Positions 1 to 64,000 of a stretch of DNA of 64,000 nucleotides are shown piece after piece (within the stretch, counting starts at the first letter, position 1; each line of letters starts with the position of its first letter). The notes beneath the pieces were generated by a model. That model worked only from the letters and a program-made list of their open reading frames with translations, did no database searches and had not been told where the DNA came from. The stretch is from a virus (lineage: Duplodnaviria > Caudoviricetes): positions 1 to 64,000 of the IMG/VR virus record IMGVR_UViG_3300042997_002652. The stretch is one strand, 5' to 3'. A program made the translations under genes and the position numbers.

Positions 1-1188
1 ACGAAGTGTAAGAGAACCGCCGCTTTGTGCAGAGTAATTAGCACCTACGGCATTACCGCCTCGACCGGCCTCTATACGAATGAATCCACCATCACCACCA
101 AAATCAAGATTGGCTGCGCCACCACGACCGGCTTCAATGATAACATCACCGCCGCTAGAATCACCATCTTCAGCACTATCACCTGCATAGATATTAATGT
201 CACCACCTTCACTGGTAGATCCTATATCACGATCACGGGCTTGTAGTGTAATATCGTCGGCTGAATATAGATTGATATCTGCACCGTTACCAGTAGCACG
301 GTTGTCAAATTCTATTGTATTGGATCCAATAATAATTCCTGGGATGCCAATATTGCCGGTAGCACTGTCAAATGTAAAACCAGAATTAGCACCAAAATTA
401 CCATTGTCATTAAACTGTATTTGTGTATTAGAACCACCAGGTGTACCGTTGCCCCCGCCGGCTACTGCCGCAAATACTCCGTTACCGTACAACACATTAG
501 CATTGCTACCGTTTAGATTTATACTTGCAATGTTTCCCAAAGTACCGATATTGCCGCCAGTTAATTCAATACTATCCATAACAATACTGTTGCCGTTAGC
601 AGTGATTGTAGCATTACCTAGATATAGTGTATTTCCTGTTAGATATAAATCTCTCCACCTATGTGTAGTATTACCTAGGTCAGATGCGTCATCAGTTGCA
701 GGTATTAAATCTGTTAATGCTAGTAAATTAGCAGTAGGCCCGGTGGCGCCTGTTACTCCAGTAGCACCTGCGGCGCCTGTTACTCCGGTCGCACCTGTTA
801 CTCCGGTCGCACCTGCCCCGGGAGATGCCCAAGATAATGCTCCGCTGCCGTTAGTAGATAAAACATAACCTGCTGTTCCGCCGGTGATAGTAACATTACT
901 AACAGGTCCTAAATTTGATAATCCACTTACTGTAAGATTTGCTAGTGTTCCTACTGATGTAATAGCAGGTTGCGCAGCATTACTTACTGTCTGTGCATTG
1001 ATAGCTTGGGCAGCAGCAGCAAAATAAGAGCCGCCTGCTCCACTCAAAATCAAGTTACCTAGTATTTGTAAGTTTGCTTTTTCTGTTGTAGGTGTACCTG
1101 TCATGTTTACTACTGGTACTAATGTAGTATAAGCTATTGAGTTTCCTATATTGTTAAGTGCTGTTATTTTAATACTTGATATGCTCAT
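1..1188 (-). CDS. Tail fibre-like Gly/Asn/Thr-rich virion protein with short collagen-like repeat; 3' end runs off the window (absent from ORF track)
   Basis: Manual translation from ATG at 1188: MSISSIKITALNNIG...YVLSTNGSGALSW...GATGVTGATG...DLGNTTHRWRDLYL...GGSNTQIQFND; open to base 1. Confidence 0.75.
   Translation of the reverse strand, partial: MSISSIKITALNNIGNSIAYTTLVPVVNMTGTPTTEKANLQILGNLILSGAGGSYFAAAAQAINAQTVSNAAQPAITSVGTLANLTVSGLSNLGPVSNVTITGGTAGYVLSTNGSGALSWASPGAGATGVTGATGVTGAAGATGVTGATGPTANLLALTDLIPATDDASDLGNTTHRWRDLYLTGNTLYLGNATITANGNSIVMDSIELTGGNIGTLGNIASINLNGSNANVLYGNGVFAAVAGGGNGTPGGSNTQIQFNDNGNFGANSGFTFDSATGNIGIPGIIIGSNTIEFDNRATGNGADINLYSADDITLQARDRDIGSTSEGGDINIYAGDSAEDGDSSGGDVIIEAGRGGAANLDFGGDGGFIRIEAGRGGNAVGANYSAQSGGSLTLR
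738..816 (-). repeat. Imperfect 9/18-nt tandem repeats encoding a collagen-like (G-X-T)n segment
   Basis: gcacctgttactccggtc-like units; peptide GATGVTGATGVTGAAGATGVTGATGPT. Confidence 0.85.
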
Positions 1189-1203
1189 TTTATTTTCCTG
1201 TTT

Positions 1204-2691
1204 TTATCCTATACGCCAGTTAGTGCTATCACTATATACCGGAACATTGTTAGCCCCGCCTCCGGAAACCATGGCTCCGAAATTTCCTGCTGCTACTAAA
1301 TTACCATCTGTAATAAATGCTCTACTACCTGCTCCTGCAGTAGATGCTGAAGGCAAAGCAGAGTACAATGCTGCGGTAGATTTTACCACCATTCCAACTG
1401 TAACGTTTGCATTTATACTTACAGCATTGGCGGTGTTAGCAATTAATTCAACACCATTATTAAAACGAATATCTGCTTGTTTAAATGGAACATCCAGTCC
1501 AACTAGTCCTAGATTGATCCATTGTAAGTCAAGACCATAATCAAATCCTGAACCACCTGTGCTATTTTTCATGCTTACGCCATAAGCAGCAGTAGCAGTT
1601 GTTAAACCACCGTCACCATCTAAATAAGCAACAACCGCAGCGTCCGCAGTAGTTGTTTGATCGCCCACAACACCAAGCACCCCGGCTTTTATAAAATTAC
1701 TTGCGTTTGTTCCAGTAATTAAGTATTGTCCAGTAACACCGGTTAAATAGTTGCTATTACCAGTTAAGTTAGAACCCGTAATACGACCACGTAAACCCTG
1801 TGCGCTTGCTGGACTATTAGGATCACTGCTTCCAAAAGCAGAACTAACAGTAAGGATTGAACTAGCACCTACAGTAGCACCTGCACCTACTGCATTAGCA
1901 GTTCTCGTGATAGATACACTATTAGCAGCAATGTTGCTAGTTACTATATTACCAGAGAAAGTAACATTGTTTGGTAAGTTAACAGAAATAGTTCCCGCTG
2001 AAGTTACCGGGCTGCTGGCAACTACTAATTGAGAACTTGATATACCTACTGAAGTAACTGCACCTGAACTTGCAGCCGATACAGTAATATTGCCAGTACT
2101 ACCGCTTAATGTTATTCCGGATCCGGCTGATAATCTTGTAACACCCGTATTCGTAACTGTAATGTTACCATTAGAAGTAATAGGGCCGCCGCTTATTTGA
2201 ATTCCTGCTCCTGGTATGAAGCCTACGCTAGTAACAGTACCTGCAATAACATTAGTAGACGCACTTGTTATTCTTCCTGTTGCATCTACTGTTATTGTGG
2301 GATTAGTATATTGAGCAGCAGCTACTCCTGAACTTGCTAAGTTTAAAGTAACATTTCCAAAGTATCCGGTGCCTGTTAAACCAGTACCGGCGATTACTCC
2401 AGTGATCGTACCATTACCACCCCCATTGCCACCTAACGAGTCAATTATGATTGCTCCGTTAGAGTTAGTAAGTATAATGTTATTACCTGCTACTAAGTTA
2501 GCAGATACAGTAATAGCGTTAGCTACGTTGCTTATTGCTATACCGTTACCTGCTAAAGGCGTAGGGCTAGCGTTAGCAAATAAATTAGTAAAATTGTCTT
2601 TAGTTTTATTGAAGGCAGCGTATAGTGAATCACTGCCTGTAGATTCATTAGGGAGCCCTATATTGATTTGTTGTAAACCTTGTATAGCCAT
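1204..2691 (-). CDS. Tail fibre/baseplate-associated structural protein (495 aa)
   Basis: N-terminal INIG-PN-TGSDSLY-AFNK motif typical of T4-like baseplate/fibre proteins; Gly/Ser/Thr beta-repeat body. Confidence 0.65.
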   Translation of the reverse strand: MAIQGLQQINIGLPNESTGSDSLYAAFNKTKDNFTNLFANASPTPLAGNGIAISNVANAITVSANLVAGNNIILTNSNGAIIIDSLGGNGGGNGTITGVIAGTGLTGTGYFGNVTLNLASSGVAAAQYTNPTITVDATGRITSASTNVIAGTVTSVGFIPGAGIQISGGPITSNGNITVTNTGVTRLSAGSGITLSGSTGNITVSAASSGAVTSVGISSSQLVVASSPVTSAGTISVNLPNNVTFSGNIVTSNIAANSVSITRTANAVGAGATVGASSILTVSSAFGSSDPNSPASAQGLRGRITGSNLTGNSNYLTGVTGQYLITGTNASNFIKAGVLGVVGDQTTTADAAVVAYLDGDGGLTTATAAYGVSMKNSTGGSGFDYGLDLQWINLGLVGLDVPFKQADIRFNNGVELIANTANAVSINANVTVGMVVKSTAALYSALPSASTAGAGSRAFITDGNLVAAGNFGAMVSGGGANNVPVYSDSTNWRIG

Positions 2692-2745
2692 TTATATTAG
2701 TCCTGTATGATGTATTTATCATACCTAAATAAAATAGGACACTTG

Positions 2746-3591
2746 TTACATCACAAAGATTTTACCAACAGAACTAGATAGTACATCATCAAACATGTAC
2801 TCCATGTCTCTACCTAATATTTCTGCTGCTTCTCTAGCGTCTTCGTTGTTTTTATATTCAGGTTTCATGTTTAAGTATTGTGAAGGATTGCCCCATACTT
2901 TTCTGCCATAACCTAGATTACCAGGTAATGGTTTAAAAGTTACTTTACCGGTGCCTAAGTATTGAGCAAATATTTCATATAAGAATTCATACGGTCTTTT
3001 TATTTCATTGTTTCTACTACTACGCTGAGTACCGATAGCATTGAACAGAGCATTGTATTCTGGAGTTAAGTCTGATTTCATAGAACCAGATCCACCGTAT
3101 GCTCTGCCTTTATTATAGTATTCATACAGCATAGAGTTAACTTGATTAAAGAAATGTTTTTCTGCTTCTTTCCAAGTACTCCATCCTGTATTTTTACGAA
3201 CACCCGCTTGAATAGCATGACCAAATCTGTGAGCCATGATCCATGGGGTCATTGGCACTTTAGCATCACCTGCATTTCCTACGAAAACTACAGTGATAGC
3301 ATCTTCACTACCTGCGATTATTTTTTGTGCTTGCTCATCGCCAAAGATTTCTTGTAGTTTAGCAGCATCAGCCGGGCCATACTCAGAGTACTTACCAGTA
3401 CCCGATATGTTGCTAAAGAACAGTCTAAAGTCGTAGGGAGTCTTTTCTAAGAATCTTTGTGTCTTTAAGATATTTGTAGGATGAGGCACTAGTTTCTTAT
3501 CAGGTCCTTTGAATGGCCCCGGTTTATTAAAGTCGCCCATGGTGTCATAGCTTTGTAATGGTGCTTCCGTAATAAAATCTGTTGCTCTCAC
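2746..3591 (-). CDS. Hypothetical virion-associated protein with zincin-like HRFGH motif
   Basis: 281-aa ORF; leader MRATDFITE; AHRFGHAI followed by YEFLYEIFAQY. Confidence 0.6.
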   Translation of the reverse strand: MRATDFITEAPLQSYDTMGDFNKPGPFKGPDKKLVPHPTNILKTQRFLEKTPYDFRLFFSNISGTGKYSEYGPADAAKLQEIFGDEQAQKIIAGSEDAITVVFVGNAGDAKVPMTPWIMAHRFGHAIQAGVRKNTGWSTWKEAEKHFFNQVNSMLYEYYNKGRAYGGSGSMKSDLTPEYNALFNAIGTQRSSRNNEIKRPYEFLYEIFAQYLGTGKVTFKPLPGNLGYGRKVWGNPSQYLNMKPEYKNNEDAREAAEILGRDMEYMFDDVLSSSVGKIFVM

Positions 3592-3989
3592 TTTGGATAT
3601 CCTTTAAATCCTTTTACTGGAGATCCTTTATTTGTGTCTAACATTTCGTCACTACCTTGTGAACTTACTGTTTTTATTCCCTTCTTATTAACTTTTTTCA
3701 ATGCTTGTTGAATTACTTGTTTAACATCGGGATCAAAGCTACTTATTATTAAATTAGGTCCCCACTTACTTTGAGCGCGAAACTCTGGAGTTTTATGCGC
3801 ATGTACATTATCATTCCCGCTTTCACCTCGCACTGCTGCTACCGCAAGACCAAAACGATAAATGTCATAAAAATTACTATTGTTTATTTCTGGCATCATA
3901 TAAGTATTTGGTAACGATAACGCTGCTACATCTAGCGCATCATGTACATCTGATAACTGTTGTTCTGTTAAAAACTCTTTAGCTCTCAT
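3588..3989 (-). CDS. Hypothetical protein with MRAKEFLTE leader
   Basis: 133-aa ORF, overlapping start/stop with neighbours. Confidence 0.7.
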   Translation of the reverse strand: MRAKEFLTEQQLSDVHDALDVAALSLPNTYMMPEINNSNFYDIYRFGLAVAAVRGESGNDNVHAHKTPEFRAQSKWGPNLIISSFDPDVKQVIQQALKKVNKKGIKTVSSQGSDEMLDTNKGSPVKGFKGYPK

Positions 3990-4162
3990 CTTTTCTTTAC
4001 TCTTCCTCTAAACCCTTGAGGGAAACTGTCAGTATTTACCGGTCTATTAAACCATTCTGGTGATCCAATCTTATAACTTAGTTGTTCTGTAGTTGATTGT
4101 TCTTTAGTTTCTTTTATACCAGCTATTCTTTTCCACTGTGCTAGTTCTTGATCATGTGTCAT
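3986..4162 (-). CDS. Small hypothetical protein (58 aa), not in ORF track
   Basis: MTHDQELAQWKRIAGIKE...PQGFRGRVKKR; fills the gap exactly, with 4-nt ATGA overlaps on both sides. Confidence 0.65.
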   Translation of the reverse strand: MTHDQELAQWKRIAGIKETKEQSTTEQLSYKIGSPEWFNRPVNTDSFPQGFRGRVKKR

Positions 4163-4713
4163 AAACTCTTACCCCACCTGGTAGATATCACATTCCAGTT
4201 GATAATCTTCCACTGTTCGTTTAAGTACTTTTCTTTGTCAGTTCCATAGTCCAACAAAAATGCATGTTCCCACCAGTCAATGAGTAACAATATATCATCT
4301 CTGACTTCATGATTCTTGATTGTTTTAATCTTGCCGTCGTAGGCCAAGTAAGCCCAACCTGATCCCTGTATAGTCATAGCTTCTTTCAAAAACTCATCTT
4401 TAAAGTTTTCATAACTTTTAAAGTGTTTGTTTATAAAACTTAACACAGGACCATTAGGTTTATTGTTGTTTCTTACTTCACGATACTGAGTGAATAACGT
4501 GTTATGTAAAAATGCTCCTGCGAAATTAAACTCAGGATCTCCTTCACCAGCATTATATCGCGTAGCATAAGCGTGGGCAAGTTTGCCATAGTGTAGTTCT
4601 ATGGTATCTTTACTCATAACGGGACTAACTTCACTATCAGTAAAGTTGCGTTTGATTATCTCAATGTCTTGAGGTTTTGACTTTTGTTCTAATAAATTTA
4701 TAATATCGCGCAT
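4159..4713 (-). CDS. sod: Fe/Mn superoxide dismutase
   Basis: Metal ligands in ELHYGK, FLHNTLF, DWWEHA; GSGWAYL motif. Confidence 0.9.
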   Translation of the reverse strand: MRDIINLLEQKSKPQDIEIIKRNFTDSEVSPVMSKDTIELHYGKLAHAYATRYNAGEGDPEFNFAGAFLHNTLFTQYREVRNNNKPNGPVLSFINKHFKSYENFKDEFLKEAMTIQGSGWAYLAYDGKIKTIKNHEVRDDILLLIDWWEHAFLLDYGTDKEKYLNEQWKIINWNVISTRWGKSL

Positions 4714-4745
4714 AATCTAGTATTTATGATTGTGCGAGAATTAAG

Positions 4746-4964
4746 TTACTTTCGTCTAGTGATTCTTCCACGATTCAAATCATAGGGTGAGCATTCTATT
4801 TCAACTTTGTCACCCATCAAAATTCTTATTTGATTCTGACGCATCTTGCCAGATATGTGTGCGAGAATAGTATGTCCTATTTCAGTCTTGACTTTAAACA
4901 TAGCATTTGGCATAACATCTACTATGTCTCCTTCTAGCTTTACTGTATTGTCTTCTTTGGCCAT
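4746..4964 (-). CDS. infA: Translation initiation factor IF-1
   Basis: 72 aa; PNAMFKV...[35 protein letters not shown] is the IF-1 signature. Confidence 0.95.
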
Positions 4965-4984
4965 ATAAGTGGTTTTTATTGCTC

Positions 4985-5395
4985 CTATTTTTTAATTGTG
5001 TTCCAAATCTTTTCTTTCTCTAAGATATCTTTTTCAAGTTCTCTATACTGTTCGCCTAGTGCTTTTAACTGTTCCCAACGTTCTTCTAAGTCTTTATTAG
5101 GGTGTAAAATAGCTAATCGTTTTTCAATATTATCTATTGCGTCTGCTAAACTTTTACCTTTTATTTTTAGATCACCCTCAATTTCAGCATCACCTTTAAC
5201 ATGTAATGGATTATTACTTGTAATAGTAGTATCCCAACTTGTGTTAATACCATTCCACATTAGTGTTTGCCCTGCCGCACTTAGTGTTTGCCCTGCCGTA
5301 CCGGTGTTGATAGTATAAGGAGACAGCGTGGTACCTGTAGTGTAAATTCCCTGAGCACTGATAGATTCAAGTGATGTAATAGTTTGTTGACTCAT
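4985..5395 (-). CDS. Hypothetical protein, C-terminal coiled coil
   Basis: 136-aa ORF with GGAG RBS. Confidence 0.7.
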
Positions 5396-5583
5396 TTATA
5401 TACCTTTTTAATAAAAATGCGGCCATCTTCTCCTACGCCTATGTCTAGTTCATCACCCTCTTTCCATCCCATTTGTTTTAGTAAATGAGGCGGAATAGGA
5501 AGAATTAAATCTCCTGAGCCGTCGTCGGCTTCGTGAGTAATAGTTTCATAACGTAAATTGTCTTTACCGGGTTGATTGGCCAT
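5392..5583 (-). CDS. AbrB/MazE/SpoVT-like DNA-binding protein
   Basis: LILPIPPHLLKQMGWKEGDELDI swapped-hairpin pattern; TTGACT-17-TATAAT upstream (5590-5618). Confidence 0.7.
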   Translation of the reverse strand: MANQPGKDNLRYETITHEADDGSGDLILPIPPHLLKQMGWKEGDELDIGVGEDGRIFIKKVYK

Positions 5584-5633
5584 GTTGTTATTATATTTAC
5601 TTTAGAATGATAAGTCAATAATAAAAGGTAACA

Positions 5634-6113
5634 TCACCAAGCCCTGCAACTCCAATAACGTGCTTTCCAGCGAGGCCCGGGATTATCACAGTTATGTCTA
5701 GCTCTGAATGATTTTCTACGAGCAGGATTAGACTTTTTTATACGCATGTTTTTATCGCCAAAGTTTACTTTAACTACTTTGCCGTTTGGCTTACGGACAT
5801 AGACCTTCGATTTGGCTACATCTCCAGCCATTGGCTTGCCAAGAGGAACTTTTCTGCCTTGATATTCTGCTTCATCTAAATCTTCAGACTCTAACAACAC
5901 ACCATTAAAGTCTAAAAACTCAAGCATAGATTCATCAGCTTCAACGATAATACCATCTTCAGTAAACCCGACTACGCCAGTTTCAATCACAAAGCTTTCT
6001 GAAAGCTCAATATCAAAACTGTCGTATAAGCTTATTTTAGTATCATCCTCGACACTTAGCTCGTTTATCTTTTTAAAGATATCTCTTATTACATCATTGC
6101 CATCATTGCTCAT
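5634..6113 (-). CDS. Hypothetical protein: acidic N-terminal part plus basic Cys/Trp C-terminal domain
   Basis: LDE|AEYQGRKV...RKSFRARHNCDNPGPRWKARYWSCRAW. Confidence 0.7.
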   Translation of the reverse strand: MSNDGNDVIRDIFKKINELSVEDDTKISLYDSFDIELSESFVIETGVVGFTEDGIIVEADESMLEFLDFNGVLLESEDLDEAEYQGRKVPLGKPMAGDVAKSKVYVRKPNGKVVKVNFGDKNMRIKKSNPARRKSFRARHNCDNPGPRWKARYWSCRAW

Positions 6114-6684
6114 TGTTGTTATCCTTGTTGAAAAAGATTTTTTCTAATCTTTTTATAGTTCTTTCCGCAGCATCAGGTGTTTCATATTCATCTTCATGCT
6201 TAATACCAATACCGCCAGCTTGTTGCCATGCATTAATCTTTTTACCATAATCATCAATCAAGATGTTTGGTCTGCCGCCGTCTAGTGCGTGTTCGTGCTT
6301 GTCATGTTTAAAGATAGCACCTTTAACAGCGTTTGGCGTATACTTTTGTAACCATGCTTGCTTACCCATTATACTAGATTTTGCGTATGGGCCTCTTAGA
6401 GGCGCACTTAAAATAGTATAAGAAATGTTATTACTATTTAGCCAATCTGTGATTTTTTTACCACCTGGTAATTGTTTAAGCTCAGCAAAGAATTCGTAAA
6501 CTGCTTTAGGAGAACTATGTGCTAAACGCTCAATTTCATCTTCAGTTTTTTGTTTAGCTTCTTTATGTGACACTCCAATAGCATCTTGTATTCCACCAGC
6601 AAAATCCACCTGTACACCATCCATGTCAAGAAATACATGCGGCATCTTTTGTGTAGTATTTTCAAACAATTCTTTAATTTTCAT
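6103..6684 (-). CDS. HAD-family 5'(3')-deoxyribonucleotidase
   Basis: FLDMDGV motif I, ILSAP, ILIDD motif; leader MKIKELFE. Confidence 0.85.
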   Translation of the reverse strand: MKIKELFENTTQKMPHVFLDMDGVQVDFAGGIQDAIGVSHKEAKQKTEDEIERLAHSSPKAVYEFFAELKQLPGGKKITDWLNSNNISYTILSAPLRGPYAKSSIMGKQAWLQKYTPNAVKGAIFKHDKHEHALDGGRPNILIDDYGKKINAWQQAGGIGIKHEDEYETPDAAERTIKRLEKIFFNKDNNNEQ

Positions 6685-6692
6685 ATTATTAT

Positions 6693-6929
6693 TTATTCGT
6701 GAACAAGGATAAAGGCAAGATAGTCTTTTTCAGATTCAAAAGAAAAGACATAATCTAAGTTGTATTTGTTAGTTTTATCAAGAATGGCTTTTGTCCAATT
6801 ATAGCTACTAAGACTTGTATCATCATGATAGGACCATTTTTCTTTGCAATTGCGGTAACACCAGTCTAAGACTGATTGAAGTTTTCCAAAAGGAATAGAT
6901 AGTTTAGATTTATAAGTCAGGTTCAGCGT
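6693..6929 (-). CDS. Probable ~78-aa hypothetical protein lacking a canonical start (ACG/ATA/CTG candidates)
   Basis: Open frame ...YKSKLSIPFGKLQSVLDWCYRNCKEKWSY...FSFESEKDYLAFILVHE fills the otherwise empty 6685-6909 gap. Confidence 0.5.
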   Translation of the reverse strand, partial: TLNLTYKSKLSIPFGKLQSVLDWCYRNCKEKWSYHDDTSLSSYNWTKAILDKTNKYNLDYVFSFESEKDYLAFILVHE

Positions 6930-7434
6930 ACTTATGGACCTTAACTCCAGTTTTCTTTAAGAATTCAATACCGTCATTTGAACGATAATCGTGCTTGTAG
7001 TATACATCACTGATACCGGTATTGTAAATGCTTTTAGCACACTCTAAGCAAGGCGAGTGGGTAACGAACAGTGTAGCACCCAGTGTGCTTTCGTTGCTTG
7101 CTGCAACCTTGTCAAGGGCGTTTCTTTCGGCATGCATTGTCTCTGGTTTGGATTTAAGCTTATATCTCATTTCTCTGCCCGCATCAGGTCTGTATTCCTT
7201 GAATGGCCATTCTTCTTCAATATCTTCTGCGTCCAACCACATACCAGCATCAGATTCTAACCATTGTTTTTCCTCACATACATTTTCCCAACCAGAAGGC
7301 ATACCGTTAAAACCCGATGCTAGTATCTGATTACCCTTAACGATAACTGCACCAACATTCAAACGAACAGCATAGCTAAGCTTAGCAGTAAGTTCAGCTA
7401 TTTCCATATAATACTTTACAAACTTTGGTTTCAT
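6910..7434 (-). CDS. dCMP deaminase (Zn-dependent deaminase)
   Basis: HAERNAL and SPCLECAK zinc motifs; GFNGMPSG; probable start MKPKF at 7434. Confidence 0.9.
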   Translation of the reverse strand: MKPKFVKYYMEIAELTAKLSYAVRLNVGAVIVKGNQILASGFNGMPSGWENVCEEKQWLESDAGMWLDAEDIEEEWPFKEYRPDAGREMRYKLKSKPETMHAERNALDKVAASNESTLGATLFVTHSPCLECAKSIYNTGISDVYYKHDYRSNDGIEFLKKTGVKVHKYAEPDL

Positions 7435-7442
7435 AGTATTAT

Positions 7443-7826
7443 TTAAGACTTTAACTCTTCCCACATTTTTTTCTTGTCAAGGTTAACTTTTCTTGTTCTT
7501 TGTATAAAGTAACAAATTACTGCTAATGGTATTACTACTGGCCAACCAACTGCTACTATAAACGGTATGAGAAAAATACTCATTGCTGTCATCAGACAAT
7601 TAACAGGATGTTTGAAGTAAAAGGGATTTATATAAAATCTTATATCTGATAGGTTTGTTATAGTTAAGGTAGGAATGCTAGTAAATTTAGGAATGTCATC
7701 ACCCTTAGCATACCTATATACAAAGTAAATTAATGACAACACAACATAAATCACAGCAAGTGATCCGCTTGTTATTATTGCTAAATCACCAAAAGACTTA
7801 TAAATTTCTAACAAGGGCATATTCAT
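7443..7826 (-). CDS. Hypothetical membrane protein
   Basis: Two hydrophobic segments. Confidence 0.65.
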   Translation of the reverse strand: MNMPLLEIYKSFGDLAIITSGSLAVIYVVLSLIYFVYRYAKGDDIPKFTSIPTLTITNLSDIRFYINPFYFKHPVNCLMTAMSIFLIPFIVAVGWPVVIPLAVICYFIQRTRKVNLDKKKMWEELKS

Positions 7827-8170
7827 TACTCCTTAGGATTAATTTCAAATTCAATTTCATCTAAAACATCACCAGTAACAAACCAAATTTCTTTGTTATT
7901 GTGAGTTACTTTTGCTAGTTCTATTTTTCTTACTTCTAGCAATTTTTCAGCAAGCTCTTCTATTGTTGCGGCTTGACATTGAAAATTGTTTGTTTTCTTG
8001 TCATACAAGTAAACAGTATTACCGTCAATTTCAGTAAACATAGTTGGTATGCTATCGCGTACTTTTTTCTCAATTAGTTTATCTAGTTTCTTTAACTGGT
8101 AGTTAGCAAAAATATTAAGTAAGCATAACACTACTGAAAAGATTATTATAAATGGTATTAACAGTTCCAT
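7826..8170 (-). CDS. Hypothetical protein with N-terminal membrane anchor
   Basis: 114-aa ORF. Confidence 0.7.
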   Translation of the reverse strand: MELLIPFIIIFSVVLCLLNIFANYQLKKLDKLIEKKVRDSIPTMFTEIDGNTVYLYDKKTNNFQCQAATIEELAEKLLEVRKIELAKVTHNNKEIWFVTGDVLDEIEFEINPKE

Positions 8171-8172
8171 AA

Positions 8173-8616
8173 TTAGTCTACTAGATACTCAGTGTGAATA
8201 ATCCAATTGTCGTTTACTAAAAAGCCCCAATCTCTTTTTCTTCTTTTAGGGATAAAAAGAGTTACAGCTGGTTGATTGTTATCTAATTCAAGCCAATGAA
8301 ATTCATGTGCGCCGCGACTAATAATACTACCAAAACCACGCCAAACTACTTGATCTGCTATTACTTTACCTTGACAGAATTGGGGAGTGTGTTCCCAATA
8401 ACCGCCTCTTAAAACGATTGTAGTGTAGTCCCATGGGTGGTCATGATAAACCGGGTCGTCACTTCTTACAATCTTATGCAAAAGTAAATTAAATGGAAAC
8501 GATACCCGATCTTTGAACAAAAGATAATATCGGTGCATGTATTGTTCATGCGATTGACGATCAAGAATAAGACGGTATCTACCTAGTTTGGTCATCAATT
8601 TATGAAAGATGTTCAT
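8173..8616 (-). CDS. Cupin-like protein
   Basis: HDHPWDYTTIVLRGGYWEH and FHWLEL motifs; probable start MNIFHK at 8616. Confidence 0.7.
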   Translation of the reverse strand: MNIFHKLMTKLGRYRLILDRQSHEQYMHRYYLLFKDRVSFPFNLLLHKIVRSDDPVYHDHPWDYTTIVLRGGYWEHTPQFCQGKVIADQVVWRGFGSIISRGAHEFHWLELDNNQPAVTLFIPKRRKRDWGFLVNDNWIIHTEYLVD

Positions 8617-8625
8617 AGTAGCCTT

Positions 8626-8659
8626 AAAAAAGAAAGCGGGTTTTAGAAAGGACCCGCTC
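8626..8659 (-). terminator. Intrinsic terminator downstream of the 8681-8950 gene
   Basis: GCGGGT/ACCCGC stem followed by a U-rich tail on the minus strand. Confidence 0.6.
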
Positions 8660-8680
8660 AAGAACCTTTAGTATCTGCTA

Positions 8681-8950
8681 TTAAACAGTTTCGTTCATTT
8701 CAGCCAATGCGCGGTAACCAGCAGCTACCACTGCGCGACTAGGATTGCCAATGCGATACTTAGTGCTTACACGACCTTTTGTGTCAGTCTTACGGTTAGC
8801 ATATACTGCGTAGCCGTGACGAAGGCGAAGATCGCTTACAGTAGCGGTTGGGTTTGCGATGTTAAATCGTGCTGCAATTTGCTTAGCAGTAAGTTCTTCA
8901 CCGTTTTTAAGCGCCTCTACTAGACGCTGAGTTTTAGTTTCTGTCATCAT
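8681..8950 (-). CDS. Winged helix-turn-helix protein
   Basis: LVEALKNGEELTAKQIAARFNIANPTATVSDLR. Confidence 0.65.
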   Translation of the reverse strand: MMTETKTQRLVEALKNGEELTAKQIAARFNIANPTATVSDLRLRHGYAVYANRKTDTKGRVSTKYRIGNPSRAVVAAGYRALAEMNETV

Positions 8951-9057
8951 TTTTGATTTCCTATTTTATTCGCTGCATTTCGTATAAACCTACAGCGTAT
9001 ACATATAATACAATAGTAAGTATATGAAAGCAATAGAAAAGGTTAATTTTGTTTATT

Positions 9058-9894
9058 TTAGATGTCCAAATACTTAAACTTGTAGTTTTCAGCAATTGGC
9101 TCGTGACCGTGATAACCTCTAGGATTACACACTACGCGAGTATTACCCAACATGTAATCAAATGCATGATGTGTGTGACCATGATACCACTGGGTAATGT
9201 TGCTATCCATGATAACCTCTTCCAAGTTGGTCCTATATGCGCCGTTCATTAAATGTTGGTCTTTATAACATTCAGCTACCGAAAGATCACTAGGAGCGTG
9301 ATGAGTTACTACTACTATTTTTTTGCTAGTATTAGCAACTGTATTTTTTATAAACTCCAAGCTTTTATTATGACGAACGATAACATCATCTGGATGTAAG
9401 CTATGGTATCCATTCTTATCATTTTTAATGATTCTAAAATCACTCATACCCTGCTTGACTTGGTACTTTGTATGCCAATCATTGTTGTTCATGTCAGTCC
9501 AAAGCGTAGCACCAACGAACATAACATCGTCTATTTCTTTAACTTGATCTTCCAAGAAATAGATATTTGCAAACTGATTACATTCCAGTTTCATAGTCTC
9601 AAGTGCTTGATACCACCGACCATGATAAAACTCATGATTACCTGCAATCATGATTACATGCTTGAATTGGCTACTTGCTCGTTCTAGAAAACCTCTGTAC
9701 TTGATAGCTTCTTTTTGTCTATCACCCAACTTGTTGCCAAGATCAATAGAGCGTTGAATAGAGTCGGCGCTATGGTCATAGAGGTACTGGGCGATCATAA
9801 TGTCACCTGCTAAAATTAATACATCAGCACCTTCGTTGGTAAACTCTAAGTCACCAAACTCCAAATGTATGTCACTGGCTAGTGCTATTTTCAT
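9058..9894 (-). CDS. Calcineurin-like metallophosphoesterase
   Basis: SDIH, AGDI, GNHE and HGHTH motifs all intact; probable start MKIAL at 9894. Confidence 0.9.
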   Translation of the reverse strand: MKIALASDIHLEFGDLEFTNEGADVLILAGDIMIAQYLYDHSADSIQRSIDLGNKLGDRQKEAIKYRGFLERASSQFKHVIMIAGNHEFYHGRWYQALETMKLECNQFANIYFLEDQVKEIDDVMFVGATLWTDMNNNDWHTKYQVKQGMSDFRIIKNDKNGYHSLHPDDVIVRHNKSLEFIKNTVANTSKKIVVVTHHAPSDLSVAECYKDQHLMNGAYRTNLEEVIMDSNITQWYHGHTHHAFDYMLGNTRVVCNPRGYHGHEPIAENYKFKYLDI

Positions 9895-9895
9895 A

Positions 9896-10348
9896 TTAGT
9901 TTCTACGCATATTAGCAATATCTACTGCATCTTGTTTAGCAAACACAGGAACCATGTTAGACTTGTGGAGGGTAGCAATACCCAAGAGTTTTTGTTCACC
10001 TGAATATGTTTGCGGTTGTTGCTTTGAACAGACAGCCAAACCAGTACCCGTTATACTAGCGTATGTATTAGCACGGTAAGTTGTCGGGATATTACTCACA
10101 AAGGTTTCTGTTTTCTTTTTCTCTTTAGTTACCCTACCAAATACTTGGTCAACATATTCTTCAAAAGTAATTTTAGCCATGTGCTTGGACTTCAAGAATT
10201 TATTATACTCTTTGAAGTCTTGCACTAGCTGAGCCTGTTTAGCCTTTGTGATTTTTTGCTTGGGCTTGCGTGTACTTAAAGTACATACGCCCTTAATAAG
10301 ATGCATGGTCATAACAAGTATTATAACACCTCTTTGATATGTTTGCAA
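9896..10348 (-). CDS. Hypothetical basic protein (true start probably near 10312)
   Basis: ORF ending GIATLHKSNMVPVF...DIANMRRN. Confidence 0.65.
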   Translation of the reverse strand: MQTYQRGVIILVMTMHLIKGVCTLSTRKPKQKITKAKQAQLVQDFKEYNKFLKSKHMAKITFEEYVDQVFGRVTKEKKKTETFVSNIPTTYRANTYASITGTGLAVCSKQQPQTYSGEQKLLGIATLHKSNMVPVFAKQDAVDIANMRRN

Positions 10349-10650
10349 GTACCTTTGCCAAACTTAAACGCTGGACAAGAGCAGGTACTTTTGTCTGGGT
10401 CCACCCAATAACTGTTGCCCTTGCTACCTTTGATTTCAATCAGTGTTGACTTTACTTGTGCTTTGAAAGGGCTGATCTTTAGTTCTTGAAACTTGCGGCC
10501 ACGCTGGTCTATTCTCATAGGGCGGTTAAGATAAGTAGGCTCAGTTTTACCCATGGGTATGTAAGCCATGATCTTGTCACCATCTAACAGATAGATGTGA
10601 TTGGGCTGGCTTTCCATATCCCAAAGAGTAACTTCTTTAACTGCTATCAT
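10321..10650 (-). CDS. SWIM zinc-finger protein
   Basis: CSCPAFKFGKGTCKH (CxC...CxH). Confidence 0.75.
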   Translation of the reverse strand: MIAVKEVTLWDMESQPNHIYLLDGDKIMAYIPMGKTEPTYLNRPMRIDQRGRKFQELKISPFKAQVKSTLIEIKGSKGNSYWVDPDKSTCSCPAFKFGKGTCKHIKEVL

Positions 10651-10651
10651 A

Positions 10652-10960
10652 TTAGATAAACTCGTTAAGGCTGCTAAAAACTTGAGTAATAAACTTGTGT
10701 TCCAGGATTACAGTTTCGCCTGCATCGCGCTTTACTGCGCCCTTAAACAGGGAAAACCCTTTGTCAACTGTAACATGATGCTGAACTTCACCGCCAAATG
10801 CTACACGGCTGAGTTTGACCACACCGCTTACATTTACCGAATCCATGTAACGACCCTTAACGCGAAGACCTTCCAAGTTCCAGTTCATGTTAGTTCCACT
10901 CCTTTCGGTTATCAGCATTGTCAGCATAGCCCTGCTTGTATGCAGCCACTTCTTCAGCAC
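10652..10960 (-). CDS. Hypothetical protein (true start probably MNWNLEG)
   Basis: ORF track; GGAG RBS before the internal ATG. Confidence 0.55.
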   Translation of the reverse strand: MLKKWLHTSRAMLTMLITERSGTNMNWNLEGLRVKGRYMDSVNVSGVVKLSRVAFGGEVQHHVTVDKGFSLFKGAVKRDAGETVILEHKFITQVFSSLNEFI

Positions 10961-11111
10961 TCATGTCTACTTCTTCAATCTTAGTTGAAGAGTAAGTAGC
11001 ACCAGTAAAGTAATGGGGCGTATAAGGGCGACCGTAAAAAGCATCTGCTGCACCACGATCATAAGCACCACCGTGTCGTGTGAATGGAGTGCGTTTTGAG
11101 TAGTCTGTCAT
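10890..11111 (-). CDS. Hypothetical early protein
   Basis: RHGGAYDRGAADAFYGR; own promoter cassette and AGGAG RBS. Confidence 0.7.
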   Translation of the reverse strand: MTDYSKRTPFTRHGGAYDRGAADAFYGRPYTPHYFTGATYSSTKIEEVDMSAEEVAAYKQGYADNADNRKEWN

Positions 11112-11143
11112 GCTGTTTGCTCCTGTTCGTTGACTATAAAGCT

Positions 11144-11171
11144 ATTATAGCAGATTTGGGCAAGAAGTCAA
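11144..11171 (-). promoter_or_regulatory. Sigma70-type early promoter cassette copy
   Basis: TTGACT-N16-TATAAT with TG extension. Confidence 0.85.
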
Positions 11172-11174
11172 GCC

Positions 11175-11354
11175 TTAATCAAAAAAGTTGCCGGGCTGAC
11201 ATACAAATTCATTCTTACCAGCATCAGCCCATACCATGGGATGCAAATCCAACTTGTCAATAACCTGACGGTTACACATTTCCATCGCCTTACCAATGGA
11301 CTCAGCGGTGAACTCGTAGGTTTCTTTCTTTACATAAAATTTGACTGTAATCAT
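11175..11354 (-). CDS. Small hypothetical protein (59 aa), not in ORF track
   Basis: MITVKFYVKKETYEFTAES...CQPGNFFD; GAGGA RBS; preceded by a -35-only half promoter (11375-11385). Confidence 0.7.
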   Translation of the reverse strand: MITVKFYVKKETYEFTAESIGKAMEMCNRQVIDKLDLHPMVWADAGKNEFVCQPGNFFD

Positions 11355-11385
11355 AATTTGATCCTCTTTATTTTAGTCAAGCCTT

Positions 11386-11742
11386 TTAGATCAGTACTTG
11401 AATTTTGTTGAAACCGAAATCGTCAACCATGTGAAACTCACCGGTTGGATCTTGGATGATATCGCCGACACTGACAGAATGCATACGGTCAAGGCGAACT
11501 ATTTTTGCTTCAGGACCGACATTACCGACATGAAATACTTCATCTAAGTCACTAGCGGCAATTTCACACACGGGGGTAAAGTAGGCGAACATTGATGGTT
11601 CCCACTTAGCAGAACCTTGAAAGCGGATGTCCATTGAAACTTTATATTCGGGGTATTTAACAGCAGCTTCAGCGTGTCCGACTTCATTAACGTAATCGTA
11701 CACTTGTCTTGCAATCTTAAGCTGGTAAACTTTGTATGACAT
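11386..11742 (-). CDS. YodL-like domain protein
   Basis: YKVYQL start; DLDEVFHVGN...MHSVSVGDII. Confidence 0.55.
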   Translation of the reverse strand: MSYKVYQLKIARQVYDYVNEVGHAEAAVKYPEYKVSMDIRFQGSAKWEPSMFAYFTPVCEIAASDLDEVFHVGNVGPEAKIVRLDRMHSVSVGDIIQDPTGEFHMVDDFGFNKIQVLI

Positions 11743-11775
11743 CTAGACTCGCTCCTTTTCTCAATTTGTATAGCT

Positions 11776-11803
11776 ATTATAGCAGAAATTACCCAAATGT
11801 CAA
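11776..11803 (-). promoter_or_regulatory. Sigma70-type early promoter cassette copy
   Basis: TTGACA-N16-TATAAT; the TGA in the -35 is the stop codon of the upstream gene. Confidence 0.85.
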
Positions 11804-12153
11804 GCCTTATTGAACTCCTGAACGTCTTTAATTGCGCTCAATACTTCAGCCAGTGCAGCCAATTCATACTGTTCAATAAGATTTGAAGTTGGTAAAGTAC
11901 TTTGTGCTGGGTACTTGGCTTTATGAATAACGCGATCAGTAACGATAGAAACTATATCGTCACCTTGTTCAATGCTTTCAAGTACTTGTTTTAACACACG
12001 TTCTTTGGCGGCAGCTTGAAAAACTGAAATACCCCAAGTAAGAGTATAAGCAGCATCAACTGCCATTTTAGCAGTAAATTCAGCAATCTCGGCTTGTACG
12101 CTTACCAAGTCACGCTGAAAACGATTAGTGATATACGCTTTTTCTGAAATCAT
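11800..12153 (-). CDS. Hypothetical early protein
   Basis: 117-aa ORF with AAGGAG RBS. Confidence 0.7.
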   Translation of the reverse strand: MISEKAYITNRFQRDLVSVQAEIAEFTAKMAVDAAYTLTWGISVFQAAAKERVLKQVLESIEQGDDIVSIVTDRVIHKAKYPAQSTLPTSNLIEQYELAALAEVLSAIKDVQEFNKA

Positions 12154-12184
12154 TTTACTGCTCCTTTTCTCAATTTGTATAGCT

Positions 12185-12212
12185 ATTATAGCATATTTGG
12201 GTAAGAAGTCAA
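12185..12212 (-). promoter_or_regulatory. Sigma70-type early promoter cassette copy
   Basis: TTGACT-N16-TATAAT; 34 nt (12160-12193) identical to 11751-11784. Confidence 0.85.
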
Positions 12213-12252
12213 GCCTTTGGGTGAAATAATTTTCCTAAGGAAATCAGTGCTT

Positions 12253-12522
12253 TTATACAGTCTGAGTTACAGTAACATCACCTTCATACACAGTTACTTT
12301 CAGTCCAGGTCCCAGATTCCGAATCTGAGCGGCTATAGTATTCGCCTCAGCTTTGCTGATGTCCGGGGTCCAGGGACCAGTCCTGGTTGACCGATTATCA
12401 TAAACGCGATATTTATACCCGCGATAATCACCGTAGTTAAAGTTGTCTCTGCGAGTTTTGGCAACTGTCAGACCGGTAACATTTTTGATGATACGGTTAA
12501 TTGCTGATGCGTAACTTTTCAT
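12253..12522 (-). CDS. Hypothetical early protein
   Basis: 89-aa ORF. Confidence 0.65.
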   Translation of the reverse strand: MKSYASAINRIIKNVTGLTVAKTRRDNFNYGDYRGYKYRVYDNRSTRTGPWTPDISKAEANTIAAQIRNLGPGLKVTVYEGDVTVTQTV

Positions 12523-12557
12523 GTCTGATTTCTTCGTGTTGTTTGCTATATGTAGTT

Positions 12558-12585
12558 ATTATAGCACATTTGGGCAAAGAGTCAA
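12558..12585 (-). promoter_or_regulatory. Sigma70-type early promoter cassette copy
   Basis: TTGACT-N16-TATAAT. Confidence 0.85.
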
Positions 12586-12631
12586 GCCTTTGGCTAAGAT
12601 ATTTTCTATTATTTTAAAGAAACCACTAAGC

Positions 12632-12815
12632 TAAGTTGTTGATTTATAAAGAGATTTTTAACAAAGAATCAATAGCTTACGTTACCTGCTCAACATCTAG
12701 GATACTTATGTGAGTGTTGATGCTGCTGTAAAAAAGAAAAACCTGAAACTGTAATGAAATCAATCACTTACAGTTTCAGGTTATGTTTAGCAATCCTAAT
12801 AAAATCAATGACTTA
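12632..12815. promoter_or_regulatory. Cluster of four IHF-consensus boxes in the largest non-coding gap
   Basis: WATCAANNNNTTR at 12632-12644 (reverse), 12667-12679, 12758-12770, 12803-12815. Confidence 0.65.
12740..12782. repeat. Perfect 15-bp inverted repeat with 13-nt loop
   Basis: aacctgaaactgtaa-tgaaatcaatcac-ttacagtttcaggtt. Confidence 0.9.
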
Positions 12816-12820
12816 GTTGG

Positions 12821-13036
12821 TTACCAAGTTTCCTTGATCTGATCAACGATATTTTTAAAAGTGGGTGCTGTTTCTTTAATCTGATTTCTTATAATCCCAA
12901 CCATGGCCTTTGCTGTTTCCCAAAGCACCTCAGCAACAATCAGTAGTAACAGAAAGGGAGCAGCACACAATGCCATCAAAATAATAAGAGGTCTGCGTAC
13001 CCAAGGGTTTTCCATATCAGGAAAATAGTTGTTCAT
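12821..13036 (-). CDS. Hypothetical membrane protein
   Basis: Single long hydrophobic segment. Confidence 0.6.
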   Translation of the reverse strand: MNNYFPDMENPWVRRPLIILMALCAAPFLLLLIVAEVLWETAKAMVGIIRNQIKETAPTFKNIVDQIKETW

Positions 13037-13257
13037 ATATCCTCACTTTGTTTATTTGTTATACCAAATTTAATGTATTTATACCATATTCTTTCGTGCA
13101 TGTAGTACCATACTGTAGCAGTTACTAACTTTGCTCCTCCCAGTATCGCACCTAATTCAAAACTACCAGTTACTAACCATGCAATTAGTAAACTGTCAAT
13201 TGAACCTATTATTCGCCAACTTATAGCTTTGGCAACATGCCTACGCTTTAGGATCAT
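13033..13257 (-). CDS. DUF2061-like membrane protein
   Basis: RHVAKAISWRIIGS...YYMHERIW. Confidence 0.75.
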   Translation of the reverse strand: MILKRRHVAKAISWRIIGSIDSLLIAWLVTGSFELGAILGGAKLVTATVWYYMHERIWYKYIKFGITNKQSEDI

Positions 13258-13499
13258 TTAATATCAAAATGTCTTTTAATCGCAGCACTACATTCTTTGG
13301 CAAATATAGCAGTAGGTGCTTGGTCATGTAGAAAACTTCCACCGTCCACAACATTTACACATTCTTTCACAATCAACTCGGCGAACTGTTCCATCTGTTC
13401 GTAACTTCCACCAATTGAGTATCTACCCACAGTGATGTCATCGCCAAAATCCGCCAACACATTTGCTTGTTTAGCAATTTCTAAAATTCGTTCGTTCAT
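13254..13499 (-). CDS. Hypothetical protein (MNERILEIAKQA type)
   Basis: Probable start at 13499; EQFAELIVKEC motif. Confidence 0.7.
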   Translation of the reverse strand: MNERILEIAKQANVLADFGDDITVGRYSIGGSYEQMEQFAELIVKECVNVVDGGSFLHDQAPTAIFAKECSAAIKRHFDIK

Positions 13500-13556
13500 C
13501 GCTTTATCACATCCAATTCCATAATTAAAACTATCCTCGCATAATACCAATGTTTT

Positions 13557-14615
13557 TTATTTGTTTTCATCTTTTTTCCATTTGTTAATTATTTCAATAA
13601 AAGTTGTATTAGATTGTAATTGTTGGTACATCTGCTTAGCCAAATCATAATGTTCATTGGGGCCCGGATGAACGTAGTCTCTTGCTATCGTTTGAACAAA
13701 CAAATTTTCATATAGCGTTTTGTCTCGTAGATGAGCATCAATGTAGTGATTCTGTAATTCTTCAGGTATAGAACAATCTATATTTGTATCTTCGGTGTGA
13801 GCGGCTATATTATAAGCACTAAGGTCATTACCCCAAAAACTAAAGAACCACGGTATATTTTTAGATTGTAAAAAATATTTGATGAACAGTAGACTACGAA
13901 AACAGTCATGGTATAATTGTCTGTAGTTAATATTTTTTGTCATCGCTTCGTGAGCTGCTGTCGCGATGTGCGATGCGCCGGGACGCAAATAACCTAAATA
14001 ATGCCAAATATACGGTATATTTTTATCGTCAGTTATTATTAATTCTTTTCTAGTAACAGGTGGAAATAAAAAATAAACCATATCAGGACTAGCATTATCA
14101 TGCTCAATTGCAGTATACACATATCGTATAGCTGCATCTAAGCTTCTACCTCCCTTCCCTAAATTTAATTTTGCTATAGGTGCACTAATTTGTGTGCAAA
14201 TCATGTCAGTCAAAAAACTATGCCAAATGTGGTCTTCCGGCAAGCCAATCCCTTCAGTTAATGAGCATCCACTTACCATCAAAGTTTTATATTTTCGGGC
14301 ATCTTCAAATTCTGAAGGGGCGCAACCTGCGCGATGCCCTCTAGAGGTATAGGAATATACTATGTCATTTTCGCCATATGTTTTATTACTCGGCACTAAA
14401 GCATTCTTTAAGGAGTTTTTTCTGAATGTCTGTTCATCATCCCTTGTACAGTACCATTTAAATGACGTAAGAGCTTCCCCAAATGTTGTAAAATCATACC
14501 AATTCCAAAGATTTACTCTATTAGCTGGATAGGGACATGTTTTTGGTAATCTTGCTACACTACTGCTGTCCCGGACATTTGCTTGTTCAGCAAGTTCTCT
14601 AATTCGTTCGTTCAT
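13557..14615 (-). CDS. SGNH/GDSL hydrolase-like protein
   Basis: VSGCSLTEG block I, NLGKGGRS block II, DYVHPG block V. Confidence 0.65.
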   Translation of the reverse strand: MNERIRELAEQANVRDSSSVARLPKTCPYPANRVNLWNWYDFTTFGEALTSFKWYCTRDDEQTFRKNSLKNALVPSNKTYGENDIVYSYTSRGHRAGCAPSEFEDARKYKTLMVSGCSLTEGIGLPEDHIWHSFLTDMICTQISAPIAKLNLGKGGRSLDAAIRYVYTAIEHDNASPDMVYFLFPPVTRKELIITDDKNIPYIWHYLGYLRPGASHIATAAHEAMTKNINYRQLYHDCFRSLLFIKYFLQSKNIPWFFSFWGNDLSAYNIAAHTEDTNIDCSIPEELQNHYIDAHLRDKTLYENLFVQTIARDYVHPGPNEHYDLAKQMYQQLQSNTTFIEIINKWKKDENK

Positions 14616-14851
14616 CGTTTTAACACATCCACTAAGTGTATTTGATCGTAAGCTACTTTAGCAGCTTCGTTTAGTTTGTTTAAATAAGTAGCATAATCAT
14701 GTGCCCTGCGCGTTTGTGTTTCTTTATCATAAAGATCACCAAAAGGAAACACAGCGGCATGCGGTCTACCTTCACTGACATCACGAGCATCAGATACTAC
14801 TATCCAATCACCTCTGTTGTTGATCCAAACTTTAAATACGCGATTACTCAT
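14612..14851 (-). CDS. Hypothetical protein
   Basis: 79-aa ORF, coupled overlaps. Confidence 0.65.
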   Translation of the reverse strand: MSNRVFKVWINNRGDWIVVSDARDVSEGRPHAAVFPFGDLYDKETQTRRAHDYATYLNKLNEAAKVAYDQIHLVDVLKR

Positions 14852-15114
14852 TAGTGAATCCTCTCTTCATCCTCAAACGCCACAAACTTACCAGCGTCAA
14901 TCAGGTTTTCAATTTCAGTGTCAATAGCATCCAGTTCAGGCATTTCAAATTCTAGTTTACCTAATTCAGATAAAAAATCAATCACAGAGTCTTCAGCACC
15001 TTGCGGAATAACGATCACTCGTGGCTCACTTTTATCAAGATGATCATAGTTACCTTCAGCAGCCTGTTCTATCATTTGTTTTAGTATATCACGCCAATCC
15101 ATTTTCTCACTCAT
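14851..15114 (-). CDS. Hypothetical acidic protein
   Basis: 87-aa ORF. Confidence 0.65.
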   Translation of the reverse strand: MSEKMDWRDILKQMIEQAAEGNYDHLDKSEPRVIVIPQGAEDSVIDFLSELGKLEFEMPELDAIDTEIENLIDAGKFVAFEDEERIH

Positions 15115-15532
15115 AAGTCCAGCCCAATACCTTCTTTAGTTTATTCTTTACTAAAAGATTGGGCATTCTAACACGCTTAGTGTCTTCAAAGCCCATCATA
15201 ACTCCGACTTCTGCTACTGCCCCGCTACGGCACAATCCAGCATGGCAATGTACTATCACATGGCGTTTGTAGAACAAAGCAAGTTCCAAGATTTCTATGA
15301 TCTCCAGAGCCTGAGCATCTGTGATCAGCTTTTTGGGCACGAAAGGAAATTCTCCAGCGCCCTCGTTGTCTTCAGCATCATGAAACTGAAAATGGTGCTT
15401 GGCAACATAGCTATGCGCAGTAACAGGAGCAGGGGTACCTGGATCAGTAATCTGAATCAGATAGCTATCACCAGGATGAGGGTAGTCACCTGACTCAGCT
15501 TGTGCGTAAGATATGTTGATGATTTTGGGCAT
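15107..15532 (-). CDS. Protein-tyrosine/dual-specificity phosphatase-like protein
   Basis: VHCHAGLCRS (CX5R) P-loop. Confidence 0.85.
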   Translation of the reverse strand: MPKIINISYAQAESGDYPHPGDSYLIQITDPGTPAPVTAHSYVAKHHFQFHDAEDNEGAGEFPFVPKKLITDAQALEIIEILELALFYKRHVIVHCHAGLCRSGAVAEVGVMMGFEDTKRVRMPNLLVKNKLKKVLGWTYE

Positions 15533-15795
15533 TAAAATGCTACCTTTTGCTTTTCAACATCACGAAAGTTTACCTGAAATTTCATCATTTTCAAGTAGCC
15601 GTGAGTACCGCAGAGTCGCACATGTTTCTCTAAACCATAATATTCATGTGCAAAAGTTTTAATCGTGATCCAGGGAATCAATTCTTGATTGGCGTTCAGA
15701 TCCAGATCAATAGATGTAATCTCTCCACGCATGGTACCTGCATGACACTCCCAGCGTACACGATCACCTACACGGATATCAGTAACATTGCTCAT
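15532..15795 (-). CDS. Hypothetical protein
   Basis: 87-aa ORF. Confidence 0.65.
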   Translation of the reverse strand: MSNVTDIRVGDRVRWECHAGTMRGEITSIDLDLNANQELIPWITIKTFAHEYYGLEKHVRLCGTHGYLKMMKFQVNFRDVEKQKVAF

Positions 15796-16028
15796 TATCT
15801 TGCTCCTCTAGTGTATGATTTTACTGAATCAATTAACTTTTTTGCTTCAGATTTATTTTTAACAAGTATCATGCTGTGATTCATAATGCCAAAAACATTT
15901 TTCTTATCTTTTGTCTCTAGCCAACATGCAGCATCGGCCACAACCAGCCATCCGTGCTGTTTTTTACGAGCCACTGCAATCCTACGCTTCCCATCAAAAG
16001 CAACCAGTGTATTATCTTTGATGGTCAT
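15795..16028 (-). CDS. Hypothetical early protein
   Basis: 77-aa ORF, AAGGAG RBS, own promoter. Confidence 0.65.
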   Translation of the reverse strand: MTIKDNTLVAFDGKRRIAVARKKQHGWLVVADAACWLETKDKKNVFGIMNHSMILVKNKSEAKKLIDSVKSYTRGAR

Positions 16029-16059
16029 CTGTCTTGCTCCTTTCGTTGACTATAAGATA

Positions 16060-16087
16060 ATTATACACTATCTGGGTAGAATGTCAA
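16060..16087 (-). promoter_or_regulatory. Sigma70-type early promoter cassette copy
   Basis: TTGACA-N16-TATAAT; -35 TGA is the stop of the 16084-16578 gene. Confidence 0.85.
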
Positions 16088-16578
16088 GCCGCGTTAAGCT
16101 CTTTCAAAGCTTTGCAAGTATCATTATATCCCAGAACACGCCCGTCCCTGAAGGTATATGAAACATCGTAGTTTGCGCGTTCGCCACCGGTCTGCATATC
16201 ATACTGCTCGGTTTTAAAAGCAACTTCCTGACGCATATATCCGTATGCGTCATTCATAACAGTGCGCCTAGCGACCCAGCGACCCTGCTCATAGAACAGT
16301 TCAAACGGGGTTTCCCATTCTTCGCACACAGTAGCATCATCGTCCATGATTGACCAATCAATCACATACTCTTGAAAACTCTCGTTGCTAGTCTCAACCA
16401 AAGACTTAAGAGTAGGAATACCCGTATCCTTGATCTTGAGAACTTGCGTAACCGTGAGATTGGGTACTACATAAGTGTCGCCGCCCTTGCACTTCCAATG
16501 CTGCGGGCACTCACCTTTACCGTCCCAATCATGCGCACCGTAGTTTTCACGAACTTGAGTCTGAATTACGAGTTTCAT
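16084..16578 (-). CDS. Hypothetical early protein
   Basis: MKLVIQTQVRENYGAHDWDG...WKCKGG. Confidence 0.75.
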   Translation of the reverse strand: MKLVIQTQVRENYGAHDWDGKGECPQHWKCKGGDTYVVPNLTVTQVLKIKDTGIPTLKSLVETSNESFQEYVIDWSIMDDDATVCEEWETPFELFYEQGRWVARRTVMNDAYGYMRQEVAFKTEQYDMQTGGERANYDVSYTFRDGRVLGYNDTCKALKELNAA

Positions 16579-16608
16579 TTGTTGCTCCTTTTCGTTGACT
16601 ATATGATT

Positions 16609-16678
16609 AGTATACAGTATTTGGGTAAAGAGTCAAGCCTTTGGCTGAAAATAAAACTCTTTGAAAATCAACAACTTA
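16609..16678 (-). promoter_or_regulatory. Early promoter cassette plus upstream IHF box
   Basis: TTGACT-N16-TATACT (16609-16636); AATCAACAACTTA at 16666-16678. Confidence 0.85.
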
Positions 16679-17050
16679 CATTGACCAATACGTTTCCGAA
16701 GCAGGGGAGCAGCACAGCGGGGTATCAGCGCGTTCCTGAAACTCTTTACCTGACATAAGATTTTTGCGAGTAACCATACGAGCACCGCCATAGCTATTAT
16801 AGCTGCGAATTCGGCTCTGACGGTTGCAGCGAATAACTTGAATATCAACTTTTTCATTCAAAGCATTTTTGGCTTTCATGTAGGTAGACATATCACAGTC
16901 TTCCTCAAGAAACACGTTATCGCCCTTGGTATAGCTGTAATGAGTAATTTTGTCAGCAATATCAAGACGTTCCAATTCGCTATAAGGAACGCGCAACCAA
17001 CCATGACCGGGATCAGAGTAGAACTGAAACTTGCTTTTTGCTTTAGACAT
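16676..17050 (-). CDS. Hypothetical early protein
   Basis: FYSDPGHGWLRVP...FLEEDCD. Confidence 0.75.
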   Translation of the reverse strand: MSKAKSKFQFYSDPGHGWLRVPYSELERLDIADKITHYSYTKGDNVFLEEDCDMSTYMKAKNALNEKVDIQVIRCNRQSRIRSYNSYGGARMVTRKNLMSGKEFQERADTPLCCSPASETYWSM

Positions 17051-17080
17051 TTCGCGCTCCTTTTCGTTGACTATGAAGTA

Positions 17081-17108
17081 ATTATAGCAGGTTTGGGTAA
17101 GAAGTCAA
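17081..17108 (-). promoter_or_regulatory. Sigma70-type early promoter cassette copy
   Basis: TTGACT-N16-TATAAT; -35 TGA is the stop of the upstream gene. Confidence 0.85.
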
Positions 17109-17575
17109 GCCTTTTTACTAACTATCTGAACCCGGTTGGTGTAGTTATTGAATTCTTGTTCGGTCAGCTCTTTGCCGTTGATATACCACTCACAACTGCC
17201 ATTAGCCCATTCACGAGCAGGGCCGTCTACGCGGTGCCGTTTATCGTTGACATACCACGCGCGGTCTCCGTTAGTACATTCCACAGCAGGCCCGTCTGTG
17301 CGGTGACGTTTGCCGTCGACTACCCAAAAACGGCTACTAGCATATTCGCAAGCAGGGCCGTTTTCGCGGTGAAGTTTGCCGTTGAAGTACCAAACGCGGA
17401 CCCCGGTAGTATATTCGAAAGCAGGGCCATCTGTTCTGTGTGGTTTGCCGTTTACCCACCAAGCACGATAGCCATTAACCCCTTCGATAGCAGGGCCGTC
17501 TTCGCGGTGACGTTTGCCATTGACATACCAAAAACGGTCGCCGTTGTCATGTACTTTTACTTGATATTTTTTCAT
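17105..17575 (-). CDS. Repeat protein with five 22-23-aa WxVNGKxHRxDGPA units (MORN-variant-like)
   Basis: 66-69-nt tandem units 17218-17530; probable start MKKYQ at 17575. Confidence 0.8.
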   Translation of the reverse strand: MKKYQVKVHDNGDRFWYVNGKRHREDGPAIEGVNGYRAWWVNGKPHRTDGPAFEYTTGVRVWYFNGKLHRENGPACEYASSRFWVVDGKRHRTDGPAVECTNGDRAWYVNDKRHRVDGPAREWANGSCEWYINGKELTEQEFNNYTNRVQIVSKKA

Positions 17576-17608
17576 GCATTCGTGCTCCTTTTCGTTGACT
17601 ATGTGTAT

Positions 17609-17678
17609 ATAATAGCACATTATACCCAAATGTCAAGCCTTTGGGTAAAAATAAAACTCTAATAAAATCAATGACTTA
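17609..17678 (-). promoter_or_regulatory. Early promoter cassette plus upstream IHF box
   Basis: TTGACA-N16-TATTAT (17609-17636); AATCAATGACTTA at 17666-17678. Confidence 0.85.
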
Positions 17679-17722
17679 CGAAAACTCATAAATAATCTTT
17701 ATCTTTCAAGGAGTTATGCAAT

Positions 17723-18094
17723 ATGCTAGTACACAAACATTTGATTATTAGAGCAGAAATTAATAACCCACCCCGTGACCCTGAATGGGTTATTAACTGG
17801 TTAAAAGAGTTGACAGGTAAAATTGGTATGAAAATCTGCATGGGACCTATCAGCGCATATGTTGACGTTCCCGGCAATAGAGGGGTAACTGCGGTTGTAG
17901 TAATTGAAACTAGTCATATGGCTATACATGTTTGGGATGAGGGAAGTCCTAGTTTGATTCAAATGGATGTGTACACTTGTGGCCAGTTAGATACCGATAT
18001 TATCTTTAAAGAACTAGAACAGTTTGAACCAGTTAAACTAGAATACAAGTATCTAGACAGAGAACATGGATTAACAGAAATCTCTGTTAACTAG
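17723..18094 (+). CDS. speD: S-adenosylmethionine decarboxylase proenzyme family protein
   Basis: GVTAVVVIETSHMAIHVWDE and DVYTCG motifs. Confidence 0.8.
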   Translation: MLVHKHLIIRAEINNPPRDPEWVINWLKELTGKIGMKICMGPISAYVDVPGNRGVTAVVVIETSHMAIHVWDEGSPSLIQMDVYTCGQLDTDIIFKELEQFEPVKLEYKYLDREHGLTEISVN

Positions 18095-18476
18095 TAACTC
18101 GTTTATAGTCAAACCATCCCAAAACTTCTGCACCTGAAATCTTTTGTTCTTTAAGAGTATTCAGGTGCTTTTCTATGTATCTAAAAAGAAAGCCATGCAT
18201 ATCTCTTTGTTCATGCTCTTTTCTTCCATCTAGTATGTGATCCCATTTACCTAATGTTTCAAACGCATTAGCATAGTAAAGTTTTCGGTAGTTAAGATTT
18301 AATTCTCGCCTCATCTCTGGAGTAGGATAAATGTTTAACAATGTACCGCCAAAACAAAGAGCCATTTTATGAGGCATTACTATACCATTCCAATATACAA
18401 TATAATCATCGCATTGTGGAACGTATTTTAAAACTGGTCTATTATCTAACAAACTCCAAGCTTTTTCTGCTGACAT
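18087..18476 (-). CDS. Hypothetical protein
   Basis: 129-aa ORF. Confidence 0.65.
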   Translation of the reverse strand: MSAEKAWSLLDNRPVLKYVPQCDDYIVYWNGIVMPHKMALCFGGTLLNIYPTPEMRRELNLNYRKLYYANAFETLGKWDHILDGRKEHEQRDMHGFLFRYIEKHLNTLKEQKISGAEVLGWFDYKRVTS

Positions 18477-18484
18477 GTTAACCC

Positions 18485-19183
18485 CTAAAGTGTATTGTCG
18501 TAATCATCAGCACCAGCAAAATCCCAAGAAGAATCTTTAAATTCTTGAATAGCTTCTATTGTACCCTCTACAGGATTAAATCCATAAGTCCAATACTTGA
18601 TTAATCTTTTAGGCGCTTGTTTAGTAATATGATTAAATCTAAGTGAATGACTATTAATATCCTTAACAGTCATTTCACCTAAAATCCATTCGTTACCAGT
18701 TGTAGCTACTTGACATACACTAATGTCAAAGTGATCAATAACTTCTTTAATAGTGTCAAAATACTTACAAGTAATTATTTGTACTTTCCAATTTTTATTA
18801 TTTGCATTTATATTAAACGTACATGCGTTATCCGTTTTTATAACTACATGCGAATGACCATGGCTATAGTCCGACAATCCAATATGTTTAATATAGTCTA
18901 TTAGCTTTTCTGCTTGTTTTTCATTTTTACAAAAAACATCTATGTCGCTGTGTTCACCAACTGGAATATTTTGAAACCAACGTAAACAAGCTCCACCTGC
19001 AATCCAAGGGCCTTTATCTATATCAGGGTTAATAACATTGACGGGCAATTGATCATCAGGATGAACTGTTTGATATTTACATAGTGAACCCAGTTCTTTT
19101 TTCGCTCGTTTTGGCTCACTAAAGATTGAATCTTCTTGGTTCCACGGGATTGCGATTACATTAGACCATATGCTCATTTTCAT
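18485..19183 (-). CDS. Nucleotidyltransferase of the CCA/poly(A) polymerase head type
   Basis: WIAGGACLR...SDIDVF and FDISVCQ motifs. Confidence 0.7.
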   Translation of the reverse strand: MKMSIWSNVIAIPWNQEDSIFSEPKRAKKELGSLCKYQTVHPDDQLPVNVINPDIDKGPWIAGGACLRWFQNIPVGEHSDIDVFCKNEKQAEKLIDYIKHIGLSDYSHGHSHVVIKTDNACTFNINANNKNWKVQIITCKYFDTIKEVIDHFDISVCQVATTGNEWILGEMTVKDINSHSLRFNHITKQAPKRLIKYWTYGFNPVEGTIEAIQEFKDSSWDFAGADDYDNTL

Positions 19184-19770
19184 TACCTCTTAGTAACTAC
19201 TTCGTCTGCTAGTCCATATTCAACAGCTTCGGCAGCAGACATAAAAAAGTCTCGCTCCATGTCCTTAGCTAATTCTTCAAACGTTTTATTTTTACTGTTA
19301 TGCTTGACATAGATTTCAGTAAGAGACTTCTTCATTGCCAAGATTTCTTTTACTTGAATTTCCATATCAGTTGCTTGACCACGAGCACCTCCGGAGGGCT
19401 GATGAACCATATGACGAGCATTGGGCAGAATTTTACGTTTACCAGGAGAACCAGCTTGTGCTAAAAGTGATCCCATTGAACAGGATTGTCCCATTACAAT
19501 AGTGTTCACATCTGGTTTGATAAACTGAATTGTATCGTAAATAGCCATGCCTGCAGTAACAGAGCCGCCGGGAGAATTTATATAAAGAAAGATGTCTTTG
19601 TCCGGATCTTCTGATTCCAGAAACAAAAGCTGGGCTACAATCAAGTTAGCCATTTGATCATGAACTTCACCTTCAAGTAGTATTACCCGATCTTTTAACA
19701 AACGTGAATAAATGTCGTAACTACGTTCACCGCGTGAAGTTTGTTCAATTACAATGGGAATCAATGCCAT
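19183..19770 (-). CDS. clpP: ATP-dependent Clp protease proteolytic subunit
   Basis: [14 protein letters not shown]; YINSPGGSV; catalytic Ser (SMGS), His (MVHQP), Asp (RDFFM). Confidence 0.97.
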
Positions 19771-19845
19771 AAAAAATCCTCTTAGTTATATTATGTGAGA
19801 TTCTATAATACACTAAGAGGATTAGTAAATCAATATAAATGGTGA

Positions 19846-21381
19846 TTACTTGCGTTTGGCTCTACCCACATCACCTGTTTTTGTCTTGTCTTTTTCAGGT
19901 CTAGTAGCTCTGCCAGTTGCGATTTGTTTTGCTGCCTTATCTAGTTTTACTTCGGGTTTCTTGCCTGCAGCACTTGCAGTTTCTTCACTATCTTCTTTTG
20001 GAACTCCCGCTCCTTTGTCTATCTTAAAGGTAAAGTTTCCTTTTATGCCTGTACTGTAATAAGTTTTACCAGCAGAAAGATAAACACCTTTAATAGAATC
20101 TCCTGGATACACAGTGTTGAATTCTTGTAGAGTCCAAGTATCTTTACCTTCTTTGGCTTTAGTATAAACTTGAACTAATGCGCCGTTGTTTAAGATATCA
20201 GATGCAGCTTTTGGAAAGTCAGTATTATCGTTAACTTTATCTGCTGCTTTGTGTGCTACTTCTGCTAATAAATGAAAATATAAACTAGTGTTTTCAGGAG
20301 TTTTAGTTCCTCTGTTCAACGCCATTTTCTTTAATCGTGATGATATGTCCACACTGTCTATATCGTTTAAGTTTATAGGAGCCATATTTTTTAAGTCTTC
20401 TATTTGACTAGCTTCTTTGGCATTGATAATACCAAATTTTACTCCTAACATCAAAGGGGCACCTGATTGTCCTTCTCTTTTAATATCTTCTAATAAACCA
20501 ATAGTTTCTTGATGCTTTCTTATTAATCTACTACCTGCTGGAGTTTGTTTCATTTCTTCAACACTATCTAACAAGTTTTTAACACTTGCTTTAGCCCCAG
20601 CCCCGCCTTTAGTACTTATTTTTATAATCTTACCTTGAGGATTGGTTAGAATGCTATCACTAAGTCCAGCAGTTTTACTAGTATCAAACGTGATAAGAGT
20701 ATCAGCAAATGATCCATCCATGAACACTTCGGCAGCTTCACCTGCGTTACCTGTATAGTTTCCAGTTTGTAGTGCCATTGGTTGTAAAATCTCGCAGAAG
20801 TAATCTCTAAACGCACTAAAGCTTACATCACTAGGAGCAGTAAAATGCAATGGTAGTTTTTCACCATTAGCTATTCTTCGTGCCACTGTATATAGAGGAT
20901 TGTCTGTACCTAAACTAGTAGCTAGTTGATTTATGATATCGTCTGAAGTTAAATCAATCTTGTCAGATAATAAATCTTGTGGTGATAAACCTGCTTGTGC
21001 TTTAGCAGCAGCTTTACCTGCAAAAGAGTAATCTCCTATTTTGTTAGGGAAAAAATTACTAGTTAAGTTTGGTTTTATCTGCTCAAAATATTTACCAAAA
21101 TATAATTCACCTTGATCTGAAGAAAAAGATGCAATAGCAAATCCGCCAGATTTCGCTGAAGGTGAGTTCGTCCACTGAACTTCAATACCATCCGTAACTT
21201 GATTTACTGTTTGCTCAAGTTCTTCTTTGGTTAGTTTTCCGCCACCTTCAGGAAAAAACTGTATACTATTGAATACTATTTGGTCATTTTCTGAATTGCG
21301 GAAAACGTCTCCGGGCTTTCTACCCGCTAGACCAGTTGATTCGGTTAATAATTCTAATGTGTTTAATAAGTTTCTAATCAT
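19846..21381 (-). CDS. Hypothetical 511-aa protein, possible PD-(D/E)xK-like nuclease fold, with LLTE leader
   Basis: GLSDSILTNPQGKIIKISTKGG; TAAATA upstream. Confidence 0.55.
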   Translation of the reverse strand: MIRNLLNTLELLTESTGLAGRKPGDVFRNSENDQIVFNSIQFFPEGGGKLTKEELEQTVNQVTDGIEVQWTNSPSAKSGGFAIASFSSDQGELYFGKYFEQIKPNLTSNFFPNKIGDYSFAGKAAAKAQAGLSPQDLLSDKIDLTSDDIINQLATSLGTDNPLYTVARRIANGEKLPLHFTAPSDVSFSAFRDYFCEILQPMALQTGNYTGNAGEAAEVFMDGSFADTLITFDTSKTAGLSDSILTNPQGKIIKISTKGGAGAKASVKNLLDSVEEMKQTPAGSRLIRKHQETIGLLEDIKREGQSGAPLMLGVKFGIINAKEASQIEDLKNMAPINLNDIDSVDISSRLKKMALNRGTKTPENTSLYFHLLAEVAHKAADKVNDNTDFPKAASDILNNGALVQVYTKAKEGKDTWTLQEFNTVYPGDSIKGVYLSAGKTYYSTGIKGNFTFKIDKGAGVPKEDSEETASAAGKKPEVKLDKAAKQIATGRATRPEKDKTKTGDVGRAKRK

Positions 21382-21393
21382 AATGTATTTATC

Positions 21394-21894
21394 TTAACAC
21401 TTATCTAATCGTTGATATCTAAACCATCTTTTCATGCCGCTTGATCTTTTCAATACAAGTCCGTATTTAGCAAGTTGTTTTCTAAATGTATAGAAACTAG
21501 GACCATGACTCATTACGGGGTATTTGCCTTCTAAATGTCTTGTTTTACTGTACACATCCCATTGATACTGATGAGCCATTTCGTGTGCTAATGTGTTTAT
21601 TAGCCATTGTTTACAATACCATTTATCAGACAGTCTTATTTTACATTGGGAACTTTTCTTTTTAGGATTGAATCCAGTAGACATACACATACCCCAGTAT
21701 CCTCTACAATGACTTTTTACTTCTAACTTAGCAGGCGGTAATTCGTTGTTGAAAATTTCTTCATTGATAATGTTATAAAGTTCTCTTACTTCTCTTTTGG
21801 TAGTTCTATATGATAGCTTTTTTTGCAAGACAAGACTTGGAAGAGGTTCAGACATTAGTAGCATTAGTTTAGAAGTCATGCAATTATTTATCAA
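21394..21894 (-). CDS. SprT-like zinc metalloprotease
   Basis: TLAHEMAHQY and SHGPSF motifs. Confidence 0.8.
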   Translation of the reverse strand: MINNCMTSKLMLLMSEPLPSLVLQKKLSYRTTKREVRELYNIINEEIFNNELPPAKLEVKSHCRGYWGMCMSTGFNPKKKSSQCKIRLSDKWYCKQWLINTLAHEMAHQYQWDVYSKTRHLEGKYPVMSHGPSFYTFRKQLAKYGLVLKRSSGMKRWFRYQRLDKC

Positions 21895-21942
21895 TATAAA
21901 AATACAAAGTATGCAATAATTAACTAAATATAGTTTTAGGAG

Positions 21943-22425
21943 ATGATCTTTATGATTATAGAAAGTATTATTGGTATCGTAGTAATAGGAGCAGTTGCAT
22001 ATTTGTTTTGGAAAAGCAACAAAGATGCACCCAGTACTGATTTAAACAATGACGGAAAAACTGATATAAAAGATTTTTTTGTAGCTTTAGAAAAATCTGT
22101 ATCAGGCTTAGCATCAGTAGCTGATGTTAACAAAGATGGAAAAGTAGATGTAGATGACGCTAAAGTAGTTGTTGAAACTGTTAAGACTAAAATTAGTGAA
22201 ACAGTAGAAAAAGGCAAAACGGTTGCAAAAAAGATTAAGAAATCTACACCAGAAGTTAAACCCGAACCTGCTGCTACTCCCAAAAGAGCTAGAAACAACG
22301 GGAAACTTGTTGCTGACAACCCTGCTACCCCTGAAGTAAATGAAGCTTGGGAAGGCGGCAAAGCACCAGAAAAGAAACCAAAACCCAAGAAGCCAAAAAA
22401 GCCTAAAATGACCGTAGTAAAATAA
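21943..22425 (+). CDS. Membrane-anchored protein with EF-hand/dockerin-like DxNxDG repeats and Lys/Pro-rich tail
   Basis: N-terminal TM; DLNNDGKTDIKD and DVNKDGKVDVDD. Confidence 0.65.
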   Translation: MIFMIIESIIGIVVIGAVAYLFWKSNKDAPSTDLNNDGKTDIKDFFVALEKSVSGLASVADVNKDGKVDVDDAKVVVETVKTKISETVEKGKTVAKKIKKSTPEVKPEPAATPKRARNNGKLVADNPATPEVNEAWEGGKAPEKKPKPKKPKKPKMTVVK

Positions 22426-22428
22426 ATT

Positions 22429-23124
22429 ATGGAAATAGGGTTTGATGTAATTAGTGATCTTTGTCTGTCCCCTAACGATAATTTCAAGTGGACAAACAAA
22501 GCAACTAGCTTGTATTGCATTGTTGCAGGTAACATAAGTTCTGATACTAGAACTATCATTCAAACATTAGGTCATCTTGCTAAGTACTACCAGGGAGTTT
22601 TTTATATTCCTGGTAGATTAGAATATGAAGGCTTTGATGATGTTGAAATGAGAACTGAAGAGTTGGCAGCAATATGTAATCATTTGGATCATGTAGCAAT
22701 ACTTTATCATAATGTAGCCATGATAGATGGTGTTGCAATAGTGGGTGTAAATGGATGGGGTAACTTAACTGAAGAGTATAGTATTCCTAACATTCAACGG
22801 TTGCATGAACGAGAAGATGATTTACTATACCTTTATAAAACCATAGAAAGACTACAAGTACATTTAGATGTTAAAAAAATATTTATAGCTTCTAGTGCTG
22901 TTCCTAGAAAAGATTTATATTTCGGTCAACTTCCTGAGTATATAGACACTATGCCTACGCTAAGCTCATGTGCTCAGTATGATACAGAAAAAAAGATGTC
23001 TAATTGGGTGTTTGGTACGTATGAAAACGTAGTTGACATTACGATTGATAATGTCAACTACGTTAACAACCCTTATTTTAAATCAAGAAATTATTGGGCC
23101 AAACGAGTAACTATTAAGATATAA
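22429..23124 (+). CDS. Metallophosphoesterase-fold protein with degenerate active site
   Basis: SDLC, AGNI, PGRLE in place of SDxH, GD, GNHE. Confidence 0.6.
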   Translation: MEIGFDVISDLCLSPNDNFKWTNKATSLYCIVAGNISSDTRTIIQTLGHLAKYYQGVFYIPGRLEYEGFDDVEMRTEELAAICNHLDHVAILYHNVAMIDGVAIVGVNGWGNLTEEYSIPNIQRLHEREDDLLYLYKTIERLQVHLDVKKIFIASSAVPRKDLYFGQLPEYIDTMPTLSSCAQYDTEKKMSNWVFGTYENVVDITIDNVNYVNNPYFKSRNYWAKRVTIKI

Positions 23125-23430
23125 TTACTGTTCGCTTTCTACTTTGATCTGAAGTGGAAATCCCTGTGATCTAGCATCAAGAGTTACTTCAATGCCGCGC
23201 TGCTCAGCAATTTCATAAGGTAGCACTGCTACTACTGCACTTCCAATCTCATGAATTTTTTGAGTTATGGTAGACGCAGTATCTGGATTGTAATTAAAAT
23301 ACTCAATAAGTGAAGATATAACAAATTCCATAGATGTTACATTATCATTCATATAAATAATTTTAAACAAAGGCGGTTCTTTTAAACTAGTGTTGGGTTT
23401 GATTTTACTGTTTATTTCTGCATTTGGCAT
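23125..23430 (-). CDS. clpS: Clp protease adaptor ClpS
   Basis: PPLFKIIYMNDNVTSMEFV...IHEIGSAVVAVLPYEIAE...FPL. Confidence 0.93.
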   Translation of the reverse strand: MPNAEINSKIKPNTSLKEPPLFKIIYMNDNVTSMEFVISSLIEYFNYNPDTASTITQKIHEIGSAVVAVLPYEIAEQRGIEVTLDARSQGFPLQIKVESEQ

Positions 23431-23488
23431 TTCGTATTACCTCTTGTAAAAGCAGCCAGCAAAACACTGACTGCGTATGTTTATATTA

Positions 23489-23944
23489 CTATTTATTGTA
23501 AGCAATAGCAATTGTCTTGGGCTTTTGTTCTTCTGGAATTTCACGTTTTAAGTAAATAGCAAGAATTCCCAATTCAAGATTCGCATTTACAATTTCTACA
23601 TGATCAGCTAGTTTAAACTCACGCTTAAAGTATCTGCTACTAATTCCTTTATGTAGAACTTTATAACTAACATCATCTTCATGAACTGGTATCAGTGGGT
23701 TACCTTCTATCACTAAAAAGTTTTTATCCTTAGTAACTTTTAAGTTTTCTGGTCCAAAACCAGCTACAGCCAATGAAATTGAAAACTCATCTTCATTGAT
23801 TTGAGTTATGTTATATGGAGGGTAGTTATCAGTTTGTTTAGAATCTAGTCTAAACAGTTCGTCAAAGACTGAATCAAACCCGATTGCGAATTTGTGTATT
23901 GAGGGAATATCGGTGGAACGAAGGGTTAAAGTTTTGCTTGTCAT
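23489..23944 (-). CDS. ibpA: Small heat-shock protein (Hsp20/IbpA family)
   Basis: IGFD, NYPPYNI, LAVAGF, LHKGISSRYFKREF, NLELGIL. Confidence 0.93.
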   Translation of the reverse strand: MTSKTLTLRSTDIPSIHKFAIGFDSVFDELFRLDSKQTDNYPPYNITQINEDEFSISLAVAGFGPENLKVTKDKNFLVIEGNPLIPVHEDDVSYKVLHKGISSRYFKREFKLADHVEIVNANLELGILAIYLKREIPEEQKPKTIAIAYNK

Positions 23945-24006
23945 AGTAGTCTCCTTAAGTTAAGCAAGATTTTTTAATGTAGACCTGACCATTCAGCATC
24001 TACATT
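23945..24006 (-). promoter_or_regulatory. ROSE-like RNA thermometer in the hsp20 5' UTR
   Basis: UCUUGCUU pairs with the SD AAGGAGA leaving a bulged G (23950-23969); upstream hairpin 23976-24006. Confidence 0.6.
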
Positions 24007-24045
24007 AGTATTTATTATACATGATTGCGTAAAAAAATATATCTT

Positions 24046-25257
24046 TTAGGGAAAATAAAGTTCTTTTGGATCTAAGACCATGTCTTGTGTAATTACTAAA
24101 TCCTTAATACCATTTGTTACATAGTGCGATATATGAAACATATGCGGTAATAACACTTTTTCTATTTCACTGTGTAATCCCCTCGCTCCAGTTTTAAGAA
24201 TGATACAATTTTCTGCAAGTTGATCTATTGCTTCTGTAGTAAATCTTAAATCTATACCGTCTAATGAAAAAATATACTTATACTGTTCTATGAAACTGTT
24301 CTTGAGTTGTGTTAGTATTCTTATCAACTCAGGTTTATCTAATTGTTCTAATGTTACAGTAGTTGTAAATCTACCTATAAATTCTGGTATCATTCCAAAC
24401 TTAATTAAGTCTTCGGGAGTAACCAAACTTTGGTCAATAATATTATCTTTTGATTTTACTTCAGCACCAAATCCAATTGATGACCCTTGTACTCTACTTC
24501 TTAGTATATCACTCAAACCACTAAAAGCTCCGCCGGCAATGAACAAAATATTTTTTGTATCTACTTCTATTGTATCACTGTTTGGATTCTTTCTTTTACC
24601 TGAAGCACTTACGCGACATTTCGTGCCTTCTACAAGTTTGAGCAATGCTTGTTGTACACCTTCACCAGAAACGTCACGAGTAATACTAGTGCTTTCTCCT
24701 TTTCTAGCTATCTTGTCTATTTCATCAATAAACACTATTCCTCTTTCAGCAATAGAAACATCTCCGTCAGCTATTGCCAATAACATTGATATCATACTTT
24801 CTACGTCATCACCTACATAACCTGCTTCAGTTAAGCTAGTAGCATCAGCAACCACGAAAGGCACATTAAGATACTTAGCAACTGATTTAGCAAGTAATGT
24901 TTTACCGCTGCCAGTTGGACCTATCATTAATACATTACTTTTTGCTATTTCAATATCTTCAGGAGGTTCGTTATTGATTCTTTTATAATGGTTTGTTATT
25001 GCAACACTAATTGCGATTTTTGCTCGGTCTTGCCCTATAACATGATTATCTAAATGCTTTTTTATACTGTAAGCATCTGCTTTTTTTGCTTTACTTTCTA
25101 TTATAGTTGGATTGTTTTCTTCTACTATAAGTTGGTTACATAACTCAATACAGTCGCTACATATAGCAACGTTATCACTTACTATCAATTTGGTAACTAA
25201 ATCTTTATGATTATTACAAAACGAACAATAAGACAATTTATTTTCTGACATGAACAC
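24046..25257 (-). CDS. clpX: ATP-dependent Clp protease ATP-binding subunit ClpX
   Basis: CSFC...CSDC zinc domain; GPTGSGKT; EAGYVGDDVE; FIDEIDKI; RDVSGEGVQQALLK; TGARGL. Confidence 0.97.
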   Translation of the reverse strand: MFMSENKLSYCSFCNNHKDLVTKLIVSDNVAICSDCIELCNQLIVEENNPTIIESKAKKADAYSIKKHLDNHVIGQDRAKIAISVAITNHYKRINNEPPEDIEIAKSNVLMIGPTGSGKTLLAKSVAKYLNVPFVVADATSLTEAGYVGDDVESMISMLLAIADGDVSIAERGIVFIDEIDKIARKGESTSITRDVSGEGVQQALLKLVEGTKCRVSASGKRKNPNSDTIEVDTKNILFIAGGAFSGLSDILRSRVQGSSIGFGAEVKSKDNIIDQSLVTPEDLIKFGMIPEFIGRFTTTVTLEQLDKPELIRILTQLKNSFIEQYKYIFSLDGIDLRFTTEAIDQLAENCIILKTGARGLHSEIEKVLLPHMFHISHYVTNGIKDLVITQDMVLDPKELYFP

Positions 25258-25284
25258 ATGATCCCTTAGATAATGATATTTATG

Positions 25285-26820
25285 TTAAGAATTATGAGTG
25301 CTTAAGTATTCTTCTATTTGATTCCTTTCCTGATCAGAAAGAAGCTCAGCATCGTACTCTCCGCTGTCTATTTTTTCAACTAGATATTTGATGTATTCTT
25401 GGTCATAAAGATATGTTGCTGTAAGACTTTTATTTATTTCAATCCATTTGTTACCATCAAACCTAAATACTCTATTAGGTAATGTGTCTACTCTAACAAA
25501 TATATCTTTCTTTTTTGCCATTTTAGGAAATTGAATACCAAAGCTAGAATGTGGCATTACTGAATCTGGTCTAATAGTAAACAAATCAGGTTTTATTTCT
25601 TTTAACGCATCTTTTTGAAAAAGTTGTTTATTATATTCTATGTACCCGTCACCTACATCATGTAGTGGAGTAACTCCTTCAGTGATTATATCTTTAGTAG
25701 TTATTAAAGTTTTTTTTATGGCTGATTCTGTGATAACTTGTGCTGCATCATCTACACTAGAAGGTTGATCTTGTACACTTGTGATGATATCAATTGCCCC
25801 TGCTGGTTGTAAAGGTACAATATCTCGTTCAGTTGTTTCTGCGACTGTCTCTTGTAAATCGTCTGTTCTTTCAAGATAGATTGATTCTGTTCCAGATTCT
25901 GGTTGTTCATTGCTGCTGGATGTGCTTGTATCGGAGGTAATGGGTGGTTCGGGGATATCTGTTGTATCGCTGACATTGTTGGAATCCTCTTTAACATTTA
26001 ATACTTCCTCAGTATTTACTGGTTCTTCTAATATAAGAGTGGGTTCTTCTACTAGTGGAGCAGAAACTAAGTCTTGTTTTTTTCTATTTACTAATGTGTA
26101 ATTAGCAGCCATTAACAAAAGAATAGCCATTGGATCAAATACAAATATAAACGCAATGATAACCCATCTAACAGCTTCTTCGGTTCTATCCTGCCCGTCA
26201 TTATATATTAATTCTGCTATATATTTTATAGGACCAACTTCTAATTCAATGGCTCGTAGCTGTTGCGATAGTTCTAGTTTTTGATCTTCTAACCCGTCTA
26301 ATTCTGTTTGTGCTGTATCAATAGTTTGACGTAGTAATTCTCGCTGCTCAGCTTGTGATTCTCTAACTGCTATGGCTCCGTCTGGTCCTCTGATACGATC
26401 AAAATTAATTAATGCTTGAACACTTTGATCTAGTTGTGAAATAACTTGTTCAGCATCAGTAATTCTAGACTGCTCTCTAGTAATTTGTTGGTCAAGTCTT
26501 TCAATTTGGATTTCATTATTTGCTACTGGGCTAGTTTGTTCTAAGTGTGCTTTAGATAACAATCCAAAGATACCCATTGAAGTTAGCAACATAGCAATTA
26601 ATACTAATGGTGCCATTGCGTACTTGATTTTAGTAGGTTCATTCCAATTTCTATATAACCAACTAATTCCAACTACTTTGCCTAGTTCAATAACAGCACC
26701 CATAACTAAGGCAAATTGAGGCATGCCAGCAAAGATAGCAATGATACCATATATGGCAAAAACTGCCGCAACAGTTGCCATTGATAGTGCGGTTAATAAG
26801 GTGATTATAGCCATGAACAT
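25285..26820 (-). CDS. Hypothetical membrane protein (TM helices, coiled coil, acidic linker, C-terminal domain)
   Basis: 511-aa ORF with several hydrophobic segments. Confidence 0.75.
   Translation of the reverse strand: MFMAIITLLTALSMATVAAVFAIYGIIAIFAGMPQFALVMGAVIELGKVVGISWLYRNWNEPTKIKYAMAPLVLIAMLLTSMGIFGLLSKAHLEQTSPVANNEIQIERLDQQITREQSRITDAEQVISQLDQSVQALINFDRIRGPDGAIAVRESQAEQRELLRQTIDTAQTELDGLEDQKLELSQQLRAIELEVGPIKYIAELIYNDGQDRTEEAVRWVIIAFIFVFDPMAILLLMAANYTLVNRKKQDLVSAPLVEEPTLILEEPVNTEEVLNVKEDSNNVSDTTDIPEPPITSDTSTSSSNEQPESGTESIYLERTDDLQETVAETTERDIVPLQPAGAIDIITSVQDQPSSVDDAAQVITESAIKKTLITTKDIITEGVTPLHDVGDGYIEYNKQLFQKDALKEIKPDLFTIRPDSVMPHSSFGIQFPKMAKKKDIFVRVDTLPNRVFRFDGNKWIEINKSLTATYLYDQEYIKYLVEKIDSGEYDAELLSDQERNQIEEYLSTHNS
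25752..25976 (-). CDS. Candidate overprinted 74-aa ORF nested out of frame in the linker of the 511-aa gene
   Basis: GAGGA RBS 8 nt before ATG; MSAIQQISP...LYLYNQQGQLISSQVYKINLLV. Confidence 0.4.
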   Translation of the reverse strand: MSAIQQISPNHPLPPIQAHPAAMNNQNLEQNQSILKEQTIYKRQSQKQLNEILYLYNQQGQLISSQVYKINLLV

Positions 26821-26827
26821 AATGTAT

Positions 26828-27037
26828 TTAGTCTTTTTCTACTTCAAAAAGATGCCCATAAGTACCAATAAACTCATTAAGCTCCATTATTAGTTTTCTA
26901 GGAATGCCTGGACCTTGTTGTATATGGTAAGTGACTAGATGTAACTCTTCATTACGACTTTTTACTTGTATGACTTCAATAGAGTCACCGTCTTCAAATT
27001 GGTGTTTGATACCAACTATATTATCTTTCGTTAGCAC
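26828..27037 (-). CDS. Hypothetical protein
   Basis: 69-aa ORF. Confidence 0.65.
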   Translation of the reverse strand: MLTKDNIVGIKHQFEDGDSIEVIQVKSRNEELHLVTYHIQQGPGIPRKLIMELNEFIGTYGHLFEVEKD

Positions 27038-27377
27038 GATAGTTTCCTTTTTCTGGTATTACATGGCGAACTCCGCCGCGAGGATCTTTCATGTCACCAT
27101 ACCGTCTAGGTATTAGATGTACATGTGGATACATAACTGTTTGTCCAGCAGCAGTTCCTATATTCTGTCCTATATTGTATCCGTCGCAATAATCTTCTAA
27201 AACCCAACGTTCTCCCCATTCATATGCTTCTTGCCAGCATAAGACTAAGTTATCTACCATATTTACTTTTGGTACAAAAAGAAGATGACCTTCTGTTACT
27301 GGAAAGCCATCTTTAAACACTACATAATCTTCAGTTTCGTAGACCTTTTCAGTCCACGGTGTTTCATTTATTTTCAT
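27021..27377 (-). CDS. HIT-family nucleotide hydrolase
   Basis: DGFPVTEGHLLFVPK; GQTVMYPHVHLIPRR. Confidence 0.9.
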   Translation of the reverse strand: MKINETPWTEKVYETEDYVVFKDGFPVTEGHLLFVPKVNMVDNLVLCWQEAYEWGERWVLEDYCDGYNIGQNIGTAAGQTVMYPHVHLIPRRYGDMKDPRGGVRHVIPEKGNYRANER

Positions 27378-28708
27378 TATACCCCTTGTTTGGCTTCTTC
27401 AAAGATTTGCTTGATTTTAACAAAGTCATCGGCTTCAGTCTTATCCAGTCTTTCTTCTACAAGACGGGGCAAGAACAGTGCCGCAATATCGTTAGACTCC
27501 ATGATAGAGTTGGCACGAACGGTAATGATTTTCTTGTCAATCCATTCATCACGTTCTCCATTGATACGCTCACGATCTTTATCTGAAATACCAGAAACGT
27601 TTACACGCAGTTTGCCGTCACTACTTTCAGCAGCAATAGAACCAAACAAGTGAGCATTCTTGCCGTTACCTGGATTGAACCCGCGAACGATCAAGTCTAC
27701 TTCAGCTTCAATTTTCAGTTTGATTTGATCTTTAGAAGTTTTGTCTTCCCAAATAGCGTTTGGATTCTTGATCACCGTACCTTCAATACCGTGTGAAGTC
27801 ATATCAACATAATGCTTAAATGCTTCATCAAGTGAATAGACGATCTTGGTAGGGATAACATCTACAAATTTACCTTTGATGTTTTGGATAGCAGCAAAAC
27901 GGTCTTTGTACCTGGTTTTGTTTTTGCCATCAGCAATAGCATCACTTACTGGTACGCGATCCCATACATAGTAAAAGGGCTTTTGATTAGCTTCAAAACA
28001 TCCGCCCTTTAACACACTGTTCAAGACACCATTACCCAGCTCACGGGGCATTACTTTACCATCTTCAAGTACCAACAATTCACCGTGATAGCAGTAACCT
28101 TCATCAGCTACGTTGACAAACTCCTGAATAAAGTCTTTGAATTCGGTGTTAGCAAAAAGAGTGCCATTGCGGCTAGTAATCTTGGTAATAAGATCGGGAT
28201 ACAGATAAATGTTAGCAAACATCCCGTCTGCTTTTTCTTGCGAATAAACACCAGCTTTCCAATCAAAGTTAGCAATATTGCTGCCTTTCATTAGAGAGCA
28301 ACGCATGTAGGGATATTCAGGAATAGTGTTGGGAAACATTTTGTTGATTGTAGCAACACTGATACCGCAACGCAGATCGCCCTTGATCATGTTGATGGCT
28401 ATAGTGGCTTCTTCTGCTGTCAAAGTATTGAGCATAGCTTCAACTTCAGCACGAGCAGCATTACCTGTGACACTTCTGCTGGTCAGACGATCAAGCAATG
28501 TTTCTACTTGATCCCAAATATTAACCAGTGTGTTAGTACCTACAGAAGTTTGTTCCATTTTCTTGATGCCGTAAACATACTCAGGAGAGTAAGCACGGTT
28601 AAGCAAACGAATGAACTTAGGTTCTTGTTTACCAAACTCATTAACTTTACTTTCTTTGAACAAACGACTTTGATCGGAATTTATTACTTCAATGAAATTA
28701 GAAAACAT
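27377..28708 (-). CDS. ATP-dependent DNA ligase (T4 gp30-like)
   Basis: QEKADG motif I; HGEL; EGTVIK; KLK; LFLPR. Confidence 0.92.
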   Translation of the reverse strand: MFSNFIEVINSDQSRLFKESKVNEFGKQEPKFIRLLNRAYSPEYVYGIKKMEQTSVGTNTLVNIWDQVETLLDRLTSRSVTGNAARAEVEAMLNTLTAEEATIAINMIKGDLRCGISVATINKMFPNTIPEYPYMRCSLMKGSNIANFDWKAGVYSQEKADGMFANIYLYPDLITKITSRNGTLFANTEFKDFIQEFVNVADEGYCYHGELLVLEDGKVMPRELGNGVLNSVLKGGCFEANQKPFYYVWDRVPVSDAIADGKNKTRYKDRFAAIQNIKGKFVDVIPTKIVYSLDEAFKHYVDMTSHGIEGTVIKNPNAIWEDKTSKDQIKLKIEAEVDLIVRGFNPGNGKNAHLFGSIAAESSDGKLRVNVSGISDKDRERINGERDEWIDKKIITVRANSIMESNDIAALFLPRLVEERLDKTEADDFVKIKQIFEEAKQGV

Positions 28709-28736
28709 AACAGATCCTTAACTAAGTAGAAATTCT

Positions 28737-28764
28737 ATTATACAGGAATTACAAGAAATGTCAA
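28737..28764 (-). promoter_or_regulatory. Sigma70-type promoter for ligase
   Basis: TTGACA-N16-TATAAT. Confidence 0.8.
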
Positions 28765-28772
28765 GTACTAAC

Positions 28773-29165
28773 TTAGTGAATTTGCTCTATATAAAACGGC
28801 CCCGGAACTAAAAGTTTGGGTACACTAATTTCCCATCCCTGGTCTGCGTACTGCATAGTAGATTCTAAGAGATCAGATGCTCTTGCTTTTTCCCAAGTCC
28901 ATTCAATCGTTTCTTTTTCTATAGCAGTAAAATTACCAGAATATGTAAACTTAGTGCCTTGAAGGTTACCAGGATTATGTTTGCTATAACTGGTATCAAT
29001 GGTCCAGTCTTTTTCCTCACTATAAGGGAGTTCTAATGCGCTAGCAACAAAACCCATATCTGATGAATACGTATCTATTACTTGCCAACGTCTATTTGTA
29101 CTTGCTTGATACGCTTGAACAAAAATAGAAACTGTATTACCTTGTTTGGAACCTACTGTAAACAT
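28773..29165 (-). CDS. Hypothetical protein
   Basis: 130-aa ORF. Confidence 0.6.
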   Translation of the reverse strand: MFTVGSKQGNTVSIFVQAYQASTNRRWQVIDTYSSDMGFVASALELPYSEEKDWTIDTSYSKHNPGNLQGTKFTYSGNFTAIEKETIEWTWEKARASDLLESTMQYADQGWEISVPKLLVPGPFYIEQIH

Positions 29166-29503
29166 TAATTACTCTCCCTAAGTTTTCTTACTAGATTTTC
29201 ATTGCGAAGGTCTTGCTCTTTTCTTTCTCGTTTTTTGTCGTTCAGCTTTCCTATAACCATGCTGTCATAGTTTCTAGCCCACTCAATACCGCGAAGCCAT
29301 ATTTTAAGGTCTTCAATTTCACCCACGAATAGTTCAGCATCGCGTGAATATACAGGAAGAGCCTCGTTATCTTTAGGAAACAAGGATACCACATCACCAC
29401 GGCCGCCGCGGTACTCGTGTTTAGAGTGACCCAAACGAAATCCCAGTTTATCGCAATTTTCTTTAAGCCTTTCTATTTCTAAGATTAAACTATAACCTGA
29501 CAT
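29165..29503 (-). CDS. Hypothetical protein
   Basis: 112-aa ORF behind its own promoter. Confidence 0.7.
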   Translation of the reverse strand: MSGYSLILEIERLKENCDKLGFRLGHSKHEYRGGRGDVVSLFPKDNEALPVYSRDAELFVGEIEDLKIWLRGIEWARNYDSMVIGKLNDKKRERKEQDLRNENLVRKLRESN

Positions 29504-29533
29504 TATAAATCTCTTTAGAGTTTAAGATTATTA

Positions 29534-29561
29534 ATTATACACTGAAAACAAACGTTGTCAA
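29534..29561 (-). promoter_or_regulatory. Sigma70-type promoter
   Basis: TTGACA-N16-TATAAT. Confidence 0.8.
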
Positions 29562-29764
29562 TCGGATTTGGTAACAGCTTTATGAAAGTGTAGCATATAA
29601 TCATACGAGGTTTCATGTTTACAAACATTTACACATTTAACCACATGATTAGCTAAATGTGTAGAACTTGTGTACATTACCAATTTATCAAACATGGTAT
29701 CAATAACGGAGTAATATTTTACTCCGTTAGGATTAAAGCTAATTTCAATCATTCCCCTATTCAT
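29558..29764 (-). CDS. Hypothetical protein
   Basis: 68-aa ORF. Confidence 0.55.
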   Translation of the reverse strand: MNRGMIEISFNPNGVKYYSVIDTMFDKLVMYTSSTHLANHVVKCVNVCKHETSYDYMLHFHKAVTKSD

Positions 29765-29871
29765 TTAAACAGATTAGTTACTAACTGATATGTAGTAATA
29801 GGGGCAATCAGTACAAACATTGAAATTATAAAAAAAGTATAAAGTATTACTGATTTGATCTTTTTTAACAC
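29761..29871 (-). CDS. Small hydrophobic peptide (36 aa), not in ORF track
   Basis: GAGGA RBS then GTG; MLKKIKSVILYTFFIISMFVLIAPITTYQLVTNLFK; TGA overlaps the next ATG. Confidence 0.45.
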   Translation of the reverse strand: MLKKIKSVILYTFFIISMFVLIAPITTYQLVTNLFK

Positions 29872-29908
29872 TTATCTATCCTCACATTGAGCAAAAGCAG
29901 ATTAAACT

Positions 29909-30079
29909 TCAATCTGCATACTCAAACTGATCTTCTAATGTACTCAACTTTTGTTCTAAGGACTCATGTGATTTCATCTCAACTTCACACATATAGTCGT
30001 TTTCTGAGTAATATTCGTACAAAACAGCACGAAGTACTTGCAGTTCATCAAAACTTAACTCTACAGTGTTCTTGCTCAT
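29909..30079 (-). CDS. Small acidic hypothetical protein (56 aa), not in ORF track
   Basis: AGGAG RBS; MSKNTVELSFDELQVLRAVLYEY...FEYAD; directly behind an early promoter. Confidence 0.7.
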   Translation of the reverse strand: MSKNTVELSFDELQVLRAVLYEYYSENDYMCEVEMKSHESLEQKLSTLEDQFEYAD

Positions 30080-30113
30080 GTGCTACTCTCCTGTTTCATC
30101 AATTTATACAGTT

Positions 30114-30183
30114 AGTATAGCACATTCTACCCAAATGTCAAGCCTTTGGGTAAAATAAAAACTCTTTATAAATCAACAACTTA
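30114..30183 (-). promoter_or_regulatory. Early promoter cassette plus upstream IHF box
   Basis: TTGACA-N16-TATACT (30114-30141); AATCAACAACTTA at 30171-30183; 27 nt identical to 17624-17650. Confidence 0.85.
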
Positions 30184-30393
30184 CTAAGGGGTGTAAGTAA
30201 GCTCCATTCCAAACTTGTTCCCTATATAGTGTTTTCCAGTATTCATCAGCACGATTTTCTCGTTGGCCAAGTATATAGTAATAGCTTTGTTCGTCATTTC
30301 TGCAACTTCTACTTCAACCTTTTTACCGGTATTGGTGTTAGTTACAGTAATAGTTTTGGGGCGGTTATCGCCAAACTTAGTATTAGGTCTCAT
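30184..30393 (-). CDS. Hypothetical protein
   Basis: 69-aa ORF. Confidence 0.65.
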   Translation of the reverse strand: MRPNTKFGDNRPKTITVTNTNTGKKVEVEVAEMTNKAITIYLANEKIVLMNTGKHYIGNKFGMELTYTP

Positions 30394-30818
30394 AGTAGTT
30401 TACTCTCAATATCAGCTTCCCATAATGCTTTGGCGTCTTCTAAAGCATTGTGTAAAAGTTTGCTGTTCACGGCACTTAAATCTCTACGCACTTCACAAGT
30501 AAAATTAGGTATGTTCAACATAATACCCGGGCCAGTAATTATTGCCGCACAAAAGTGTGCGATATCTTCAGGCCAATCCGCAATTAAGTGTAAACTAGTA
30601 AATTCGTTTAAGAATCCAAATAACTTCATTCTAAAGATATGCTCAGGTACAGGATCTTTGTTCAATATAGGCATAACATTTTGTGCTACCCAAGATTTTG
30701 GATTAGTACATTCTAAGACTTCATAAAATTCTGATCCATCCTCAGCCACTAATGCCATAGAAATAAGTTCACCCTTAAACTCGTTAAACTCTGTGTCAAT
30801 ATAAATTCTCACTTGCAA
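30390..30818 (-). CDS. DEDDh 3'-5' exonuclease-like protein
   Basis: IDTEF and HNALEDA motifs. Confidence 0.8.
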   Translation of the reverse strand: MQVRIYIDTEFNEFKGELISMALVAEDGSEFYEVLECTNPKSWVAQNVMPILNKDPVPEHIFRMKLFGFLNEFTSLHLIADWPEDIAHFCAAIITGPGIMLNIPNFTCEVRRDLSAVNSKLLHNALEDAKALWEADIESKLL

Positions 30819-31183
30819 TCTACCTCAATGTTTCTAATCCATCGTTTCACACAATCAACAAGCACATGCTTTTGTGTGATGTTTTTGTATCCCAAAGGAG
30901 ACCAATCATCCGTTTCTAGCATGGTTTTTACTGTACTATAGTCTAGAACAGGAATGCTTTCCTCACCTGCCATCCACATAGCCAAATACTGATCTTCTCT
31001 TTTTTCAGATTTATCTCCGCCCATTGAGTGCCAAAAGATATACCAATCGCTTATTTCAGCATCTGGAGTTTTATTTTCTTTACACCACTTTTCAGTAGCT
31101 TCTAAACCGTCACCGATAAGAGCAATATATTCTTTATCAGTTAACTCACAGTTAATGATACTACCCCAACGAACATAACTCAT
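30809..31183 (-). CDS. Hypothetical protein
   Basis: 124-aa ORF. Confidence 0.65.
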   Translation of the reverse strand: MSYVRWGSIINCELTDKEYIALIGDGLEATEKWCKENKTPDAEISDWYIFWHSMGGDKSEKREDQYLAMWMAGEESIPVLDYSTVKTMLETDDWSPLGYKNITQKHVLVDCVKRWIRNIEVDCK

Positions 31184-31443
31184 TTTAGTTTTTCTTCAGC
31201 TACTAATTTTTCATAGTCATGAAAAAGATTTTCAAACTTGATTTGGTATAATGTGAAAAGACCTAGTAGAGCATTTTGCATTTCGTTTTCATCTTTATAC
31301 AACCGTTCACAATGGTAAACTGCTTTTAAGTCATCAACAACTTGCCAGCATTCTTGTATCTTTTGTTCTAGGTCGAATTTATCCATTATGTGTTTCTTTT
31401 GCTTGTTGTTCATGATTGCGTCTAACGAATTCTTGATAGTCAT
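31180..31443 (-). CDS. Hypothetical protein
   Basis: 87-aa ORF. Confidence 0.65.
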   Translation of the reverse strand: MTIKNSLDAIMNNKQKKHIMDKFDLEQKIQECWQVVDDLKAVYHCERLYKDENEMQNALLGLFTLYQIKFENLFHDYEKLVAEEKLK

Positions 31444-31446
31444 ACG

Positions 31447-31512
31447 CTTGTTGACTCAACCGATTACGAGACCTAACCCTTCGGTCTCGAAGTTTTAAAT
31501 CAGTGGCAGTTG
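31447..31512. other. Intergenic structured element (nested stems plus 11-bp odd palindrome)
   Basis: cgagacc/ggtctcg stem; gttgactcaac palindrome. Confidence 0.45.
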
Positions 31513-31526
31513 GCTTTTTAAAAAAG

Positions 31527-31898
31527 TTAATCAGTTTTTCTTTCATGTTTCTTCTCAAAGTTATTAATAGAGTTTTCTACTGCTTGAATCCAATTTTTAG
31601 CAGCTTGTGGTTTCAGTAAAATTTCATGCTCTTGTTTATTAAGACCAGTAAACAAAATACTAGCAGCTTGCTTAACGCGATCCCAAAAACTTTTCGGGAA
31701 CTTGTTGTACATAGTCAAATAGAAGCTAACACTGATATCTGGAATATCGTCCCATTGTTTTTCTACTTCTATTCTAGTGTCTACCGCATGATTGTGACTA
31801 GTACATTCACACTCAATACGATAACATACTGAGTCACTAAATTCTTGTATTTTGGATATACCTGTTGCTGGCTTTTCTGCTTTCATACCTAATCCCAA
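31527..31898 (-). CDS. Hypothetical protein
   Basis: 123-aa ORF; CECTSH motif. Confidence 0.65.
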   Translation of the reverse strand: MGLGMKAEKPATGISKIQEFSDSVCYRIECECTSHNHAVDTRIEVEKQWDDIPDISVSFYLTMYNKFPKSFWDRVKQAASILFTGLNKQEHEILLKPQAAKNWIQAVENSINNFEKKHERKTD

Positions 31899-32623
31899 AG
31901 TCCTCTGTAGTGCTTAGCGAACAGTCTCAAACCATTTTGAATACGATCATTTACTTTTTTCATACCTTCATGATCAATAGTGAAAGTATCGTTTTCACCT
32001 TTAATCATTTCATACAAACCGTCTTCGCGTTTTACTGTAAGAGTTTCGTGGTTGCCGGAGTAAAACTCATGTTCCCAATCATCGTCTACTAGCTTTTCAA
32101 AAGCCCAGATCATTTCATCAAGCGCGTAATCCCAACGCTTAAAATGGTTGTCGTCAGTATCCCAATCGTTTTCCTTTGCAGGGGCTGATGTACTCTTTAG
32201 TTCGTCAGGTACATCTTCATCGTCAACAAACGGTGCACCATGCGTAGTGTCTTTTAGTTGCTTAAGCATGGGCAAAATAATCATGCTTAAAGTATGATCA
32301 ACGCTCCAAGTATCCCAGGGATCAATTTGAATCTTGATCACACGCTCACCTTGTAGTTTAGCTATTAGGCTCAAGGCGCCGCAGATTAGTTTAGAGACCC
32401 AAGTTTGCTTGCGTTCTTCTTTACCAAACATAGGTCTTTTTTCACCTACTTCAGGCTCAGACTCTACATAACCATATGCTAGCCACTCGCCAAAGTCGTG
32501 TACCCAATCTGGCTTACGTTTGAAGCCGTATTCGTCTTTTACTGGCTTAGCCCAAAAGCAAAGAAGTTCTGCTAACTGATATGGCCCAAAGTAATCCTTG
32601 TACTTTCCTATTTTTATTTTCAT
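31889..32623 (-). CDS. Conserved-looking phage hypothetical protein
   Basis: IDPWDTWSVDHTLSMIILPMLKQL...RWDYALDEMIWAF...GLRLFAKHYRGLWD. Confidence 0.75.
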   Translation of the reverse strand: MKIKIGKYKDYFGPYQLAELLCFWAKPVKDEYGFKRKPDWVHDFGEWLAYGYVESEPEVGEKRPMFGKEERKQTWVSKLICGALSLIAKLQGERVIKIQIDPWDTWSVDHTLSMIILPMLKQLKDTTHGAPFVDDEDVPDELKSTSAPAKENDWDTDDNHFKRWDYALDEMIWAFEKLVDDDWEHEFYSGNHETLTVKREDGLYEMIKGENDTFTIDHEGMKKVNDRIQNGLRLFAKHYRGLWD

Positions 32624-33288
32624 TTAATCCCCGTTCTTACGTTGCTTAATCTAGTAGTTTCGTGTTTGGTATATTGATCAATAAATAGTGCCTTAACAAT
32701 AGCATTAGCAGTTACTACACTATTAACACCAATTAGTCTTTTATTCTTAGTAGAGTATGTAATCATTTTATTATCAGTAGTAATAGCAGTTATATAATGT
32801 CTTTCCCATTCTTCAGAATAATATGACTTTATAATCTTAAAGTTAACTTGTACTTTGTCGCCTTCTAAACCCACATAACTATGGTTACATTCTCTTACTT
32901 GTCTAAACTGTTCGTCTTTTAACTGTTCTCTGATTACAGCATGAGGTGCTGAGGCAATATACGCAATATTTTTATCAGTAAGTTTTAACTCATCATCGGA
33001 TGCCAAGTTGATCAGCTTTTTAAAATAGTCATGTAGCTTATCTTCAGATAGCATTTTAAAAAGCATACCTTTTAGATAATTGCGAACTTCTGTACCATCT
33101 TTAATACTTTGTTCACTGATTTTGTCAGTGTTGAATGCGTAAAATTGAATCAGTTCTCGGTTAGCTTGTTTACCCTGATGATCTTCTGAATATGTAATAT
33201 CTTCAGGTTTTAAGTAACCGTTATTAATGCTAAGTGCCTGACAACTAGCACCCCAAATAAGTTCAACTGTGATATCAGGCATGTTCAT
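32620..33288 (-). CDS. Hypothetical protein, possible C-terminal OB-fold
   Basis: 222-aa ORF. Confidence 0.65.
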   Translation of the reverse strand: MNMPDITVELIWGASCQALSINNGYLKPEDITYSEDHQGKQANRELIQFYAFNTDKISEQSIKDGTEVRNYLKGMLFKMLSEDKLHDYFKKLINLASDDELKLTDKNIAYIASAPHAVIREQLKDEQFRQVRECNHSYVGLEGDKVQVNFKIIKSYYSEEWERHYITAITTDNKMITYSTKNKRLIGVNSVVTANAIVKALFIDQYTKHETTRLSNVRTGIK

Positions 33289-33292
33289 TTTG

Positions 33293-33466
33293 TTAGCCTA
33301 GTAGTGTATTAGATTCGTCTATGTGAACCAGTACTTTTTTCGCTTCTTGTTTAGCTATAGCGGAAATAAGCCTAAGTGCTTGATAAAGTTCTTTATCAGA
33401 CTTGGGCTCTTTGATTTCTTTAACAGCAGCTTCCAAAACTCTTGCAATACGATCATTTACCATCAT
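33293..33466 (-). CDS. Hypothetical protein (probable start MMVNDR at 33466)
   Basis: GAGG RBS before 33466; the 5' extension in the ORF track overlaps the upstream small gene. Confidence 0.55.
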   Translation of the reverse strand: MMVNDRIARVLEAAVKEIKEPKSDKELYQALRLISAIAKQEAKKVLVHIDESNTLLG

Positions 33467-33608
33467 GGTCTGCACCTCGTGATTTAAGCTTGACTTTGCT
33501 TTCTCTACGCAAAGCTTTGAAAGTCTTGCCATGCGCTACTGATTGCTTGTTAGAGCGTATCATAGCTAATACAACATGATTTCTGGGTTTCATTTTCTTG
33601 TCGCTCAT
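33453..33608 (-). CDS. Small basic protein (51 aa), not in ORF track
   Basis: MSDKKMKPRNHVVLAMIRSNKQSVAHGKTFKALRRESKVKLK...; first ATG after the promoter. Confidence 0.65.
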   Translation of the reverse strand: MSDKKMKPRNHVVLAMIRSNKQSVAHGKTFKALRRESKVKLKSRGADHDGK

Positions 33609-33625
33609 AATCTAATATATATGCT

Positions 33626-33694
33626 ATTATAGCATAAACGGACAATAAGTCAAGCCTTTTTGCGAAATAAAACCTTAGTTAAAACAATAACTTA
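33626..33694 (-). promoter_or_regulatory. Early promoter plus near-consensus IHF box
   Basis: TTGACT-N16-TATAAT (33626-33653); AAACAATAACTTA at 33682-33694. Confidence 0.8.
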
Positions 33695-33696
33695 CG

Positions 33697-34140
33697 TTAA
33701 TTGACAGATAAAGTTACGGGGATCAAGCTTCCTACTACTGGGCTAAAGCTTCTGTACACGGTGTGATAGCTACCATTTACGTCAACTGTTACTTTGTACT
33801 GAGAAACTTGTTGTACAGTAAAGGGTTCACTCACGCATTGATTTCTAGTTACTGTTCTGTCACCTGCTTGATTTTGCCCTATAGCTGCACCAGTTACAGC
33901 ACCAACCGCTGTTGCGATATCTCTACCTGAGCCTCCGCCAACTTGATTACCAAGGGCTGCACCAATTGCGCCACCTAGCAAAGTGCCGCCGATTGATCTG
34001 CGAGTTTCTGTTACAGGAGCGCATACTTCACGATGCTGAGTACTCGTGGTATACACCGGTTCAGTAGCAACTACTTTTGCATCAACAGCAAATACATTAA
34101 AACTTACCATTGCAAGTACTAAAAACAAAAACGCTTTCAT
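33697..34140 (-). CDS. Secreted glycine-zipper 2TM protein (YcfJ/SlyB-like)
   Basis: Signal peptide; GGTLLGGAIGAALGNQVGGGSGRDIATAVGAVTGAAIG. Confidence 0.8.
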   Translation of the reverse strand: MKAFLFLVLAMVSFNVFAVDAKVVATEPVYTTSTQHREVCAPVTETRRSIGGTLLGGAIGAALGNQVGGGSGRDIATAVGAVTGAAIGQNQAGDRTVTRNQCVSEPFTVQQVSQYKVTVDVNGSYHTVYRSFSPVVGSLIPVTLSVN

Positions 34141-34206
34141 GTCTATCTCCTATGTGTTATACTATAGTACTATTTATTCTATCCAATATACAACTATTTT
34201 GGGTAA

Positions 34207-34371
34207 TTATCTACCCCTACCAGTTCGCTTTACTACGCCCTGGCTTGAATGTCCTTTTTGCGGTTTTGGCTTATTACCTTTTTGATATGAATTATTGCTT
34301 GTTTTCATCTTGTTAAGCATTTCACCATAAACACTGTTTTTTACTACTTTTTTGTTTTCATTGTCGCTCAT
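34207..34371 (-). CDS. Small basic hypothetical protein
   Basis: Probable start MSDNENKK at 34371. Confidence 0.6.
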   Translation of the reverse strand: MSDNENKKVVKNSVYGEMLNKMKTSNNSYQKGNKPKPQKGHSSQGVVKRTGRGR

Positions 34372-34376
34372 ACTAT

Positions 34377-34784
34377 TCACCTCACTGAGTCTAAGTATTC
34401 TTGTAGTGTACCGTATATGGTCATCCACATTGCTATTTTATCATCATAAATTATGATTTCAGGTTCTGTTTTTACATCTTTATTTAATTTGATAATATAA
34501 AAAGGACATTTTATCTTTTTACTTAAAGATAAGGTATAACTGTTAGGATTGTTTAAAATACTAGTATAATCGGTTTTGTTTGTAAATAATGGAAACTTAT
34601 AATGTGCTATATTAGCTTCTGTAAATGCTTCGTATCCGTCATCTTTCAACCTTAAGCTCTGCCCACCTCTGCCACTTACCCACCATTTGAACATTGATTG
34701 TTCAACCGTAAAACTACGATGTTTACTATGCTCAGGTAGTTCTTTAAATACAGCTTCAGTGATTTCTAACTTGGTGTTACTCAT
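34377..34784 (-). CDS. Hypothetical protein
   Basis: 135-aa ORF. Confidence 0.7.
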   Translation of the reverse strand: MSNTKLEITEAVFKELPEHSKHRSFTVEQSMFKWWVSGRGGQSLRLKDDGYEAFTEANIAHYKFPLFTNKTDYTSILNNPNSYTLSLSKKIKCPFYIIKLNKDVKTEPEIIIYDDKIAMWMTIYGTLQEYLDSVR

Positions 34785-35076
34785 CTGAATCGGGGTAAAC
34801 TTGTCTACCAGAGTTCATAAAGACTACAGTGAACTTATTAGTTTTAAACTGCGTATTAAGCTTTTTACATAAGTTTCTTGCGTGACCTGGATTAGAAAAA
34901 CTAGTTTTCTTGTATTTAGGTACCGTATCGTTAGACAAGTAATGTGAGGATTTTAAATTGATAGGTTGACCATCTAACACAACAGCCCATATACCCGCAG
35001 CTTCTACGATTTGATCACATTTGTATGTTTGTTTGTCAACTATTTCCATTAATACTTTTGGTTGAGACCTGCTCAC
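34777..35076 (-). CDS. Hypothetical protein
   Basis: 99-aa ORF; KYKKTSFSNPGHA motif. Confidence 0.7.
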   Translation of the reverse strand: MSRSQPKVLMEIVDKQTYKCDQIVEAAGIWAVVLDGQPINLKSSHYLSNDTVPKYKKTSFSNPGHARNLCKKLNTQFKTNKFTVVFMNSGRQVYPDSDE

Positions 35077-35273
35077 TTAAACGACCCACCTGTTAGTTCT
35101 ACTTGGATTACTTCGTCTTTCTTTTGTTCGCTTGTTAGTAGATGTAGGTCAGCTAACAGCTTTGCTATATCATCTCTTAAACCCCTAGCCTCTTGCATGG
35201 AAATTACTACATCTTTGTTTTGCTTTGATTCCATTGCAGATATTTTATCTATAAATCTTTTTATATGTATCAT
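35073..35273 (-). CDS. Hypothetical protein
   Basis: 66-aa ORF. Confidence 0.65.
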   Translation of the reverse strand: MIHIKRFIDKISAMESKQNKDVVISMQEARGLRDDIAKLLADLHLLTSEQKKDEVIQVELTGGSFK

Positions 35274-35728
35274 CTACTATTTAGTACTTGATTTGCTTGG
35301 ATTTCAGATGTAAATGGACCGTGATACTCATAACGCTGAATAAAGATGTATTTCGGGCAAAAAAGTACTTGTATGACACCGTTTTGATTTACAACAAACC
35401 ATCCAGCAACATGAAAACATTTACTCTTAGGTGAAGTAGTGAATAAGTGCAGCTTTCGCTTAACATCCATTACTGAGTTATATACTTTATTAGTAGTTGG
35501 ATACTCAGGATATGGATGATTTTGTTTAGATTTTAGATTTTTTATAGATTGAAAAATAATCTTGGTTTTTTGTTTGATATCGTCAGTACTAGCAAAATGC
35601 AAATTAGTACCATTTAATTTTACATCAAAGCCATTTTGGTCGGCAACAACGTTACCAACCTTTTTGTCACCGTCAGTGACAACCCAATACTGATTTTTTA
35701 TAATAGGTTTTGCGATCAAGTCTGACAT
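35270..35728 (-). CDS. Hypothetical protein
   Basis: 152-aa ORF. Confidence 0.7.
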   Translation of the reverse strand: MSDLIAKPIIKNQYWVVTDGDKKVGNVVADQNGFDVKLNGTNLHFASTDDIKQKTKIIFQSIKNLKSKQNHPYPEYPTTNKVYNSVMDVKRKLHLFTTSPKSKCFHVAGWFVVNQNGVIQVLFCPKYIFIQRYEYHGPFTSEIQANQVLNSR

Positions 35729-35729
35729 A

Positions 35730-36191
35730 CTACTCCTTTTGTTGTTCTTTTGTTAATGCCCATACTGTTATAAAGTGGTCATATGCTAATTTTACTGCAG
35801 GAACTTCAAACATCTTTTCTACTTCTTGTTCTAATGCTTTGATACCTGCTTTTGCTGCATCTGTCGCTGAAGCACCGTGAATCGCAAAATCTTGATCAGC
35901 AAAGCTTTGTTTAAGCTCTTGCCAAAGCTCACGCTGTCGTTCAGTAATAGGCTGTTGCTTTGGTTTGTATTCCATAGCTTTAACGATAGCACTACTCATA
36001 CTATCTTCGGCGTACTTACCTGCTGCCAGCATTGGTGCAAACATGGGATCAACATCATACATGTATGAAGTCGTACCCGGTCGACATACAACAAGAGTTG
36101 TTCCTTTAGGGAAAGCATCCATTAACTCTGAATCATACTCTTTTACTGGCTTGTAACGTTTACCTACTTTTTCGTAAAATATTTTCTTCAT
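35730..36191 (-). CDS. Hypothetical protein
   Basis: 153-aa ORF. Confidence 0.7.
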   Translation of the reverse strand: MKKIFYEKVGKRYKPVKEYDSELMDAFPKGTTLVVCRPGTTSYMYDVDPMFAPMLAAGKYAEDSMSSAIVKAMEYKPKQQPITERQRELWQELKQSFADQDFAIHGASATDAAKAGIKALEQEVEKMFEVPAVKLAYDHFITVWALTKEQQKE

Positions 36192-36415
36192 GACTTTAAC
36201 TCTTCCATCATTAATCGTTTAGACCGTTCGTTAAGTTCATGCTCTTCACGTTTAATCATATGCGGAGCCATGATAGTAACATATTCTAAGATGGCTTCTT
36301 TACCCTCTTCAGTAAGATGACAATACTCTGAAGAGTAACTCTGGTAGTAAAAAGACTTGTCTTTCAAAATCTCCATCAATCCAGCATAAACTTGTTTCTC
36401 AAGCGGCGTTTTCAT
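36188..36415 (-). CDS. Hypothetical protein
   Basis: 75-aa ORF. Confidence 0.6.
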   Translation of the reverse strand: MKTPLEKQVYAGLMEILKDKSFYYQSYSSEYCHLTEEGKEAILEYVTIMAPHMIKREEHELNERSKRLMMEELKS

Positions 36416-37409
36416 AAAGAGTACCTTTGTAAGGTGAATTCAACCAACGAGCATAAGTTTCAGCTTGTTCACTGATTTTGTTAAGCTCATATTTTCCTGC
36501 AAATTTCATAAAGTGAACACCAACCTGCGGTATGTGATCAAGCTTTACTGTATCATGAATAGTTGTATCAACTTGCTGTTTGATATCTTCAGGCTGTGCT
36601 GTTAAATCAATCAAGATACGGTTACGTTCGTAATCATCACGTACTCTACGTTCAACACCAAGATGATCTGTCCACTTTTGCAGCATCATGTTGTTCCAGT
36701 TAAAACCCTTCTTGTCACTGTCAGCAAATGCTTCTATCAAGCCAACTTTGTTTTTGCTACCTTTAGTTCTAACACCGGGATATGCTGAAAACACGTTATC
36801 AGTAGCATCACCGCGCATACACTTTTCAAACAAGATAAACTGTGGATCGTCTAGTCCTTTATGCTGCTTAGTTTTCTTGTCAATCACTGGACGATCACGA
36901 TCATCGTAGTAACCACTAAGTGTGATCAACTGATTAGTAATACCATTGTACTGCTTTACATTTTCAGTAATCAGTTGAATAAAGTCAGTATCCGAAGAAA
37001 CAATAATGTGTTGATCATTTGGATGCAAGTGAATGAAACGTGCAATGATATCATCTGCTTCAGCTACGGGATTTCTGATAACTGAACAGTTTGTTTTCTC
37101 ACGCAAGTATACTGTCAGAGCCTCATAAGTATCCCAAAACATTTTGTTTTCTTCTACTTCGGATTCAGTCATTGCAGACTCATCAAGCTTTCTGTTAGCT
37201 TTATATGGCTTGTAGAAATCTTTACGCCAAGACCTGCCTTCTAAACAAAATACCACATGATCAATACCATGTCGCTTTACAACTTGATTGACTGAAGCCA
37301 GTGTAAGATGTAGTGCCATACCAATCTTTTGCCAAGTATCGGCATTACGCGATGCTACGTGACGGGCACGAAAGAAAGTGTTAGCAGTGTCTACAAGTGC
37401 GTATTTCAT
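36399..37409 (-). CDS. rnh: T4 RNase H-like 5'-3' exonuclease (FEN family)
   Basis: LVDTAN; EADDIIA; VSSDTDF; GDATDNV motifs. Confidence 0.9.
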   Translation of the reverse strand: MKYALVDTANTFFRARHVASRNADTWQKIGMALHLTLASVNQVVKRHGIDHVVFCLEGRSWRKDFYKPYKANRKLDESAMTESEVEENKMFWDTYEALTVYLREKTNCSVIRNPVAEADDIIARFIHLHPNDQHIIVSSDTDFIQLITENVKQYNGITNQLITLSGYYDDRDRPVIDKKTKQHKGLDDPQFILFEKCMRGDATDNVFSAYPGVRTKGSKNKVGLIEAFADSDKKGFNWNNMMLQKWTDHLGVERRVRDDYERNRILIDLTAQPEDIKQQVDTTIHDTVKLDHIPQVGVHFMKFAGKYELNKISEQAETYARWLNSPYKGTLYENAA

Positions 37410-37504
37410 TTATTAATCCAAAGTTATAGTAAGTTTTTATATAGTAGCATATTTAAATATAATAGCAAGATAAAAGGGCAAAAACAACACGAATAAGACA
37501 ACCA

Positions 37505-37945
37505 CTACAAGAAAGTTTCTATAAAATCCCAGTATTCGGGCATAGACGGATCTCTGTATGGATTACCTTTGTAACCATGCCATATTCTTGTTTTGTGCCC
37601 GGCACGATAATTTTTCACCGTAATTCCTTTTAGTTTTGAATGACCGTAACCATGCTCTTTTCGTATTCTTTCTTTGGTATCATCTTCCGGGTATTCAACC
37701 GCATTTATTCCTAGAATTTCGTAATGTTCCAGCGTATGAAGAGGATAATATGAATCGTCTTTTACCCATGATAAAAACCTATCATGGTCCGCACAATAAA
37801 TAGCAGGGCGGTGTAACCAGTCACAGTATGTTTCTTTTATTATAAGTCTGCAATTCAAATGCTCTTTATTTTTTTGTAGTGTATTGAGTATAAAAAGTTC
37901 AATCTCAGATAAACCTTCTACCCATTTTTGTGTAACTCCTATCAT
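37505..37945 (-). CDS. Hypothetical protein
   Basis: 146-aa ORF. Confidence 0.6.
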   Translation of the reverse strand: MIGVTQKWVEGLSEIELFILNTLQKNKEHLNCRLIIKETYCDWLHRPAIYCADHDRFLSWVKDDSYYPLHTLEHYEILGINAVEYPEDDTKERIRKEHGYGHSKLKGITVKNYRAGHKTRIWHGYKGNPYRDPSMPEYWDFIETFL

Positions 37946-37955
37946 AATAAAATCT

Positions 37956-38072
37956 TCAACTCACCTCTGCCCGGCCATCGCCGATATTTTTAGTTTGAAT
38001 TACTCGTATTTGGGATCGTATGTCCTAGTATGCTGGTTGATATTCATGCATTCTAACATTACATTTTTGTAT
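37956..38072 (-). pseudogene. Degenerate duplicate of the 3' end of the 39701-40144 gene
   Basis: 37958-38011 matches 39703-39756 at 48/54 nt; encodes IRVIQTKNIGDGRAEVS*; upstream part broken by a stop and a frameshift. Confidence 0.8.
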
Positions 38073-38108
38073 CAGCAGGTATACTTATTTACCCACGTGA
38101 TATGTTAC

Positions 38109-39116
38109 CTATAAATTATCAAGCCTAGAATATACTACAGTGTTATCGCTACTTTTTGCGTTTTTGTTAAGTGTTTGATTACTTTGTCTTTTACTACTTG
38201 CTACTGTAAGAATATCCGAAATTTGATATCCAAATTCTTTATGATACTTTTCAACATCAACGTTCATATCACGATTTTTAACCTTTCCCACATTCCAGCA
38301 GCTAACTCCATTTTCATTAAGGTGAACTAATCCTAACCTAATAACTTCTCTCAAAAAATCGTCAGCCCAATCTTGATACGTAGACATGTTTTTAATACTT
38401 TGAGTATCTTCGTGTACATACACTTCTAAATCAAAATAGGGAGGACTGGTAAGCACCATATCAACTTTAGGAATGTTATAACGTGACATATTTCTAGCAT
38501 CATCACATATTAACGTGACCTTATCTTGGATTCCGAGAAAGTTTACAATCTTTATTAGATTGTTATATGTTGTAGTGTTTGGTTCAAACCCAATGTAGTT
38601 AGCACCATAGCTGACTGTACCTAACATTCTACCTCCCCAACCTGCACAAGGGTCTAAAACATATTTAGGTTTGTATTTAATACATGTCAGTTTCATCATT
38701 TGAGGACGATACATTGTGTTTTTTGTCATACCACAGCAAAAGTAAATTCCCCGTTTTATCTCACTCAAATACGGAGTACTATGGCTCTTGCGGTTCCAAC
38801 GTAAAATCTTTTCTAAGTTCTTAGCCGTCCATAGACTTTTGTAACTTGTGCCAGTTGCGCTCTCAATATCGTAAAAGTTGGGACAAAAGTGTTCGCTCAA
38901 CTTCATACCTAGGCGACTAGTAGAATTGATACTATCTTCTGTAGTAGTCCAATCGCAAAGCTTTTTCCAATCCTTTCTCATATCTTCATCAGTATAAGAA
39001 AAGTAAAAACTAGTCTGCTCAAGTTCTAGGGCAAGCATGGGTAATGCTGCTTCAAAATCAGCATCACTCATGTTTCTAGTAGAATGTCGTTTGTTTAAAA
39101 TATCACGTAAGAGCAT
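38109..39116 (-). CDS. Amino (N4-C/N6-A) DNA methyltransferase
   Basis: LDPCAGWGGR (motif I) then LTSPPY (motif IV); probable start at 39116 overlapping the upstream stop. Confidence 0.85.
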   Translation of the reverse strand: MLLRDILNKRHSTRNMSDADFEAALPMLALELEQTSFYFSYTDEDMRKDWKKLCDWTTTEDSINSTSRLGMKLSEHFCPNFYDIESATGTSYKSLWTAKNLEKILRWNRKSHSTPYLSEIKRGIYFCCGMTKNTMYRPQMMKLTCIKYKPKYVLDPCAGWGGRMLGTVSYGANYIGFEPNTTTYNNLIKIVNFLGIQDKVTLICDDARNMSRYNIPKVDMVLTSPPYFDLEVYVHEDTQSIKNMSTYQDWADDFLREVIRLGLVHLNENGVSCWNVGKVKNRDMNVDVEKYHKEFGYQISDILTVASSKRQSNQTLNKNAKSSDNTVVYSRLDNL

Positions 39117-39699
39117 TATATCTCTTTTTAAGCATATCAAAGTGCGGCTTAGATATGCTATTTGTTTCGGCAATGAGATTTTCGTTTAGATACTTAATCT
39201 GCAAGCTATCATGATCATAATTCTTGTAACCGAATTCACATACTACTCTTTTGCCAATCCTGGCGCTATCAACTCTCGTCTTGAGTTTGGGCTTAATTAC
39301 CTCGTACGGAATTTCAATGACATACAGGAATCTCCCTTCATGAAAACCGGCGCAAATAACATCACACCCGTCCTTCTTATCCAGCAATTCATTTGTCATA
39401 TCATTGAAATTGCCACTATTGGCACCGATCTTTTGACCTTCAACGATAAACTTAGGCTTAACCTCTTTTTGCTTGCCTGTTAGAGGACAGTAGCCATCCA
39501 TGCCATGCTTTTCCGTATATGAAGTATAATTTAGCATACGCAGTACCATTGCCTCTCTAAGCGTTGATGAATTATTATCACTTAGCATAGCCAACAACAA
39601 ATTGCGATATCCTGGATCTAAATTTTCAAATACGCTATCATTTCCTAAGGCATATTGGATAGCAAGGTCAATATTTTCGTCTGAAAGTAAATTTTTCAT
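39103..39699 (-). CDS. Putative type II restriction endonuclease (PD-(D/E)xK)
   Basis: HGMDG-x9-EVK pattern; translationally coupled to the methyltransferase. Confidence 0.5.
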   Translation of the reverse strand: MKNLLSDENIDLAIQYALGNDSVFENLDPGYRNLLLAMLSDNNSSTLREAMVLRMLNYTSYTEKHGMDGYCPLTGKQKEVKPKFIVEGQKIGANSGNFNDMTNELLDKKDGCDVICAGFHEGRFLYVIEIPYEVIKPKLKTRVDSARIGKRVVCEFGYKNYDHDSLQIKYLNENLIAETNSISKPHFDMLKKRYNALT

Positions 39700-39700
39700 C

Positions 39701-40144
39701 TTAACTCACCTCTGTCCTTCCATCACCGATATCTTTAGTTTGAATTACTCGCATTTGTTGAGCGCGAGTGTCTGGATCTGCTTGTTGCTGTTCATACATT
39801 TCTAGTACTACGTTTCTGCATACTTGTGTAAACCAACGATCTACGATATCTGCATCAGTATCGTCAGGTTTCATTTTGTACCCAGCTTTAATTAAGTTTA
39901 ACACAAACTTATCGTTCCAGTCAAGATCAAATGAACCATTATTAATATCATTTGGATCAACATCAACTTTCAAAATATTGATATATGGGTCACCTTTTGC
40001 GGTTGCTTGTTCTTTTGCGCTTAGTGTGGGTTCAACTGGTTTAGGTTTTTTAGCTCTAGGCTTTGGTTCTTTAACAGGTTTTTCTACTGGCTGCTCTGGT
40101 TGTGCTTCAGCTTTCTTAAATAGATTTTTCAGTTTATCAAACAT
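39701..40144 (-). CDS. Hypothetical protein
   Basis: Probable start MFDKLK at 40144; GSFDLDWNDKFV...DRWF motif. Confidence 0.7.
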   Translation of the reverse strand: MFDKLKNLFKKAEAQPEQPVEKPVKEPKPRAKKPKPVEPTLSAKEQATAKGDPYINILKVDVDPNDINNGSFDLDWNDKFVLNLIKAGYKMKPDDTDADIVDRWFTQVCRNVVLEMYEQQQADPDTRAQQMRVIQTKDIGDGRTEVS

Positions 40145-41156
40145 TAGTTTTCTCCTTAATGTATGTATCGTATAATGCAAAGCTAGCAAGGTTTTTTGCT
40201 TTGCTTTCGCACAGCATGTCGGCCCACTCATTGTGAGTTATAGCCCAATCATTAACCGCTGTGTTCCAATAGTAATCAGAATGAGCGCGAAGGTGTTGTT
40301 TTTTGTGCCCAGTTTCTAATAGTGTAGTAAGATTGGGTAGTGTGTTTTTACAATGATTAACTAAGTAATCTTCGCGTGAAACACTATAATGAATAACAGG
40401 TCTAACACCGCGCCAAGAATCAATCACTCGCTTGATACGATCATCTGTAGCTTCAATATACTCACCTGTTTTCACCCAATGATGATGAATATCTAGGACT
40501 AGTGCAACATGATCTGCAAGCTCAAGTGAAGCATCCAATCCCCATGTCATTTCGTCATTTTCAATAGTGATCATGTTTCTTGCTTCAGGAGACAAACGAG
40601 GCAAAACGTCAATAATACCTTGAGGACCTTTTCTGCCAGAGATATGCACATTGATCTTAAAGTCTTGAAACTGTTTGCCATAGCCCATCATGCGAGCCAT
40701 ATCAACATGATATTCAAATTCTCTAATAGAGTTTTCTACTATAGAGGGAGTTTCCGAAGCTAGCACTGTAAACTGACCGGGGTGAAATGAAAGTCTAACG
40801 TTATGCTTTCTAGCAGTTTCACCAATGGGCGCAAATAGTTGCTCCATGCGCTTTACTACGTCAGGCAGTTTGTAAAAGTATTGCCAATCTTCGTGAGTGT
40901 AGGCTGTCATCATGTCGCTCGTCAACCTCACAATTCTAAGCTCAAGTGGAAGTTTAGCAACACGCATAACAAGATTATGTGTGTGTTTGATGTTAGTTTC
41001 CATTACTTCCCACATTTTGCGTTCAGCTACATTCTTGCCCACTTTTTTCAAGTAAGTAAGAGTAGTGCCGCCAGTGTTAAGACCTTCAACACTTTCAACA
41101 AGACCTTTCTTGTTGATTGCTACAAATTTACACGCAAATCCAATCTTTTTGATCAT
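40137..41156 (-). CDS. uvsE: UV damage endonuclease (UvsE/UvdE)
   Basis: IGFACK; RLSFHPGQFTVLAS; ITIENDE; LDIHHH; IHYS; AHSD; MLCESKAK. Confidence 0.92.
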   Translation of the reverse strand: MIKKIGFACKFVAINKKGLVESVEGLNTGGTTLTYLKKVGKNVAERKMWEVMETNIKHTHNLVMRVAKLPLELRIVRLTSDMMTAYTHEDWQYFYKLPDVVKRMEQLFAPIGETARKHNVRLSFHPGQFTVLASETPSIVENSIREFEYHVDMARMMGYGKQFQDFKINVHISGRKGPQGIIDVLPRLSPEARNMITIENDEMTWGLDASLELADHVALVLDIHHHWVKTGEYIEATDDRIKRVIDSWRGVRPVIHYSVSREDYLVNHCKNTLPNLTTLLETGHKKQHLRAHSDYYWNTAVNDWAITHNEWADMLCESKAKNLASFALYDTYIKEKTNV

Positions 41157-41188
41157 TGTAGATACCCAGTATAATGATAGACTAGTTA

Positions 41189-41216
41189 AGTATACACGGT
41201 TATTTAGAAATGTCAA
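41189..41216 (-). promoter_or_regulatory. Sigma70-type promoter for uvsE
   Basis: TTGACA-N16-TATACT. Confidence 0.75.
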
Positions 41217-41259
41217 TAGATTTGATGAGAAAGGGGTATATTATTATACCCCTTACATA

Positions 41260-42528
41260 TCAATGCTTTAAGAGTAGGGTACTTAGTACGCCCTGAGAGT
41301 TTGCTGTTAGATCGGGTTCACCGGGAGCAATGATAACATTCCATATATTGTTTATAGAATCTTTACCCTTTTTCTCCCATTCATCATAGCTAAGAATAGT
41401 ATTTTTATTTAAACCGTATTTAATTGCTAGTCTGTCTTTAAGAGTATCTAATGTTCCTGGCTGAAGTTGCCATTGTCCACTTGGTCCCTTTTCCAACTTT
41501 CCGTCTTTCTTGAGCAACAAATCTTTGAATAATTCGTCGGGAACAATTCTAGAGTTCTTTGTTTTTTCTAAGTTAGGATCAGTTGCTTTAACTTGTCTTT
41601 CTTGTTGTTTACTAGCACCCTCACTCCAGTTTATCATAAAGTTGTCTGGTTTCTTTCCTAATGCTGCTCCAGCGATTTTAGTGTAAGCATAGAAATTAAC
41701 ATCAGGTATAGATTGAGCCATTTTAAATGCCAAATCCATATACTGCGGACTAAAGAAATCCCCAGCATCGTGCCATCTAATAGTAACACGATATCCGTTT
41801 TTATCTCCTAAACGTTTTTCTTTTTCAATTTCGGTTTTCAATTGATTAAAGAACCCGTCTGGATCATTTAACAAATATGTTAATATTCTACCATCGCTTA
41901 TCCATGCGTTCTTGAACTGAATCTTTCCGCCTTTCATAGCAAAACAATCAACTTTACATGATCCAGCACCCGGACATGTATTTACGATAATCAATTTATT
42001 ATCTGATTCATCAACTGCGATACCAGTTAACGCAGCAAAACCAACGTTAAAGAACTGTTCTAGTTCTCCGCTGGAGTGTTTCATTTTTTCGTTTTCTTTT
42101 AACAGTTCTTTTGGTCTTTGAGACAACACATCAATAACTTTCTTTTCGTCATATCTGTTACCCGCCGCATCGTAATATTCTATTACGCTAGATCGGTGCA
42201 TGTATGGTAATTTATATCTATCTGTCTTTTCTTTACCCGATACATACTTTTCAATACCTTTCTTATCTACTTTAGGATTACCTTGTTTATCTAAGTCAGG
42301 TGTTCCTATGATTCTTTTCATATAATCTTGAAATTCTTGATCACCAAATTCTCTAGAAGGAGCCGAGAGTTTCGTAGCTTCGTCTACAACTTCATCTTCC
42401 GAAATCTCGTCATCACTTAGTTCAGCTTGTACGAATTCTTCTGGTGACATTATCTCTACGCCAGCAGTTGACCCCGGAAGCGACTCTGCCGCTTCATTAA
42501 TAATATCTAAAAGTTTTCTAAAATCCAT
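41260..42528 (-). CDS. Gp88-like protein with three-Cys cluster
   Basis: TCPGAGSCKVDCFA; RWHDAGDF; FYAYTK; leader MDFRKLLDIINE. Confidence 0.65.
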   Translation of the reverse strand: MDFRKLLDIINEAAESLPGSTAGVEIMSPEEFVQAELSDDEISEDEVVDEATKLSAPSREFGDQEFQDYMKRIIGTPDLDKQGNPKVDKKGIEKYVSGKEKTDRYKLPYMHRSSVIEYYDAAGNRYDEKKVIDVLSQRPKELLKENEKMKHSSGELEQFFNVGFAALTGIAVDESDNKLIIVNTCPGAGSCKVDCFAMKGGKIQFKNAWISDGRILTYLLNDPDGFFNQLKTEIEKEKRLGDKNGYRVTIRWHDAGDFFSPQYMDLAFKMAQSIPDVNFYAYTKIAGAALGKKPDNFMINWSEGASKQQERQVKATDPNLEKTKNSRIVPDELFKDLLLKKDGKLEKGPSGQWQLQPGTLDTLKDRLAIKYGLNKNTILSYDEWEKKGKDSINNIWNVIIAPGEPDLTANSQGVLSTLLLKH

Positions 42529-42550
42529 AATAAGTTACCTGTCAGTTGTA

Positions 42551-43393
42551 CTATTTATCTAAAGTAAGCAGTTGTTCAACAGTATACAACTCTACCATAT
42601 ACGGTGAAACATTTTCTAATACACTTGATGGTAAGTCCCCTTTCCTCCTAGAACCTTCTTTAACTTTAAAGTCACAGTTGTTTACTTGTTTAAATATATC
42701 AACCATTTCTCTTACAGTGTGACCGATCCCGTGCCCTAAGCTTTCTACTTTGTTACTAGGAGTTTCAATAGCTAACTTTAATGCAGTACATATTTCCATA
42801 ACATGTACATAATCTCTAACCGCTGTACCGTCCCATGATTCTCTATAGTCAGTACCAAAGATAGTAAACTCATCAGTGTCTCGTGCTTTCATTAAATTAT
42901 ACATTAAGCCGTCAGGATTAGTTGGCTTGATACCATAATGACTACCGATCACATTATAAAATCTAAAAATAGTATAATCCATTGGCTTGTGTACAGTACA
43001 CATTTCTCTTACACAATCTTCTGCTGCCCGTTTACTAATACCATATGCTGATTCACACCCAACCGCTGCTCCAGTAGATGCAAATATAAAGTTGTTAGTT
43101 GGTATTTTATTCATTACATTTGTTGTACCATTTAGGTTAGTAAAATAGTACAGCATAGGCATTTGTTCACTTTCCCCTACATTAACTAATGCTGCTAAGT
43201 GAATAACAGCGTCATATGGTTCAGTTTGATCTGGGATAGTAAACAGTCTAGTAATGTCTACTTGATAAAACTTTTTGATAGGTACTTGAGGTTCTTTAAC
43301 ATCTAAACCATGTATTTCATATTCGTTTTCTAATAGTTTGCAAAGATGTGAACCAATATACCCTGAGCAACCTGTAATTAAAATCTTTTTCAT
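42551..43393 (-). CDS. galE: NAD-dependent nucleotide-sugar epimerase/dehydratase (GalE-like)
   Basis: ITGCSGYIGSH; HLAA; YGISK; RDYVHV. Confidence 0.85.
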   Translation of the reverse strand: MKKILITGCSGYIGSHLCKLLENEYEIHGLDVKEPQVPIKKFYQVDITRLFTIPDQTEPYDAVIHLAALVNVGESEQMPMLYYFTNLNGTTNVMNKIPTNNFIFASTGAAVGCESAYGISKRAAEDCVREMCTVHKPMDYTIFRFYNVIGSHYGIKPTNPDGLMYNLMKARDTDEFTIFGTDYRESWDGTAVRDYVHVMEICTALKLAIETPSNKVESLGHGIGHTVREMVDIFKQVNNCDFKVKEGSRRKGDLPSSVLENVSPYMVELYTVEQLLTLDK

Positions 43394-44745
43394 TATAATC
43401 CTTCAAATAATGCATTTGGTGTATCATCTGTTGGTACAAAAGTTAAATCTTTTGTTAACCATGTATCTTGATCTGTATATATTACTCTAAACTTGTGTTT
43501 ATTAGATAATACGCTTTCAAAGTCCTCTCTTGCTATTTGTGTTCTGTTGAGGTCTTTTATATAGTCTTTGTAATTTACGGTTTCGTAAGTGTTTATCTTA
43601 GCTGTATTAGTTTTTGCTTGTTTAGCTTTAAAGTCAACTAACAACTGTTCCCAGCCTTCTGCAACTTGATCATCTAACGATCTGACGTAATCCAAAGCTT
43701 CAGGAAGTTGATTAATACCAGCTAACGCCAAGATATATTCATGTGCTTGTGATAAACTTGTTTTATGATAGAATTTGCTATCAAAGTTATCTGACCAATC
43801 TTGAGTATCTAGAACTACGCAAGGCATGTGTCCTAAACATTCTAAAAAGGCAAACGGATAGTTTTCTCTTAAACTAGGCATGAAAAATATTTTAGAACTT
43901 TTAATAAAGTCTACTTTTTCACTACCCACTATACCTGCTTTTATTTGATAGTCTGTTATACCTGCTTCTTTAAAAGCTTTTTCAAACTTTTTAGCACCGT
44001 TGGAATTAGTCATTACTTTGCAGGGTAACTTACACTCTTTCATCACTTTAATATATGCTTCAGGGTTTTTACCTTCTTCCCATCTGCCGATAAACAACAC
44101 ACCCGATTTAGTTCCTGCATAGGGTTCTAGTAATTGTCTTTCGCTCATTGGCATTTTTAACAGCTTACAATTAGTAGAACCATGTTTGGTTAATTCGTTG
44201 ATATTTTTTTGACTTTGTGTTCCTATAATAATATCACTAAACTCCATGTGCTTGTTATAGAAGTTGTGATAACTTGATAGAAAAACATCACTACCTTGTG
44301 TTTCTCTAAAGATCATACTGTGTAAATGAGTATAGAACACGATTGGTATGTAGCTGTTTAGAGTCATTGCATAAGCAGCAGACATTGCTTCCTGTGTGTT
44401 ACATATTAGCATATCATAAATGTTTGTTTCAAACCCGATAATAATAGATTTGCGAAAGTTTACTATCTTTTCAAAGTTAATAGTATCACTAAATGCAAAT
44501 GTATTAGTATGGTCAGTGTATCTAAGGTTGTCTGAAGGATAAACAATGTTTGCACCTAATGACTGCAACAGTTCACTAAACTCGTTAGTAGGTTTTTTAT
44601 CTACGATGATATCAACTTTCCATTGTAGTCTTGCACACATTTCAGTAAAACCTTTAGCAAACTGGCCTATCCCGCCGTGAGGGATAAGATGCTGGTCGCT
44701 TATTAAAAATCCAATTCTTTTGTTATATGTTTTTATGTTCCCCAC
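43393..44745 (-). CDS. GT-B glycosyltransferase (GT4-like)
   Basis: PHGGIGQF; FIGRWEEGKNP; ENYPFAFLE (E-x7-E). Confidence 0.85.
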   Translation of the reverse strand: MGNIKTYNKRIGFLISDQHLIPHGGIGQFAKGFTEMCARLQWKVDIIVDKKPTNEFSELLQSLGANIVYPSDNLRYTDHTNTFAFSDTINFEKIVNFRKSIIIGFETNIYDMLICNTQEAMSAAYAMTLNSYIPIVFYTHLHSMIFRETQGSDVFLSSYHNFYNKHMEFSDIIIGTQSQKNINELTKHGSTNCKLLKMPMSERQLLEPYAGTKSGVLFIGRWEEGKNPEAYIKVMKECKLPCKVMTNSNGAKKFEKAFKEAGITDYQIKAGIVGSEKVDFIKSSKIFFMPSLRENYPFAFLECLGHMPCVVLDTQDWSDNFDSKFYHKTSLSQAHEYILALAGINQLPEALDYVRSLDDQVAEGWEQLLVDFKAKQAKTNTAKINTYETVNYKDYIKDLNRTQIAREDFESVLSNKHKFRVIYTDQDTWLTKDLTFVPTDDTPNALFEGL

Positions 44746-45578
44746 CTATTCCCAAAAAGCGGGATATGAAGTCTATCGCTGTATCTTAATCCATGTTTCA
44801 TAGCTAGTTCAGCTACCCGTTGATTGTTTAACCTATATACGCTTTCTACGCCACCGATTGGCATCAAGTAAACAGGACCTTTGAACCCTTCTTTTCTATA
44901 CAATTCAGTTACTTCTATAGCTTCCATAGCATCTTCATCGGTTGCTATAACAAACTTTAAGTAAGTGTATCCTGCATTTTGATAATCTACAACGATTTCG
45001 GGAATAATAGCATCTTCACGTTTTTCACCTGAACAACTTAATTTAGGACTTACTGAAAATGTGATTTCTCTATCCCAATGCTGAGCCGCCCACTCATTCC
45101 TTAAGTAATGTCTAAACTCTTTAAACAATGGTTGTGTGCCATTAGTTTCAAACGTAATCTCTTTTAATGATTGCATCTTTGGATGATTTAATAAGTCAGG
45201 ATAAGATCGTTGCCACCCTAACAAAGGTTCACCACCAGTAATAACCAAATGTTCGTCACGCCATTCTTTAAATGGCAACAGATTAACTATTGCTTCAGCA
45301 ATCGCATCAGTAGTAAGTTTAGGGGATAAGTGTTTAAAGTTTACATCCCAGCTTGCGTAACTGTCACAACCAGTCGTAACTAATGGCAAGTCATTATAGT
45401 TTTTATAGCTTTTAGGATGAATTAGATTTCTTTCGTTACTGATTTCACCTTTAGGCATACCAAATCCTGAACAAGTGAAGTTGCAACCAAATGTTCGTAA
45501 GAATACACTTGGTACACCAGTATATCTGCCTTCTCCTTGTACTGAATAAAATAGTTCGCTGATCTTTATATTAGACAT
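44733..45578 (-). CDS. queE: 7-carboxy-7-deazaguanine synthase (radical SAM)
   Basis: ELFYSVQGEG; FLRTFGCNFTC...GCDS; ITGGEP; ETNGT; SVSPK; RLHI. Confidence 0.93.
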   Translation of the reverse strand: MSNIKISELFYSVQGEGRYTGVPSVFLRTFGCNFTCSGFGMPKGEISNERNLIHPKSYKNYNDLPLVTTGCDSYASWDVNFKHLSPKLTTDAIAEAIVNLLPFKEWRDEHLVITGGEPLLGWQRSYPDLLNHPKMQSLKEITFETNGTQPLFKEFRHYLRNEWAAQHWDREITFSVSPKLSCSGEKREDAIIPEIVVDYQNAGYTYLKFVIATDEDAMEAIEVTELYRKEGFKGPVYLMPIGGVESVYRLNNQRVAELAMKHGLRYSDRLHIPLFGNRWGT

Positions 45579-45774
45579 TTGTATCTCGTTTAGTTTTCAG
45601 GGTCGGGTTCTCTACCGGTCTGCATGATAACTGACTATCACACAAACCGTATCTAGTAGTTTCTGTTATTATCTCATAACCGTTGTAAATTACAACCTTT
45701 TCGGTAGTTTCTGTTTCTAAAAACTTTTTAAAAGAACCAAGTGTGTCCCATTTTAACTTTTTGGGTACATACAT
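45571..45774 (-). CDS. Hypothetical protein
   Basis: 67 aa from MYVPKK; TAATG overlap with the PRTase stop. Confidence 0.6.
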   Translation of the reverse strand: MYVPKKLKWDTLGSFKKFLETETTEKVVIYNGYEIITETTRYGLCDSQLSCRPVENPTLKTKRDTNV

Positions 45775-46322
45775 TACTTCCACCAGTTTTCCCAAGAAAA
45801 CTCTATCCAAGAATCTTCTTCAGCTTTGTTAATAGACAAAGAAGTATAGGCTATATCTTTAAAGTCGCTGGCTTCATTGTTTATCAATGTAGCAAACTTT
45901 ACATTATGATTCCATACTGTATCCCAGGCATACCTTTCATTTGGCATACATGACGATTCCCAGTCTTTCTTAATCCATTTGATAGTTTCACCCGTATCAT
46001 TGATATCATCTACAATCAAGATATTCTTTCTACGTGATACGTCCCAACGTGACTTTTCAGTTTGTCTTATTTCAGTTGACAAGTAGCCAAAAGCATGTTC
46101 AGGCATCCAAGCATTACACTCTTGTTGCGCATGGTCTCTTAAACTAACTCGCAATGTTTCCATTGGCACATTATAATACTGACTGATTAAAAGTGCAGGA
46201 AGTAAACCACCTCGCGTAATACCCACAACGTAGTCAGGTTTATATCCAGACAAAGTTATTTGTCTGATGATATCCATAGTCATTTTTTGTACATCTGAGT
46301 TTGATAACGTTACTGTGTTCAT
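45774..46322 (-). CDS. Type I purine phosphoribosyltransferase (Gpt/Hpt-like)
   Basis: VVGITRGGLLPA; ILIVDDINDTGET PRPP-binding motif; WIEFSWE. Confidence 0.85.
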   Translation of the reverse strand: MNTVTLSNSDVQKMTMDIIRQITLSGYKPDYVVGITRGGLLPALLISQYYNVPMETLRVSLRDHAQQECNAWMPEHAFGYLSTEIRQTEKSRWDVSRRKNILIVDDINDTGETIKWIKKDWESSCMPNERYAWDTVWNHNVKFATLINNEASDFKDIAYTSLSINKAEEDSWIEFSWENWWK

Positions 46323-46323
46323 A

Positions 46324-46788
46324 TTATCCTTCATAAATTGCTGAGTTAGCATCATGTTCAAATACTTCTACGCTTTTAACAGATACTGTTTTGTTTAATA
46401 ATGTGCCTGCTTTTTGGCTTTCGTCTAAAATTTGCGTCATTTTCTTAAAAGCCATTTCAGCAAATCGTTCACATCCAACTGCTGGAACAATTCGCAAATC
46501 AGCTACATGTGTGGGCAAATTCTTTAACTGTTCAAGTTCGGGATCATCTTCAGCTACTAACAAAGTATGATCAAACATGTGTTCTAGCCACTGTTTAAAT
46601 TCTTTAAGCCCGCCAAAATCCATGACCCAGTTTCTTTCATCCAAGCTTTCACATTCAAAGATGATTTTAACACCTATTGAATAGCCATGAAGTAGCGAAC
46701 AATGACTATGAGTAGAACGCCACTGTCTAAAGCAACAGCTTAGTCCCCTGTCATTACCATATGTTTTTGTACTATAAAACTTACCCAT
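46324..46788 (-). CDS. queD: 6-carboxy-5,6,7,8-tetrahydropterin synthase
   Basis: HSHCSLLHGY; WVMDFGGLK; FDHT; VFEH. Confidence 0.9.
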   Translation of the reverse strand: MGKFYSTKTYGNDRGLSCCFRQWRSTHSHCSLLHGYSIGVKIIFECESLDERNWVMDFGGLKEFKQWLEHMFDHTLLVAEDDPELEQLKNLPTHVADLRIVPAVGCERFAEMAFKKMTQILDESQKAGTLLNKTVSVKSVEVFEHDANSAIYEG

Positions 46789-47245
46789 TCTTTCTCTCCG
46801 ATTCTGTTACTCGTTTACGTAAACTACTAGAGCTAAAACTATGATTTCTTTTATTATAAATGATTTCTATGTCAATTGCAAGACAATATTCTTTACCAGT
46901 GAAATCTTTGTCCATGTACTCTGCTCCCAATATACGAACATCTACTGGAAGTATTTTTAGTAAATCAAGCAAGTCTTGTTCAGTTTGGTATACCACAACT
47001 TCATCTACAAACCTACATGAACTTAATTGTATCTGTCGTTCAACGATACTTTGTACTGGTTTGTTTTTGGTGTCAGGTCTATCTATAGTTGGATCAGTTT
47101 GTAATCCAGCGATCAGGTAGTCGCAGTGATTTTTAGCTTCAGCTAACATTGCTATGTGTCCGGCATGAAGAAGGTCAAAAGCAGAAAATACTATGCCTAT
47201 CTTTTTTCCTTCTTCTTTTAATTGTCTAATTACATTAAAGATCAT
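46781..47245 (-). CDS. Cytidylyltransferase (TagD-like)
   Basis: AFDLLHAGH; RPDTKNKPVQ; FSSSSLR. Confidence 0.85.
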   Translation of the reverse strand: MIFNVIRQLKEEGKKIGIVFSAFDLLHAGHIAMLAEAKNHCDYLIAGLQTDPTIDRPDTKNKPVQSIVERQIQLSSCRFVDEVVVYQTEQDLLDLLKILPVDVRILGAEYMDKDFTGKEYCLAIDIEIIYNKRNHSFSSSSLRKRVTESERKNG

Positions 47246-47928
47246 TTCTGAGGTTTTCCCATTCGTGCAATGCTTAGAAACTCTGCTCTTGCTGCTGGAT
47301 CAGTTTTGAAACCTCCACCTAATTTACAAGTTACTGTGCTTGACCCAGTGTCTTCAACACCGCGGCTCTTAACACAATAATGCTGTGCATCTATCATAAC
47401 AGCAACATGTTCAGTTTCTAAAATATAGGAAAGTGCATGGAATACTTGTTCAGTCAGTCTTTCTTGGATCTGAGGACGCTTACTGAAATACTCAACAATC
47501 CGATTGATCTTTGAAAGACCCAGAACCTTTTCCTGGGGTACGTATGCTACAGTAGCAAGACCATCAATGATTACAAAGTGATGTTCACAATTAGATTGTA
47601 CGTTTACGTTGCGTTCAACGACCATTTCGTCATAGCCCATTTTGTTTGCAACAGTAGTACATTTTGGGAATGCATCATAGTCTAGACCCCAAAAGATTTC
47701 ATTAACATACATCTTAGCAACACGCTTGGGCGTTTCTATAAGACTGTCATCAGATAAATTTAACCCGAGGGCTTGCATAATATCGGTAAACTTAGCTTCA
47801 ATGATTTCAATTTTGTCTGTGCGACTTAGATTGTTTTCAACTTGAGGAGTTTCAACTCCCATTTTGACTAGATATTTGTGTATCTTTTGACCCAACTCTG
47901 GATCACATTTTACTTTATTAAATGACAT
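47242..47928 (-). CDS. folE: GTP cyclohydrolase I
   Basis: ETPKRVAKMY; CEHHF; RPQIQERLT; HYCVKSRG. Confidence 0.97.
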   Translation of the reverse strand: MSFNKVKCDPELGQKIHKYLVKMGVETPQVENNLSRTDKIEIIEAKFTDIMQALGLNLSDDSLIETPKRVAKMYVNEIFWGLDYDAFPKCTTVANKMGYDEMVVERNVNVQSNCEHHFVIIDGLATVAYVPQEKVLGLSKINRIVEYFSKRPQIQERLTEQVFHALSYILETEHVAVMIDAQHYCVKSRGVEDTGSSTVTCKLGGGFKTDPAARAEFLSIARMGKPQK

Positions 47929-47934
47929 TTATAT

Positions 47935-48003
47935 TCTCCTTTTGAAAGCATCTAACGTTAATGCTCAACGACCTTTCGGTATTTGCTACCTTTGTGTAGC
48001 AAA
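47935..48003 (-). promoter_or_regulatory. Three-hairpin structured leader upstream of folE
   Basis: UUUGCUAC/GUAGCAAA, ACC-GAAA-GGU and AGCAU/AUGCU stems ending next to the AAGGAG RBS. Confidence 0.45.
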
Positions 48004-48008
48004 GATAT

Positions 48009-49112
48009 TTATCTCTTGTCAAGAAACACCGAATTAAATTGTTTGTTCACTCTAACAAATGTTGTACACTTTGACAAGTCTTTTAGGCTCGTTGCACCAA
48101 CATAAGTACAAGTACTGCGAACCCCACCTAAGATATCTTGTACTGTTTTAGCTACTGGACCTTTGTATGGAACCTTAACAGTCCTACCTTCTGAACTACG
48201 ATATTCTGCTACCCCGCCATGATGTTTAGTCATAGCAGTATCGGAACTCATACCATAAAACTGAACAAACTGCTTCTTTTCTTCAAGCTTTCCCAAACGA
48301 TTACCGGTTTCAGGGTCAAAGATTATTTGATTGGTTTCGTATACTTCTTCAATTATTTCTCCGCCACCTTCTGTGTGACCAGCAAGCATACCGCCTAGCA
48401 TTACAAAATCTGCGCCACCGCCGAATGCTTTTGCTATATCACCAGGACAAGTACAACCACCATCAGCAATGATATGACCGCCCAAACCGTGTGCTGCGTC
48501 CGCGCATTCAATAATGGCTGATAGTTGAGGATACCCAACACCTGTTTGAATACGAGTAGTGCAAACACTACCAGGACCAATACCCACTTTAACAATGTCT
48601 GCTCCACGTAAAATTAACTCCTGTGTCATATCTGCGGTAACTACATTACCTGCAATAATAGTTTTAGTTGGACATAATTTTCTAACTTTAGCAACAAACT
48701 CACCAAAGTGTTCTGAATATCCGTTAGCTATATCAATACAAATAAACTGTATCATGTCAGGATACTTATAAAGAATACTTTGTAACTTTGTAAAGTCACG
48801 ATCACTAGTACCAGTACTGATAGCAGTATTGTAAGAAAAGAATTTTGAAAAATTATCTTCCAAATCTTCTAAAGAATAACTTTTAACTAAGCAAGTAATC
48901 ATATTATATCCAGCAAGCGCAACTGCTATGTCAAAAGTACCAACACCATCCATGTTTGCAGCTAGGATAGGCACACCAGTCCAATTTGCGTTACTGTGCT
49001 TGAACTGATAAGTTCTTTCCAAACTTACTTCTTTTCTGCTAGACAGTGTTGATCTTTTTGGACGGATTAGAACATCACTGAAATCTAGTTTTACTTCATT
49101 TTCAATACGCAT
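48009..49112 (-). CDS. guaC: GMP reductase
   Basis: [16 protein letters not shown]; DIANGYSE; GPGSVCTTR; ADGGC; FYGMSS; RSSEG. Confidence 0.95.
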
Positions 49113-49113
49113 A

Positions 49114-50313
49114 TTAGTACTTGTTTTCCTTTGTGTGTTTTCTATAATCTGTAGACATACGTAACCATTGCTCGCCTTTGCCTTCTATGATGTCACAAAT
49201 TCTATCAACAGTTTTGTCTGTCCAATCACTGATTTTGCCCATGTTTTTATGAGGTTTATCCAACAAAGATTCTAGTTTGCTGATCATATCTTCTATAGAC
49301 CAGGGCACATACATTCTTTCATGATCGTTAGCAAATACTTCAGGGAAAGAACGATACGCAGGGAATAAGACATTACATCCTAGTGCGTCAGCTTCACTTA
49401 CAGTATTACTAGTCCAATCTTGTAGTGCAGTATTAACTAAAACTCTAGAGTCTGTGAGTAAACGATAGTACTCATTTTTAGACAAGTTTTCATAAATCGT
49501 AAGCAACTTTTCTTCTTGCATAGCTCTAGCCATATCAACAAATTCTTGTTTGTTACTACGCAACGTTGAGCCTGTAAATATAGAAAATTCTATTTCACCA
49601 AACATTTCTTTGGGATATTTAGCATACCATTCTTTGATTAACTGAAGATAAAAGTCTGGATTCTTTTCTTGATCCCAACGTGAAGAAAAGCATACGCGCA
49701 TTTTGCGTTTATTGAATAAGATTAGGTTATGATCTACACGTTCTCTAACTTCTTGCTTATTAAATGCTAAACCAGATACGTTGTAAATGTTTGCAGTCCA
49801 TCCTGCTACTTTCATGTGTGCTACCATTTCTTCGTTTGATGCTAATACAGCACCTTTAGAAATAGAAACAATAGTGTTGACCATTTGTTCGTATTCGCTC
49901 ATCCACTTTTGCATACCCCAAACATGAACAAAGTCATCTGGATCAATAGTTTGTGCTAAACAGCGAACAAAGATACGAGGTCTTAGATTTTCTGGCACTT
50001 GAGTGATAATATATCCCAAGCTTTCAAAACCGGGCTGAAACATATCTTCAAAGTAAATTACGTCTTCATTTGTTACTTCACCCTGCTGCATCATACGAAC
50101 CAAGTTCATCATTTGACTCATAGCAAAGTAACTACGTCCGTGTGCATCTAAAACTTGACCTACTACAATTTGGTTAGAGTCATCAAGAGTTTCGCCCGGA
50201 ACATAAACTACTTTCATCCTTCTATGATCAAATACTCGCTTGTTCCATTCAGTTAATTGAAGTGTGTACCTTGCTTCGTAACTTTCAAGCCCCATGTAAA
50301 ACAGTTTTTGCAT
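49114..50313 (-). CDS. GT-B glycosyltransferase (GT4-like) within the deazaguanine cluster
   Basis: [11 protein letters not shown]; [11 protein letters not shown] (D-x7-E); YRSFPE. Confidence 0.8.
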
Positions 50314-50331
50314 TCTATCCTCTTTATTAGT

Positions 50332-50361
50332 AAAGAATGGGCTTGAAAGCCCATTCTTTTT
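50332..50361. terminator. Bidirectional-type intrinsic terminator
   Basis: aaagaatgggc-ttgaaa-gcccattcttt. Confidence 0.8.
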
Positions 50362-50366
50362 AGATT

Positions 50367-50594
50367 TTATCGTGATCCCGAAAGTCTTTCAAGTTGCTGA
50401 GCCCACTGATCTTTTACTTCCTTGCCAGTTAGTAGCTTGCCGTATTGACGCCAGACATAGCTACGATTGCTGTACAAGTCAGCTTCATCAAACCGGTACC
50501 CATACTCTCTACAGAAATTTCTATATTTATCCAAATCATCAAAAACTTTCTGAGTACGCGGATTAGGTTTAATATTGTTAGTTGAACGTGACAT
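50367..50594 (-). CDS. Hypothetical protein
   Basis: 75-aa ORF. Confidence 0.7.
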   Translation of the reverse strand: MSRSTNNIKPNPRTQKVFDDLDKYRNFCREYGYRFDEADLYSNRSYVWRQYGKLLTGKEVKDQWAQQLERLSGSR

Positions 50595-50664
50595 AAATAA
50601 AATTACTCCAATAAGTAATTAAGGTTAAAGTTAAGTTGTTTGAGAAAATTTTATACACTTATTC

Positions 50665-51108
50665 TCATCGTGTTAAGCAATTATATTCTATTTCACAACC
50701 GTTTTCATTATCTTCGGCAACAGAGATTACTATTTTTCTCCCAGAATAACGAGTTGCAATTACTTCGTACAAATCATCAGCAATCATTTCGCAACTTTTA
50801 TGATTAAGTTCCAAAACACTATTCTTATACTGATTTTCTAACCAGCGTTTGAATTGGATAAATTCAATATCTCGGTCATTATGGAAAACTTGAATAGCTA
50901 CCTTAAAGTAGAAAATATGTCTATGAGGCCAACCTAAAAAGCTAACATCATACTCATCTTTAGTTTTTAGATTAGGATCAGTGCTAGCATCAGGATAACA
51001 ATGAATACCTTCCTTTTGAAAAGTTACCCAAATCATACGAGTAGCCTTATTTTTGATTTGATTTCTTTGTTCTATCATAGCTATTTCTCTTTGATTAACT
51101 GCACTCAT
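50665..51108 (-). CDS. dpdL: QueD-like T-fold paralog, probable CDG decarboxylase (DpdL-like)
   Basis: LGWPHRHIF fits LxxxHRHxF; RDIEFIQFKRWL; SCEMIA; VAEDNENG. Confidence 0.65.
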   Translation of the reverse strand: MSAVNQREIAMIEQRNQIKNKATRMIWVTFQKEGIHCYPDASTDPNLKTKDEYDVSFLGWPHRHIFYFKVAIQVFHNDRDIEFIQFKRWLENQYKNSVLELNHKSCEMIADDLYEVIATRYSGRKIVISVAEDNENGCEIEYNCLTR

Positions 51109-51314
51109 CTATCATCACCGTAATCCAATCGTTCATGAGTTTCTTCCCATTCTTCTTTTATAAGTCTAGACAGTTCCAAAGAGTACTCATTTTTTTGCTT
51201 TTGCATTTCAACAAGTTTTTGTTTATTGTAATTCTCGTCTTTCATAGCTGCTTGTATCAGAGTAGTAAGACGGTTAATATTTTCTCGCACAAACTGAATT
51301 CTACTTTTATTCAT
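51105..51314 (-). CDS. Hypothetical coiled-coil protein
   Basis: 69-aa ORF. Confidence 0.65.
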   Translation of the reverse strand: MNKSRIQFVRENINRLTTLIQAAMKDENYNKQKLVEMQKQKNEYSLELSRLIKEEWEETHERLDYGDDR

Positions 51315-51327
51315 ATCTTTTCTCTTG

Positions 51328-52884
51328 TTAACTAATACTAAATAAATCAGGATTACCCCACTGCGGTAATACTTTCTTTTCTAACTTATCTATTACCATT
51401 TTATCATGAAGGTCATCACCCTCAAAATTATCCGTAAGTGTAGTCATGTTGTTTACTGCTTTCTTACCAGAAAAGCCCTGACTTCCTGACTGCATTTGCA
51501 TCCAAAACTTGTTATACTGTTCAATAGTATCTAAACTTTCTTGTCTAGTTTTTTTACTAAAGATTTCATCTACGATGTCATTAAAGTGTTTGGGTTCAAA
51601 CTTGTTCATAATCATTTTTGGCATAATGCCCTGCTCGTACCTACGATTAGCTTCTTGAACAGCATAGATGTGTTGATACACATTATGGGCTTGAACTAGT
51701 GTATAACTCAAAGTATCCCAACTTGTTTTAGTTTCTTTACCATGCTGTCCCAAAAAGCCATGACCCCTATAACACAAGTCCTTAATAAGCATTTTATCAG
51801 TTACAGGAGAATCAGTAAATATTTTATGGATGCCGTCAGCTAAAACTGCGTCACTAAACTTTCTATTATCTGTATCATAGTTTTTATTTTCAGCAGTTTT
51901 TTCCATTGAATAGGACCATTTCTTATCATGTTCAATAGAATTATTAAAGTAAACCAAACCTTTTGCTGCTGCGAAAAACGGGCTAGCACAGTCAAATGTA
52001 ATTTGCAAGTTTGGATTGTGATACTTTCTAACTGCACGTTGAATGTCAGTAAACAGAACCGCATACTCTAAGATACTAGTACCCAAACAGTGAATAAGAT
52101 CGTGTTTACCTGTTTCTAGTAATCCATCGTAAATCATGTTTACTATACGTTTGAGCATCAAGTGAATGTCAATTTTATTCTGACCACCAAACGCCCAACC
52201 GTTAAAGTGATTAGTTGGATATACTTTTGGATCACAGTACTTTTTCATTTCAGCATACCATTCATCACTTTGAGTATGAGTTAATCCTTGAAGTACGTTT
52301 AATAACTTACATTCGCCTGTTCTGTTATTGATAAAATACTCATTGTTGATATGAGTAGCTGCAACAGCTTGTTCTATTGTAGAAATACCGTGCTTGTCAA
52401 GTAAGTGTTTGTTTCTAAGAGTTTGAGTAGGAACGTCAAGACACATACCATAGTCCATATAAGTATCCATCCATTTTAGTACTAGTTGACGCTGCTTCAT
52501 AGCTTTAGGACAGTTAGGATCTTTCCAATCAGCTGGCCATTGCCCCTTCATAATCTGAAATCCACCTGAGTCGCCTAACATGAAAGTACCCTTTTCACGC
52601 TTTCTGATAATTGACTCACTTGGATCATCTTTAGTAATGTCTAGATTAGCGTGACCTGCAGAATACAAGCCCCATTTGTACTTGTACAAACCCTGAGTAG
52701 AGTTCAAGAAGTTAAGTGGTTCTACGTCACCATTAAACCCTTGAGGAATTCTAGCAGCATCAAAGTACTGCTCACCTTCTCGTTGTTTGCCTAATCCTGC
52801 GATAAAGAATGAAGACACTGCCGGTAAGAACAGTGCCCATTCTGGATTGTGTGCGTTAGTAAGATTATGCTGGATCTGATCCAT
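51328..52884 (-). CDS. dpdA: TGT-superfamily guanine transglycosylase (DpdA-like, possibly DpdA3 type)
   Basis: DSGGFQ, LDVP, VLQG, AFGG, HCLG, FDCAS and HN motifs in TGT order; no obvious C-terminal CxCxxC zinc site. Confidence 0.8.
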   Translation of the reverse strand: MDQIQHNLTNAHNPEWALFLPAVSSFFIAGLGKQREGEQYFDAARIPQGFNGDVEPLNFLNSTQGLYKYKWGLYSAGHANLDITKDDPSESIIRKREKGTFMLGDSGGFQIMKGQWPADWKDPNCPKAMKQRQLVLKWMDTYMDYGMCLDVPTQTLRNKHLLDKHGISTIEQAVAATHINNEYFINNRTGECKLLNVLQGLTHTQSDEWYAEMKKYCDPKVYPTNHFNGWAFGGQNKIDIHLMLKRIVNMIYDGLLETGKHDLIHCLGTSILEYAVLFTDIQRAVRKYHNPNLQITFDCASPFFAAAKGLVYFNNSIEHDKKWSYSMEKTAENKNYDTDNRKFSDAVLADGIHKIFTDSPVTDKMLIKDLCYRGHGFLGQHGKETKTSWDTLSYTLVQAHNVYQHIYAVQEANRRYEQGIMPKMIMNKFEPKHFNDIVDEIFSKKTRQESLDTIEQYNKFWMQMQSGSQGFSGKKAVNNMTTLTDNFEGDDLHDKMVIDKLEKKVLPQWGNPDLFSIS

Positions 52885-53220
52885 TATTGTCCTTTAGTAG
52901 TATTTTTACTATCTGTATCTTTTCTTCAATATCAGCTTTTTGTTTTAAAAGATCAGCAAAAGTGGGATTGTCTTTTAATTTTTCTATTGCTTTTTCTTCT
53001 GCCATTTTTTACTGGCCCAGTCCATAATCATTCGTGTGTTATAGTCAATATCTATATTAACTGTAGATGATATTTTATACCAAGACGAACCATCGTAAAC
53101 TTCCATATCTGTCCCGTTATATCTAACCATGCCAGCACTATGATTATTCAAACTTACATACGGGCCTGAAGAGCCGCCAGTACTTAATAATCCCAAACCT
53201 GTTGCTATCTTTGTAATCAT
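52865..53220 (-). pseudogene. Hypothetical gene apparently split by a -1 frameshift in an A6 run near 53005
   Basis: Frame 1 stops at WASKKWQKKKQ*; the -1 frame continues MAEEKAIEKLKDNPTFADLL...KILLKDNNGSDPA*. Confidence 0.5.
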
Positions 53221-53951
53221 TTTGACATTGCAGGAAGAATGTAAGAGTACACAGCTAAGCCTGAATCTACTGTGATTTCAGCAGCACCCTGATCAGAGAT
53301 TTTAACTGTTTTATCGCCGGGCAAGTCCATGATAGAAAGAAACACTTTTACAGGCCATTGCCAAGCTTTGGTCATAGTACCAGTTACACCTGCATGAAAC
53401 ACAAAGTTACCTGAGTGAGTAGAAGGATCACCAAAATAAATTTTCAAGTTTCCGCTTTCTGTTTTAGTTGAAAACGTTACTTCTTCACTGTTAGCAGAAG
53501 CTTGCATTTTCAAACGCATAATACCAGCTACTGTGGGTTCAAATTCTACGTTCCAAGCTGCACCCTTAAATGTAACAGTTTTTACTTTGCTTTCTACAAT
53601 TTCTTTAGACATAAGTCTGTAATCATTTACAAAGTCGTTATTCTTTGTAGCAAAGTGAATAGTAGTAGGAACGTCTTCACTATCTCTTGTTTCTCTAACA
53701 ACACTGATAGAAGCATTTTCGTCATACTCAGCTTCAAAACCTAAAATAGTTTTAAGCTTGCCTAGATTGGGCATACCAAAAGTACCAATAGCATCAGCGA
53801 TTGGATGCTTAAAAGTGCCACTGATAATAACGGTCTTATCTTCTGCCATTGCTTCGATCTTAGTAACTTGATCAGTGCCTGTTACTTTTACTAACTCCAC
53901 TACTCCCAAGCCATGTGTATGCTGGATCAAATCTTGTAAAAAATCTTTCAT
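53217..53951 (-). CDS. Putative DNA polymerase sliding clamp/processivity factor
   Basis: 244 aa, two-domain alpha/beta pattern, immediately downstream of polB; assignment rests on size and position. Confidence 0.5.
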   Translation of the reverse strand: MKDFLQDLIQHTHGLGVVELVKVTGTDQVTKIEAMAEDKTVIISGTFKHPIADAIGTFGMPNLGKLKTILGFEAEYDENASISVVRETRDSEDVPTTIHFATKNNDFVNDYRLMSKEIVESKVKTVTFKGAAWNVEFEPTVAGIMRLKMQASANSEEVTFSTKTESGNLKIYFGDPSTHSGNFVFHAGVTGTMTKAWQWPVKVFLSIMDLPGDKTVKISDQGAAEITVDSGLAVYSYILPAMSK

Positions 53952-54032
53952 TTTATTTCCTCTTGTATGAAATTATTTAGGTATTTCTATTATGTATAAT
54001 ATAGGATTTTATTGCGTTTGTCAACTGTTCGT

Positions 54033-56735
54033 TCAACCAAAAGAAAACAAACTATCAAATGTAGTATTTGTGTCTGTGTTACTTTTCAAGTCCCAGTTTA
54101 GTACACCTAATAGGTTTTCAATCTTTTTATCTACTAGTGTAGTTTCCATTAATGAGTCATCAAACGGTAATTGTTTGAACCAATCTGGAAGTCTAAGCTC
54201 ATCTGTAGGATAAGCAATGGAAGTGAATCCTAACGGATTGGTTTTAAGCTTACACACAACAACTTTCATACCATCTAAAATAGTCATAGAATAATTGTCG
54301 CTATGTGCCTTTTTAAGAAAGTTCCAATTGATAGCTGCACGAACATGCCCCGGCATAGTAGCCTTACCTTTTTTACTTCTAGCTTCTAGTTCGCCGTAAA
54401 AAGTAAGCTTGTTTACTGACTTAGGAGAACCCTTAGTCCAACTAGGCTGTTCGGATAGTTCTCGCTTAAAATCTTTGATACGTTCTATAATATCTTCTTT
54501 GGACTTATTGCTTAGAACCATAGTAAGAACGTCTAGTAAAAACTTTTGAATATATTTAGGCGTATCTGATCTTTTTAGTTCAAGACCCATAGCTTTAATA
54601 TCACCCGTTTTACCATTTACGTCTTTACGCTTGCCTTCTTTGTCATAGATATTTACCGCATAACGCTTTTTCTTGATAAACAAGCCCACGTCACCTATGA
54701 TTTCTCTGCCACCTTTAATGATAGCACCGTTCTTTCTTGGACAATGACATGCACGTTCCATGAACCCGGGAAAGCTATCGTTAACTTGATCAGCAATATT
54801 ATCATATAATTGGACAACTAGTTCTTTGTTCCATTCCATCTTACCTGCGTTAACTTCTTGCTCAATAATAGGCCAAGCTGAAAAATAACCTGAGTCGGTA
54901 TCAGAGTATATCATAGATTCGCCTTCATGATTGTAAGCACCTGTTATAATCTCATTGATCTGAGAATTCATGTGCTTAACAATTTGTCTACCAGTTAAAG
55001 TAACTGACTGACCCAATCGTTTGTCATAGAACCTACAGTGTTCATTTAAGAGTGCACCATAAGCAGAGTTAAGCAAAATCTTTCTTACCAACTGTCGCTT
55101 GTCATAATACTCTTTATCTGTTTCAGTAGTAGCTTCTTTTAGTTTTTTCTGCAAGTCTTTACGTTCAGCATACCAACGAGTAAGTAGACCGGGAATAACA
55201 CCTTCTTGATCACTTCTAAATATAGTACCATTAGCTGATAACATATACGGACTGTGTGAATCAAAAATCATTTTCCATATTTCAGCAGCAGACATTTCTT
55301 GTGATCTACCATCTTCAAAGTCAACAATAAGCATTGTGCCGCGTTCTTGATTCATTACTGAAGTATATTCTAGTGAACCAAACAATCCTTCCCAAAGCAA
55401 TGAACTCATGTCAAGTTCATCATCTTCGTCATAGTTTCGCTTTTCTTTAGCTAGTTCCATTGCTCTATCGTGTAAGAACTTTTCAGTATGTGTTTGTCTA
55501 ATTTGCCCTACAATTGTTTCTGGGGCCATGTTCAAAGCACGAATTGTTGAAGGATACAGTGAGTTAATATCTATAGCTCCCACCCAGTAATGCAATCCTT
55601 TCTTTGGTTGGGCAACATAAGCACCAGCAGCAGCCATTTCGCCTGAATGACCTCTTTGCTTATCTGGCACGATAAGACCTCTAGCATGTGCTTCATTATA
55701 GATAGCCATTTCAATCATAGCTACTGAACCCATTACTGTTGGTAACAATACTGTATTTTCGTGTGCTAGTTGATTAGCCAACTCTAAGAATTTTAGCTTG
55801 TTGTGAATCTTTACTACAAGCATAGTGTCTTGGCGGTTATATCTAATGAATTCTTTGAAGTCACGATTGTATAGTTGATCTAGTGTGCCTTCATATGGAG
55901 TTTTTGTTTCACCAACTTCCATTTCCCCGATAGCATCTAACGAGTAACTGTGTCTGGATTCATAGTTGTACTTTTTATACAACTGAAGATAGTCCATATG
56001 AATTCTACCTACTAAGTCATATGTTTGTTCTTCTTTACCAAATCGTTCGTAAGTTCTTGGTTTAGGTAATTGCCCCATTAAACAGAACTTTCTAGTATCA
56101 TCTTTACTCATGATCTTAGTTACTCTGTTTACTATATATGGAATATCAAATCCTTCTGAGTTCCATCCTGTTAACACATCAGCATCTTCAATTATTTGAA
56201 AGAAAGTTTCAAACATTTCTATTTCACTACGAAACAAAAAAGTGTTTGGAAATTCTGCTACTAGCTCTTGTGCTGTTTCGTCTGTTATGTGTTTAGGTGG
56301 AATAGCCAAACATATAAGTTGATCTAACCAATCCAAGTACAATGCAATTGCTGTCACTGGACTAAAAGGATCACTAGTAGGCGCGTATCCGCGTTCTGGG
56401 GAAAAATCAACCTCAATGTCAAAAAACGCTGTGTGAAGTTTTGGAGCTTCTACACCTAAATAGTTGTCAGATAAACATCTAAAAACAGTGTTAACATCGC
56501 TTTCAAATAACTTCTTACCCGAGTGTATACGCTTTTCTTTTTCAAATTCGCTTTTCTTTCTAGTAGAAAACCTACTTAAAGAGTCACGATAGATAGAACG
56601 ATACTTGCCTTTAGAGTCGGGATAATAAAATACATAGTTAGCAGGGAACTCCTGATAGCTTCTAGTGCCATCAGAAGTTCTTTCTATCACATGTATGCGA
56701 TCATTTTTTGCATCATTGATTGCATCAACATACAT
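54033..56735 (-). CDS. Family B DNA polymerase (T4 gp43-like)
   Basis: Exo FDIEVD, GWNSEGFDIPY, YNRQD; pol DINSLYPS, KILLNSAYG, YSDTDS, KKRYA; probable start MYVDA at 56735. Confidence 0.97.
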   Translation of the reverse strand: MYVDAINDAKNDRIHVIERTSDGTRSYQEFPANYVFYYPDSKGKYRSIYRDSLSRFSTRKKSEFEKEKRIHSGKKLFESDVNTVFRCLSDNYLGVEAPKLHTAFFDIEVDFSPERGYAPTSDPFSPVTAIALYLDWLDQLICLAIPPKHITDETAQELVAEFPNTFLFRSEIEMFETFFQIIEDADVLTGWNSEGFDIPYIVNRVTKIMSKDDTRKFCLMGQLPKPRTYERFGKEEQTYDLVGRIHMDYLQLYKKYNYESRHSYSLDAIGEMEVGETKTPYEGTLDQLYNRDFKEFIRYNRQDTMLVVKIHNKLKFLELANQLAHENTVLLPTVMGSVAMIEMAIYNEAHARGLIVPDKQRGHSGEMAAAGAYVAQPKKGLHYWVGAIDINSLYPSTIRALNMAPETIVGQIRQTHTEKFLHDRAMELAKEKRNYDEDDELDMSSLLWEGLFGSLEYTSVMNQERGTMLIVDFEDGRSQEMSAAEIWKMIFDSHSPYMLSANGTIFRSDQEGVIPGLLTRWYAERKDLQKKLKEATTETDKEYYDKRQLVRKILLNSAYGALLNEHCRFYDKRLGQSVTLTGRQIVKHMNSQINEIITGAYNHEGESMIYSDTDSGYFSAWPIIEQEVNAGKMEWNKELVVQLYDNIADQVNDSFPGFMERACHCPRKNGAIIKGGREIIGDVGLFIKKKRYAVNIYDKEGKRKDVNGKTGDIKAMGLELKRSDTPKYIQKFLLDVLTMVLSNKSKEDIIERIKDFKRELSEQPSWTKGSPKSVNKLTFYGELEARSKKGKATMPGHVRAAINWNFLKKAHSDNYSMTILDGMKVVVCKLKTNPLGFTSIAYPTDELRLPDWFKQLPFDDSLMETTLVDKKIENLLGVLNWDLKSNTDTNTTFDSLFSFG

Positions 56736-56736
56736 A

Positions 56737-57000
56737 TTACTGGACCCTGCCAACAGTCTCCAGAATCGTGTTTAAATCTTCATGATCTTGATTAGTTTGT
56801 GTAAGTGATGACTTGTATGCAGTCTTTACTGCCCGTTTTAGTACGGATGGCTTGATATCTAGCTCTTCTGCAATAGCTTTTATCGTATCCGATAATCCGC
56901 CGTTAAGCGTTTCTATCTCATTTAATACTGAAAGACCCTCATTTATAATCTGGGTCAATTTAGTTTTTTCGTCTTGATTAAATACTCTACCGTTTGACAT
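56737..57000 (-). CDS. GapR/T4 DsbA-like dsDNA-binding protein
   Basis: LSDTIKAIAEELDIKPSVLKRAVKTAYK. Confidence 0.55.
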   Translation of the reverse strand: MSNGRVFNQDEKTKLTQIINEGLSVLNEIETLNGGLSDTIKAIAEELDIKPSVLKRAVKTAYKSSLTQTNQDHEDLNTILETVGRVQ

Positions 57001-57106
57001 ATGATCTCCTGTTGTTGTGTAGTATATATGTGTGAATTCTGTAGGACAGAATTTTTCTTAGACTGTTAGTATAGTCTAAATTATTGAATTATCAATCTAA
57101 TTGGTA

Positions 57107-57631
57107 TTATTCAAAGATATGTGGGTTGGCAGCACCGTATATTTTTATTAGTTTGCCAGCCATCATGTCAGCCATTGCTTCTATCGGTGATCCCGGATAA
57201 CTTGAATCGGGTTTAATCATATCTAGGTCGTGTTGTTTTACATGTACTAGTTCGTGGAAGGTAGTTCTTAAAATATCTACTAAGTTTCTGTTTTTAGCAT
57301 AAATCCAAATCTTACCTGATCCAGGTACGTGTCCACCAGTATGATGATTGCCTTGCGCTTCATCAGTATCCATGCTTAGTTCAATTGCGGGTATTTTTGT
57401 GATGTTAAGTTTTTTACAAATCCATTCTACTGCTTTAGCTACTTCAGCAGCTTTGTTATCATCAATTTCTTCATCCAAGCTTTGTATTGCTTTTTTAGCT
57501 ATATTTCTTTCTTTTTTAGCATTTTTTACAAGTTTATCTAGAACACTGTATCTATGTTTATCTAAGGTAGGCAAACCGTATGCTGGATTTTCTTGAACTG
57601 TATTTTCTATAATAAACTCTTTTGCTCTCAT
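57107..57631 (-). CDS. Zincin-like metallopeptidase with MRAKEFIIE leader
   Basis: TFHELVHVKQ and IEAMAD. Confidence 0.7.
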   Translation of the reverse strand: MRAKEFIIENTVQENPAYGLPTLDKHRYSVLDKLVKNAKKERNIAKKAIQSLDEEIDDNKAAEVAKAVEWICKKLNITKIPAIELSMDTDEAQGNHHTGGHVPGSGKIWIYAKNRNLVDILRTTFHELVHVKQHDLDMIKPDSSYPGSPIEAMADMMAGKLIKIYGAANPHIFE

Positions 57632-57646
57632 AATAACTCAGTATTT

Positions 57647-57728
57647 GGTGCTACACTTTGACTTATGGGGTAGCGAATCCTTCAGTCGCGTAGTAGCTCA
57701 CGCACATAACCCCAACGGTCCCTGGGTA
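57647..57728 (-). ncRNA. Candidate structured RNA (pseudoknot-capable), family unknown
   Basis: GC-rich island in AT-rich intergenic DNA; UGGGGU/ACCCCA, GCGUG/UACGC, loop GCUAC complementary to downstream GUAGC. Confidence 0.35.
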
Positions 57729-57731
57729 TGT

Positions 57732-57920
57732 TCACTTCATTTCTTTAATCGTACCAATAACAGCATCAGTAATGCCATATTGTTGTTTCATTAATTGCCT
57801 AGCCATAAACAAGTTTTGCGCAGTTACAGTAACATCCATATTACCAGTATAACCCGGTTGCTTTACAAACACCCGGGCAATGTACATTTTATATGGTTGT
57901 ACAACGTCTGCTACTTTCAT
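57732..57920 (-). CDS. Hypothetical protein
   Basis: 62-aa ORF. Confidence 0.65.
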   Translation of the reverse strand: MKVADVVQPYKMYIARVFVKQPGYTGNMDVTVTAQNLFMARQLMKQQYGITDAVIGTIKEMK

Positions 57921-58471
57921 TAATTATAATAAGTGGGGCCGCCACTTTTGCTAGGTGCCATATTATCATAAGGTGATTTTGGTCTTGCTTGTCCCTTAAA
58001 GAACTTAACAATTTTATCAAAACCTTCTTTGTTTTGGCCACCAACATTTTGCATAGTTTCTTTATTTGCCGGCATAACTGTTTCATACTTGCGCAAAAAC
58101 AAGTTAATATCTTCTACCGGTAATTTAGCTTTAGAGCCATCTTTAAAACTAATAGCATAGTTTCCATCAACGTCAAGTGCTGACCGTAGTTGCATAACCA
58201 AGTGCTTTACTTTGTCTTGATCGGCATCAGCAACCGGTTCGTCTTCATCCCAATCGTCAATTTCTCTGTTTTTTGCTTCGTTAGTAGGAGTGTGCGTAAC
58301 ATCAGCTAAGTAAACAGCAATACCAGCAGTAGACTTCAAGCCCCACTTTTCAGCAGCTTTTTTAGCAGCGCCATAGCTTGAACTAGCAGTACATTCATAC
58401 GTACCTTTTTTAACATGAACACACACGTAAGGGCGTTCTGCGTTTTCTAATAAAACTTCTTGGATTTTCAT
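57920..58471 (-). CDS. Hypothetical protein with MKIQEVLLE leader
   Basis: 183-aa ORF; internal TNE site separates two segments. Confidence 0.7.
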   Translation of the reverse strand: MKIQEVLLENAERPYVCVHVKKGTYECTASSSYGAAKKAAEKWGLKSTAGIAVYLADVTHTPTNEAKNREIDDWDEDEPVADADQDKVKHLVMQLRSALDVDGNYAISFKDGSKAKLPVEDINLFLRKYETVMPANKETMQNVGGQNKEGFDKIVKFFKGQARPKSPYDNMAPSKSGGPTYYN

Positions 58472-58497
58472 ATTAAGTTCCTTTATTAATTTAGTAT

Positions 58498-58941
58498 TTA
58501 TGCTCTATCTGTTTTTAATGTGCTGTTTAACTGCCAAGACCATTTTTCATGTGCATCTAGTCTTTCAGCTAAAAAGTTCATAATACCTTGTTTGTTCTCT
58601 TGCTCTGCGGATTTGAAGCAAGTATTCAAAAGATCAATAAGTTTTAAATTGTCTTGATAAATTTCAGCTATCATTAATTGGGCACGGGGTATCTTTAGCT
58701 GATCTTCTATTATACACAGTTCTGCCATTCGTGTAAAGCTTCCGGGAGCGTAACTGCCCAAAGTTCTTACATATTCTGCTGTTTGGTCAATGGCATTGTC
58801 AAACACATCTTCATAGATTTTCCCAAAAAACTTGTGATATTGGGGAAAGTCTGGTCCCTCTACATTCCAATGAAAATTTTGGGCTTTTATAGCAAAGCCA
58901 TAACAACTTGCTAATAATACTTTTAAATCATCTGATAACAT
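58498..58941 (-). CDS. dps: Dps/ferritin-like DNA protection protein
   Basis: NFHWNVEGPDFPQYHKFFGKIYED; DQTAEYVRTLG; HEKWSWQL. Confidence 0.9.
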   Translation of the reverse strand: MLSDDLKVLLASCYGFAIKAQNFHWNVEGPDFPQYHKFFGKIYEDVFDNAIDQTAEYVRTLGSYAPGSFTRMAELCIIEDQLKIPRAQLMIAEIYQDNLKLIDLLNTCFKSAEQENKQGIMNFLAERLDAHEKWSWQLNSTLKTDRA

Positions 58942-58943
58942 TT

Positions 58944-59333
58944 TTATTCCTCAATATCGTCTAAGTTTATAAACTTAATAGGTTGTTTACTTTTTACTGC
59001 TGCTAACGCTCTGTGATTACCATCAATAATTCTACCGTCAGCAATAACGATTATTTGATTTGCAAGATTTTGTTTAGCATATGTTTTGACTAACTTCTGT
59101 TGATAGCTGTCCATGATATCATATAACTCATCTACGTGTTCTATTCTGTACTGTCCTTTTAGTAATATTTCTAATTTATAAGGTTGCATAGTTTGAATTT
59201 CATGTTGAGTATTCAATTCACTATTAGTAACATATTCCCAAAAAGCTTCGTCACGATCGGGGAAATCATTTTGATAAACTTGATTTAAAGAAGTAGTATC
59301 TTCTTTAAGAGTTATGAATTCGCGGGCTCTCAT
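58944..59333 (-). CDS. ParB/Srx-like domain protein with MRAREFIT leader
   Basis: IVIADGRIIDGNHRALAA. Confidence 0.7.
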   Translation of the reverse strand: MRAREFITLKEDTTSLNQVYQNDFPDRDEAFWEYVTNSELNTQHEIQTMQPYKLEILLKGQYRIEHVDELYDIMDSYQQKLVKTYAKQNLANQIIVIADGRIIDGNHRALAAVKSKQPIKFINLDDIEE

Positions 59334-59833
59334 TTCTTATCTCTAGTACTCTTAGTAGGCACGTTCTTTGCCTTACCTTGTCTTTCAGGATTTGGATCTT
59401 GTCTACGCTTTCTGCTAGCAGCACTTGCTCTACCTTTTTTACCTAAAGACTGTGCTTTCTTTTGCGGTAAGCATTTTGGCTTACCTTCACCTTCACTGCC
59501 CCTAGCACATGAGCCTCTGATTTTACCGTCAGGACCAAATCTAACCCACTTTTCTTTAAACCATTTACGCAAGTCTTCTTCTAGTTGTTCTTCGCTAGTT
59601 TCATCTATACTTTCTTTTGGCACACAGTTAGGAACCATTTTGCCACTTTTCTTTTTCATACCCACTTGTTTGTATGTATCCCAACATGCTTCATCAAGCT
59701 GGTCAACTTCTTCATCAGTCTTTTTTCTGCCCTGACAATGTGCTTTTTGGCTAAAGCCTTTTGGATTACTACAGTTGATAGAGCGTTTATATTTCTCGCT
59801 CCAAGCTTCTGTTATAAACTCACCAGCTCTCAT
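59330..59833 (-). CDS. Basic multi-module virion protein with MRAGEFITE leader
   Basis: Three Cys-containing basic modules separated by acidic LDE/LEE linkers. Confidence 0.7.
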   Translation of the reverse strand: MRAGEFITEAWSEKYKRSINCSNPKGFSQKAHCQGRKKTDEEVDQLDEACWDTYKQVGMKKKSGKMVPNCVPKESIDETSEEQLEEDLRKWFKEKWVRFGPDGKIRGSCARGSEGEGKPKCLPQKKAQSLGKKGRASAASRKRRQDPNPERQGKAKNVPTKSTRDKK

Positions 59834-62373
59834 TTGCTTTTATTACCCCAATTACTAGCGCCAACTTTGCGGCACTTTACTAACGCACCTGAAGCATACG
59901 CACTTGGCCAAACTTTGTAGCGCGATTTTACTTTATGATAGCAAGCATCTTTATTGCCTTCTTCGTTTAGTTCGCTTTCTGCTACTAGCTTACCGCCGCA
60001 TTCGGGGCACTTATCAGTATTTTCTGTAACTAATGTTGCTTTGTAGTTTTTATTAGGTAAACGAATAAGTTGATATGAATTTCCTTTTAAATCTTTTCGT
60101 TGCATCATTTTTGGGCCGTGACTTGCCGCATCATACGCAACTTCTGCACCAAAATGTTTTTGTAGTGATGCTGAATCGTGTTCTTGATCAGTATTTTCTG
60201 TTACACTTTCGTTTTTAGGTTCCCAGTATCTTCCTTTACCCAACATATTATCTTGATAACCATACCACTTACCTGATTTACTTTGTTTTAATCCTGCACG
60301 ACTAGCATCAGTTTCTTTTCCTGCTGGTACATTGTAAAAAAACATACCTTTAGGTTTGTTATAAGTTTTGCGTGTTTCGTGACCTAACTCATGTTCCATT
60401 TCTCTACGCTTGAAGTCGCGTTTGCTCATTGAACCCCAATCATCATTCTGTTCGTTCTGAATACCTCGCATGATAGAACTTTCAAAACTAGGAACGATTG
60501 GTTTGTCGTCTGCGCCCATTACTTCGCCTTTACCTAATGACAAACGAGTTTTATGATTTTCTATTCTTCTTTCTAGTTCTTTAATTTTAGCTTGATCATT
60601 TTGCTGTGCAGCCATTTGATGATACTTGATAAGTGTTTGTAGTTGAGGACTATTGCTATACACTTGTTGTGCTTGCTGCTGTCCTATTCCCCAAAGAGAA
60701 GCTAACAGTGCTGTACCTGCTAATACTTTTCCTATTACTCCTTCGGACATTTCTCTGTCCATCATGGTTAATGTATCATAGTCAATATAAAAGTCTGTGT
60801 CTGGGTCATATGCCAAACCAGCTTTTGGATCGTAGTAATATACTTTACCGTTTCTTGCTCTGAATGGCCCTTCTAAGCCTTGTCTTTCTTGATATTTTTC
60901 ACGATCAATGTTTGGTAGTATACGGTAGCCTTCCGCCATATCTTGATCAACAGATTCTATTTTTAATCTCTTACTGATATAATCATGTTGTGCTAATAGT
61001 CCACTCCATCTTTCTCTAGAGCTAAAACTTTCATCTTTATCTTGGCGCAACTTATTTATTTCTCTTTTAGTCTGTTCAAGTTGTTGTTGAAGTTTTATTC
61101 TTTCTTCTGGAGATGGTGGTGTTGCTTTAAATGCAGGTTTTACAGGTTGTTTTTCCCCTGGCTGTCTAATTTTTGCGTTCATGCCCATTGATTTTGCCAT
61201 ACTAGCAAAATCATCTGCTAATCCTTCCCCTACGCCGCCGCCAGCAATAACTCCGCCGGTCATTTCATCAAAACGGCGCTGATATGAATTAGCACTTGTA
61301 GAATATCTAGAACCTATTGTTTTCATACCTTCGCCGGCTAACAATAAATCATACATTAGTTTTATAACTTGCATGGGCGAAAACAAACTATCAATTCTAT
61401 TATAAAAGTAATCTATTTTTTCAGGTTTCATTCTACGATCAGGGAAACCTTTTATTAATTCTCTTGCTCTAGCTTTAATAGTTTCTAAATCTTTTATTTT
61501 TTCTAATTGTTTAATATCGTCTATACTAAAGTTATCTCTTTTGCCTTCAATGGTGTCTTCACTTAGTTGTTTATGTTCTAAATACTCACGAACAGTGTTT
61601 AAGTAATCATTTGCTTTGATAATCTTTTCTTGAACCCAACCTTCAATACCCACTTCTTCGGGAATGTCTTTGATCAGTTCATATATCTTTTTAGCATTCT
61701 TATTAGATTGAAACAAGTCACTCTTTGCCATTTCAACTTCGTGATCAGTACGGTCTTTTGCTTTTGGAATAAATCCAGGCTTGATACGATTTCCTTGACC
61801 AGGAACAATGATAATGTCTTCTTCATCAAGTTTGGCTTCTGATAAGTCTTGGTTCCAGTCTTTTGTCCATTTTGCGACTTTATTAGCATCACCCATATGA
61901 TATCCATATTCTATACCAAACACATAATTTCCTGCATATACGACCCATCCATCGTACTCAGGGTCTTTACCTTGAACCATAGCGTAATCATCTGTATCAA
62001 TGCCTTGTAAACCAACTAAGGATTTAATCCATTTTTTACCTAGTTGTTGTATTTGGAAAGGTCCTTGCCATCCTCGACTTTTTAAGATTTCAACTAGCTT
62101 TTCACTACCAAAGTTTTTACGTGTATATGGTGAGTCAGGTATTGTTAACCTGTTACTAGCTTCTGAAACATCTTGCTCTTGAGATTCTTTAACTGATTTA
62201 CTGTTAGCAAACTTTTCATTAGTCTTTTTGCCAGTTAATAAGTTGCCGCCTTTTTCGTTAGGATAAATTCCTTTACCGCGTGTTTGTGTTTTGCCTACAG
62301 GTGTAGCAACAGTAGCTATAGCCCCTGAAGTAGTTGATTCTGTGAATTGTTTGCTGTTCATAATGAAATCCAT
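59830..62373 (-). CDS. 847-aa mosaic protein, probable head-processed polyprotein
   Basis: About ten segments punctuated by (V/L/M)xE sites; leader MNSKQFTE. Confidence 0.7.
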   Translation of the reverse strand: MDFIMNSKQFTESTTSGAIATVATPVGKTQTRGKGIYPNEKGGNLLTGKKTNEKFANSKSVKESQEQDVSEASNRLTIPDSPYTRKNFGSEKLVEILKSRGWQGPFQIQQLGKKWIKSLVGLQGIDTDDYAMVQGKDPEYDGWVVYAGNYVFGIEYGYHMGDANKVAKWTKDWNQDLSEAKLDEEDIIIVPGQGNRIKPGFIPKAKDRTDHEVEMAKSDLFQSNKNAKKIYELIKDIPEEVGIEGWVQEKIIKANDYLNTVREYLEHKQLSEDTIEGKRDNFSIDDIKQLEKIKDLETIKARARELIKGFPDRRMKPEKIDYFYNRIDSLFSPMQVIKLMYDLLLAGEGMKTIGSRYSTSANSYQRRFDEMTGGVIAGGGVGEGLADDFASMAKSMGMNAKIRQPGEKQPVKPAFKATPPSPEERIKLQQQLEQTKREINKLRQDKDESFSSRERWSGLLAQHDYISKRLKIESVDQDMAEGYRILPNIDREKYQERQGLEGPFRARNGKVYYYDPKAGLAYDPDTDFYIDYDTLTMMDREMSEGVIGKVLAGTALLASLWGIGQQQAQQVYSNSPQLQTLIKYHQMAAQQNDQAKIKELERRIENHKTRLSLGKGEVMGADDKPIVPSFESSIMRGIQNEQNDDWGSMSKRDFKRREMEHELGHETRKTYNKPKGMFFYNVPAGKETDASRAGLKQSKSGKWYGYQDNMLGKGRYWEPKNESVTENTDQEHDSASLQKHFGAEVAYDAASHGPKMMQRKDLKGNSYQLIRLPNKNYKATLVTENTDKCPECGGKLVAESELNEEGNKDACYHKVKSRYKVWPSAYASGALVKCRKVGASNWGNKSK

Positions 62374-62417
62374 AAGTGATATGTATATTTATCAAATCTG
62401 TAAATTTATAGAACAAT

Positions 62418-62442
62418 AAAAAAGGGGCCTAAGCCCCTTTTT
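62418..62442. terminator. Bidirectional intrinsic terminator
   Basis: aaaaaaggggc-ctaa-gcccctttttt-type symmetric stem with A/T tracts. Confidence 0.85.
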
Positions 62443-62456
62443 ATGTCAAAATATTA

Positions 62457-63350
62457 TTATTTTACTTCATTTCCTGCTTGATCTACCAGTTTCATTCCTT
62501 TAGCTTTTTGTGCTTCTAGATACATAGGTCCAATAGTATTCAACAAATGGTCTTGATTTTCCTGGCAGAAGGTATAAGTACCTGTGTGTCTTAACAAAAC
62601 TCGTTTGTCAACCCAAATTCTACCACCTAGATCACGCCAATTTTCACACATAGTCCAGTCTTCTGAATAATATCTGTTTTGCCTTACTGCTGTGTCAAAG
62701 TAAGTTTTCAAGTACTTGTCATATTTAGGGTCAAGACCAATATCATTCTTATACTGCTTCACAGCAGGATGTCCGTTCATTTTTTCAAATACATGCTTCT
62801 TGGTTAATAAAAATCCAGTACCTGCTTTACTTACTTCTTGTAAACCATCGGCGCCTTCTTCTGCTCCATCAAACCCGTTTACTACCCATTTAATTGGCAT
62901 AGTTTTCATCGGGTAAAGTCCACCGATTACATCTACATCTCTGTTTAATAGAACCAGTAGATGCCATGGCTCCCAACCAATATCAGCGTCAATAAACATC
63001 AAGTGAGATGATTCAGGCATTTCTAAGAACTTGGCAGTCAGTGTATTTCTAGCTCTGCTAATTAGCGACTCGTTTACCATTGTCTCAAGAGTCCAGTCAA
63101 TGCCTAACTGTCTAGCAGTGTTAGCCCACTTGATATAACTCATGAATGTAGATTCTGTTAACATGCCACCGTAGCAGGGCATTGCCAAATGTGCTCTTGT
63201 AGTTCTTAAAAAATCTACATTGACTTGAACTTGATTTTGTGCGGGAGCTTCAGTGCCGCCGATGCTTGCTGCTTGTGGTGCTTTATCAGCTAGTTCCTGA
63301 ACTGCTTCTACTGGAATAGCTTTGTCTTGATTTGTTTTACGTTTTGCCAT
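62457..63350 (-). CDS. GT-A (family 2-like) glycosyltransferase
   Basis: AMPCYGG; ESLISRARN; FIDADIGW (DxD); GTGFLL; SEDW; HTG. Confidence 0.75.
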   Translation of the reverse strand: MAKRKTNQDKAIPVEAVQELADKAPQAASIGGTEAPAQNQVQVNVDFLRTTRAHLAMPCYGGMLTESTFMSYIKWANTARQLGIDWTLETMVNESLISRARNTLTAKFLEMPESSHLMFIDADIGWEPWHLLVLLNRDVDVIGGLYPMKTMPIKWVVNGFDGAEEGADGLQEVSKAGTGFLLTKKHVFEKMNGHPAVKQYKNDIGLDPKYDKYLKTYFDTAVRQNRYYSEDWTMCENWRDLGGRIWVDKRVLLRHTGTYTFCQENQDHLLNTIGPMYLEAQKAKGMKLVDQAGNEVK

Positions 63351-63402
63351 GTTATCCTCTTCAAATAAGTAATATTATTTACTATCTGAAGAGGACATCA
63401 AA

Positions 63403-63987
63403 TTATTTTTCTGAGATATAATCTGTAGATTCGTTAACTTGACTTATATCAATAGAACGATTTTTAGCTATAGGTCTGTTACCTTGCTTGGTTTTAAAGT
63501 TTTCATATTCAACTAATGCTTTTAACATGTTTTCTACTACACCAGCTTCGTACAGTGAATGATACAAATTGCTGTATCTTTTTTCTTTGATCATTTCTAC
63601 CATACTAGAAAACTTTCTTGTTAAGTTAGATAAAAGTGATTGTTCATCCCAAGTACCCATACCGCCGTCTGGTACAATCAAATGACCTTGTTCTGGATCG
63701 TTAATAAGAGTTGCTTCTTCAACATCCATTGACTCAAACTGATCTCTATCACTAGCCACTCTTCTTTCGCTTCCCTGACTTGGAAAACTATTACTTGATG
63801 AATTATTATTCTGTGTATTACTCTGTTTCTGTTTGGCTACTTTTGCAGCGGCCATATCTTGTGCTTTTGCTTTAATACGATTTAAGTCTCTTCTATCTAA
63901 AACAAAACCGTCTTCATTCTCTGCGCGATCAACCAATGCTTCATAATACTGTTTAGTTAGTTGCGTATACTGTTGTATGTTATCCAT
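63403..63987 (-). CDS. Hypothetical protein
   Basis: 194-aa ORF with a low-complexity linker and VEE/VNE sites. Confidence 0.65.
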   Translation of the reverse strand: MDNIQQYTQLTKQYYEALVDRAENEDGFVLDRRDLNRIKAKAQDMAAAKVAKQKQSNTQNNNSSSNSFPSQGSERRVASDRDQFESMDVEEATLINDPEQGHLIVPDGGMGTWDEQSLLSNLTRKFSSMVEMIKEKRYSNLYHSLYEAGVVENMLKALVEYENFKTKQGNRPIAKNRSIDISQVNESTDYISEK

Positions 63988-64000
63988 ATCAGAAGTTTGA

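Follow-up and report, generated by a model that had tools for sequence, protein, structure and literature searches.

Why should a superoxide dismutase, a nucleotidase and a series of otherwise dissimilar proteins of one phage begin with closely similar short N-termini? The question arises in the window, i.e. the 64,000-nucleotide stretch analysed here, which opens the 267-kb IMG/VR record of an uncultivated jumbo phage. This phage is related to PA5oct, 121Q and RaK2; with the capsid proteins of PA5oct and 121Q, its own shares 64-67% identity. The original prediction described a T4-like leader, and all eleven leaders quoted there were found at the starts of minus-strand ORFs (3591, 3989, 4713, 6684, 21381, 42528, 57631, 58471, 59333, 59833 and 62361). 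The DNA pattern (A/G)TGAGAGC was indeed common to five of these starts, namely 3591 (a GTG), 3989, 57631, 59333 and 59833, and two further leader genes with this pattern lie outside the window at genome positions 154658 and 155023. Altogether, the genome carries eight canonical leaders and about five divergent ones.

With a tight regular expression for the leader, 7 N-termini matched where chance predicts 0.05-0.08. A 9-mer PSSM built from database homologues alone gave 8 N-termini with at least 13.4 bits, a score reached by 2 of 75,870 internal 9-mers, while a right-anchored PSSM gave 8 N-termini at p <= 5e-4 where 0.16 were expected among 320 genes. None of the replication or early-looking genes scored as a canonical leader in these scans of the genome, in agreement with the absence of the leader from such genes noted at the outset. 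Enrichment is weak for the loose form M..(L/I/F)xE (32 compared with 17-21, and 78 compared with 55-63), so that the divergent leaders rest on family evidence; a generic (L/I)xE near the N-terminus is frequent by chance. Each of these candidate leaders, on the SOD, HAD, 21381, GP88-like and 62361 proteins, is backed by its own protein family, and canonical and divergent leaders interchange within families of homologous proteins.

In IMG/VR, all 117 matches to the DNA pattern are ORF starts, and the leader heads at least 24 BLAST-unrelated protein clusters. It is present on nearly all homologues in the 154658, GP88-like, 62361, 3591, 57631, 59333 and SOD families, with variants interchanging, and its Glu is invariant in 88 aligned homologues. 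Conservation at the nucleotide level, such as a translation-initiation or recombination cassette, would fit the shared (A/G)TGAGAGC and the several leader genes that lack a Shine-Dalgarno sequence and start 4-7 nt after an ATAAATA box. However, the Ala codon varies between GCA, GCT and GCC among the genome's own leader copies, and the SOD leader is encoded by 48 distinct DNAs, with five Arg codons and five Leu codons at each Leu. Because the residues are constant despite this synonymous variation, the leader appears to be selected as a peptide. Paralogy conflicts with the absence of BLASTP similarity beyond the leader, which bears out the claim of unrelatedness save for two pairs (3989 with 155023, and 58471 with 83925), and chance conflicts with the 0.05-0.16 matches expected against the 7-8 observed. 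Largely refuted by the chance counts, BLASTP and codon variation, these three readings are highly improbable even when taken together. As judged from these comparisons, the leader is portable between unrelated proteins.

The first group of leader genes lies at 2746-6684 on the minus strand. The 281-aa protein (2746..3591) starts with GTG and reads MRATDFITE followed by A, scoring 19.0 and 12.8 bits with the PSSMs, and its ten homologues in fetched IMG/VR loci begin with MRAKDFITE, MRANEFITE, MKSTEFIKE and the like. Matches to ATLF/zincin atlas clusters (0.91-0.92), with few shared features, offer a weak lead towards a zincin-like fold. The adjoining 133-aa protein (3588..3989; MRAKEFLTE, then Q) has the highest PSSM score in both scans and belongs to a family of ~125-aa proteins with a conserved C-terminal FKGY motif, the commonest MRAKEF cargo, which accounts for 75 of 115 IMG/VR leader ORFs. 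It has a paralogue at genome 154655-155023; a search of cultured phages gave no homologue, and a fold search with its AF2 model (pLDDT 71; first 11 residues unstructured) gave no match. A 193-aa HAD/NT5C-like nucleotidase (6103..6684) matches Pfam NT5C at 26.3 bits, against a cut-off of 24.8, and follows an ATAAATA box at 6690-6696. Its leader, MKIKELFE followed by N, has a right-anchored PSSM p of 5e-4, resembles the MNFKELFE and MKIQELFE of the GP88-like family and has counterparts in homologues that begin with MRIQELLE, MRIEELLE and MRAEEF. The sequence is present at 6684 as predicted, but it is the weakest member of the set, since the closest homologue begins with MRINELMNKK and lacks the final xE.

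The Fe/Mn superoxide dismutase-like protein of 184 aa (4159..4713, minus strand) matches Pfam Sod_Fe_C with an E-value of 2.4e-25, and Sod_Fe_N at 19.4 bits, under its cut-off of 27. Its leader, MRDIINLLE followed by Q, is conserved as MR[DE][ILF]IxLLE in 80 of 80 IMG/VR SOD homologues; a Vibrio phage is the nearest cultured relative, and in its SOD a leader is not evident. In an alignment with a solved FeSOD, residue 20 pairs with residue 5 of that enzyme, leaving ~15 extra residues ahead of the fold. The conserved His, Asp and His of the same FeSOD, which we take to be three of the four metal ligands, correspond to H41, D146 and H150; the other His, H70, falls one residue out of register but is conserved across the phage clade. 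An ATAAATA late-promoter-like box (4721..4727, minus strand) stands 7 nt before the start, and many SOD homologues keep such a box 4-7 nt ahead of the ATG. As far as we could find, a phage head carrying such a preformed antioxidant enzyme would be unprecedented.

Two larger proteins are encoded further along the minus strand. The 511-aa protein (19846..21381) begins with MIRNLLNTLELLTE followed by S, its ATG lies 4 nt from an ATAAATA box (21386-21392), and a distant full-length homologue (locus L084) begins with MRAKEFLIE followed by S, the two leaders being aligned. The 422-aa protein (41260..42528; Pfam GP88, E 4.4e-24), also downstream of an ATAAATA box (42552-42558), begins with MDFRKLLDIINE followed by A, and 120 database homologues begin with MRYHEFITE, MKITELYE, MNFKELFE, MRAFEFLIE or MDFRKLLDIINE. 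This leader resembles the N-terminus of the phage's own core protein at the gp68 position, MDNKKFEKLIDLIINE.

The remaining genes form a minus-strand operon (62361-57107) headed by an ATAAATA box (62386..62392, minus strand), which is itself preceded by a strong terminator hairpin at 62419-62442. The first product is an 843-aa protein (59830..62361) that begins with MNSKQFTE followed by STTSGAIATVA; its frame is open from 62373, and homologues begin at MNSKQF. In ~120 homologues, starting with MNSKQF[TL]E, MKINDIYE, MKITDIVTE or MKFNEIINE, the leader precedes a conserved STTSGSVATVA module and variable C-termini. Next is a very basic 167-aa protein (59330..59833; pI 9.8; MRAGEFITE, then A; 19.7 and 13.4 bits), with a match to phrog_727 (E 7.5e-23) and a family that is the second-largest leader family in IMG/VR (15 ORFs). 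The 129-aa protein (58944..59333; MRAREFITLKE, then D; 13.9 bits with the 9-mer PSSM) has homologues beginning with MRAKEFISE, MRAKEFINE and MRANEFITE. Its earlier label, ParB-like, draws on a ParB-nuclease-like DGNHR motif at residue 104 and a weak ParB-like match in the PHROG search (E 5e-4). An ATAAATA box (58495-58501) also precedes the gene for the 183-aa protein (57920..58471; MKIQEVLLE, then N; 13.4 and 12.2 bits), whose post-leader domain is 71% identical over 42 aa to part of a 993-aa protein (genome 80944-83925), where the shared domain follows ..RVLNE, with S as the next residue. The last product, of 174 aa (57107..57631; MRAKEFIIE, then N; 20.4 and 14.6 bits), has eleven homologues beginning with MRAKEFLTE, MKSTEFILE, MNTKDIIIE, MRAREFVVE and similar sequences. 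It was labelled a zincin; an HExxH motif (HELVH, residue 126) is present, but the label draws otherwise on weak matches, and Pfam and PHROG searches matched nothing.

The statement that many leader genes follow TAAATA held: in the window, 6 of 11 leader genes have an ATAAATA in the 50 nt ahead of them. Genome-wide, the box precedes 7 of 15 leader genes compared with 34 of 305 others (Fisher p = 0.001). The phage also encodes a homologue of a gp55-like late sigma factor (E 9.5e-7), and these sequence features suggest late expression of the leader genes.

In the T4 record, IPII and IPIII begin with MKTYQEFIAE and IPI with MKTFKEF. The likeness to T4 noted originally is upheld, as the leader core M-[RK]-x-x-E-F-I-x-E agrees with IPII and IPIII at E-F-I-x-E. 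T4 mutagenesis assigned targeting to residues 4 and 7 of the capsid-targeting sequence (CTS), and processing to residues 8 and 10 (PMC9026906). The Phe, Ile and Glu at T4 positions 7, 8 and 10 are kept in the phage leaders. Both are short N-terminal tags on unrelated proteins that end in (L/I)xE, their genes appear to be of late type, and variable cargo lies in accessory regions. In contrast, the phage tag has one residue fewer (MRAKEFITE, compared with MKTYQEFIAE in T4), with variants of 8 to 14 residues, and its bearer belongs to a distant jumbo lineage rather than to the T-even phages. Furthermore, T4 internal proteins are small and basic (8-20 kDa), whereas the proposed cargo, read here from sequence alone, includes enzymes of 20-95 kDa.

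As in T4, a gp21-family protease and T4-type core genes are present in this phage. The prohead protease, a Peptidase_S77 member of gp21 type (PF03420; 96.3 bits, above cut-off), is encoded at genome 235145-235798 in the order portal, small protein, acidic protein, protease, scaffold, capsid, which resembles T4 genes 20-67-68-21-22-23; gp21 and gp23 align. Of five large IMG/VR contigs on which the leader occurs, four, among them the two complete contigs, also carry a gene for this protease. Two of the phage's own head proteins begin with MDNKKFEKLIDLIINE followed by N and with MLDAIKPLLE followed by S, and (L/I)xE sites like those of the leaders occur in its scaffold-like, gp68-like and capsid proteins. 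In the capsid protein, ..QLLAE followed by SSAG stands just before the part that corresponds by homology to the beginning of mature T4 gp23, where the corresponding T4 site is FLTE followed by AEIGG.

A tag of this kind might instead be read by another machine, such as the phage's own ClpXP/ClpS for timed degradation, or an enzyme modifying several substrates. ClpP, ClpX and apparently ClpS are encoded in the window, and in PA5oct ClpS adjoins the SOD homologue. Nevertheless, this explanation is quite unlikely: the leader coincides with the T4 CTS at its genetically defined residues, ends in the gp21 cleavage motif and has a similar counterpart on the phage's head-core proteins. Published N-terminal ClpX motifs fit it poorly, and an unsystematic look found no consistently adjacent modifying enzyme.

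All that the T4 capsid-targeting reading predicts at the level of sequence was borne out, i.e. the core, the protease, the core proteins, portability and the late boxes. We therefore consider it likely that the leaders are T4-type capsid-targeting propeptides whose cargo is packed and processed in the head; the phage probably packs an enzyme kit into its capsid. Targeting, cleavage and retention would proceed by analogy with the T4-like tag and machinery. Proteins made late with an N-terminal tag of 8-14 residues, of core M-[RKQ]-x-x-[ED]-[FIL]-[IL]-x-E, would be drawn to the scaffolding core while the prohead assembles and would thereby be enclosed as the shell forms. The gp21-family prohead protease would then cut after the Glu of (L/I/F)-x-E, freeing the mature protein within the head, where it would stay with the packaged DNA until at least some of it leaves with the DNA at infection. 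AF2 models of two cargo proteins have no confident structure at residues 1-10 and, together with the SOD fold beginning ~15 residues in, suggest that the leader is an add-on ahead of the protein fold. The proposed cargo comprises the small basic ~125-aa family, the Fe/Mn SOD-like enzyme, the HAD nucleotidase, the HExxH, ParB-nuclease-like and GP88-family proteins and two large multi-module proteins. To these is added, outside the window, a leader-bearing protein (genome 153714-154658) that, as modelled, has an ADP-ribosyltransferase (ART) fold: its AF2 model (pLDDT 88.8) matches Tpt1 7yw4 with a VIA Z of 10.5 (rmsd 2.5 A over 111 residues) and DarT with Z of 9.4-10.0, and all top rows are ART-superfamily proteins. 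T4 offers a parallel in Alt, a head-packaged ADP-ribosyltransferase with a 7-residue gp21-cleaved propeptide that is ejected with the DNA (PMC9026906), although the phage protein matches the DarT/Tpt1 branch and is likened to Alt by fold only.

The sole experimental hint comes from virions of PA5oct, in which gp150 (MKINDIITE), gp238 (MKIKDILVE) and the SOD homologue gp261 (MNDSIKKYISIAE) were flagged by ESI-MS/MS. This list also includes ribonucleotide reductase, thymidylate synthase, ligase and FtsH, and it weighs little in support because contaminants are included; the loose leader expression matched 4 of 13 MS-positive PA5oct proteins, which is no enrichment over the 20% baseline.

Ejection of the cargo into the host is proposed purely by analogy; the proteins might function solely within the prohead, or be broken down in it as T4 gp67 and gp68 are. 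To our knowledge, no single short portable tag is readable from sequence in phiKZ-like phages, whose propeptides are long and varied and carry a different short motif. In these giants (phiKZ, SPN3US), a gp21-related protease cleaves many proteins of the head interior after Glu, and these proteins are ejected (PMC9026906, PMC10052503). The P1 Dar antirestriction proteins, for which the term capsid targeting sequence is also used, enter the capsid and accompany the DNA on delivery (PMC9024508), although their head-assembly system and signal are not known to be related to those of the phage leader. The leader could also be simply a protease-removable propeptide that prevents enzyme activity before the head matures, or mark transient components of the prohead core, with no delivery to the host. 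Similar (L/I)xE sites lie at the N-termini of T4 gp67, gp68, gp22 and gp21, proteins that are for the most part degraded and expelled (PMC9026906). We consider this unlikely, given that the SOD, HAD and ART-fold proteins hold few internal (L/I)xE sites (1-4 each), that the same 10 residues of T4 suffice to target foreign proteins, which are then delivered (PMC9026906), and that 121Q-type heads show bubblegram signals of DNA-embedded proteins (PMC7247149).

Extended to the family, capsid targeting would mean that in a large and widespread clade of uncultivated jumbo phages one sequence-readable label loads a changeable enzyme kit that is delivered with the DNA, a proposal to which we give somewhat less than an even chance. 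Such a kit would include SOD, nucleotidase, ADP-ribosyltransferase-fold, HExxH and ParB-nuclease-like proteins. If this is true, the first-minute injected proteome of such phages could be predictable from genome sequence alone.

All eleven leaders quoted in the original prediction were found at ORF starts on the minus strand of the window; the core of the leader has the form M-[RK]-x-x-E-F-I-x-E. MRATDFITE opens a 281-aa protein with no assigned function (start 3591, GTG), MRAKEFLTE a 133-aa protein of a ~125-aa family (3989), MRDIINLLE an SOD-like protein (4713), MKIKELFE a HAD/NT5C-like protein with a DMDG motif (6684), MIRNLLNTLELLTE a 511-aa protein with no assigned function (21381) and MDFRKLLDIINE a GP88-family protein (42528). 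The remaining five are MRAKEFIIE on a 174-aa protein with an HExxH motif, HELVH (57631), MKIQEVLLE on a 183-aa protein with no assigned function (58471), MRAREFITLKE on a 129-aa protein with a ParB-nuclease-like DGNHR motif and a weak ParB-like PHROG match (59333), MRAGEFITE on a very basic 167-aa protein (59833) and MNSKQFTE on a multi-module 843-aa protein (62361). Outside the window, canonical leaders occur at genome positions 154658 (MRAKELINE) and 155023 (MRAKEFVTE). The (A/G)TGAGAGC string reported for five leader-gene starts is present as described.

Loose patterns with a hydrophobic residue and a Glu near the N-terminus were weakly above chance (32 against 17-21 expected; 78 against 55-63), and regexes of the 'M..(L/I)xE' kind were therefore not used to call members. 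A tight regex matched seven N-termini against 0.05-0.08 expected. Position matrices were trained only on N-termini of database homologues, with near-identical sequences left out, and eight N-termini of the full genome stood out with each of them. With the ungapped 9-mer matrix these eight scored at least 13.4 bits, a level reached by 2 of 75,870 internal 9-mers, and the next N-terminus fell to 1.2 bits; with a matrix anchored on the terminal Glu, eight N-termini, the HAD protein among them, had p <= 5e-4 against 0.16 expected. The specific leader motif is not due to chance. The leader-bearing proteins are otherwise unrelated, as had been claimed: past the leader, BLASTP matched only the paralogue pair 3989/155023 and a 42-residue domain common to the 58471 protein and a 993-aa protein (genome 80944-83925). 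Two candidates are held uncertain, namely 83925 (MSMKDLLNKMTE) and 84556 (MRSFKHYLVE), whose PA5oct homologue is a virion protein but starts MKSFRDYYDA, lacking the Glu; candidate 109174 was not supported.

An exact DNA-pattern scan of IMG/VR gave at least 117 matches on at least 114 contigs. All matches listed are ORF starts reading MRAKEF[ILVM]xE, and the proteins behind them form at least 24 BLAST-unrelated clusters. Family tests are more telling, since homologues were found through the protein body and are unbiased by the leader pattern. Nearly all of 120 homologues of the 154658 protein start M-[RKQ]-[AIV]-x-[ED]-[IFL]-[IL]-x-E (for instance MRAKELLNE, MKINEILTE, MQIKEIVTE and MKINDIITE), and the leader Glu is invariant in an 88-sequence alignment. 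GP88-family homologues begin MRYHEFITE, MKITELYE, MNFKELFE, MRAFEFLIE or MDFRKLLDIINE, those of the 843-aa protein MNSKQF[TL]E, MKINDIYE, MKITDIVTE or MKFNEIINE, and the HAD-protein family and those of 3591, 57631 and 59333 vary in the same way. A search for related loci with the HAD protein gave a single relative. A distant full-length homologue of the 511-aa protein begins MRAKEFLIE, and the two leaders align. The SOD leader MR[DE][ILF]IxLLE is kept in 80 of 80 retrieved homologues, which include MREFITLLE, a form that bridges both leader types. This interchange within homologue families marks the divergent leaders as variants of one signal.

Explanations of the shared start by a nucleotide-level element, by paralogy or by chance are refuted by the chance counts, by the lack of BLASTP similarity past the leader and by synonymous codon variation. 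The residues of the SOD leader are constant across its 48 distinct DNA versions, although these draw on five Arg codons, three Ile codons, both Glu codons and, at each Leu position, five Leu codons; the Ala codon of the genome's own canonical copies is GCA, GCT or GCC. Such variation rules out a nucleotide-level element and argues that selection acts on the peptide.

The virus record, of which the window is bases 1-64000, is 266,967 bp long (estimated completeness 76%), with almost all genes on the minus strand. Its major capsid protein (genome 237013-238209) shares 64-67% identity with the capsid proteins of Vibrio phage 2.275.O, Pseudomonas phage PA5oct and the 121Q/PBECO4 coliphages, which places the phage, as judged from this identity, among the jumbo myoviruses of the RaK2/121Q/PA5oct assemblage, with T4-type head genes. 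These run in the order portal, 75-aa protein, acidic 251-aa protein, protease, 367-aa scaffold-like protein and capsid protein, equivalent to T4 20-67-68-21-22-23. The protease is a Peptidase_S77 (T4 gp21) prohead protease (genome 235145-235798; 96.3 bits). A gp21-type protease is also encoded in four of five large leader-carrying IMG/VR contigs, including both complete ones; these contigs hold 2-4 strict MRAxEF.xE starts apiece, against none for a reversed-pattern control. The phage also has genes for ClpP and ClpX, identified by matches to clpP and clpX annotated in other phages, and for a ClpS-like adaptor read from sequence alone (window 19183-19770, 23125-23430 and 24046-25257, minus strand); in PA5oct, ClpS adjoins the SOD homologue.

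Read directly from the T4 genes, internal proteins IPII and IPIII start MKTYQEFIAE and IPI starts MKTFKEFTSTTTPVSTITE; gp24 (MAKINELLRE), gp22 (MLKEQLIAE) and gp21 (MNEPQLLIE) have comparable N-termini, and gp23 carries ..FLTE/AEIGG (the slash marks the predicted cut). Replacing the Glu of the T4 tag by Asp stops processing and leaves targeting intact. The first 10 residues of IPIII are enough for encapsidation, residues 4 and 7 of the capsid-targeting sequence (CTS) mainly govern targeting and residues 8 and 10 processing, and foreign proteins given the tag by fusion are both packaged and delivered (PMC9026906). The leader described here is one residue shorter than the T4 CTS; Phe, Ile and Glu at T4 positions 7, 8 and 10 are retained, as is the preceding Glu. 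The phage's own head-core proteins have N-termini of the same kind, MDNKKFEKLIDLIINE/N and MLDAIKPLLE/S, the former closely resembling the MDFRKLLDIINE/A of the GP88-like cargo, and its capsid protein has QLLAE/SSAG just before the part that is homologous to the N-terminal end of mature T4 gp23. The proposed T4 capsid-targeting character is thus borne out in sequence by the retained E-F-I-x-E, the encoded gp21-type protease and the matching head-core N-termini, and the leaders probably serve capsid targeting with proteolytic removal. Recognition by another machine, such as the phage's own ClpXP/ClpS or a modifying enzyme, is improbable, as it does not account for why the leader matches the T4 tag and ends in a protease motif, or for why head-core proteins have the same N-termini. 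For capsid targeting to end in delivery of the cargo into the host is about an even chance at best. The proteins might instead carry a latency propeptide or have a transient core role, with no delivery; this reading fits most of the data and makes up the main uncertainty about the 'injected' part; it is rated unlikely.

The idea that many leader genes lie behind a TAAATA-type box also held. The string ATAAATA, which has seven of the eight bases found in the T4 late promoter TATAAATA, occurs no more than 50 nt upstream of 41 of the 320 called genes, and the N-termini of many of these look structural (tail-fibre- or baseplate-like). Among leader genes 7 of 15 have the box ahead of them, versus 34 of 305 others (Fisher p = 0.001), and leader genes without their own copy lie downstream within the same operons. 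The 62361-57107 operon begins directly after a strong terminator hairpin, and gp55, the late sigma factor of T4, has a homologue in the genome (E 9.5e-7). The enrichment, the operon layout and the gp55 homologue point to a likely late expression of leader genes. In about nine genes ATAAATA stands only 4-8 nt before the ATG, with no Shine-Dalgarno sequence (window 4713-4727, 6684-6696 and 21381-21392; genome starts 70160, 91728, 215846, 240468 and others), and many SOD homologues share the layout of ATAAATAC, then 4-6 nt, then ATG. Were the box a T4-type late promoter, the late mRNAs of such genes would be leaderless or nearly so.

The SOD-like protein matches Sod_Fe_C (E 2.4e-25). Of four conserved positions that we take to be metal ligands, three align exactly and the fourth, a His, is offset by one residue; the offset His is conserved in the clade. 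Residue 20 aligns with residue 5 of a solved Fe-SOD, and alignments to bacterial SODs set in only at residue 28-29. In the AlphaFold models of two cargo proteins, a well-folded domain comes after ~10 initial residues that lack confident structure, so in alignments and models the leader appears as an add-on to a folded domain. Tagged SOD occurs in at least 598 IMG/VR stretches. The SOD of Vibrio phage 2.275.O, the nearest cultured relative (L213:401-934, NVP2275O_047), has no evident leader, and a KTSC-domain protein near it starts MFTIRHFIDVMNE/A, resembling the GP88-type leader. A Dps/ferritin-like gene within a leader operon (window 58498-58941, minus strand; Pfam Ferritin, E 1.4e-16) is without a leader; taken with the SOD, it may point to a theme of oxidative stress or iron.

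The comparison of cargo homologues covered PA5oct up to its last 87 kb. In PA5oct, ESI-MS/MS virion flags are attached to gp150 (MKINDIITE, between portal and core genes), gp238 (MKIKDILVE) and the SOD homologue gp261 (42% identity, start MNDSIKKYISIAE, predicted cut after ..YISIAE). The same list contains obvious non-structural proteins (ribonucleotide reductase, thymidylate synthase, ligase and FtsH), so virion detection is only a hint, and a loose leader regex was not enriched among PA5oct MS-positive proteins (4 of 13).

The predicted mature cargo proteins show a pI above the genome median of 5.8 in 11 of 13 cases and of at least 8.7 in six. The ~125-aa family, predominant in the MRAKEF set, has a conserved C-terminal FKGY motif; its 133-aa member gave no Foldseek match at E <= 0.001 with an AF2 model and no tblastn match in cultured phages. 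A conserved gene pair (window 2746-3989; genome 153714-155023) consists of a ~125-aa leader protein ending ..(P/G)FKGY(K/P)K and, directly after it, a second leader gene with a start codon (GTG or ATG) that touches or overlaps the preceding stop, and the same FKGY-coding sequence lies upstream of many IMG/VR leader genes. Atlas matches of 2746-3591 to zincin/ATLF (0.91-0.92) and of 19846-21381 to restriction-endonuclease-like proteins (0.87) were too weak for use.

Outside the window, a 314-aa leader protein (genome 153714-154658, L008:3715-4659, minus strand) has a high-confidence model in which residues 7-178 match the ADP-ribosyltransferase (ART) fold (Z 10.5 to Tpt1, 9.4-10 to DarT, all top rows ART), and a helical domain makes up its C-terminal part. 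Its homologues number at least 508, some fused to NUDIX or other domains. On this model the protein would parallel T4 Alt, an ADP-ribosyltransferase with a 7-residue propeptide (PMC9026906).

The two large cargo proteins have 843 and 993 aa. In the former (59830-62361, minus strand) and its homologues, the leader is followed by a strongly conserved ~100-residue module, STTSG(S/A)(V/I)A(T/S)V.. The proteins that begin with this module are 470-1260 aa long and differ in their C-terminal parts, one of them named GNAT acetyltransferase by a source; in such polyvalent cargo proteins the module may serve as a second packaging element. The latter (DUF3008; L009:2945-5926, minus strand) starts MSMKDLLNKMTE and has a second junction, ..RVLNE/SAERPYVCVH, exactly at the leader end of the 58471 protein, which may be an internal prohead-protease site joining modules.

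The proposed mechanism is that already known from T4, and loading of varied proteins by means of the CTS has been suggested for T4-like phages in the T4 literature (PMC9026906); the three internal proteins of T4 all block restriction systems (PMC12373910). The CTS literature searched covers T4 and close relatives, phiKZ/SPN3US-type giant phages by comparison and phage P1, and no extension to the RaK2/121Q/PA5oct clade was found there; the string MRAKEF was not found in papers within reach of the search, and no such tag is discussed in the papers on PA5oct and phAPEC6 or in those comparing jumbo phages. The phAPEC6 paper mentions bubblegram signals of DNA-embedded proteins in 121Q (PMC7247149). 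The novelty lies in finding the tag, in a form that can be recognised, in a distant jumbo-phage lineage that is abundant and for the most part uncultivated, in seeing sizeable enzymes carry it, and in how large the set of cargo proteins is.

Proteins injected alongside phage DNA act ahead of any phage gene expression. If the tag marks injected proteins in this distant and very abundant lineage, the delivered cargo could be listed from metagenomes, as a catalogue of candidate anti-defence and host-takeover proteins, and PA5oct or other cultured relatives could be engineered with the tag as a packaging handle.

Follow-up and report, generated by a model that had tools for sequence, protein, structure and literature searches.

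Repeated promoter units as probable joints for gene exchange in an uncultured freshwater jumbo phage

Introduction

Do near-identical promoters repeated along a phage genome only express the small genes behind them, or do they also serve as joints at which these genes are exchanged? This question is raised by a promoter array in an uncultured freshwater jumbo phage of the T4 superfamily, whose DNA polymerase is 43-50% identical to those of cultured phages. The window analysed here comprises the first 64,000 nucleotides of its 267-kb record (76% complete). A first-pass annotation had proposed that the repeats are recombination joints of a recombinase-free, integron-like array.

Related elements have been described in T4-type phages, with mini-circles reported for RB49. 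Promoter-early stem-loops (PeSLs) were found in RB49 and phi1, where indels and replacements between relatives have their crossovers inside the element (Arbiol et al. 2010, PMC2839356). PeSLs and degraded "1/2 PeSLs" were also found in KVP40/nt-1 and T4/PST, in runs of single ORFs where each intergenic space contains an element and where degraded elements retain only the −35 (Comeau et al. 2014, PMC4122927).

Promoter units and gene cassettes

Eight near-identical units were found on the minus strand between 11112 and 17678, as the first-pass annotation had reported. In transcribed orientation, each consists of AAGGC-TTGAC(A/T), a 16-nt spacer, TGn-TATAAT, and then a conserved leader with a ribosome-binding site. 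The window has 14 matches to the pattern TTGACW-N16-TATWMT, where shuffled sequence predicts 0.26, and 8 of the 14 were at 11144-17636. The array is composed as follows, from upstream to downstream in the direction of transcription.

17580..17678, minus strand: unit P17641, long form, with TAAGTCATTGATTTT module and AT-rich UP-like tract
17636-17631, minus strand: −35 of P17641, inside the palindrome TACCCAAA-GGCTTGACA-TTTGGGTA
17614-17609, minus strand: −10 of P17641, TATTAT, then leader ATAGTCAACGAAAAGGAGC
17105..17575, minus strand: cassette gene, 156 aa (length and start at 17575 as corrected), repeat protein of unknown family; its TGA stop codon lies within the −35 that follows
17051..17113, minus strand: unit P17113, short form, extended −10 TGCTATAAT, leader type 1
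16676..17050, minus strand: cassette gene, 124 aa, function unknown; aa identity 96% in relative L143 and 92% in relative L142
16579..16678, minus strand: unit P16641, long form; first triplet of its TAAGTTGTTGATTTT module is the TAA of the upstream gene
16084..16578, minus strand: cassette gene, 164 aa, from a large uncharacterised metagenome family (>1300 homologues); stop is the TGA in the next −35
16029..16092, minus strand: unit P16087, GCGGCTTGACA variant, 12/12 against TTGACA/TATAAT; heads a nine-gene operon
12821..16028, minus strand: nine-gene operon without internal units (77, 87, 141, 87, 79, 352, 81, 74 and 71 aa); the 141-aa protein is weakly dual-specificity-phosphatase-like, the 74-aa protein is DUF2061
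12730..12782, minus strand: strong intrinsic terminator, 15-bp stem then U-run, ending the operon
12523..12590, minus strand: unit P12590, weak ribosome-binding site
12253..12522, minus strand: cassette gene, 89 aa, without homologue in the sampled relatives
12154..12217, minus strand: unit P12217, B-type spacer, leader type 2
11800..12153, minus strand: cassette gene, 117 aa; stop is the TGA in the next −35
11743..11808, minus strand: unit P11808, A-type spacer ATTTGGGTA, leader type 2
11386..11742, minus strand: cassette gene, 118 aa; 44%-identical homologue in the same region of distant relative L022
11355..11385, minus strand: degraded unit, AAGGCTTGAC fused directly to a ribosome-binding site
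11175..11354, minus strand: cassette gene, 59 aa; 95%-identical (aa) homologue in relative L033
11112..11176, minus strand: unit P11176, short form, leader type 1
10890..11111, minus strand: cassette gene, 73 aa; an insertion that separates the unit from a conserved 78-aa gene (10652-10888)

Three ORFs, ending at 11800, 16084 and 17105, use the TGA inside the TTGAC of the next unit as stop codon, as had been noticed before. The cassette genes had no Pfam or PHROG assignments, and no paralogy that would indicate duplication was found among them.

Units were not confined to the array. Of the −35 element AAGGCTTGAC, the window has exactly 10 copies, each of them on the minus strand; the whole record has 23 on the minus strand and 1 on the plus strand. 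This record holds ~24 units, all on the minus strand and co-oriented with the genes. They agree with TTGACA/TATAAT in 10-12 of the 12 positions and have the 16-nt spacer, and most have a TG before the −10. The leader reads ATAGTCAACGAA(A/C)AGGAGC in five of the eight array units and ATACAAATTGAGAAAAGGAGC in two, the weak ribosome-binding site of P12590 being the remaining case; GGAG is found in the conserved leader 5-9 nt from the ATG in 7/8. The genome has six ATAGTCAACG leaders, five of them within the array. An AT-rich tract upstream of the −35 is present only in the long-form units, ~10 of the 24 (e.g. 16641, 17641, 30146); at this place in short-form units, the coding sequence reaches AAGGC. 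The TAAGTTRTTGATTT module begins at the stop codon of the upstream gene, and the stop-to-start intergenic region, 65-105 nt, is in effect one conserved element as a whole.

Folding of the −35 region together with 105 nt upstream gave z-scores near 0 for most units. The exceptions were 17636 and 30141, with a palindrome around the −35, and 129729, 132842 and 167130. The hairpin in this minority is made of an inverted −35 copy or of the TAAGTTATTGATTT palindrome, and the idea that the units generally contain a stem-loop was rejected. No terminator-like site was found between the array cassettes, and no known RNA families or tRNAs in the region. Neither the array (megablast) nor one unit (blastn) had a match among cultured phages. 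From their sequence, we infer that the units are strong sigma-70-type promoters, which would be active early in infection.

Gene turnover in related phages

The region from clpP to the SWIM-finger gene is hyperplastic, with 8.5 kb in the window and 0.35-2.4 kb in three distant relatives (L010, L011, L020). A comparison of relatives for gene gain or loss with breakpoints in the repeats, suggested by the first-pass annotation, was positive on the array in L142 and L143. In L142, the 156-aa gene is missing, and one hybrid unit, consisting of the P17641 promoter and the shared leader, is followed directly by the 124-aa gene. The junction lies inside this leader, a 20-nt repeat common to P17113 and P17641. 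In L143 (93% nucleotide identity), an unrelated 82-aa ORF occupies the same place, with homology stopping at 17583 and resuming at 17118. Thus, one slot was found in three states: 156-aa gene, 82-aa gene, and empty. A breakpoint inside a repeat was also seen at a second locus: apart from one extra cassette of 292 nt, L046 is the same as L042, and the crossover falls within AAAGGCTTGAC. The L142 and L042/L046 events are clean unit-by-unit junctions.

Other relatives differed around their units as well. L044 has kept the operon core and carries different single-gene cassettes between its units; it lacks the 73-aa gene, which has a 59%-identical (aa) homologue in L015 and in a different variable region of L047. 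L033 and L047 have a unit and leader in common, which head different genes. The −35-only remnant at 11376-11385, where AAGGCTTGAC abuts the ribosome-binding site and start codon (ATG) of the 59-aa gene, had been read as a likely deletion scar. The L033 homologue, among unrelated neighbours, stands behind a complete unit, of which the window lacks ~40 nt (spacer, −10 and 5' leader). In L033, a SegE-like GIY-YIG endonuclease adjoins units.

Junctions without units were broken too. The operon core was conserved in L044, L142 and L143, with many unit-free indels, and L143 had seven extra genes at one unit-free operon junction. In counts made by hand from the window gene table against L143, L142 and L044, 10/13 junctions without units and 7/8 with units were broken. 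The 352-aa gene seems to have entered at an N-terminal repeat of 14 codons and not at a unit. The window and G001 (94% nucleotide identity, 17.6-41 kb) differed by six indels or replacements, all away from AAGGCTTGAC units. An apparent G001 breakpoint at P17641 was rejected as an assembly break, the contig ending inside the unit.

The array was 100% identical across assemblies from four independent samples, so that no structural variant was visible at consensus level. Exact-protein look-ups with two cassette proteins yielded no contigs other than ones with 100% identity to the window over 13-20 kb, which are uninformative on turnover. A scan of IMG/VR with the 352-aa protein found no relative. 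Metagenome relatives of the phosphatase-like gene had 44-52% aa identity (69% for one short contig), and none of them carried the unit.

Mosaic units

The units are mosaics of each other. Pairwise, they have exact stretches of 19-34 nt in common and are 60-80% identical overall. Among 59 units, both spacer types were paired with all four leader types. Two longer exact repeats had been reported before. The 34-nt repeat at 11751 and 12160 is the −10 and leader common to P11808 and P12217; the other, between P17641 and the unit at 30128, is real, with a length of 28 nt, not 27, and positions 17623 and 30128. Both blocks are flanked by unrelated unit halves. The core of P12590 matches unit P2424 of L044, and its upstream flank matches the flank of P2643 of the same relative. 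In orthologous units of 93-94% identical relatives, patches were replaced, and the −35 palindrome is not kept in those of L143 and L142. The in-unit crossovers that leave an intact hybrid, the occurrence of all spacer and leader combinations, and the replaced patches together require exchange between units.

Recombination genes

No tyrosine or serine recombinase was found when the 267-kb record was searched with PF00589 and PF00239. A RecA/UvsX-type recombinase gene is present, which makes the term "recombinase-free" misleading, even though a site-specific enzyme was not found. With this gene, general homologous recombination suffices, and we infer that it is the machinery acting here. The exact homology of 19-34 nt between units is short for efficient homologous recombination.

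Discussion

We consider it likely that the units are early promoters between which the general recombination of the phage occasionally crosses over, in the manner of PeSLs and mostly without a stem-loop. From these units, the small accessory genes between clpP and the SWIM-finger gene, the majority without a known function, would be expressed immediately. Given the exact stretches in common and the encoded RecA/UvsX homologue, the phage may now and then cross over between two units, or convert patches of one from another. Such a crossover would delete, insert or swap a gene; promoter and leader would remain intact as a hybrid, and any upstream frame would be closed by the stop codons built into the unit.

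Alternatively, the units could be promoters only, similar to each other by selection for strength, perhaps with a regulator site in the spacer. With a promoter in front of every small gene, their link to turnover would then be incidental. Genes would come and go by other processes, for example through homing endonucleases, or at any gene boundary through illegitimate recombination or recombination over short homology. Several observations fit this view: unit-free junctions broke as often as unit junctions, the G001 differences lie away from units, the apparent insertion of the 352-aa gene is not at a unit, an endonuclease gene adjoins the L033 units, and conservation of the spacer is as strong as that of the −35 and −10 hexamers. 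We nevertheless regard it as unlikely, as it does not account for two indels that cross over exactly inside a unit and leave one intact hybrid, for every spacer type being combined with every leader type, or for the patches replaced in orthologous units. The unit-free breaks do limit what the repeats explain. The earlier proposal of recombination joints stands insofar as the units are usable joints, as seen in L142, L143, L042/L046 and the mosaics; they are convenient joints and not the main cause of the plasticity of the region.

A dedicated exchange system would go further, with a phage-encoded protein that recognises a motif in the spacer (ACCCAAAT/ATTTGGGT) or the TAAGTTRTTGATTT module and catalyses or directs excision and insertion of cassettes, as an integron integrase does at attC. 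Spacer and upstream module are conserved beyond the need of sigma-70, the spacer holds the 9-mer TACCCAAAT in either orientation, and TAAGTTRTTGATT has 16 occurrences, some of them perfect palindromes. However, no tyrosine or serine recombinase was found in the 76%-complete record, ACCCAAAT is common outside units too, and the −35 palindrome was not kept in the relatives. Crossover points also vary, from the −35 core in L042/L046 to the leader in L142, which argues for homology-driven exchange and not for a fixed cleavage site. A dedicated system is therefore very improbable. It is also highly doubtful that the 9-mer and TAAGTTRTTGATTT are sites for a phage protein that targets recombination or shuts off early transcription; if they were, the array would be a system for directed exchange of cassettes that lacks any known integrase.

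Occasional crossover between early promoters is the published PeSL model and thus not a new mechanism; the array adds one more case to these elements. The units resemble the PeSLs of RB49/phi1 in being repeated, near-consensus sigma-70-type promoter sequences, in ending with a Shine-Dalgarno sequence and start codon, and in clustering within hyperplastic regions, where the small genes around them have no known function. The AT-rich upstream tract of those PeSLs has a counterpart in the long-form units, while the short form has coding sequence at this place. Relatives likewise differ by indels and replacements with crossovers inside the element, but here without enrichment over unit-free junctions. 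In contrast to those PeSLs, a stem-loop or terminator is missing from most units, the genes upstream often have their stop codons within the unit or right against it, the unit sequence is unrelated and lineage-specific, and the phage is an uncultured freshwater jumbo phage. The remnant at 11376-11385 fits the −35-only description of the 1/2 PeSLs of KVP40/nt-1 and T4/PST, whereas the full elements of those phages carry a recognisable stem-loop, e.g. A3-4G3-loop-C3T3-4, and only a minority of ours has a hairpin.

The integron likeness holds as an analogy only. Single-gene cassettes stand in rows with a repeated element between them, and related genomes differ by whole cassettes. Unlike integrons, the array has one promoter per cassette instead of a single Pc promoter for promoterless cassettes, no attC-type imperfect palindrome, and a crossover position that varies between events. 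With no IntI-type tyrosine recombinase or other integrase in the 267-kb record, the integron reading was rejected.

With these results, the PeSL concept also covers an uncultured lineage of freshwater jumbo phages, remote from the T4-type phages in culture. The array has unusually clean junctions, with a single slot in three states, and it shows that the stem-loop is dispensable: a repeated promoter and leader alone can act as a joint. Caution is needed, since repeat-free junctions in the region are equally unstable; the repeated promoters thus explain precise, expressible exchanges and not the plasticity of the region. The cassette genes are likely candidates for early host takeover or counter-defence.

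Genomic setting of the promoter array

Spanning the first 64 kb of a 266,967-bp IMG/VR virus record, the window carries nearly all of its genes on the minus strand. The phage's DNA polymerase shares 43-50% identity with the enzymes of Agrobacterium phage Atu_ph07, Sinorhizobium phage Phosso and the GAP32/CBB group; as judged from this protein, the source is a T4-superfamily jumbo phage that has not been cultured. No cultured phage matched the array, or a single promoter unit, at the DNA level. The features discussed below are:

11112-17678, minus strand: array of eight promoter units and their cassette genes
12821-16028, minus strand: nine-gene operon headed by unit P16087
12730-12782: strong intrinsic terminator closing this operon
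11175-11354: 59-aa cassette gene
120122-121144 of the record: AAA-type gene, second locus
1386-26578: range of contigs identical to the window (L137-L141; NCBI GCA_043532305.1, JGI 3300042363, JGI 3300044716, ENA ERZ27272072)

The identical contigs come from four independent assemblies and match the window at 100.000% over 13-20 kb, so no consensus-level variant is visible in that population over this length; a single clonal genotype is found across several assemblies.

A proteostasis cluster adjoins the array (18485-25257), with a ClpX-like AAA protein, HSP20, ClpS, a SprT-like protein and ClpP. A 232-aa protein encoded in the same stretch matches PF26128 (Gad2) in precomputed Pfam results, a family whose name points to a possible anti-defence (anti-Gabija) role. 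The only plus-strand gene of this region, S-adenosylmethionine decarboxylase-like (17723-18094), points away from unit P17641; in the related contig L044 this position is taken by an unrelated 102-aa gene on the minus strand. At 4159-5583, precomputed Pfam matches on the identical contigs indicate consecutive genes for a MazE-antitoxin-like protein (63 aa), an eIF-1a-like protein (72 aa) and an Fe/Mn superoxide dismutase.

Anatomy of the promoter units

The window contains 14 matches to the pattern TTGACW-N16-TATWMT where 0.26 are expected; eight of them, on the minus strand at 11144-17636, bear out the eight near-identical units reported by the first-pass annotation. The core AAGGCTTGAC has exactly 10 copies in the window, every one on the minus strand, and 23 minus-strand and one plus-strand copies in the whole record, clustered at 11-17, 30-34, 121-134 and 166-168 kb. 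Most units have an extended −10 (TG ahead of the −10). The leader is ATAGTCAACGAA(A/C)AGGAGC in five of the eight array units and ATACAAATTGAGAAAAGGAGC in two; the remaining one has a weak ribosome-binding site.

The conserved element is in effect the entire stop-to-start intergenic region. In short-form units the stop of the upstream gene lies at +1, as the TGA of the −35, or 6-17 nt ahead; the TGA of the next TTGAC indeed ends the ORFs at 11800, 16084 and 17105. In long-form units a conserved TAAGTTRTTGATTT module ~42 nt upstream supplies the stop with its TAA, and an AT-rich, UP-like tract follows it; in a few units the gap is longer and contains a palindrome. Read from the unit sequences, the element closes all three reading frames, with TGA (−35), TAA (−10) and TAG (leader). 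Both exact repeats described earlier are present, one of 34 nt (11751/12160) and one (17623/30128) that measures 28 nt, not 27. The orientation of the 9-mer TACCCAAAT within the promoter spacer varies from unit to unit (e.g., 12196-12204 versus 11790-11798).

A general stem-loop was not found: folding z-scores were ~0 for most units, both in the −35 region and in the 105 nt upstream of the −35. The exceptions were 17636 and 30141, with the palindrome TACCCAAA-GGCTTGACA-TTTGGGTA, and 129729, 132842 and 167130. The motif TAAGYNRTTGATT occurs 16 times (the reversed control gave none), in most cases bordering long-form units on their 5' side (record positions 12632-12815, 132872-132907, 167185 and others); at times it is a perfect palindrome, giving a hairpin and then a T-run. 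There were no terminator-like sites between cassettes, and no Rfam families or tRNAs.

Cassette genes

No firm family could be assigned to the cassette genes, which gave only weak matches, such as a dual-specificity-phosphatase-like one in the 141-aa protein, and DUF2061 in one 74-aa protein. No paralogues were found in the genome; the 164-aa protein family has >1300 metagenomic homologues. The 81-aa and 352-aa proteins (gene starts 13499 and 14615, minus strand) share their first 14 residues (11/14 identical), and L044 has a single gene starting like the 352-aa gene with a middle like the 81-aa gene. Together, these suggest insertion at a short repeat inside coding sequence; the 14-codon N-terminal repeat looks like the insertion site of the 352-aa gene.

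Gene turnover between units

Related contigs differed in gene content with breakpoints in the repeats, as the first-pass annotation had anticipated, at the 156-aa gene slot (L142, L143) and at the second locus (L042/L046). Homology between L143 (93% nt) and the window runs to 17583, where the P17641 leader ends, and resumes at 17118, 5 nt ahead of the AAGGC of P17113; an unrelated 82-aa ORF replaces the 156-aa gene. In the alignment with L142 (81-88% nt), the slot holds one unit, a P17641-type promoter and shared leader running directly into the 124-aa gene. The slot is thus known in three states, with boundaries within units. Extra genes of the window are the 77-aa gene behind P16087 and the 73-aa gene behind P11176, each at the 3' edge of a leader.

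L044 (~77-85% nt) covers the whole region and has retained the core of the operon together with the intergenic terminator region. Instead of the eight single-gene cassettes of the window, it has other cassettes (102, 73, 51 and 93 aa) and a 421-aa gene. The core of P12590 is nearly identical to the second L044 unit and its upstream flank matches that of the first, the pattern that gain or loss of one cassette between two units would leave.

At the second locus, four phages share the AAA-type gene with a unit directly upstream, and the preceding cassettes differ. L042 and L046 are 94.6% identical here, with exactly one extra 292-nt cassette in L046. The only L042 unit combines the 5' flank of the first L046 unit with the spacer, −10 and leader of the second, a hybrid that places the crossover, read from the two sequences, inside AAAGGCTTGAC.

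The 59-aa gene is 95% identical (aa) to an L033 gene that stands behind a complete unit among unrelated neighbours. Relative to L033, the window is missing ~40 nt (spacer, −10 and 5' leader), making it plausible that the −35-only remnant is a deletion scar, as previously proposed. The 73-aa gene has a homologue in L047 in a different variable region, and one unit, leader included, is common to L033 and L047 but drives different genes in the two. L033 also encodes a SegE-like GIY-YIG homing endonuclease (2657-3325), immediately upstream of three promoter units; it may offer genes of these regions a further way to move.

Mosaic units

In a set of 59 units drawn from 12 sequences, each of the two spacer types (ACCCAAAT-like and the reverse complement, ATTTGGGTA-like) pairs with all four leader types. 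Orthologous units differ in parts: G001 (94% nt) has a replaced −35 and spacer patch in its P33658 orthologue between nearly identical flanks, the P17113 orthologue in L143 has a different leader, and the P17641 orthologue in L142 shows the alternative spacer type. This array accounts for five of the genome's six ATAGTCAACG leaders, which suggests local homogenisation.

Recombination and lineage range

Breakpoints also occur away from units. Tallied by hand from the gene comparison with L143, L142 and L044, synteny is broken at 7/8 window junctions with a unit versus 10/13 without; L143 has seven additional genes at one unit-free operon junction, and the window and G001 differ between 17.6 and 41 kb by six indels or replacements away from AAGGCTTGAC units. 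Two related contigs end exactly within a unit, G001 (window 17615) and L009 (position 1); the repeat probably interrupted both assemblies.

In 13 distant relatives (55-63% aa) the backbone is kept on both sides, clpX and clpS to clpP and a SWIM-finger gene to a Metallophos gene. The clpP-to-SWIM interval, a hyperplastic region, is only 0.35-2.4 kb in those showing both genes versus 8.5 kb in the window. Since relatives found via the phosphatase-like gene (44-52% aa identity) have no units, the unit is specific to this lineage.

The array had been described as recombinase-free and integron-like. No tyrosine or serine recombinase was found, but a RecA/UvsX-type gene is present, and "integron-like" holds as an analogy and nothing beyond. 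On the best reading, the units are strong early promoters that have a leader in common, and their similarity would, as a by-product, supply substrates for crossover and gene conversion by general recombination. This reading is that of the promoter-early stem-loop (PeSL) model of T4-type phages, in which promoter units likewise serve as crossover substrates (PMC2839356, PMC4122927). The degraded −35-only form described for nt-1 has its counterpart here, whereas most units here, unlike PeSLs, have no stem-loop. The mechanism is thus already known, and the array is one more instance of that kind.

Follow-up and report, generated by a model that had tools for sequence, protein, structure and literature searches.

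Gene content and order of the locus

The window analysed, a 64,000-nucleotide stretch (IMGVR_UViG_3300042997_002652:1-64000), comes from the 267-kb record of a large uncultured T4-like phage and carries a 7-deazaguanine gene block directly after the PolB gene (Table 1). The 16 genes are all on the minus strand, packed tightly and with overlapping stop and start codons, in the order PolB, clamp, p518, DpdL, GT399, GuaC, FolE, TagD/RfaE-like nucleotidyltransferase, QueD, PRTase, QueE, GT450 and GalE-like epimerase, interspersed with small ORFs. The original prediction had listed folE, queD, queE, a second T-fold gene, a TGT-like gene, two glycosyltransferases (GTs), a GalE-like gene and a TagD-like gene, directly downstream of polB and a putative clamp; each was found in its place on the minus strand, but the list had missed an embedded phosphoribosyltransferase (PRTase), GuaC and three small ORFs. 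PolB shares 46% identity with its split counterpart in Pseudomonas jumbo phage PA5oct. The clamp has PCNA and gp45 clusters as Atlas structure neighbours (TM 0.74–0.77), and its Phosso homologue carries a sliding-clamp annotation.

Table 1 Genes at the locus, in order from PolB
Feature	Position	Strand	Basis or remark
PolB, family B DNA polymerase (context; cluster begins just downstream)	54033..56753	-	PF00136 and PF03104
Sliding clamp, gp45/PCNA fold (context)	53217..53951	-	Atlas structure neighbours
p518, long TGT-fold transglycosylase, DpdA-like candidate DNA-guanine transglycosylase	51328..52884	-	DSGGFQ motif, TGT fold
Small ORF s69	51105..51314	-	4-nt overlap with dpdL; in part of clade
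DpdL, QueD paralogue, proposed 7-carboxy-7-deazaguanine decarboxylase	50665..51108	-	L-x3-HRH-x-F motif
Small basic ORF s75, no family	50367..50594	-	Always between dpdL and GT in clade
GT399, GT-B, GT4-like retaining glycosyltransferase, pathway-linked	49114..50313	-	PF00534
GuaC, GMP reductase (variable accessory gene)	48009..49112	-	NF003470, 560 bits (cut-off 397)
FolE, GTP cyclohydrolase I	47242..47928	-	PF01227, 206 bits; NF006824, 316 bits
TagD/RfaE domain II-type nucleotidyltransferase (predicted sugar-/polyol-phosphate activation)	46781..47245	-	PF01467 (CTP_transf_like)
QueD, 6-carboxytetrahydropterin synthase	46324..46788	-	PTPS family, PF01242, 69 bits; TIGR03367 match
PRTase, type I purine phosphoribosyltransferase, 6-oxopurine PRT-like	45774..46361	-	PF00156
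Small ORF s79	45571..45810	-	8-nt overlap with queE
QueE, radical-SAM 7-carboxy-7-deazaguanine synthase	44733..45578	-	PF04055; QueE NCBIfam models
GT450, second GT4-like glycosyltransferase	43393..44745	-	PF00534, 27.8–28.8 bits
GalE-like NAD-dependent epimerase (SDR)	42551..43393	-	PF01370, 115 bits

The overlaps that had been claimed across the deazaguanine and sugar gene sets were as described: 4 nt between FolE and the nucleotidyltransferase, 8 nt between the nucleotidyltransferase and QueD, 13 nt between QueE and GT450 (with GTG called as the GT450 start, the next in-frame ATG being 35 codons downstream) and 1 nt between GT450 and the epimerase. GT399 and GuaC are separated by a 1-nt gap. 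The arrangement is not a chance one: every related IMG/VR contig that reaches far enough shows this order again. Across these clade contigs, DpdL was present in 60/60, FolE in 27/27 and the nucleotidyltransferase in 26/27, and the GT399 slot was occupied in 37/37, three times by a divergent family member.

A core without queC in the cluster and a long candidate transglycosylase

That the block encodes a 7-deazaguanine pathway, as predicted, was upheld by the Pfam and NCBIfam matches of FolE, QueD and QueE, by the DpdL motif and by the TGT fold of p518. Five QueE NCBIfam models matched QueE, all below their own cut-offs, and the protein is 47% identical to QueE of BUCT-ZZ01. Residues 57–65 of DpdL (LGWPHRHIF) fit L-x3-HRH-x-F, which takes the place of C-x3-HGH in this QueD-like T-fold protein and was defined as the DpdL signature by Cui et al. 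2023 (PMC10516641). In tblastn, this protein matched the phiST DpdL locus (32% identity, E 8e-7) and 28 other phage records, and it was 50% identical to the DpdL of ACP17. No queC was found within the cluster. On the gene content of the cluster, the core is a QueC-less, DpdL-type system, as known from Cellulophaga phage phiST (FolE, QueD, QueE, DpdL, DpdA3; Cui, Hutinet et al., NAR 2023, PMC10516641), which shares the predicted QueC-less route to 7-carboxy-7-deazaguanine (CDG), a transglycosylase of the TGT superfamily, a DpdL bearing L-x3-HRH-x-F, a location among replication genes and a PRTase homologue, although the last lies elsewhere in the phiST genome. It differs in that phiST is missing the two GT4 GTs, the epimerase and the nucleotidyltransferase, and in that the candidate transglycosylase here is 518 aa long and apparently of a separate subfamily. 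A divergent QueC-family PP-loop ORF does occur elsewhere in the genome (239415–240110; 39 bits to PF06508), its sole GenBank phage relative belonging to RsoM2USA, a phage outside the DpdL group; with this gene the base made could differ, and we count that against our preferred explanation.

The AF2 model of p518 (pLDDT 90) had Zymomonas mobilis tRNA-guanine transglycosylase as all of its top 50 Foldseek PDB matches (probability 1.00, TM by target ~0.55). The Pfam TGT model matched nothing anywhere in the genome. Five residues were invariant in 48 homologues, down to 26% identity: D105 (in DSGGFQ), D150, G229 (in GWAFGG), H265 and D298 (in FDC). By motif and spacing, D105, D150, G229 and D298 would correspond to Z. 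mobilis D102, D156, G230 and D280. The zinc site CxCxxC...H is absent from p518, whose seven cysteines are at 125, 148, 192, 217, 266, 299 and 371, and the protein is not basic overall. Its equation with dpdA3 looks doubtful: an HMM built from five DpdA3 proteins of the short type left p518 unmatched at E 0.1, and aligning the p518 family to phiST DpdA3 with hhalign gave 63% probability over 81 columns only. A p518 profile matched the transglycosylases of BUCT-ZZ01, X1 and BCSR5 at 92–95%, and p518 looks like a member of a distinct long subfamily common to PA5oct, ACP17, X1, BUCT-ZZ01, BCSR5 and Phosso.

Glycosyltransferases and putative donor-supply genes

GT399 scored 26.1–28.1 bits with PF00534 (cut-off 26.4), and its AF2 model (pTM 0.81) matched glycogen synthase, PimA, BshA and MshA in Foldseek (E 1e-9). 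Across 39 family sequences D299-x7-E307 and the donor-diphosphate basic residues R212 and K217 were invariant. Its pI of 5.6 means that overall charge gives no sign of DNA binding, a point against our preferred explanation. GT399 and GT450 are the sole Glycos_transf_1 genes in the 267-kb record.

Among 50,697 GenBank phage records, tblastn matched 8 with GT399 as query and 18 with its X1 homologue. All 18 family-bearing records were DpdL phages, and the family was found in none of the 50,668 records without a DpdL match. They fall into six lineages (PA5oct-like, ACP17, X1/BUDD, BCSR5, BUCT-ZZ01 and Phosso), mostly T4-like phages, whose independence from one another may be incomplete. In every one of the six, the GT sits inside the deazaguanine cluster, within ~3 kb of DpdL despite differing gene orders (directly adjoining it in four), and the transglycosylase is always of the long p518 type. 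No GT399-family GT was found in the five DpdL lineages that have the short phiST-type DpdA3; set against transglycosylase type, seven lineages combined the long p518 type with the GT and five the short DpdA3 with no GT, and there was no mixed case. This survey of the GT against the deazaguanine genes, as the original prediction had proposed, supports a tie between at least GT399 and the deazaguanine pathway. The deazaguanine core was already known from phiST; what we add is the distribution of the GT399 family, its six lineages and its tracking of transglycosylase subtype, such that among sequenced phages these genes occur only beside the deazaguanine gene set.

PA5oct (Wroclawvirus) has syntenic PolB, clamp, p518 homologue (34% identity), GT399-family GT, DpdL (59% identity), short SDR, PRTase and QueE, but GT450, the TagD-like gene and GuaC were not found in the 25-kb PA5oct stretch examined. 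PA5oct DNA is reported to withstand cutting at G-containing restriction sites (PMC12191111), which speaks for the core pathway and gives indirect support to a DpdA-like base exchange.

The remaining sugar genes are tied to the pathway less uniformly. GT450 carries ENYPFAFLE (E-x7-E) and GRWEEGKNP, and its phage homologues occur only in DpdL phages, namely BUCT-ZZ01, where it adjoins FolE, and X1/BUDD; in Xanthomonas phage X1, however, the relative lies ~40 kb from the cluster, among NAD-salvage genes. The GalE-like protein (just 280 aa) is, by family match, an SDR epimerase or dehydratase, scoring 161 bits to TIGR01179 (cut-off 262) and carrying the motifs GCSGYIG (NAD site), FASTG and YGISK; its full-length gene is conserved within this clade only, PA5oct having a short SDR at that position. 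The nucleotidyltransferase has HAGH as its HxGH motif and scores 82 bits to TIGR02199 (cut-off 181) and 59 bits to TIGR01518 (cut-off 165). Its TagD-like relatives were found in 133 phage records from unrelated phages, including vibriophages and cyanophages that lack deazaguanine genes. Both GTs, the epimerase and the nucleotidyltransferase retain their catalytic motifs, and the sugar enzymes look functional. A tie of the sugar genes to the deazaguanine pathway is supported for GT399 and, apart from the X1 case, for GT450, but not clearly for the widespread TagD-like or clade-restricted GalE-like gene. The nucleotidyltransferase and GuaC, frequent in unrelated phages, are the weaker members of the system.

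A candidate sugar-bearing guanine substitute

Because the GT399 family is confined to DpdL phages, in-cluster and in company with the long transglycosylase, we hold with moderate confidence that the sugar genes are part of the DNA modification, the candidate product being a sugar-bearing guanine substitute in phage DNA. The replication-linked operon would convert guanine in phage DNA to a 7-deazaguanine, with a sugar added afterwards or beforehand. FolE, QueD and QueE would take GTP to CDG, as expected of these known enzyme families; following the phiST precedent, DpdL would strip the carboxyl group and p518, by analogy, would exchange guanine in DNA for the deazapurine. Comparative genomics suggests the later steps, in which GT399 would glycosylate the deazapurine from a nucleotide-sugar donor, GT450 would add a second unit in this clade, and the GalE-like epimerase and TagD/RfaE-like nucleotidyltransferase would supply activated donors. 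GT399 might modify the base while it is still free, as HuiG does for huimycin, or only once it is in the DNA. The modification may serve to keep restriction enzymes and other nucleases from reading the DNA. 7-Deazaguanine (dDG) has no hydroxyl, and the sugar acceptor would have to be N2, C7/C8 or a retained carboxyl.

We consider it rather unlikely that the phage makes plain dDG as phiST does, with the GTs, epimerase and nucleotidyltransferase acting on a small molecule, the envelope of the host or a protein of the virion or of replication, and sharing the operon for expression timing. phiST, the only DpdL phage analysed chemically (with a short DpdA3), makes plain dDG without a GT; BshA, MshA and PimA, the closest structural neighbours of GT399, use small-molecule or lipid acceptors; and both the spread of TagD-like genes and the NAD-salvage setting of the X1 GT450 relative would fit such a role. 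Yet an envelope or virion function predicts neither the absence of the GT399 family from DpdL-less records and its place in the cluster through rearrangements in six lineages, nor its perfect tracking, seven to five, of transglycosylase subtype.

PRTase and GuaC

The two genes that the original prediction had passed over raise another route. The PRTase has the purine PRTs 1vdm and 4trb as its best PDB matches, with archaeal purine PRTs and yeast HGPRT among those matched, 35 bits to the NCBIfam XPRT model (cut-off 138) and the motif VDDINDTGET, of the form DDxxDTGxT, which includes the Asp contacting N7 in HG(X)PRTs. GuaC, which also exceeds TIGR01305 (536 bits, cut-off 492), is 60% identical to Salmonella GuaC. 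Both genes are missing from about half of the clade, where everything else is kept, and in 17 fully covered clade loci they were always both present or both absent.

Together with FolE, QueD and QueE and without QueC, a type I PRTase and a GMP reductase make up the gene set of tubercidin/toyocamycin synthesis (TubE CDG-PRTase, TubD GMP reductase homologue; PMC6112128). Modification could accordingly proceed at the nucleotide level, with the PRTase joining CDG to PRPP as TubE does, DpdL decarboxylating the nucleotide, GuaC acting in the manner of TubD, and either PolB incorporating 7-deazapurine nucleotides or the GTs acting on the nucleotide, the TGT-like protein being subsidiary or proofreading. 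The confinement of PRTase tblastn matches to DpdL phages (phiST group, BUCT-ZZ01 and PA5oct), the co-variation with GuaC and the failure of DpdL plus DpdA to give dDG in E. coli (PMC10516641) speak for this route. We nonetheless regard it as improbable: about half of the clade dispenses with both genes, their joint presence or absence could stem from one gain or loss event, GuaC closely resembles its enterobacterial counterpart and recurs in many unrelated phages, the PRTase motif with its N7-contacting Asp suits guanine, and a conserved TGT-fold enzyme adjoins the clamp. Membership of a tubercidin-type nucleoside pathway was itself rejected, with the UbiD decarboxylase and adenylosuccinate synthetase missing here (UbiD, PurA and PurZ were not found in the 267-kb record) and the TGT-fold enzyme present. 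Salvage of the excised guanine (guanine to GMP to IMP), alongside the preferred DNA modification, is the most likely role of the PRTase and GuaC.

Other glycosylation systems

It is very improbable that the GTs instead glycosylate another nucleic-acid target, either a queuosine-like base in tRNA or a different DNA base, for example a hydroxymethylpyrimidine, with the deazaguanine genes as chance neighbours or serving tRNA: known DNA glycosylation is all on pyrimidines (T-even phages, base J) and clusters named as tRNA-queuosine mannosyltransferase are among the language-model neighbours of GT399 (score 0.97), but the sole thymidylate-synthase-family gene scores as canonical ThyA (366 bits), and PA5oct DNA resists cutting at G-containing restriction sites in a G-specific block (PMC12191111). 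A QTMAN identity for GT399 was rejected, as QTMAN_N (PF12038) was matched in 0/39 family members at E 1 and QTMAN fell outside the Foldseek top 30.

Glycosylated queuosine in animal tRNA (QTMAN/GTDC1, QTGAL) and the huimycin and dapiramicin GTs are precedents for GTs on 7-deazaguanine derivatives, HuiG glycosylating a free 7-deazapurine base, but they target RNA or a secondary metabolite rather than DNA, and QTMAN, itself a GT4-type GT-B, uses the diol of a cyclopentene ring. Glucosylation of 5-hydroxymethylcytosine in T-even phages (alpha-/beta-glucosyltransferases) differs in its acceptor, a hydroxyl-bearing pyrimidine, and in its base, which is synthesised as a nucleotide; the T-even enzymes are GT63/GT72, not GT4-like. 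It resembles the system proposed here in that a phage GT-B would glycosylate a non-canonical base, with a nucleotide sugar as donor, against restriction, and in having a GT that varies among relatives.

A deazaguanine gene block interleaved with sugar genes

The whole IMG/VR virus record is 266,967 bp long, of which the window covers the first 64 kb, and its T4-type Gp23 capsid gene marks it as a large T4-like phage. Gene identities and order were taken from Pfam, NCBIfam and PHROG scans, and every gene from 56753 down to 42551 lies on the minus strand. A deazaguanine block interleaved with sugar genes had been predicted from the sequence, and this was borne out: the genes named were found, with tight junctions (overlaps of 4, 8, 8, 13 and 1 nt, and one gap of 1 nt), although a type I purine phosphoribosyltransferase (PRTase) and a GMP reductase (GuaC) had been left out. 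No GenBank phage matched the 10-kb block in a megablast search. A promoter and terminator scan returned the same counts as in shuffled sequence, so operon structure could not be read from it.

Genes of the block, and divergent occupants of the glycosyltransferase slot in related loci
Feature	Location	Strand	Remarks
PolB	54033-56753	-	
Sliding clamp	53217-53951	-	244 aa, gp45/PCNA fold
ORF	between clamp and p518	-	78 aa
p518	51328-52884	-	long TGT-fold transglycosylase
ORF	between p518 and p147	-	69 aa
p147 (DpdL)	50665-51108	-	
ORF (s75)	between p147 and GT399	-	75 aa
GT399	49114-50313	-	glycosyltransferase
GMP reductase (GuaC)	48009-49112	-	
FolE	47242-47928	-	
Nucleotidyltransferase	46781-47245	-	CTP_transf_like
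QueD	46324-46788	-	
PRTase	45774-46361	-	type I
ORF	between PRTase and QueE	-	79 aa
QueE	44733-45578	-	
GT450	43393-44745	-	glycosyltransferase
SDR/epimerase	42551-43393	-	GalE-like
GT399-family member	L007:9324-10100		after DpdL/s75; 24% identity or HMM-only
GT399-family member	L061:11296-12402		after DpdL/s75; 24% identity or HMM-only
GT399-family member	L064:13254-14360		after DpdL/s75; 24% identity or HMM-only

The core pathway and its long transglycosylase

Synthesis of 7-carboxy-7-deazaguanine (CDG) by FolE, QueD and QueE is an established function of these families. The stretch LGWPHRHIF in p147 is the L-x3-HRH-x-F signature that defines DpdL, a QueD paralog and proposed CDG decarboxylase (Cui, Hutinet et al., PMC10516641), and tblastn with p147 recovers the phiST and ACP17 DpdL genes.

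The transglycosylase p518 was identified by fold comparison only: it had no Pfam match, the Pfam TGT model had no match in the genome, and among PDB sequences neither phmmer nor profile searches gave a significant match to p518, DpdL or GT399. Its AlphaFold model (pLDDT 90) matched solely tRNA-guanine transglycosylases in the PDB (top 50, probability 1.00). A 1.8-billion-protein library held 824 homologs at E values up to 0.001, and D105, S106, G108, D150, P152, G229, H265, G268 and D298 are invariant in 48 aligned homologs with identity down to 26%. The DSGGFQ motif within p518, together with LDVPT, GWAFGG and FDC, appears to line up with the active site of Z. mobilis TGT (D102, D156, G230 and D280); the zinc motif is absent from the p518 sequence. 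We infer that DpdL and this TGT-fold enzyme complete a phiST-like pathway. Such a core is an already known kind of system, and the form with a glycosyltransferase and a long transglycosylase is new.

The cluster contains no queC. Outside the window, at G000:C1:239415-240110 of the whole record (L085:1024-1719), lies a divergent PP-loop ORF of the QueC family, which scores 39 bits against PF06508 and is close to HNH endonuclease and Gp23 capsid genes. Its sole GenBank phage relative is in Ralstonia phage RsoM2USA, a phage without DpdL, so we treat it as a caveat and not as a system member.

GT399 accompanies the long transglycosylase

Among 50,697 GenBank phage records, DpdL occurs in 29, while tblastn found relatives of GT399 in 8 records with GT399 itself as query and in 18 with its more central X1 homolog; a clade HMM confirms the matches adjoining DpdL. 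All GT399-family records are DpdL phages. They fall into six lineages, and the gene always lies inside the deazaguanine cluster, in varied order: PA5oct-like Wroclawvirus (DpdA, GT, DpdL), ACP17 (DpdA, GT, DpdL, QueE), X1/BUDD (GT, DpdA, DpdL, QueE), BCSR5, Cyanophage BUCT-ZZ01 (FolE, GT450, DpdA, DpdL, GT399) and Phosso (clamp, glycosylase, DpdL, GT). The co-occurrence with dpdA on which the original prediction hinged was found, and in all six lineages the partner is a long transglycosylase of the p518 type (PA5oct, HMM E 6e-152; ACP17, HMM E 2e-7; BUCT-ZZ01, X1 and BCSR5, hhalign probability 92-95%; Phosso, tblastn E 2e-34).

The other DpdL lineages examined (phiST, D479, Ahp1, Bakedbeans and RHph_I1_18) carry the short phiST/Flavobacterium-type DpdA3 (HMM E 1e-54 or better). 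In these five, whole-genome tblastn detected no GT399-family gene, and none was found at distances of up to 9 kb from DpdL (20 kb for phiST). Including the present clade, long with GT stands against short without GT at 7 to 5 with no mixed case (exact test, 1 in 792 under independence of the lineages, which holds only in part). In BUCT-ZZ01 the GT is the closest (58%) and DpdL the most distant (40%), and Phosso shows the reverse; since the similarity ranks disagree, the GT must have undergone exchange or faster divergence, without parting from DpdL. The chemically analysed DpdL phages are all of the short type, with plain 7-deazaguanine nucleoside (dDG) in their DNA. The DNA of PA5oct withstands enzymes whose recognition sites contain G (PMC12191111). 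Three results are new from the present comparison: the transglycosylases partition into long and short, PRTase homologs are limited to DpdL phages, and the GT slot can have divergent occupants.

In Rhizobium phage RHph_I1_18, a macro-domain (Appr-1-p processing) protein follows DpdL (L091, 9408-10232), where other phages carry a glycosyltransferase; its short-type DpdA3 has a C-terminal extension and is annotated as DUF3310 domain-containing.

The block is conserved in abundant metagenomic phages

Metagenomes are very rich in members of both families, p518 and GT399: proteins with 70-85% identity number in the thousands, and the contigs that carry them reach 370 kb. Apart from small insertions, 80 IMG/VR loci keep the order p518, DpdL, s75, GT399, (GuaC), FolE, nucleotidyltransferase, QueD, (PRTase), QueE, GT450, epimerase. 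Where loci were long enough to judge, DpdL was present in 60/60, FolE in 27/27 and the nucleotidyltransferase in 26/27, and the GT slot was occupied in 37/37. Three other, shorter loci hold a far more divergent GT399-family member in that slot (clade HMM, E 2e-11 to 4e-20), which suggests that the sugar step has diversified inside one phage clade. GT450 occurs across the clade in two variants, of about 44% and about 72% identity.

Ranking the sugar genes

GT399 is modelled as a GT-B fold (pTM 0.81) closest to GT4/GT5 retaining transferases (glycogen synthase, PimA, BshA and MshA), with invariant D299-x7-E307 and R212/K217; GT450 has the textbook E-x7-E motif, and the 267-kb record contains no Glycos_transf_1 genes besides this pair. 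The epimerase retains GxxGxxG and YxxxK, and the nucleotidyltransferase HxGH, both scoring below equivalog cut-offs. Outside this clade, support for the further sugar genes thins: GT450 relatives occur in DpdL phages only, with that of X1 40 kb away from the cluster, the PA5oct cluster has only a 172-aa SDR fragment, and of the 133 phage records with TagD-like genes, most have no deazaguanine genes. On this distribution we class GT399 as a firm member of the system, both GT450 and the SDR as probable members, and the nucleotidyltransferase as a possible one. The predicted interpretation was supported in part, for the deazaguanine core and the linkage of GT399, with the nucleotidyltransferase falling behind.

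Language-model neighbours suggested GT399 as a QTMAN relative, which Pfam and Foldseek did not confirm. Net charge was uninformative as a clue to DNA binding (pI 5.6 for GT399, 6.6 for the DNA enzyme p518), and the paper on the S-B43 carboxymethylcytosine pathway makes no mention of a TagD role.

A candidate glycosylated deazapurine in DNA

Taken together, these data allow a reading that we put forward tentatively, rating it a little short of even: a glycosylated 7-deazapurine may replace guanine in the DNA of this clade of environmental jumbo phages and of the cultured phages PA5oct, ACP17, X1/BUDD, BCSR5, BUCT-ZZ01 and Phosso. A DpdA subfamily that is long and zinc-free would make it together with a dedicated GT4 enzyme, and here the second GT, epimerase and nucleotidyltransferase may build it up into a disaccharide or a sugar/polyol-phosphate. 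The most likely scheme runs from CDG synthesis through decarboxylation and DNA exchange to glycosylation: FolE, QueD and QueE would convert GTP to CDG, DpdL would decarboxylate it, p518 would exchange the base into DNA behind the replication fork, and GT399 would glycosylate it, with extension by GT450.

The acceptor atom is the weak point of this scheme, because dDG lacks a hydroxyl. One candidate would be exocyclic N2; the glycosyltransferases of huimycin and dapiramicin act on free 7-deazapurine bases, and the sugar is reportedly linked there at N2. Others would be the electron-rich C7/C8 carbons or, if DpdL acts otherwise in these phages, a retained carboxyl. The transglycosylase of the GT-bearing phages differs in type from that of phiST and is twice as long, which fits an inserted or processed base unlike that of phiST.

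To our knowledge, glycosylated DNA bases are all pyrimidine derivatives. Such a hypermodification is not known to have been described, and our literature search found no report of glycosylated deazaguanine in DNA, nor of a sugar-bearing purine in any DNA. If the reading holds, this would be, as far as that search shows, the first sugar-bearing purine in DNA and a new class of DNA hypermodification, made by a previously unrecognized pairing of long zinc-free DpdA and dedicated GT4 enzyme and carried by phages very abundant in metagenomes. PA5oct would carry it too; this model jumbo phage is a candidate for therapy, and END nucleases are already known to target its modified G. The modification would matter for how phages evade restriction and CRISPR and for artefacts in sequencing, and it could supply enzyme tools in the form of a new DNA transglycosylase and a purine-labelling GT.

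PRTase and GMP reductase

Homologs of PRTase are confined to DpdL phages, among which both transglycosylase types are represented (phiST group, BUCT-ZZ01 and PA5oct), and PRTase retains the DDxxDTGxT motif of 6-oxopurine PRTs. GuaC exceeds its equivalog cut-off, shares 60% identity with the Salmonella enzyme and is carried by many unrelated phages. As base exchange frees one guanine per site, the simplest reading of the pair is a loop that salvages this guanine to GMP (and on to IMP). In 17 fully covered loci the two are both present or both absent, a co-variation that may reflect one single event.

By analogy, we keep alive a nucleotide-level, tubercidin-like route, in which TubE, a CDG-PRTase, and TubD, a GMP reductase homolog, provide the precedent (PMC6112128); it might explain the failure of DpdL plus DpdA in E. 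coli (PMC10516641). Two results speak against it: PRTase and GuaC are both missing from half of the clade, and UbiD, PurA and PurZ were not found in the 267-kb record. NAD salvage (Nampt/NMNAT-like) by PRTase and the nucleotidyltransferase was rejected, as PRTase is a type I purine enzyme and RfaE-II/TagD models score the nucleotidyltransferase far better than NMN adenylyltransferase models.

Surroundings of the block

IMG/VR labels the 267-kb record a provirus, which looks doubtful given its T4-type capsid, polymerase and clamp genes and its phage-like coding almost throughout on one strand. The 64-kb window contains no tRNA genes. Elsewhere in it are a ClpX-like AAA+ ATPase with a zinc finger, an ATP-dependent DNA ligase and a ferritin-like protein (24046-25257, 27377-28708 and 58498-58941), and at 38109-39699, on the minus strand, a DNA methyltransferase (N6_N4_Mtase, 354 aa) overlapping a 198-aa ORF without a family. 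Directly downstream of the epimerase lie genes for a UvdE UV-damage endonuclease and a GP88-family (PF17338) protein (40137-41216 and 41260-42528), which in some related contigs (L016, L021 and L039) likewise adjoin the cluster. Within the block, a perfect hairpin with a 12-bp stem and five G-C pairs occupies 50332-50359, in the 53-nt gap between s75 and GT399, and a second lies at 47982-48003 between GuaC and FolE; both may be intercistronic RNA structures.
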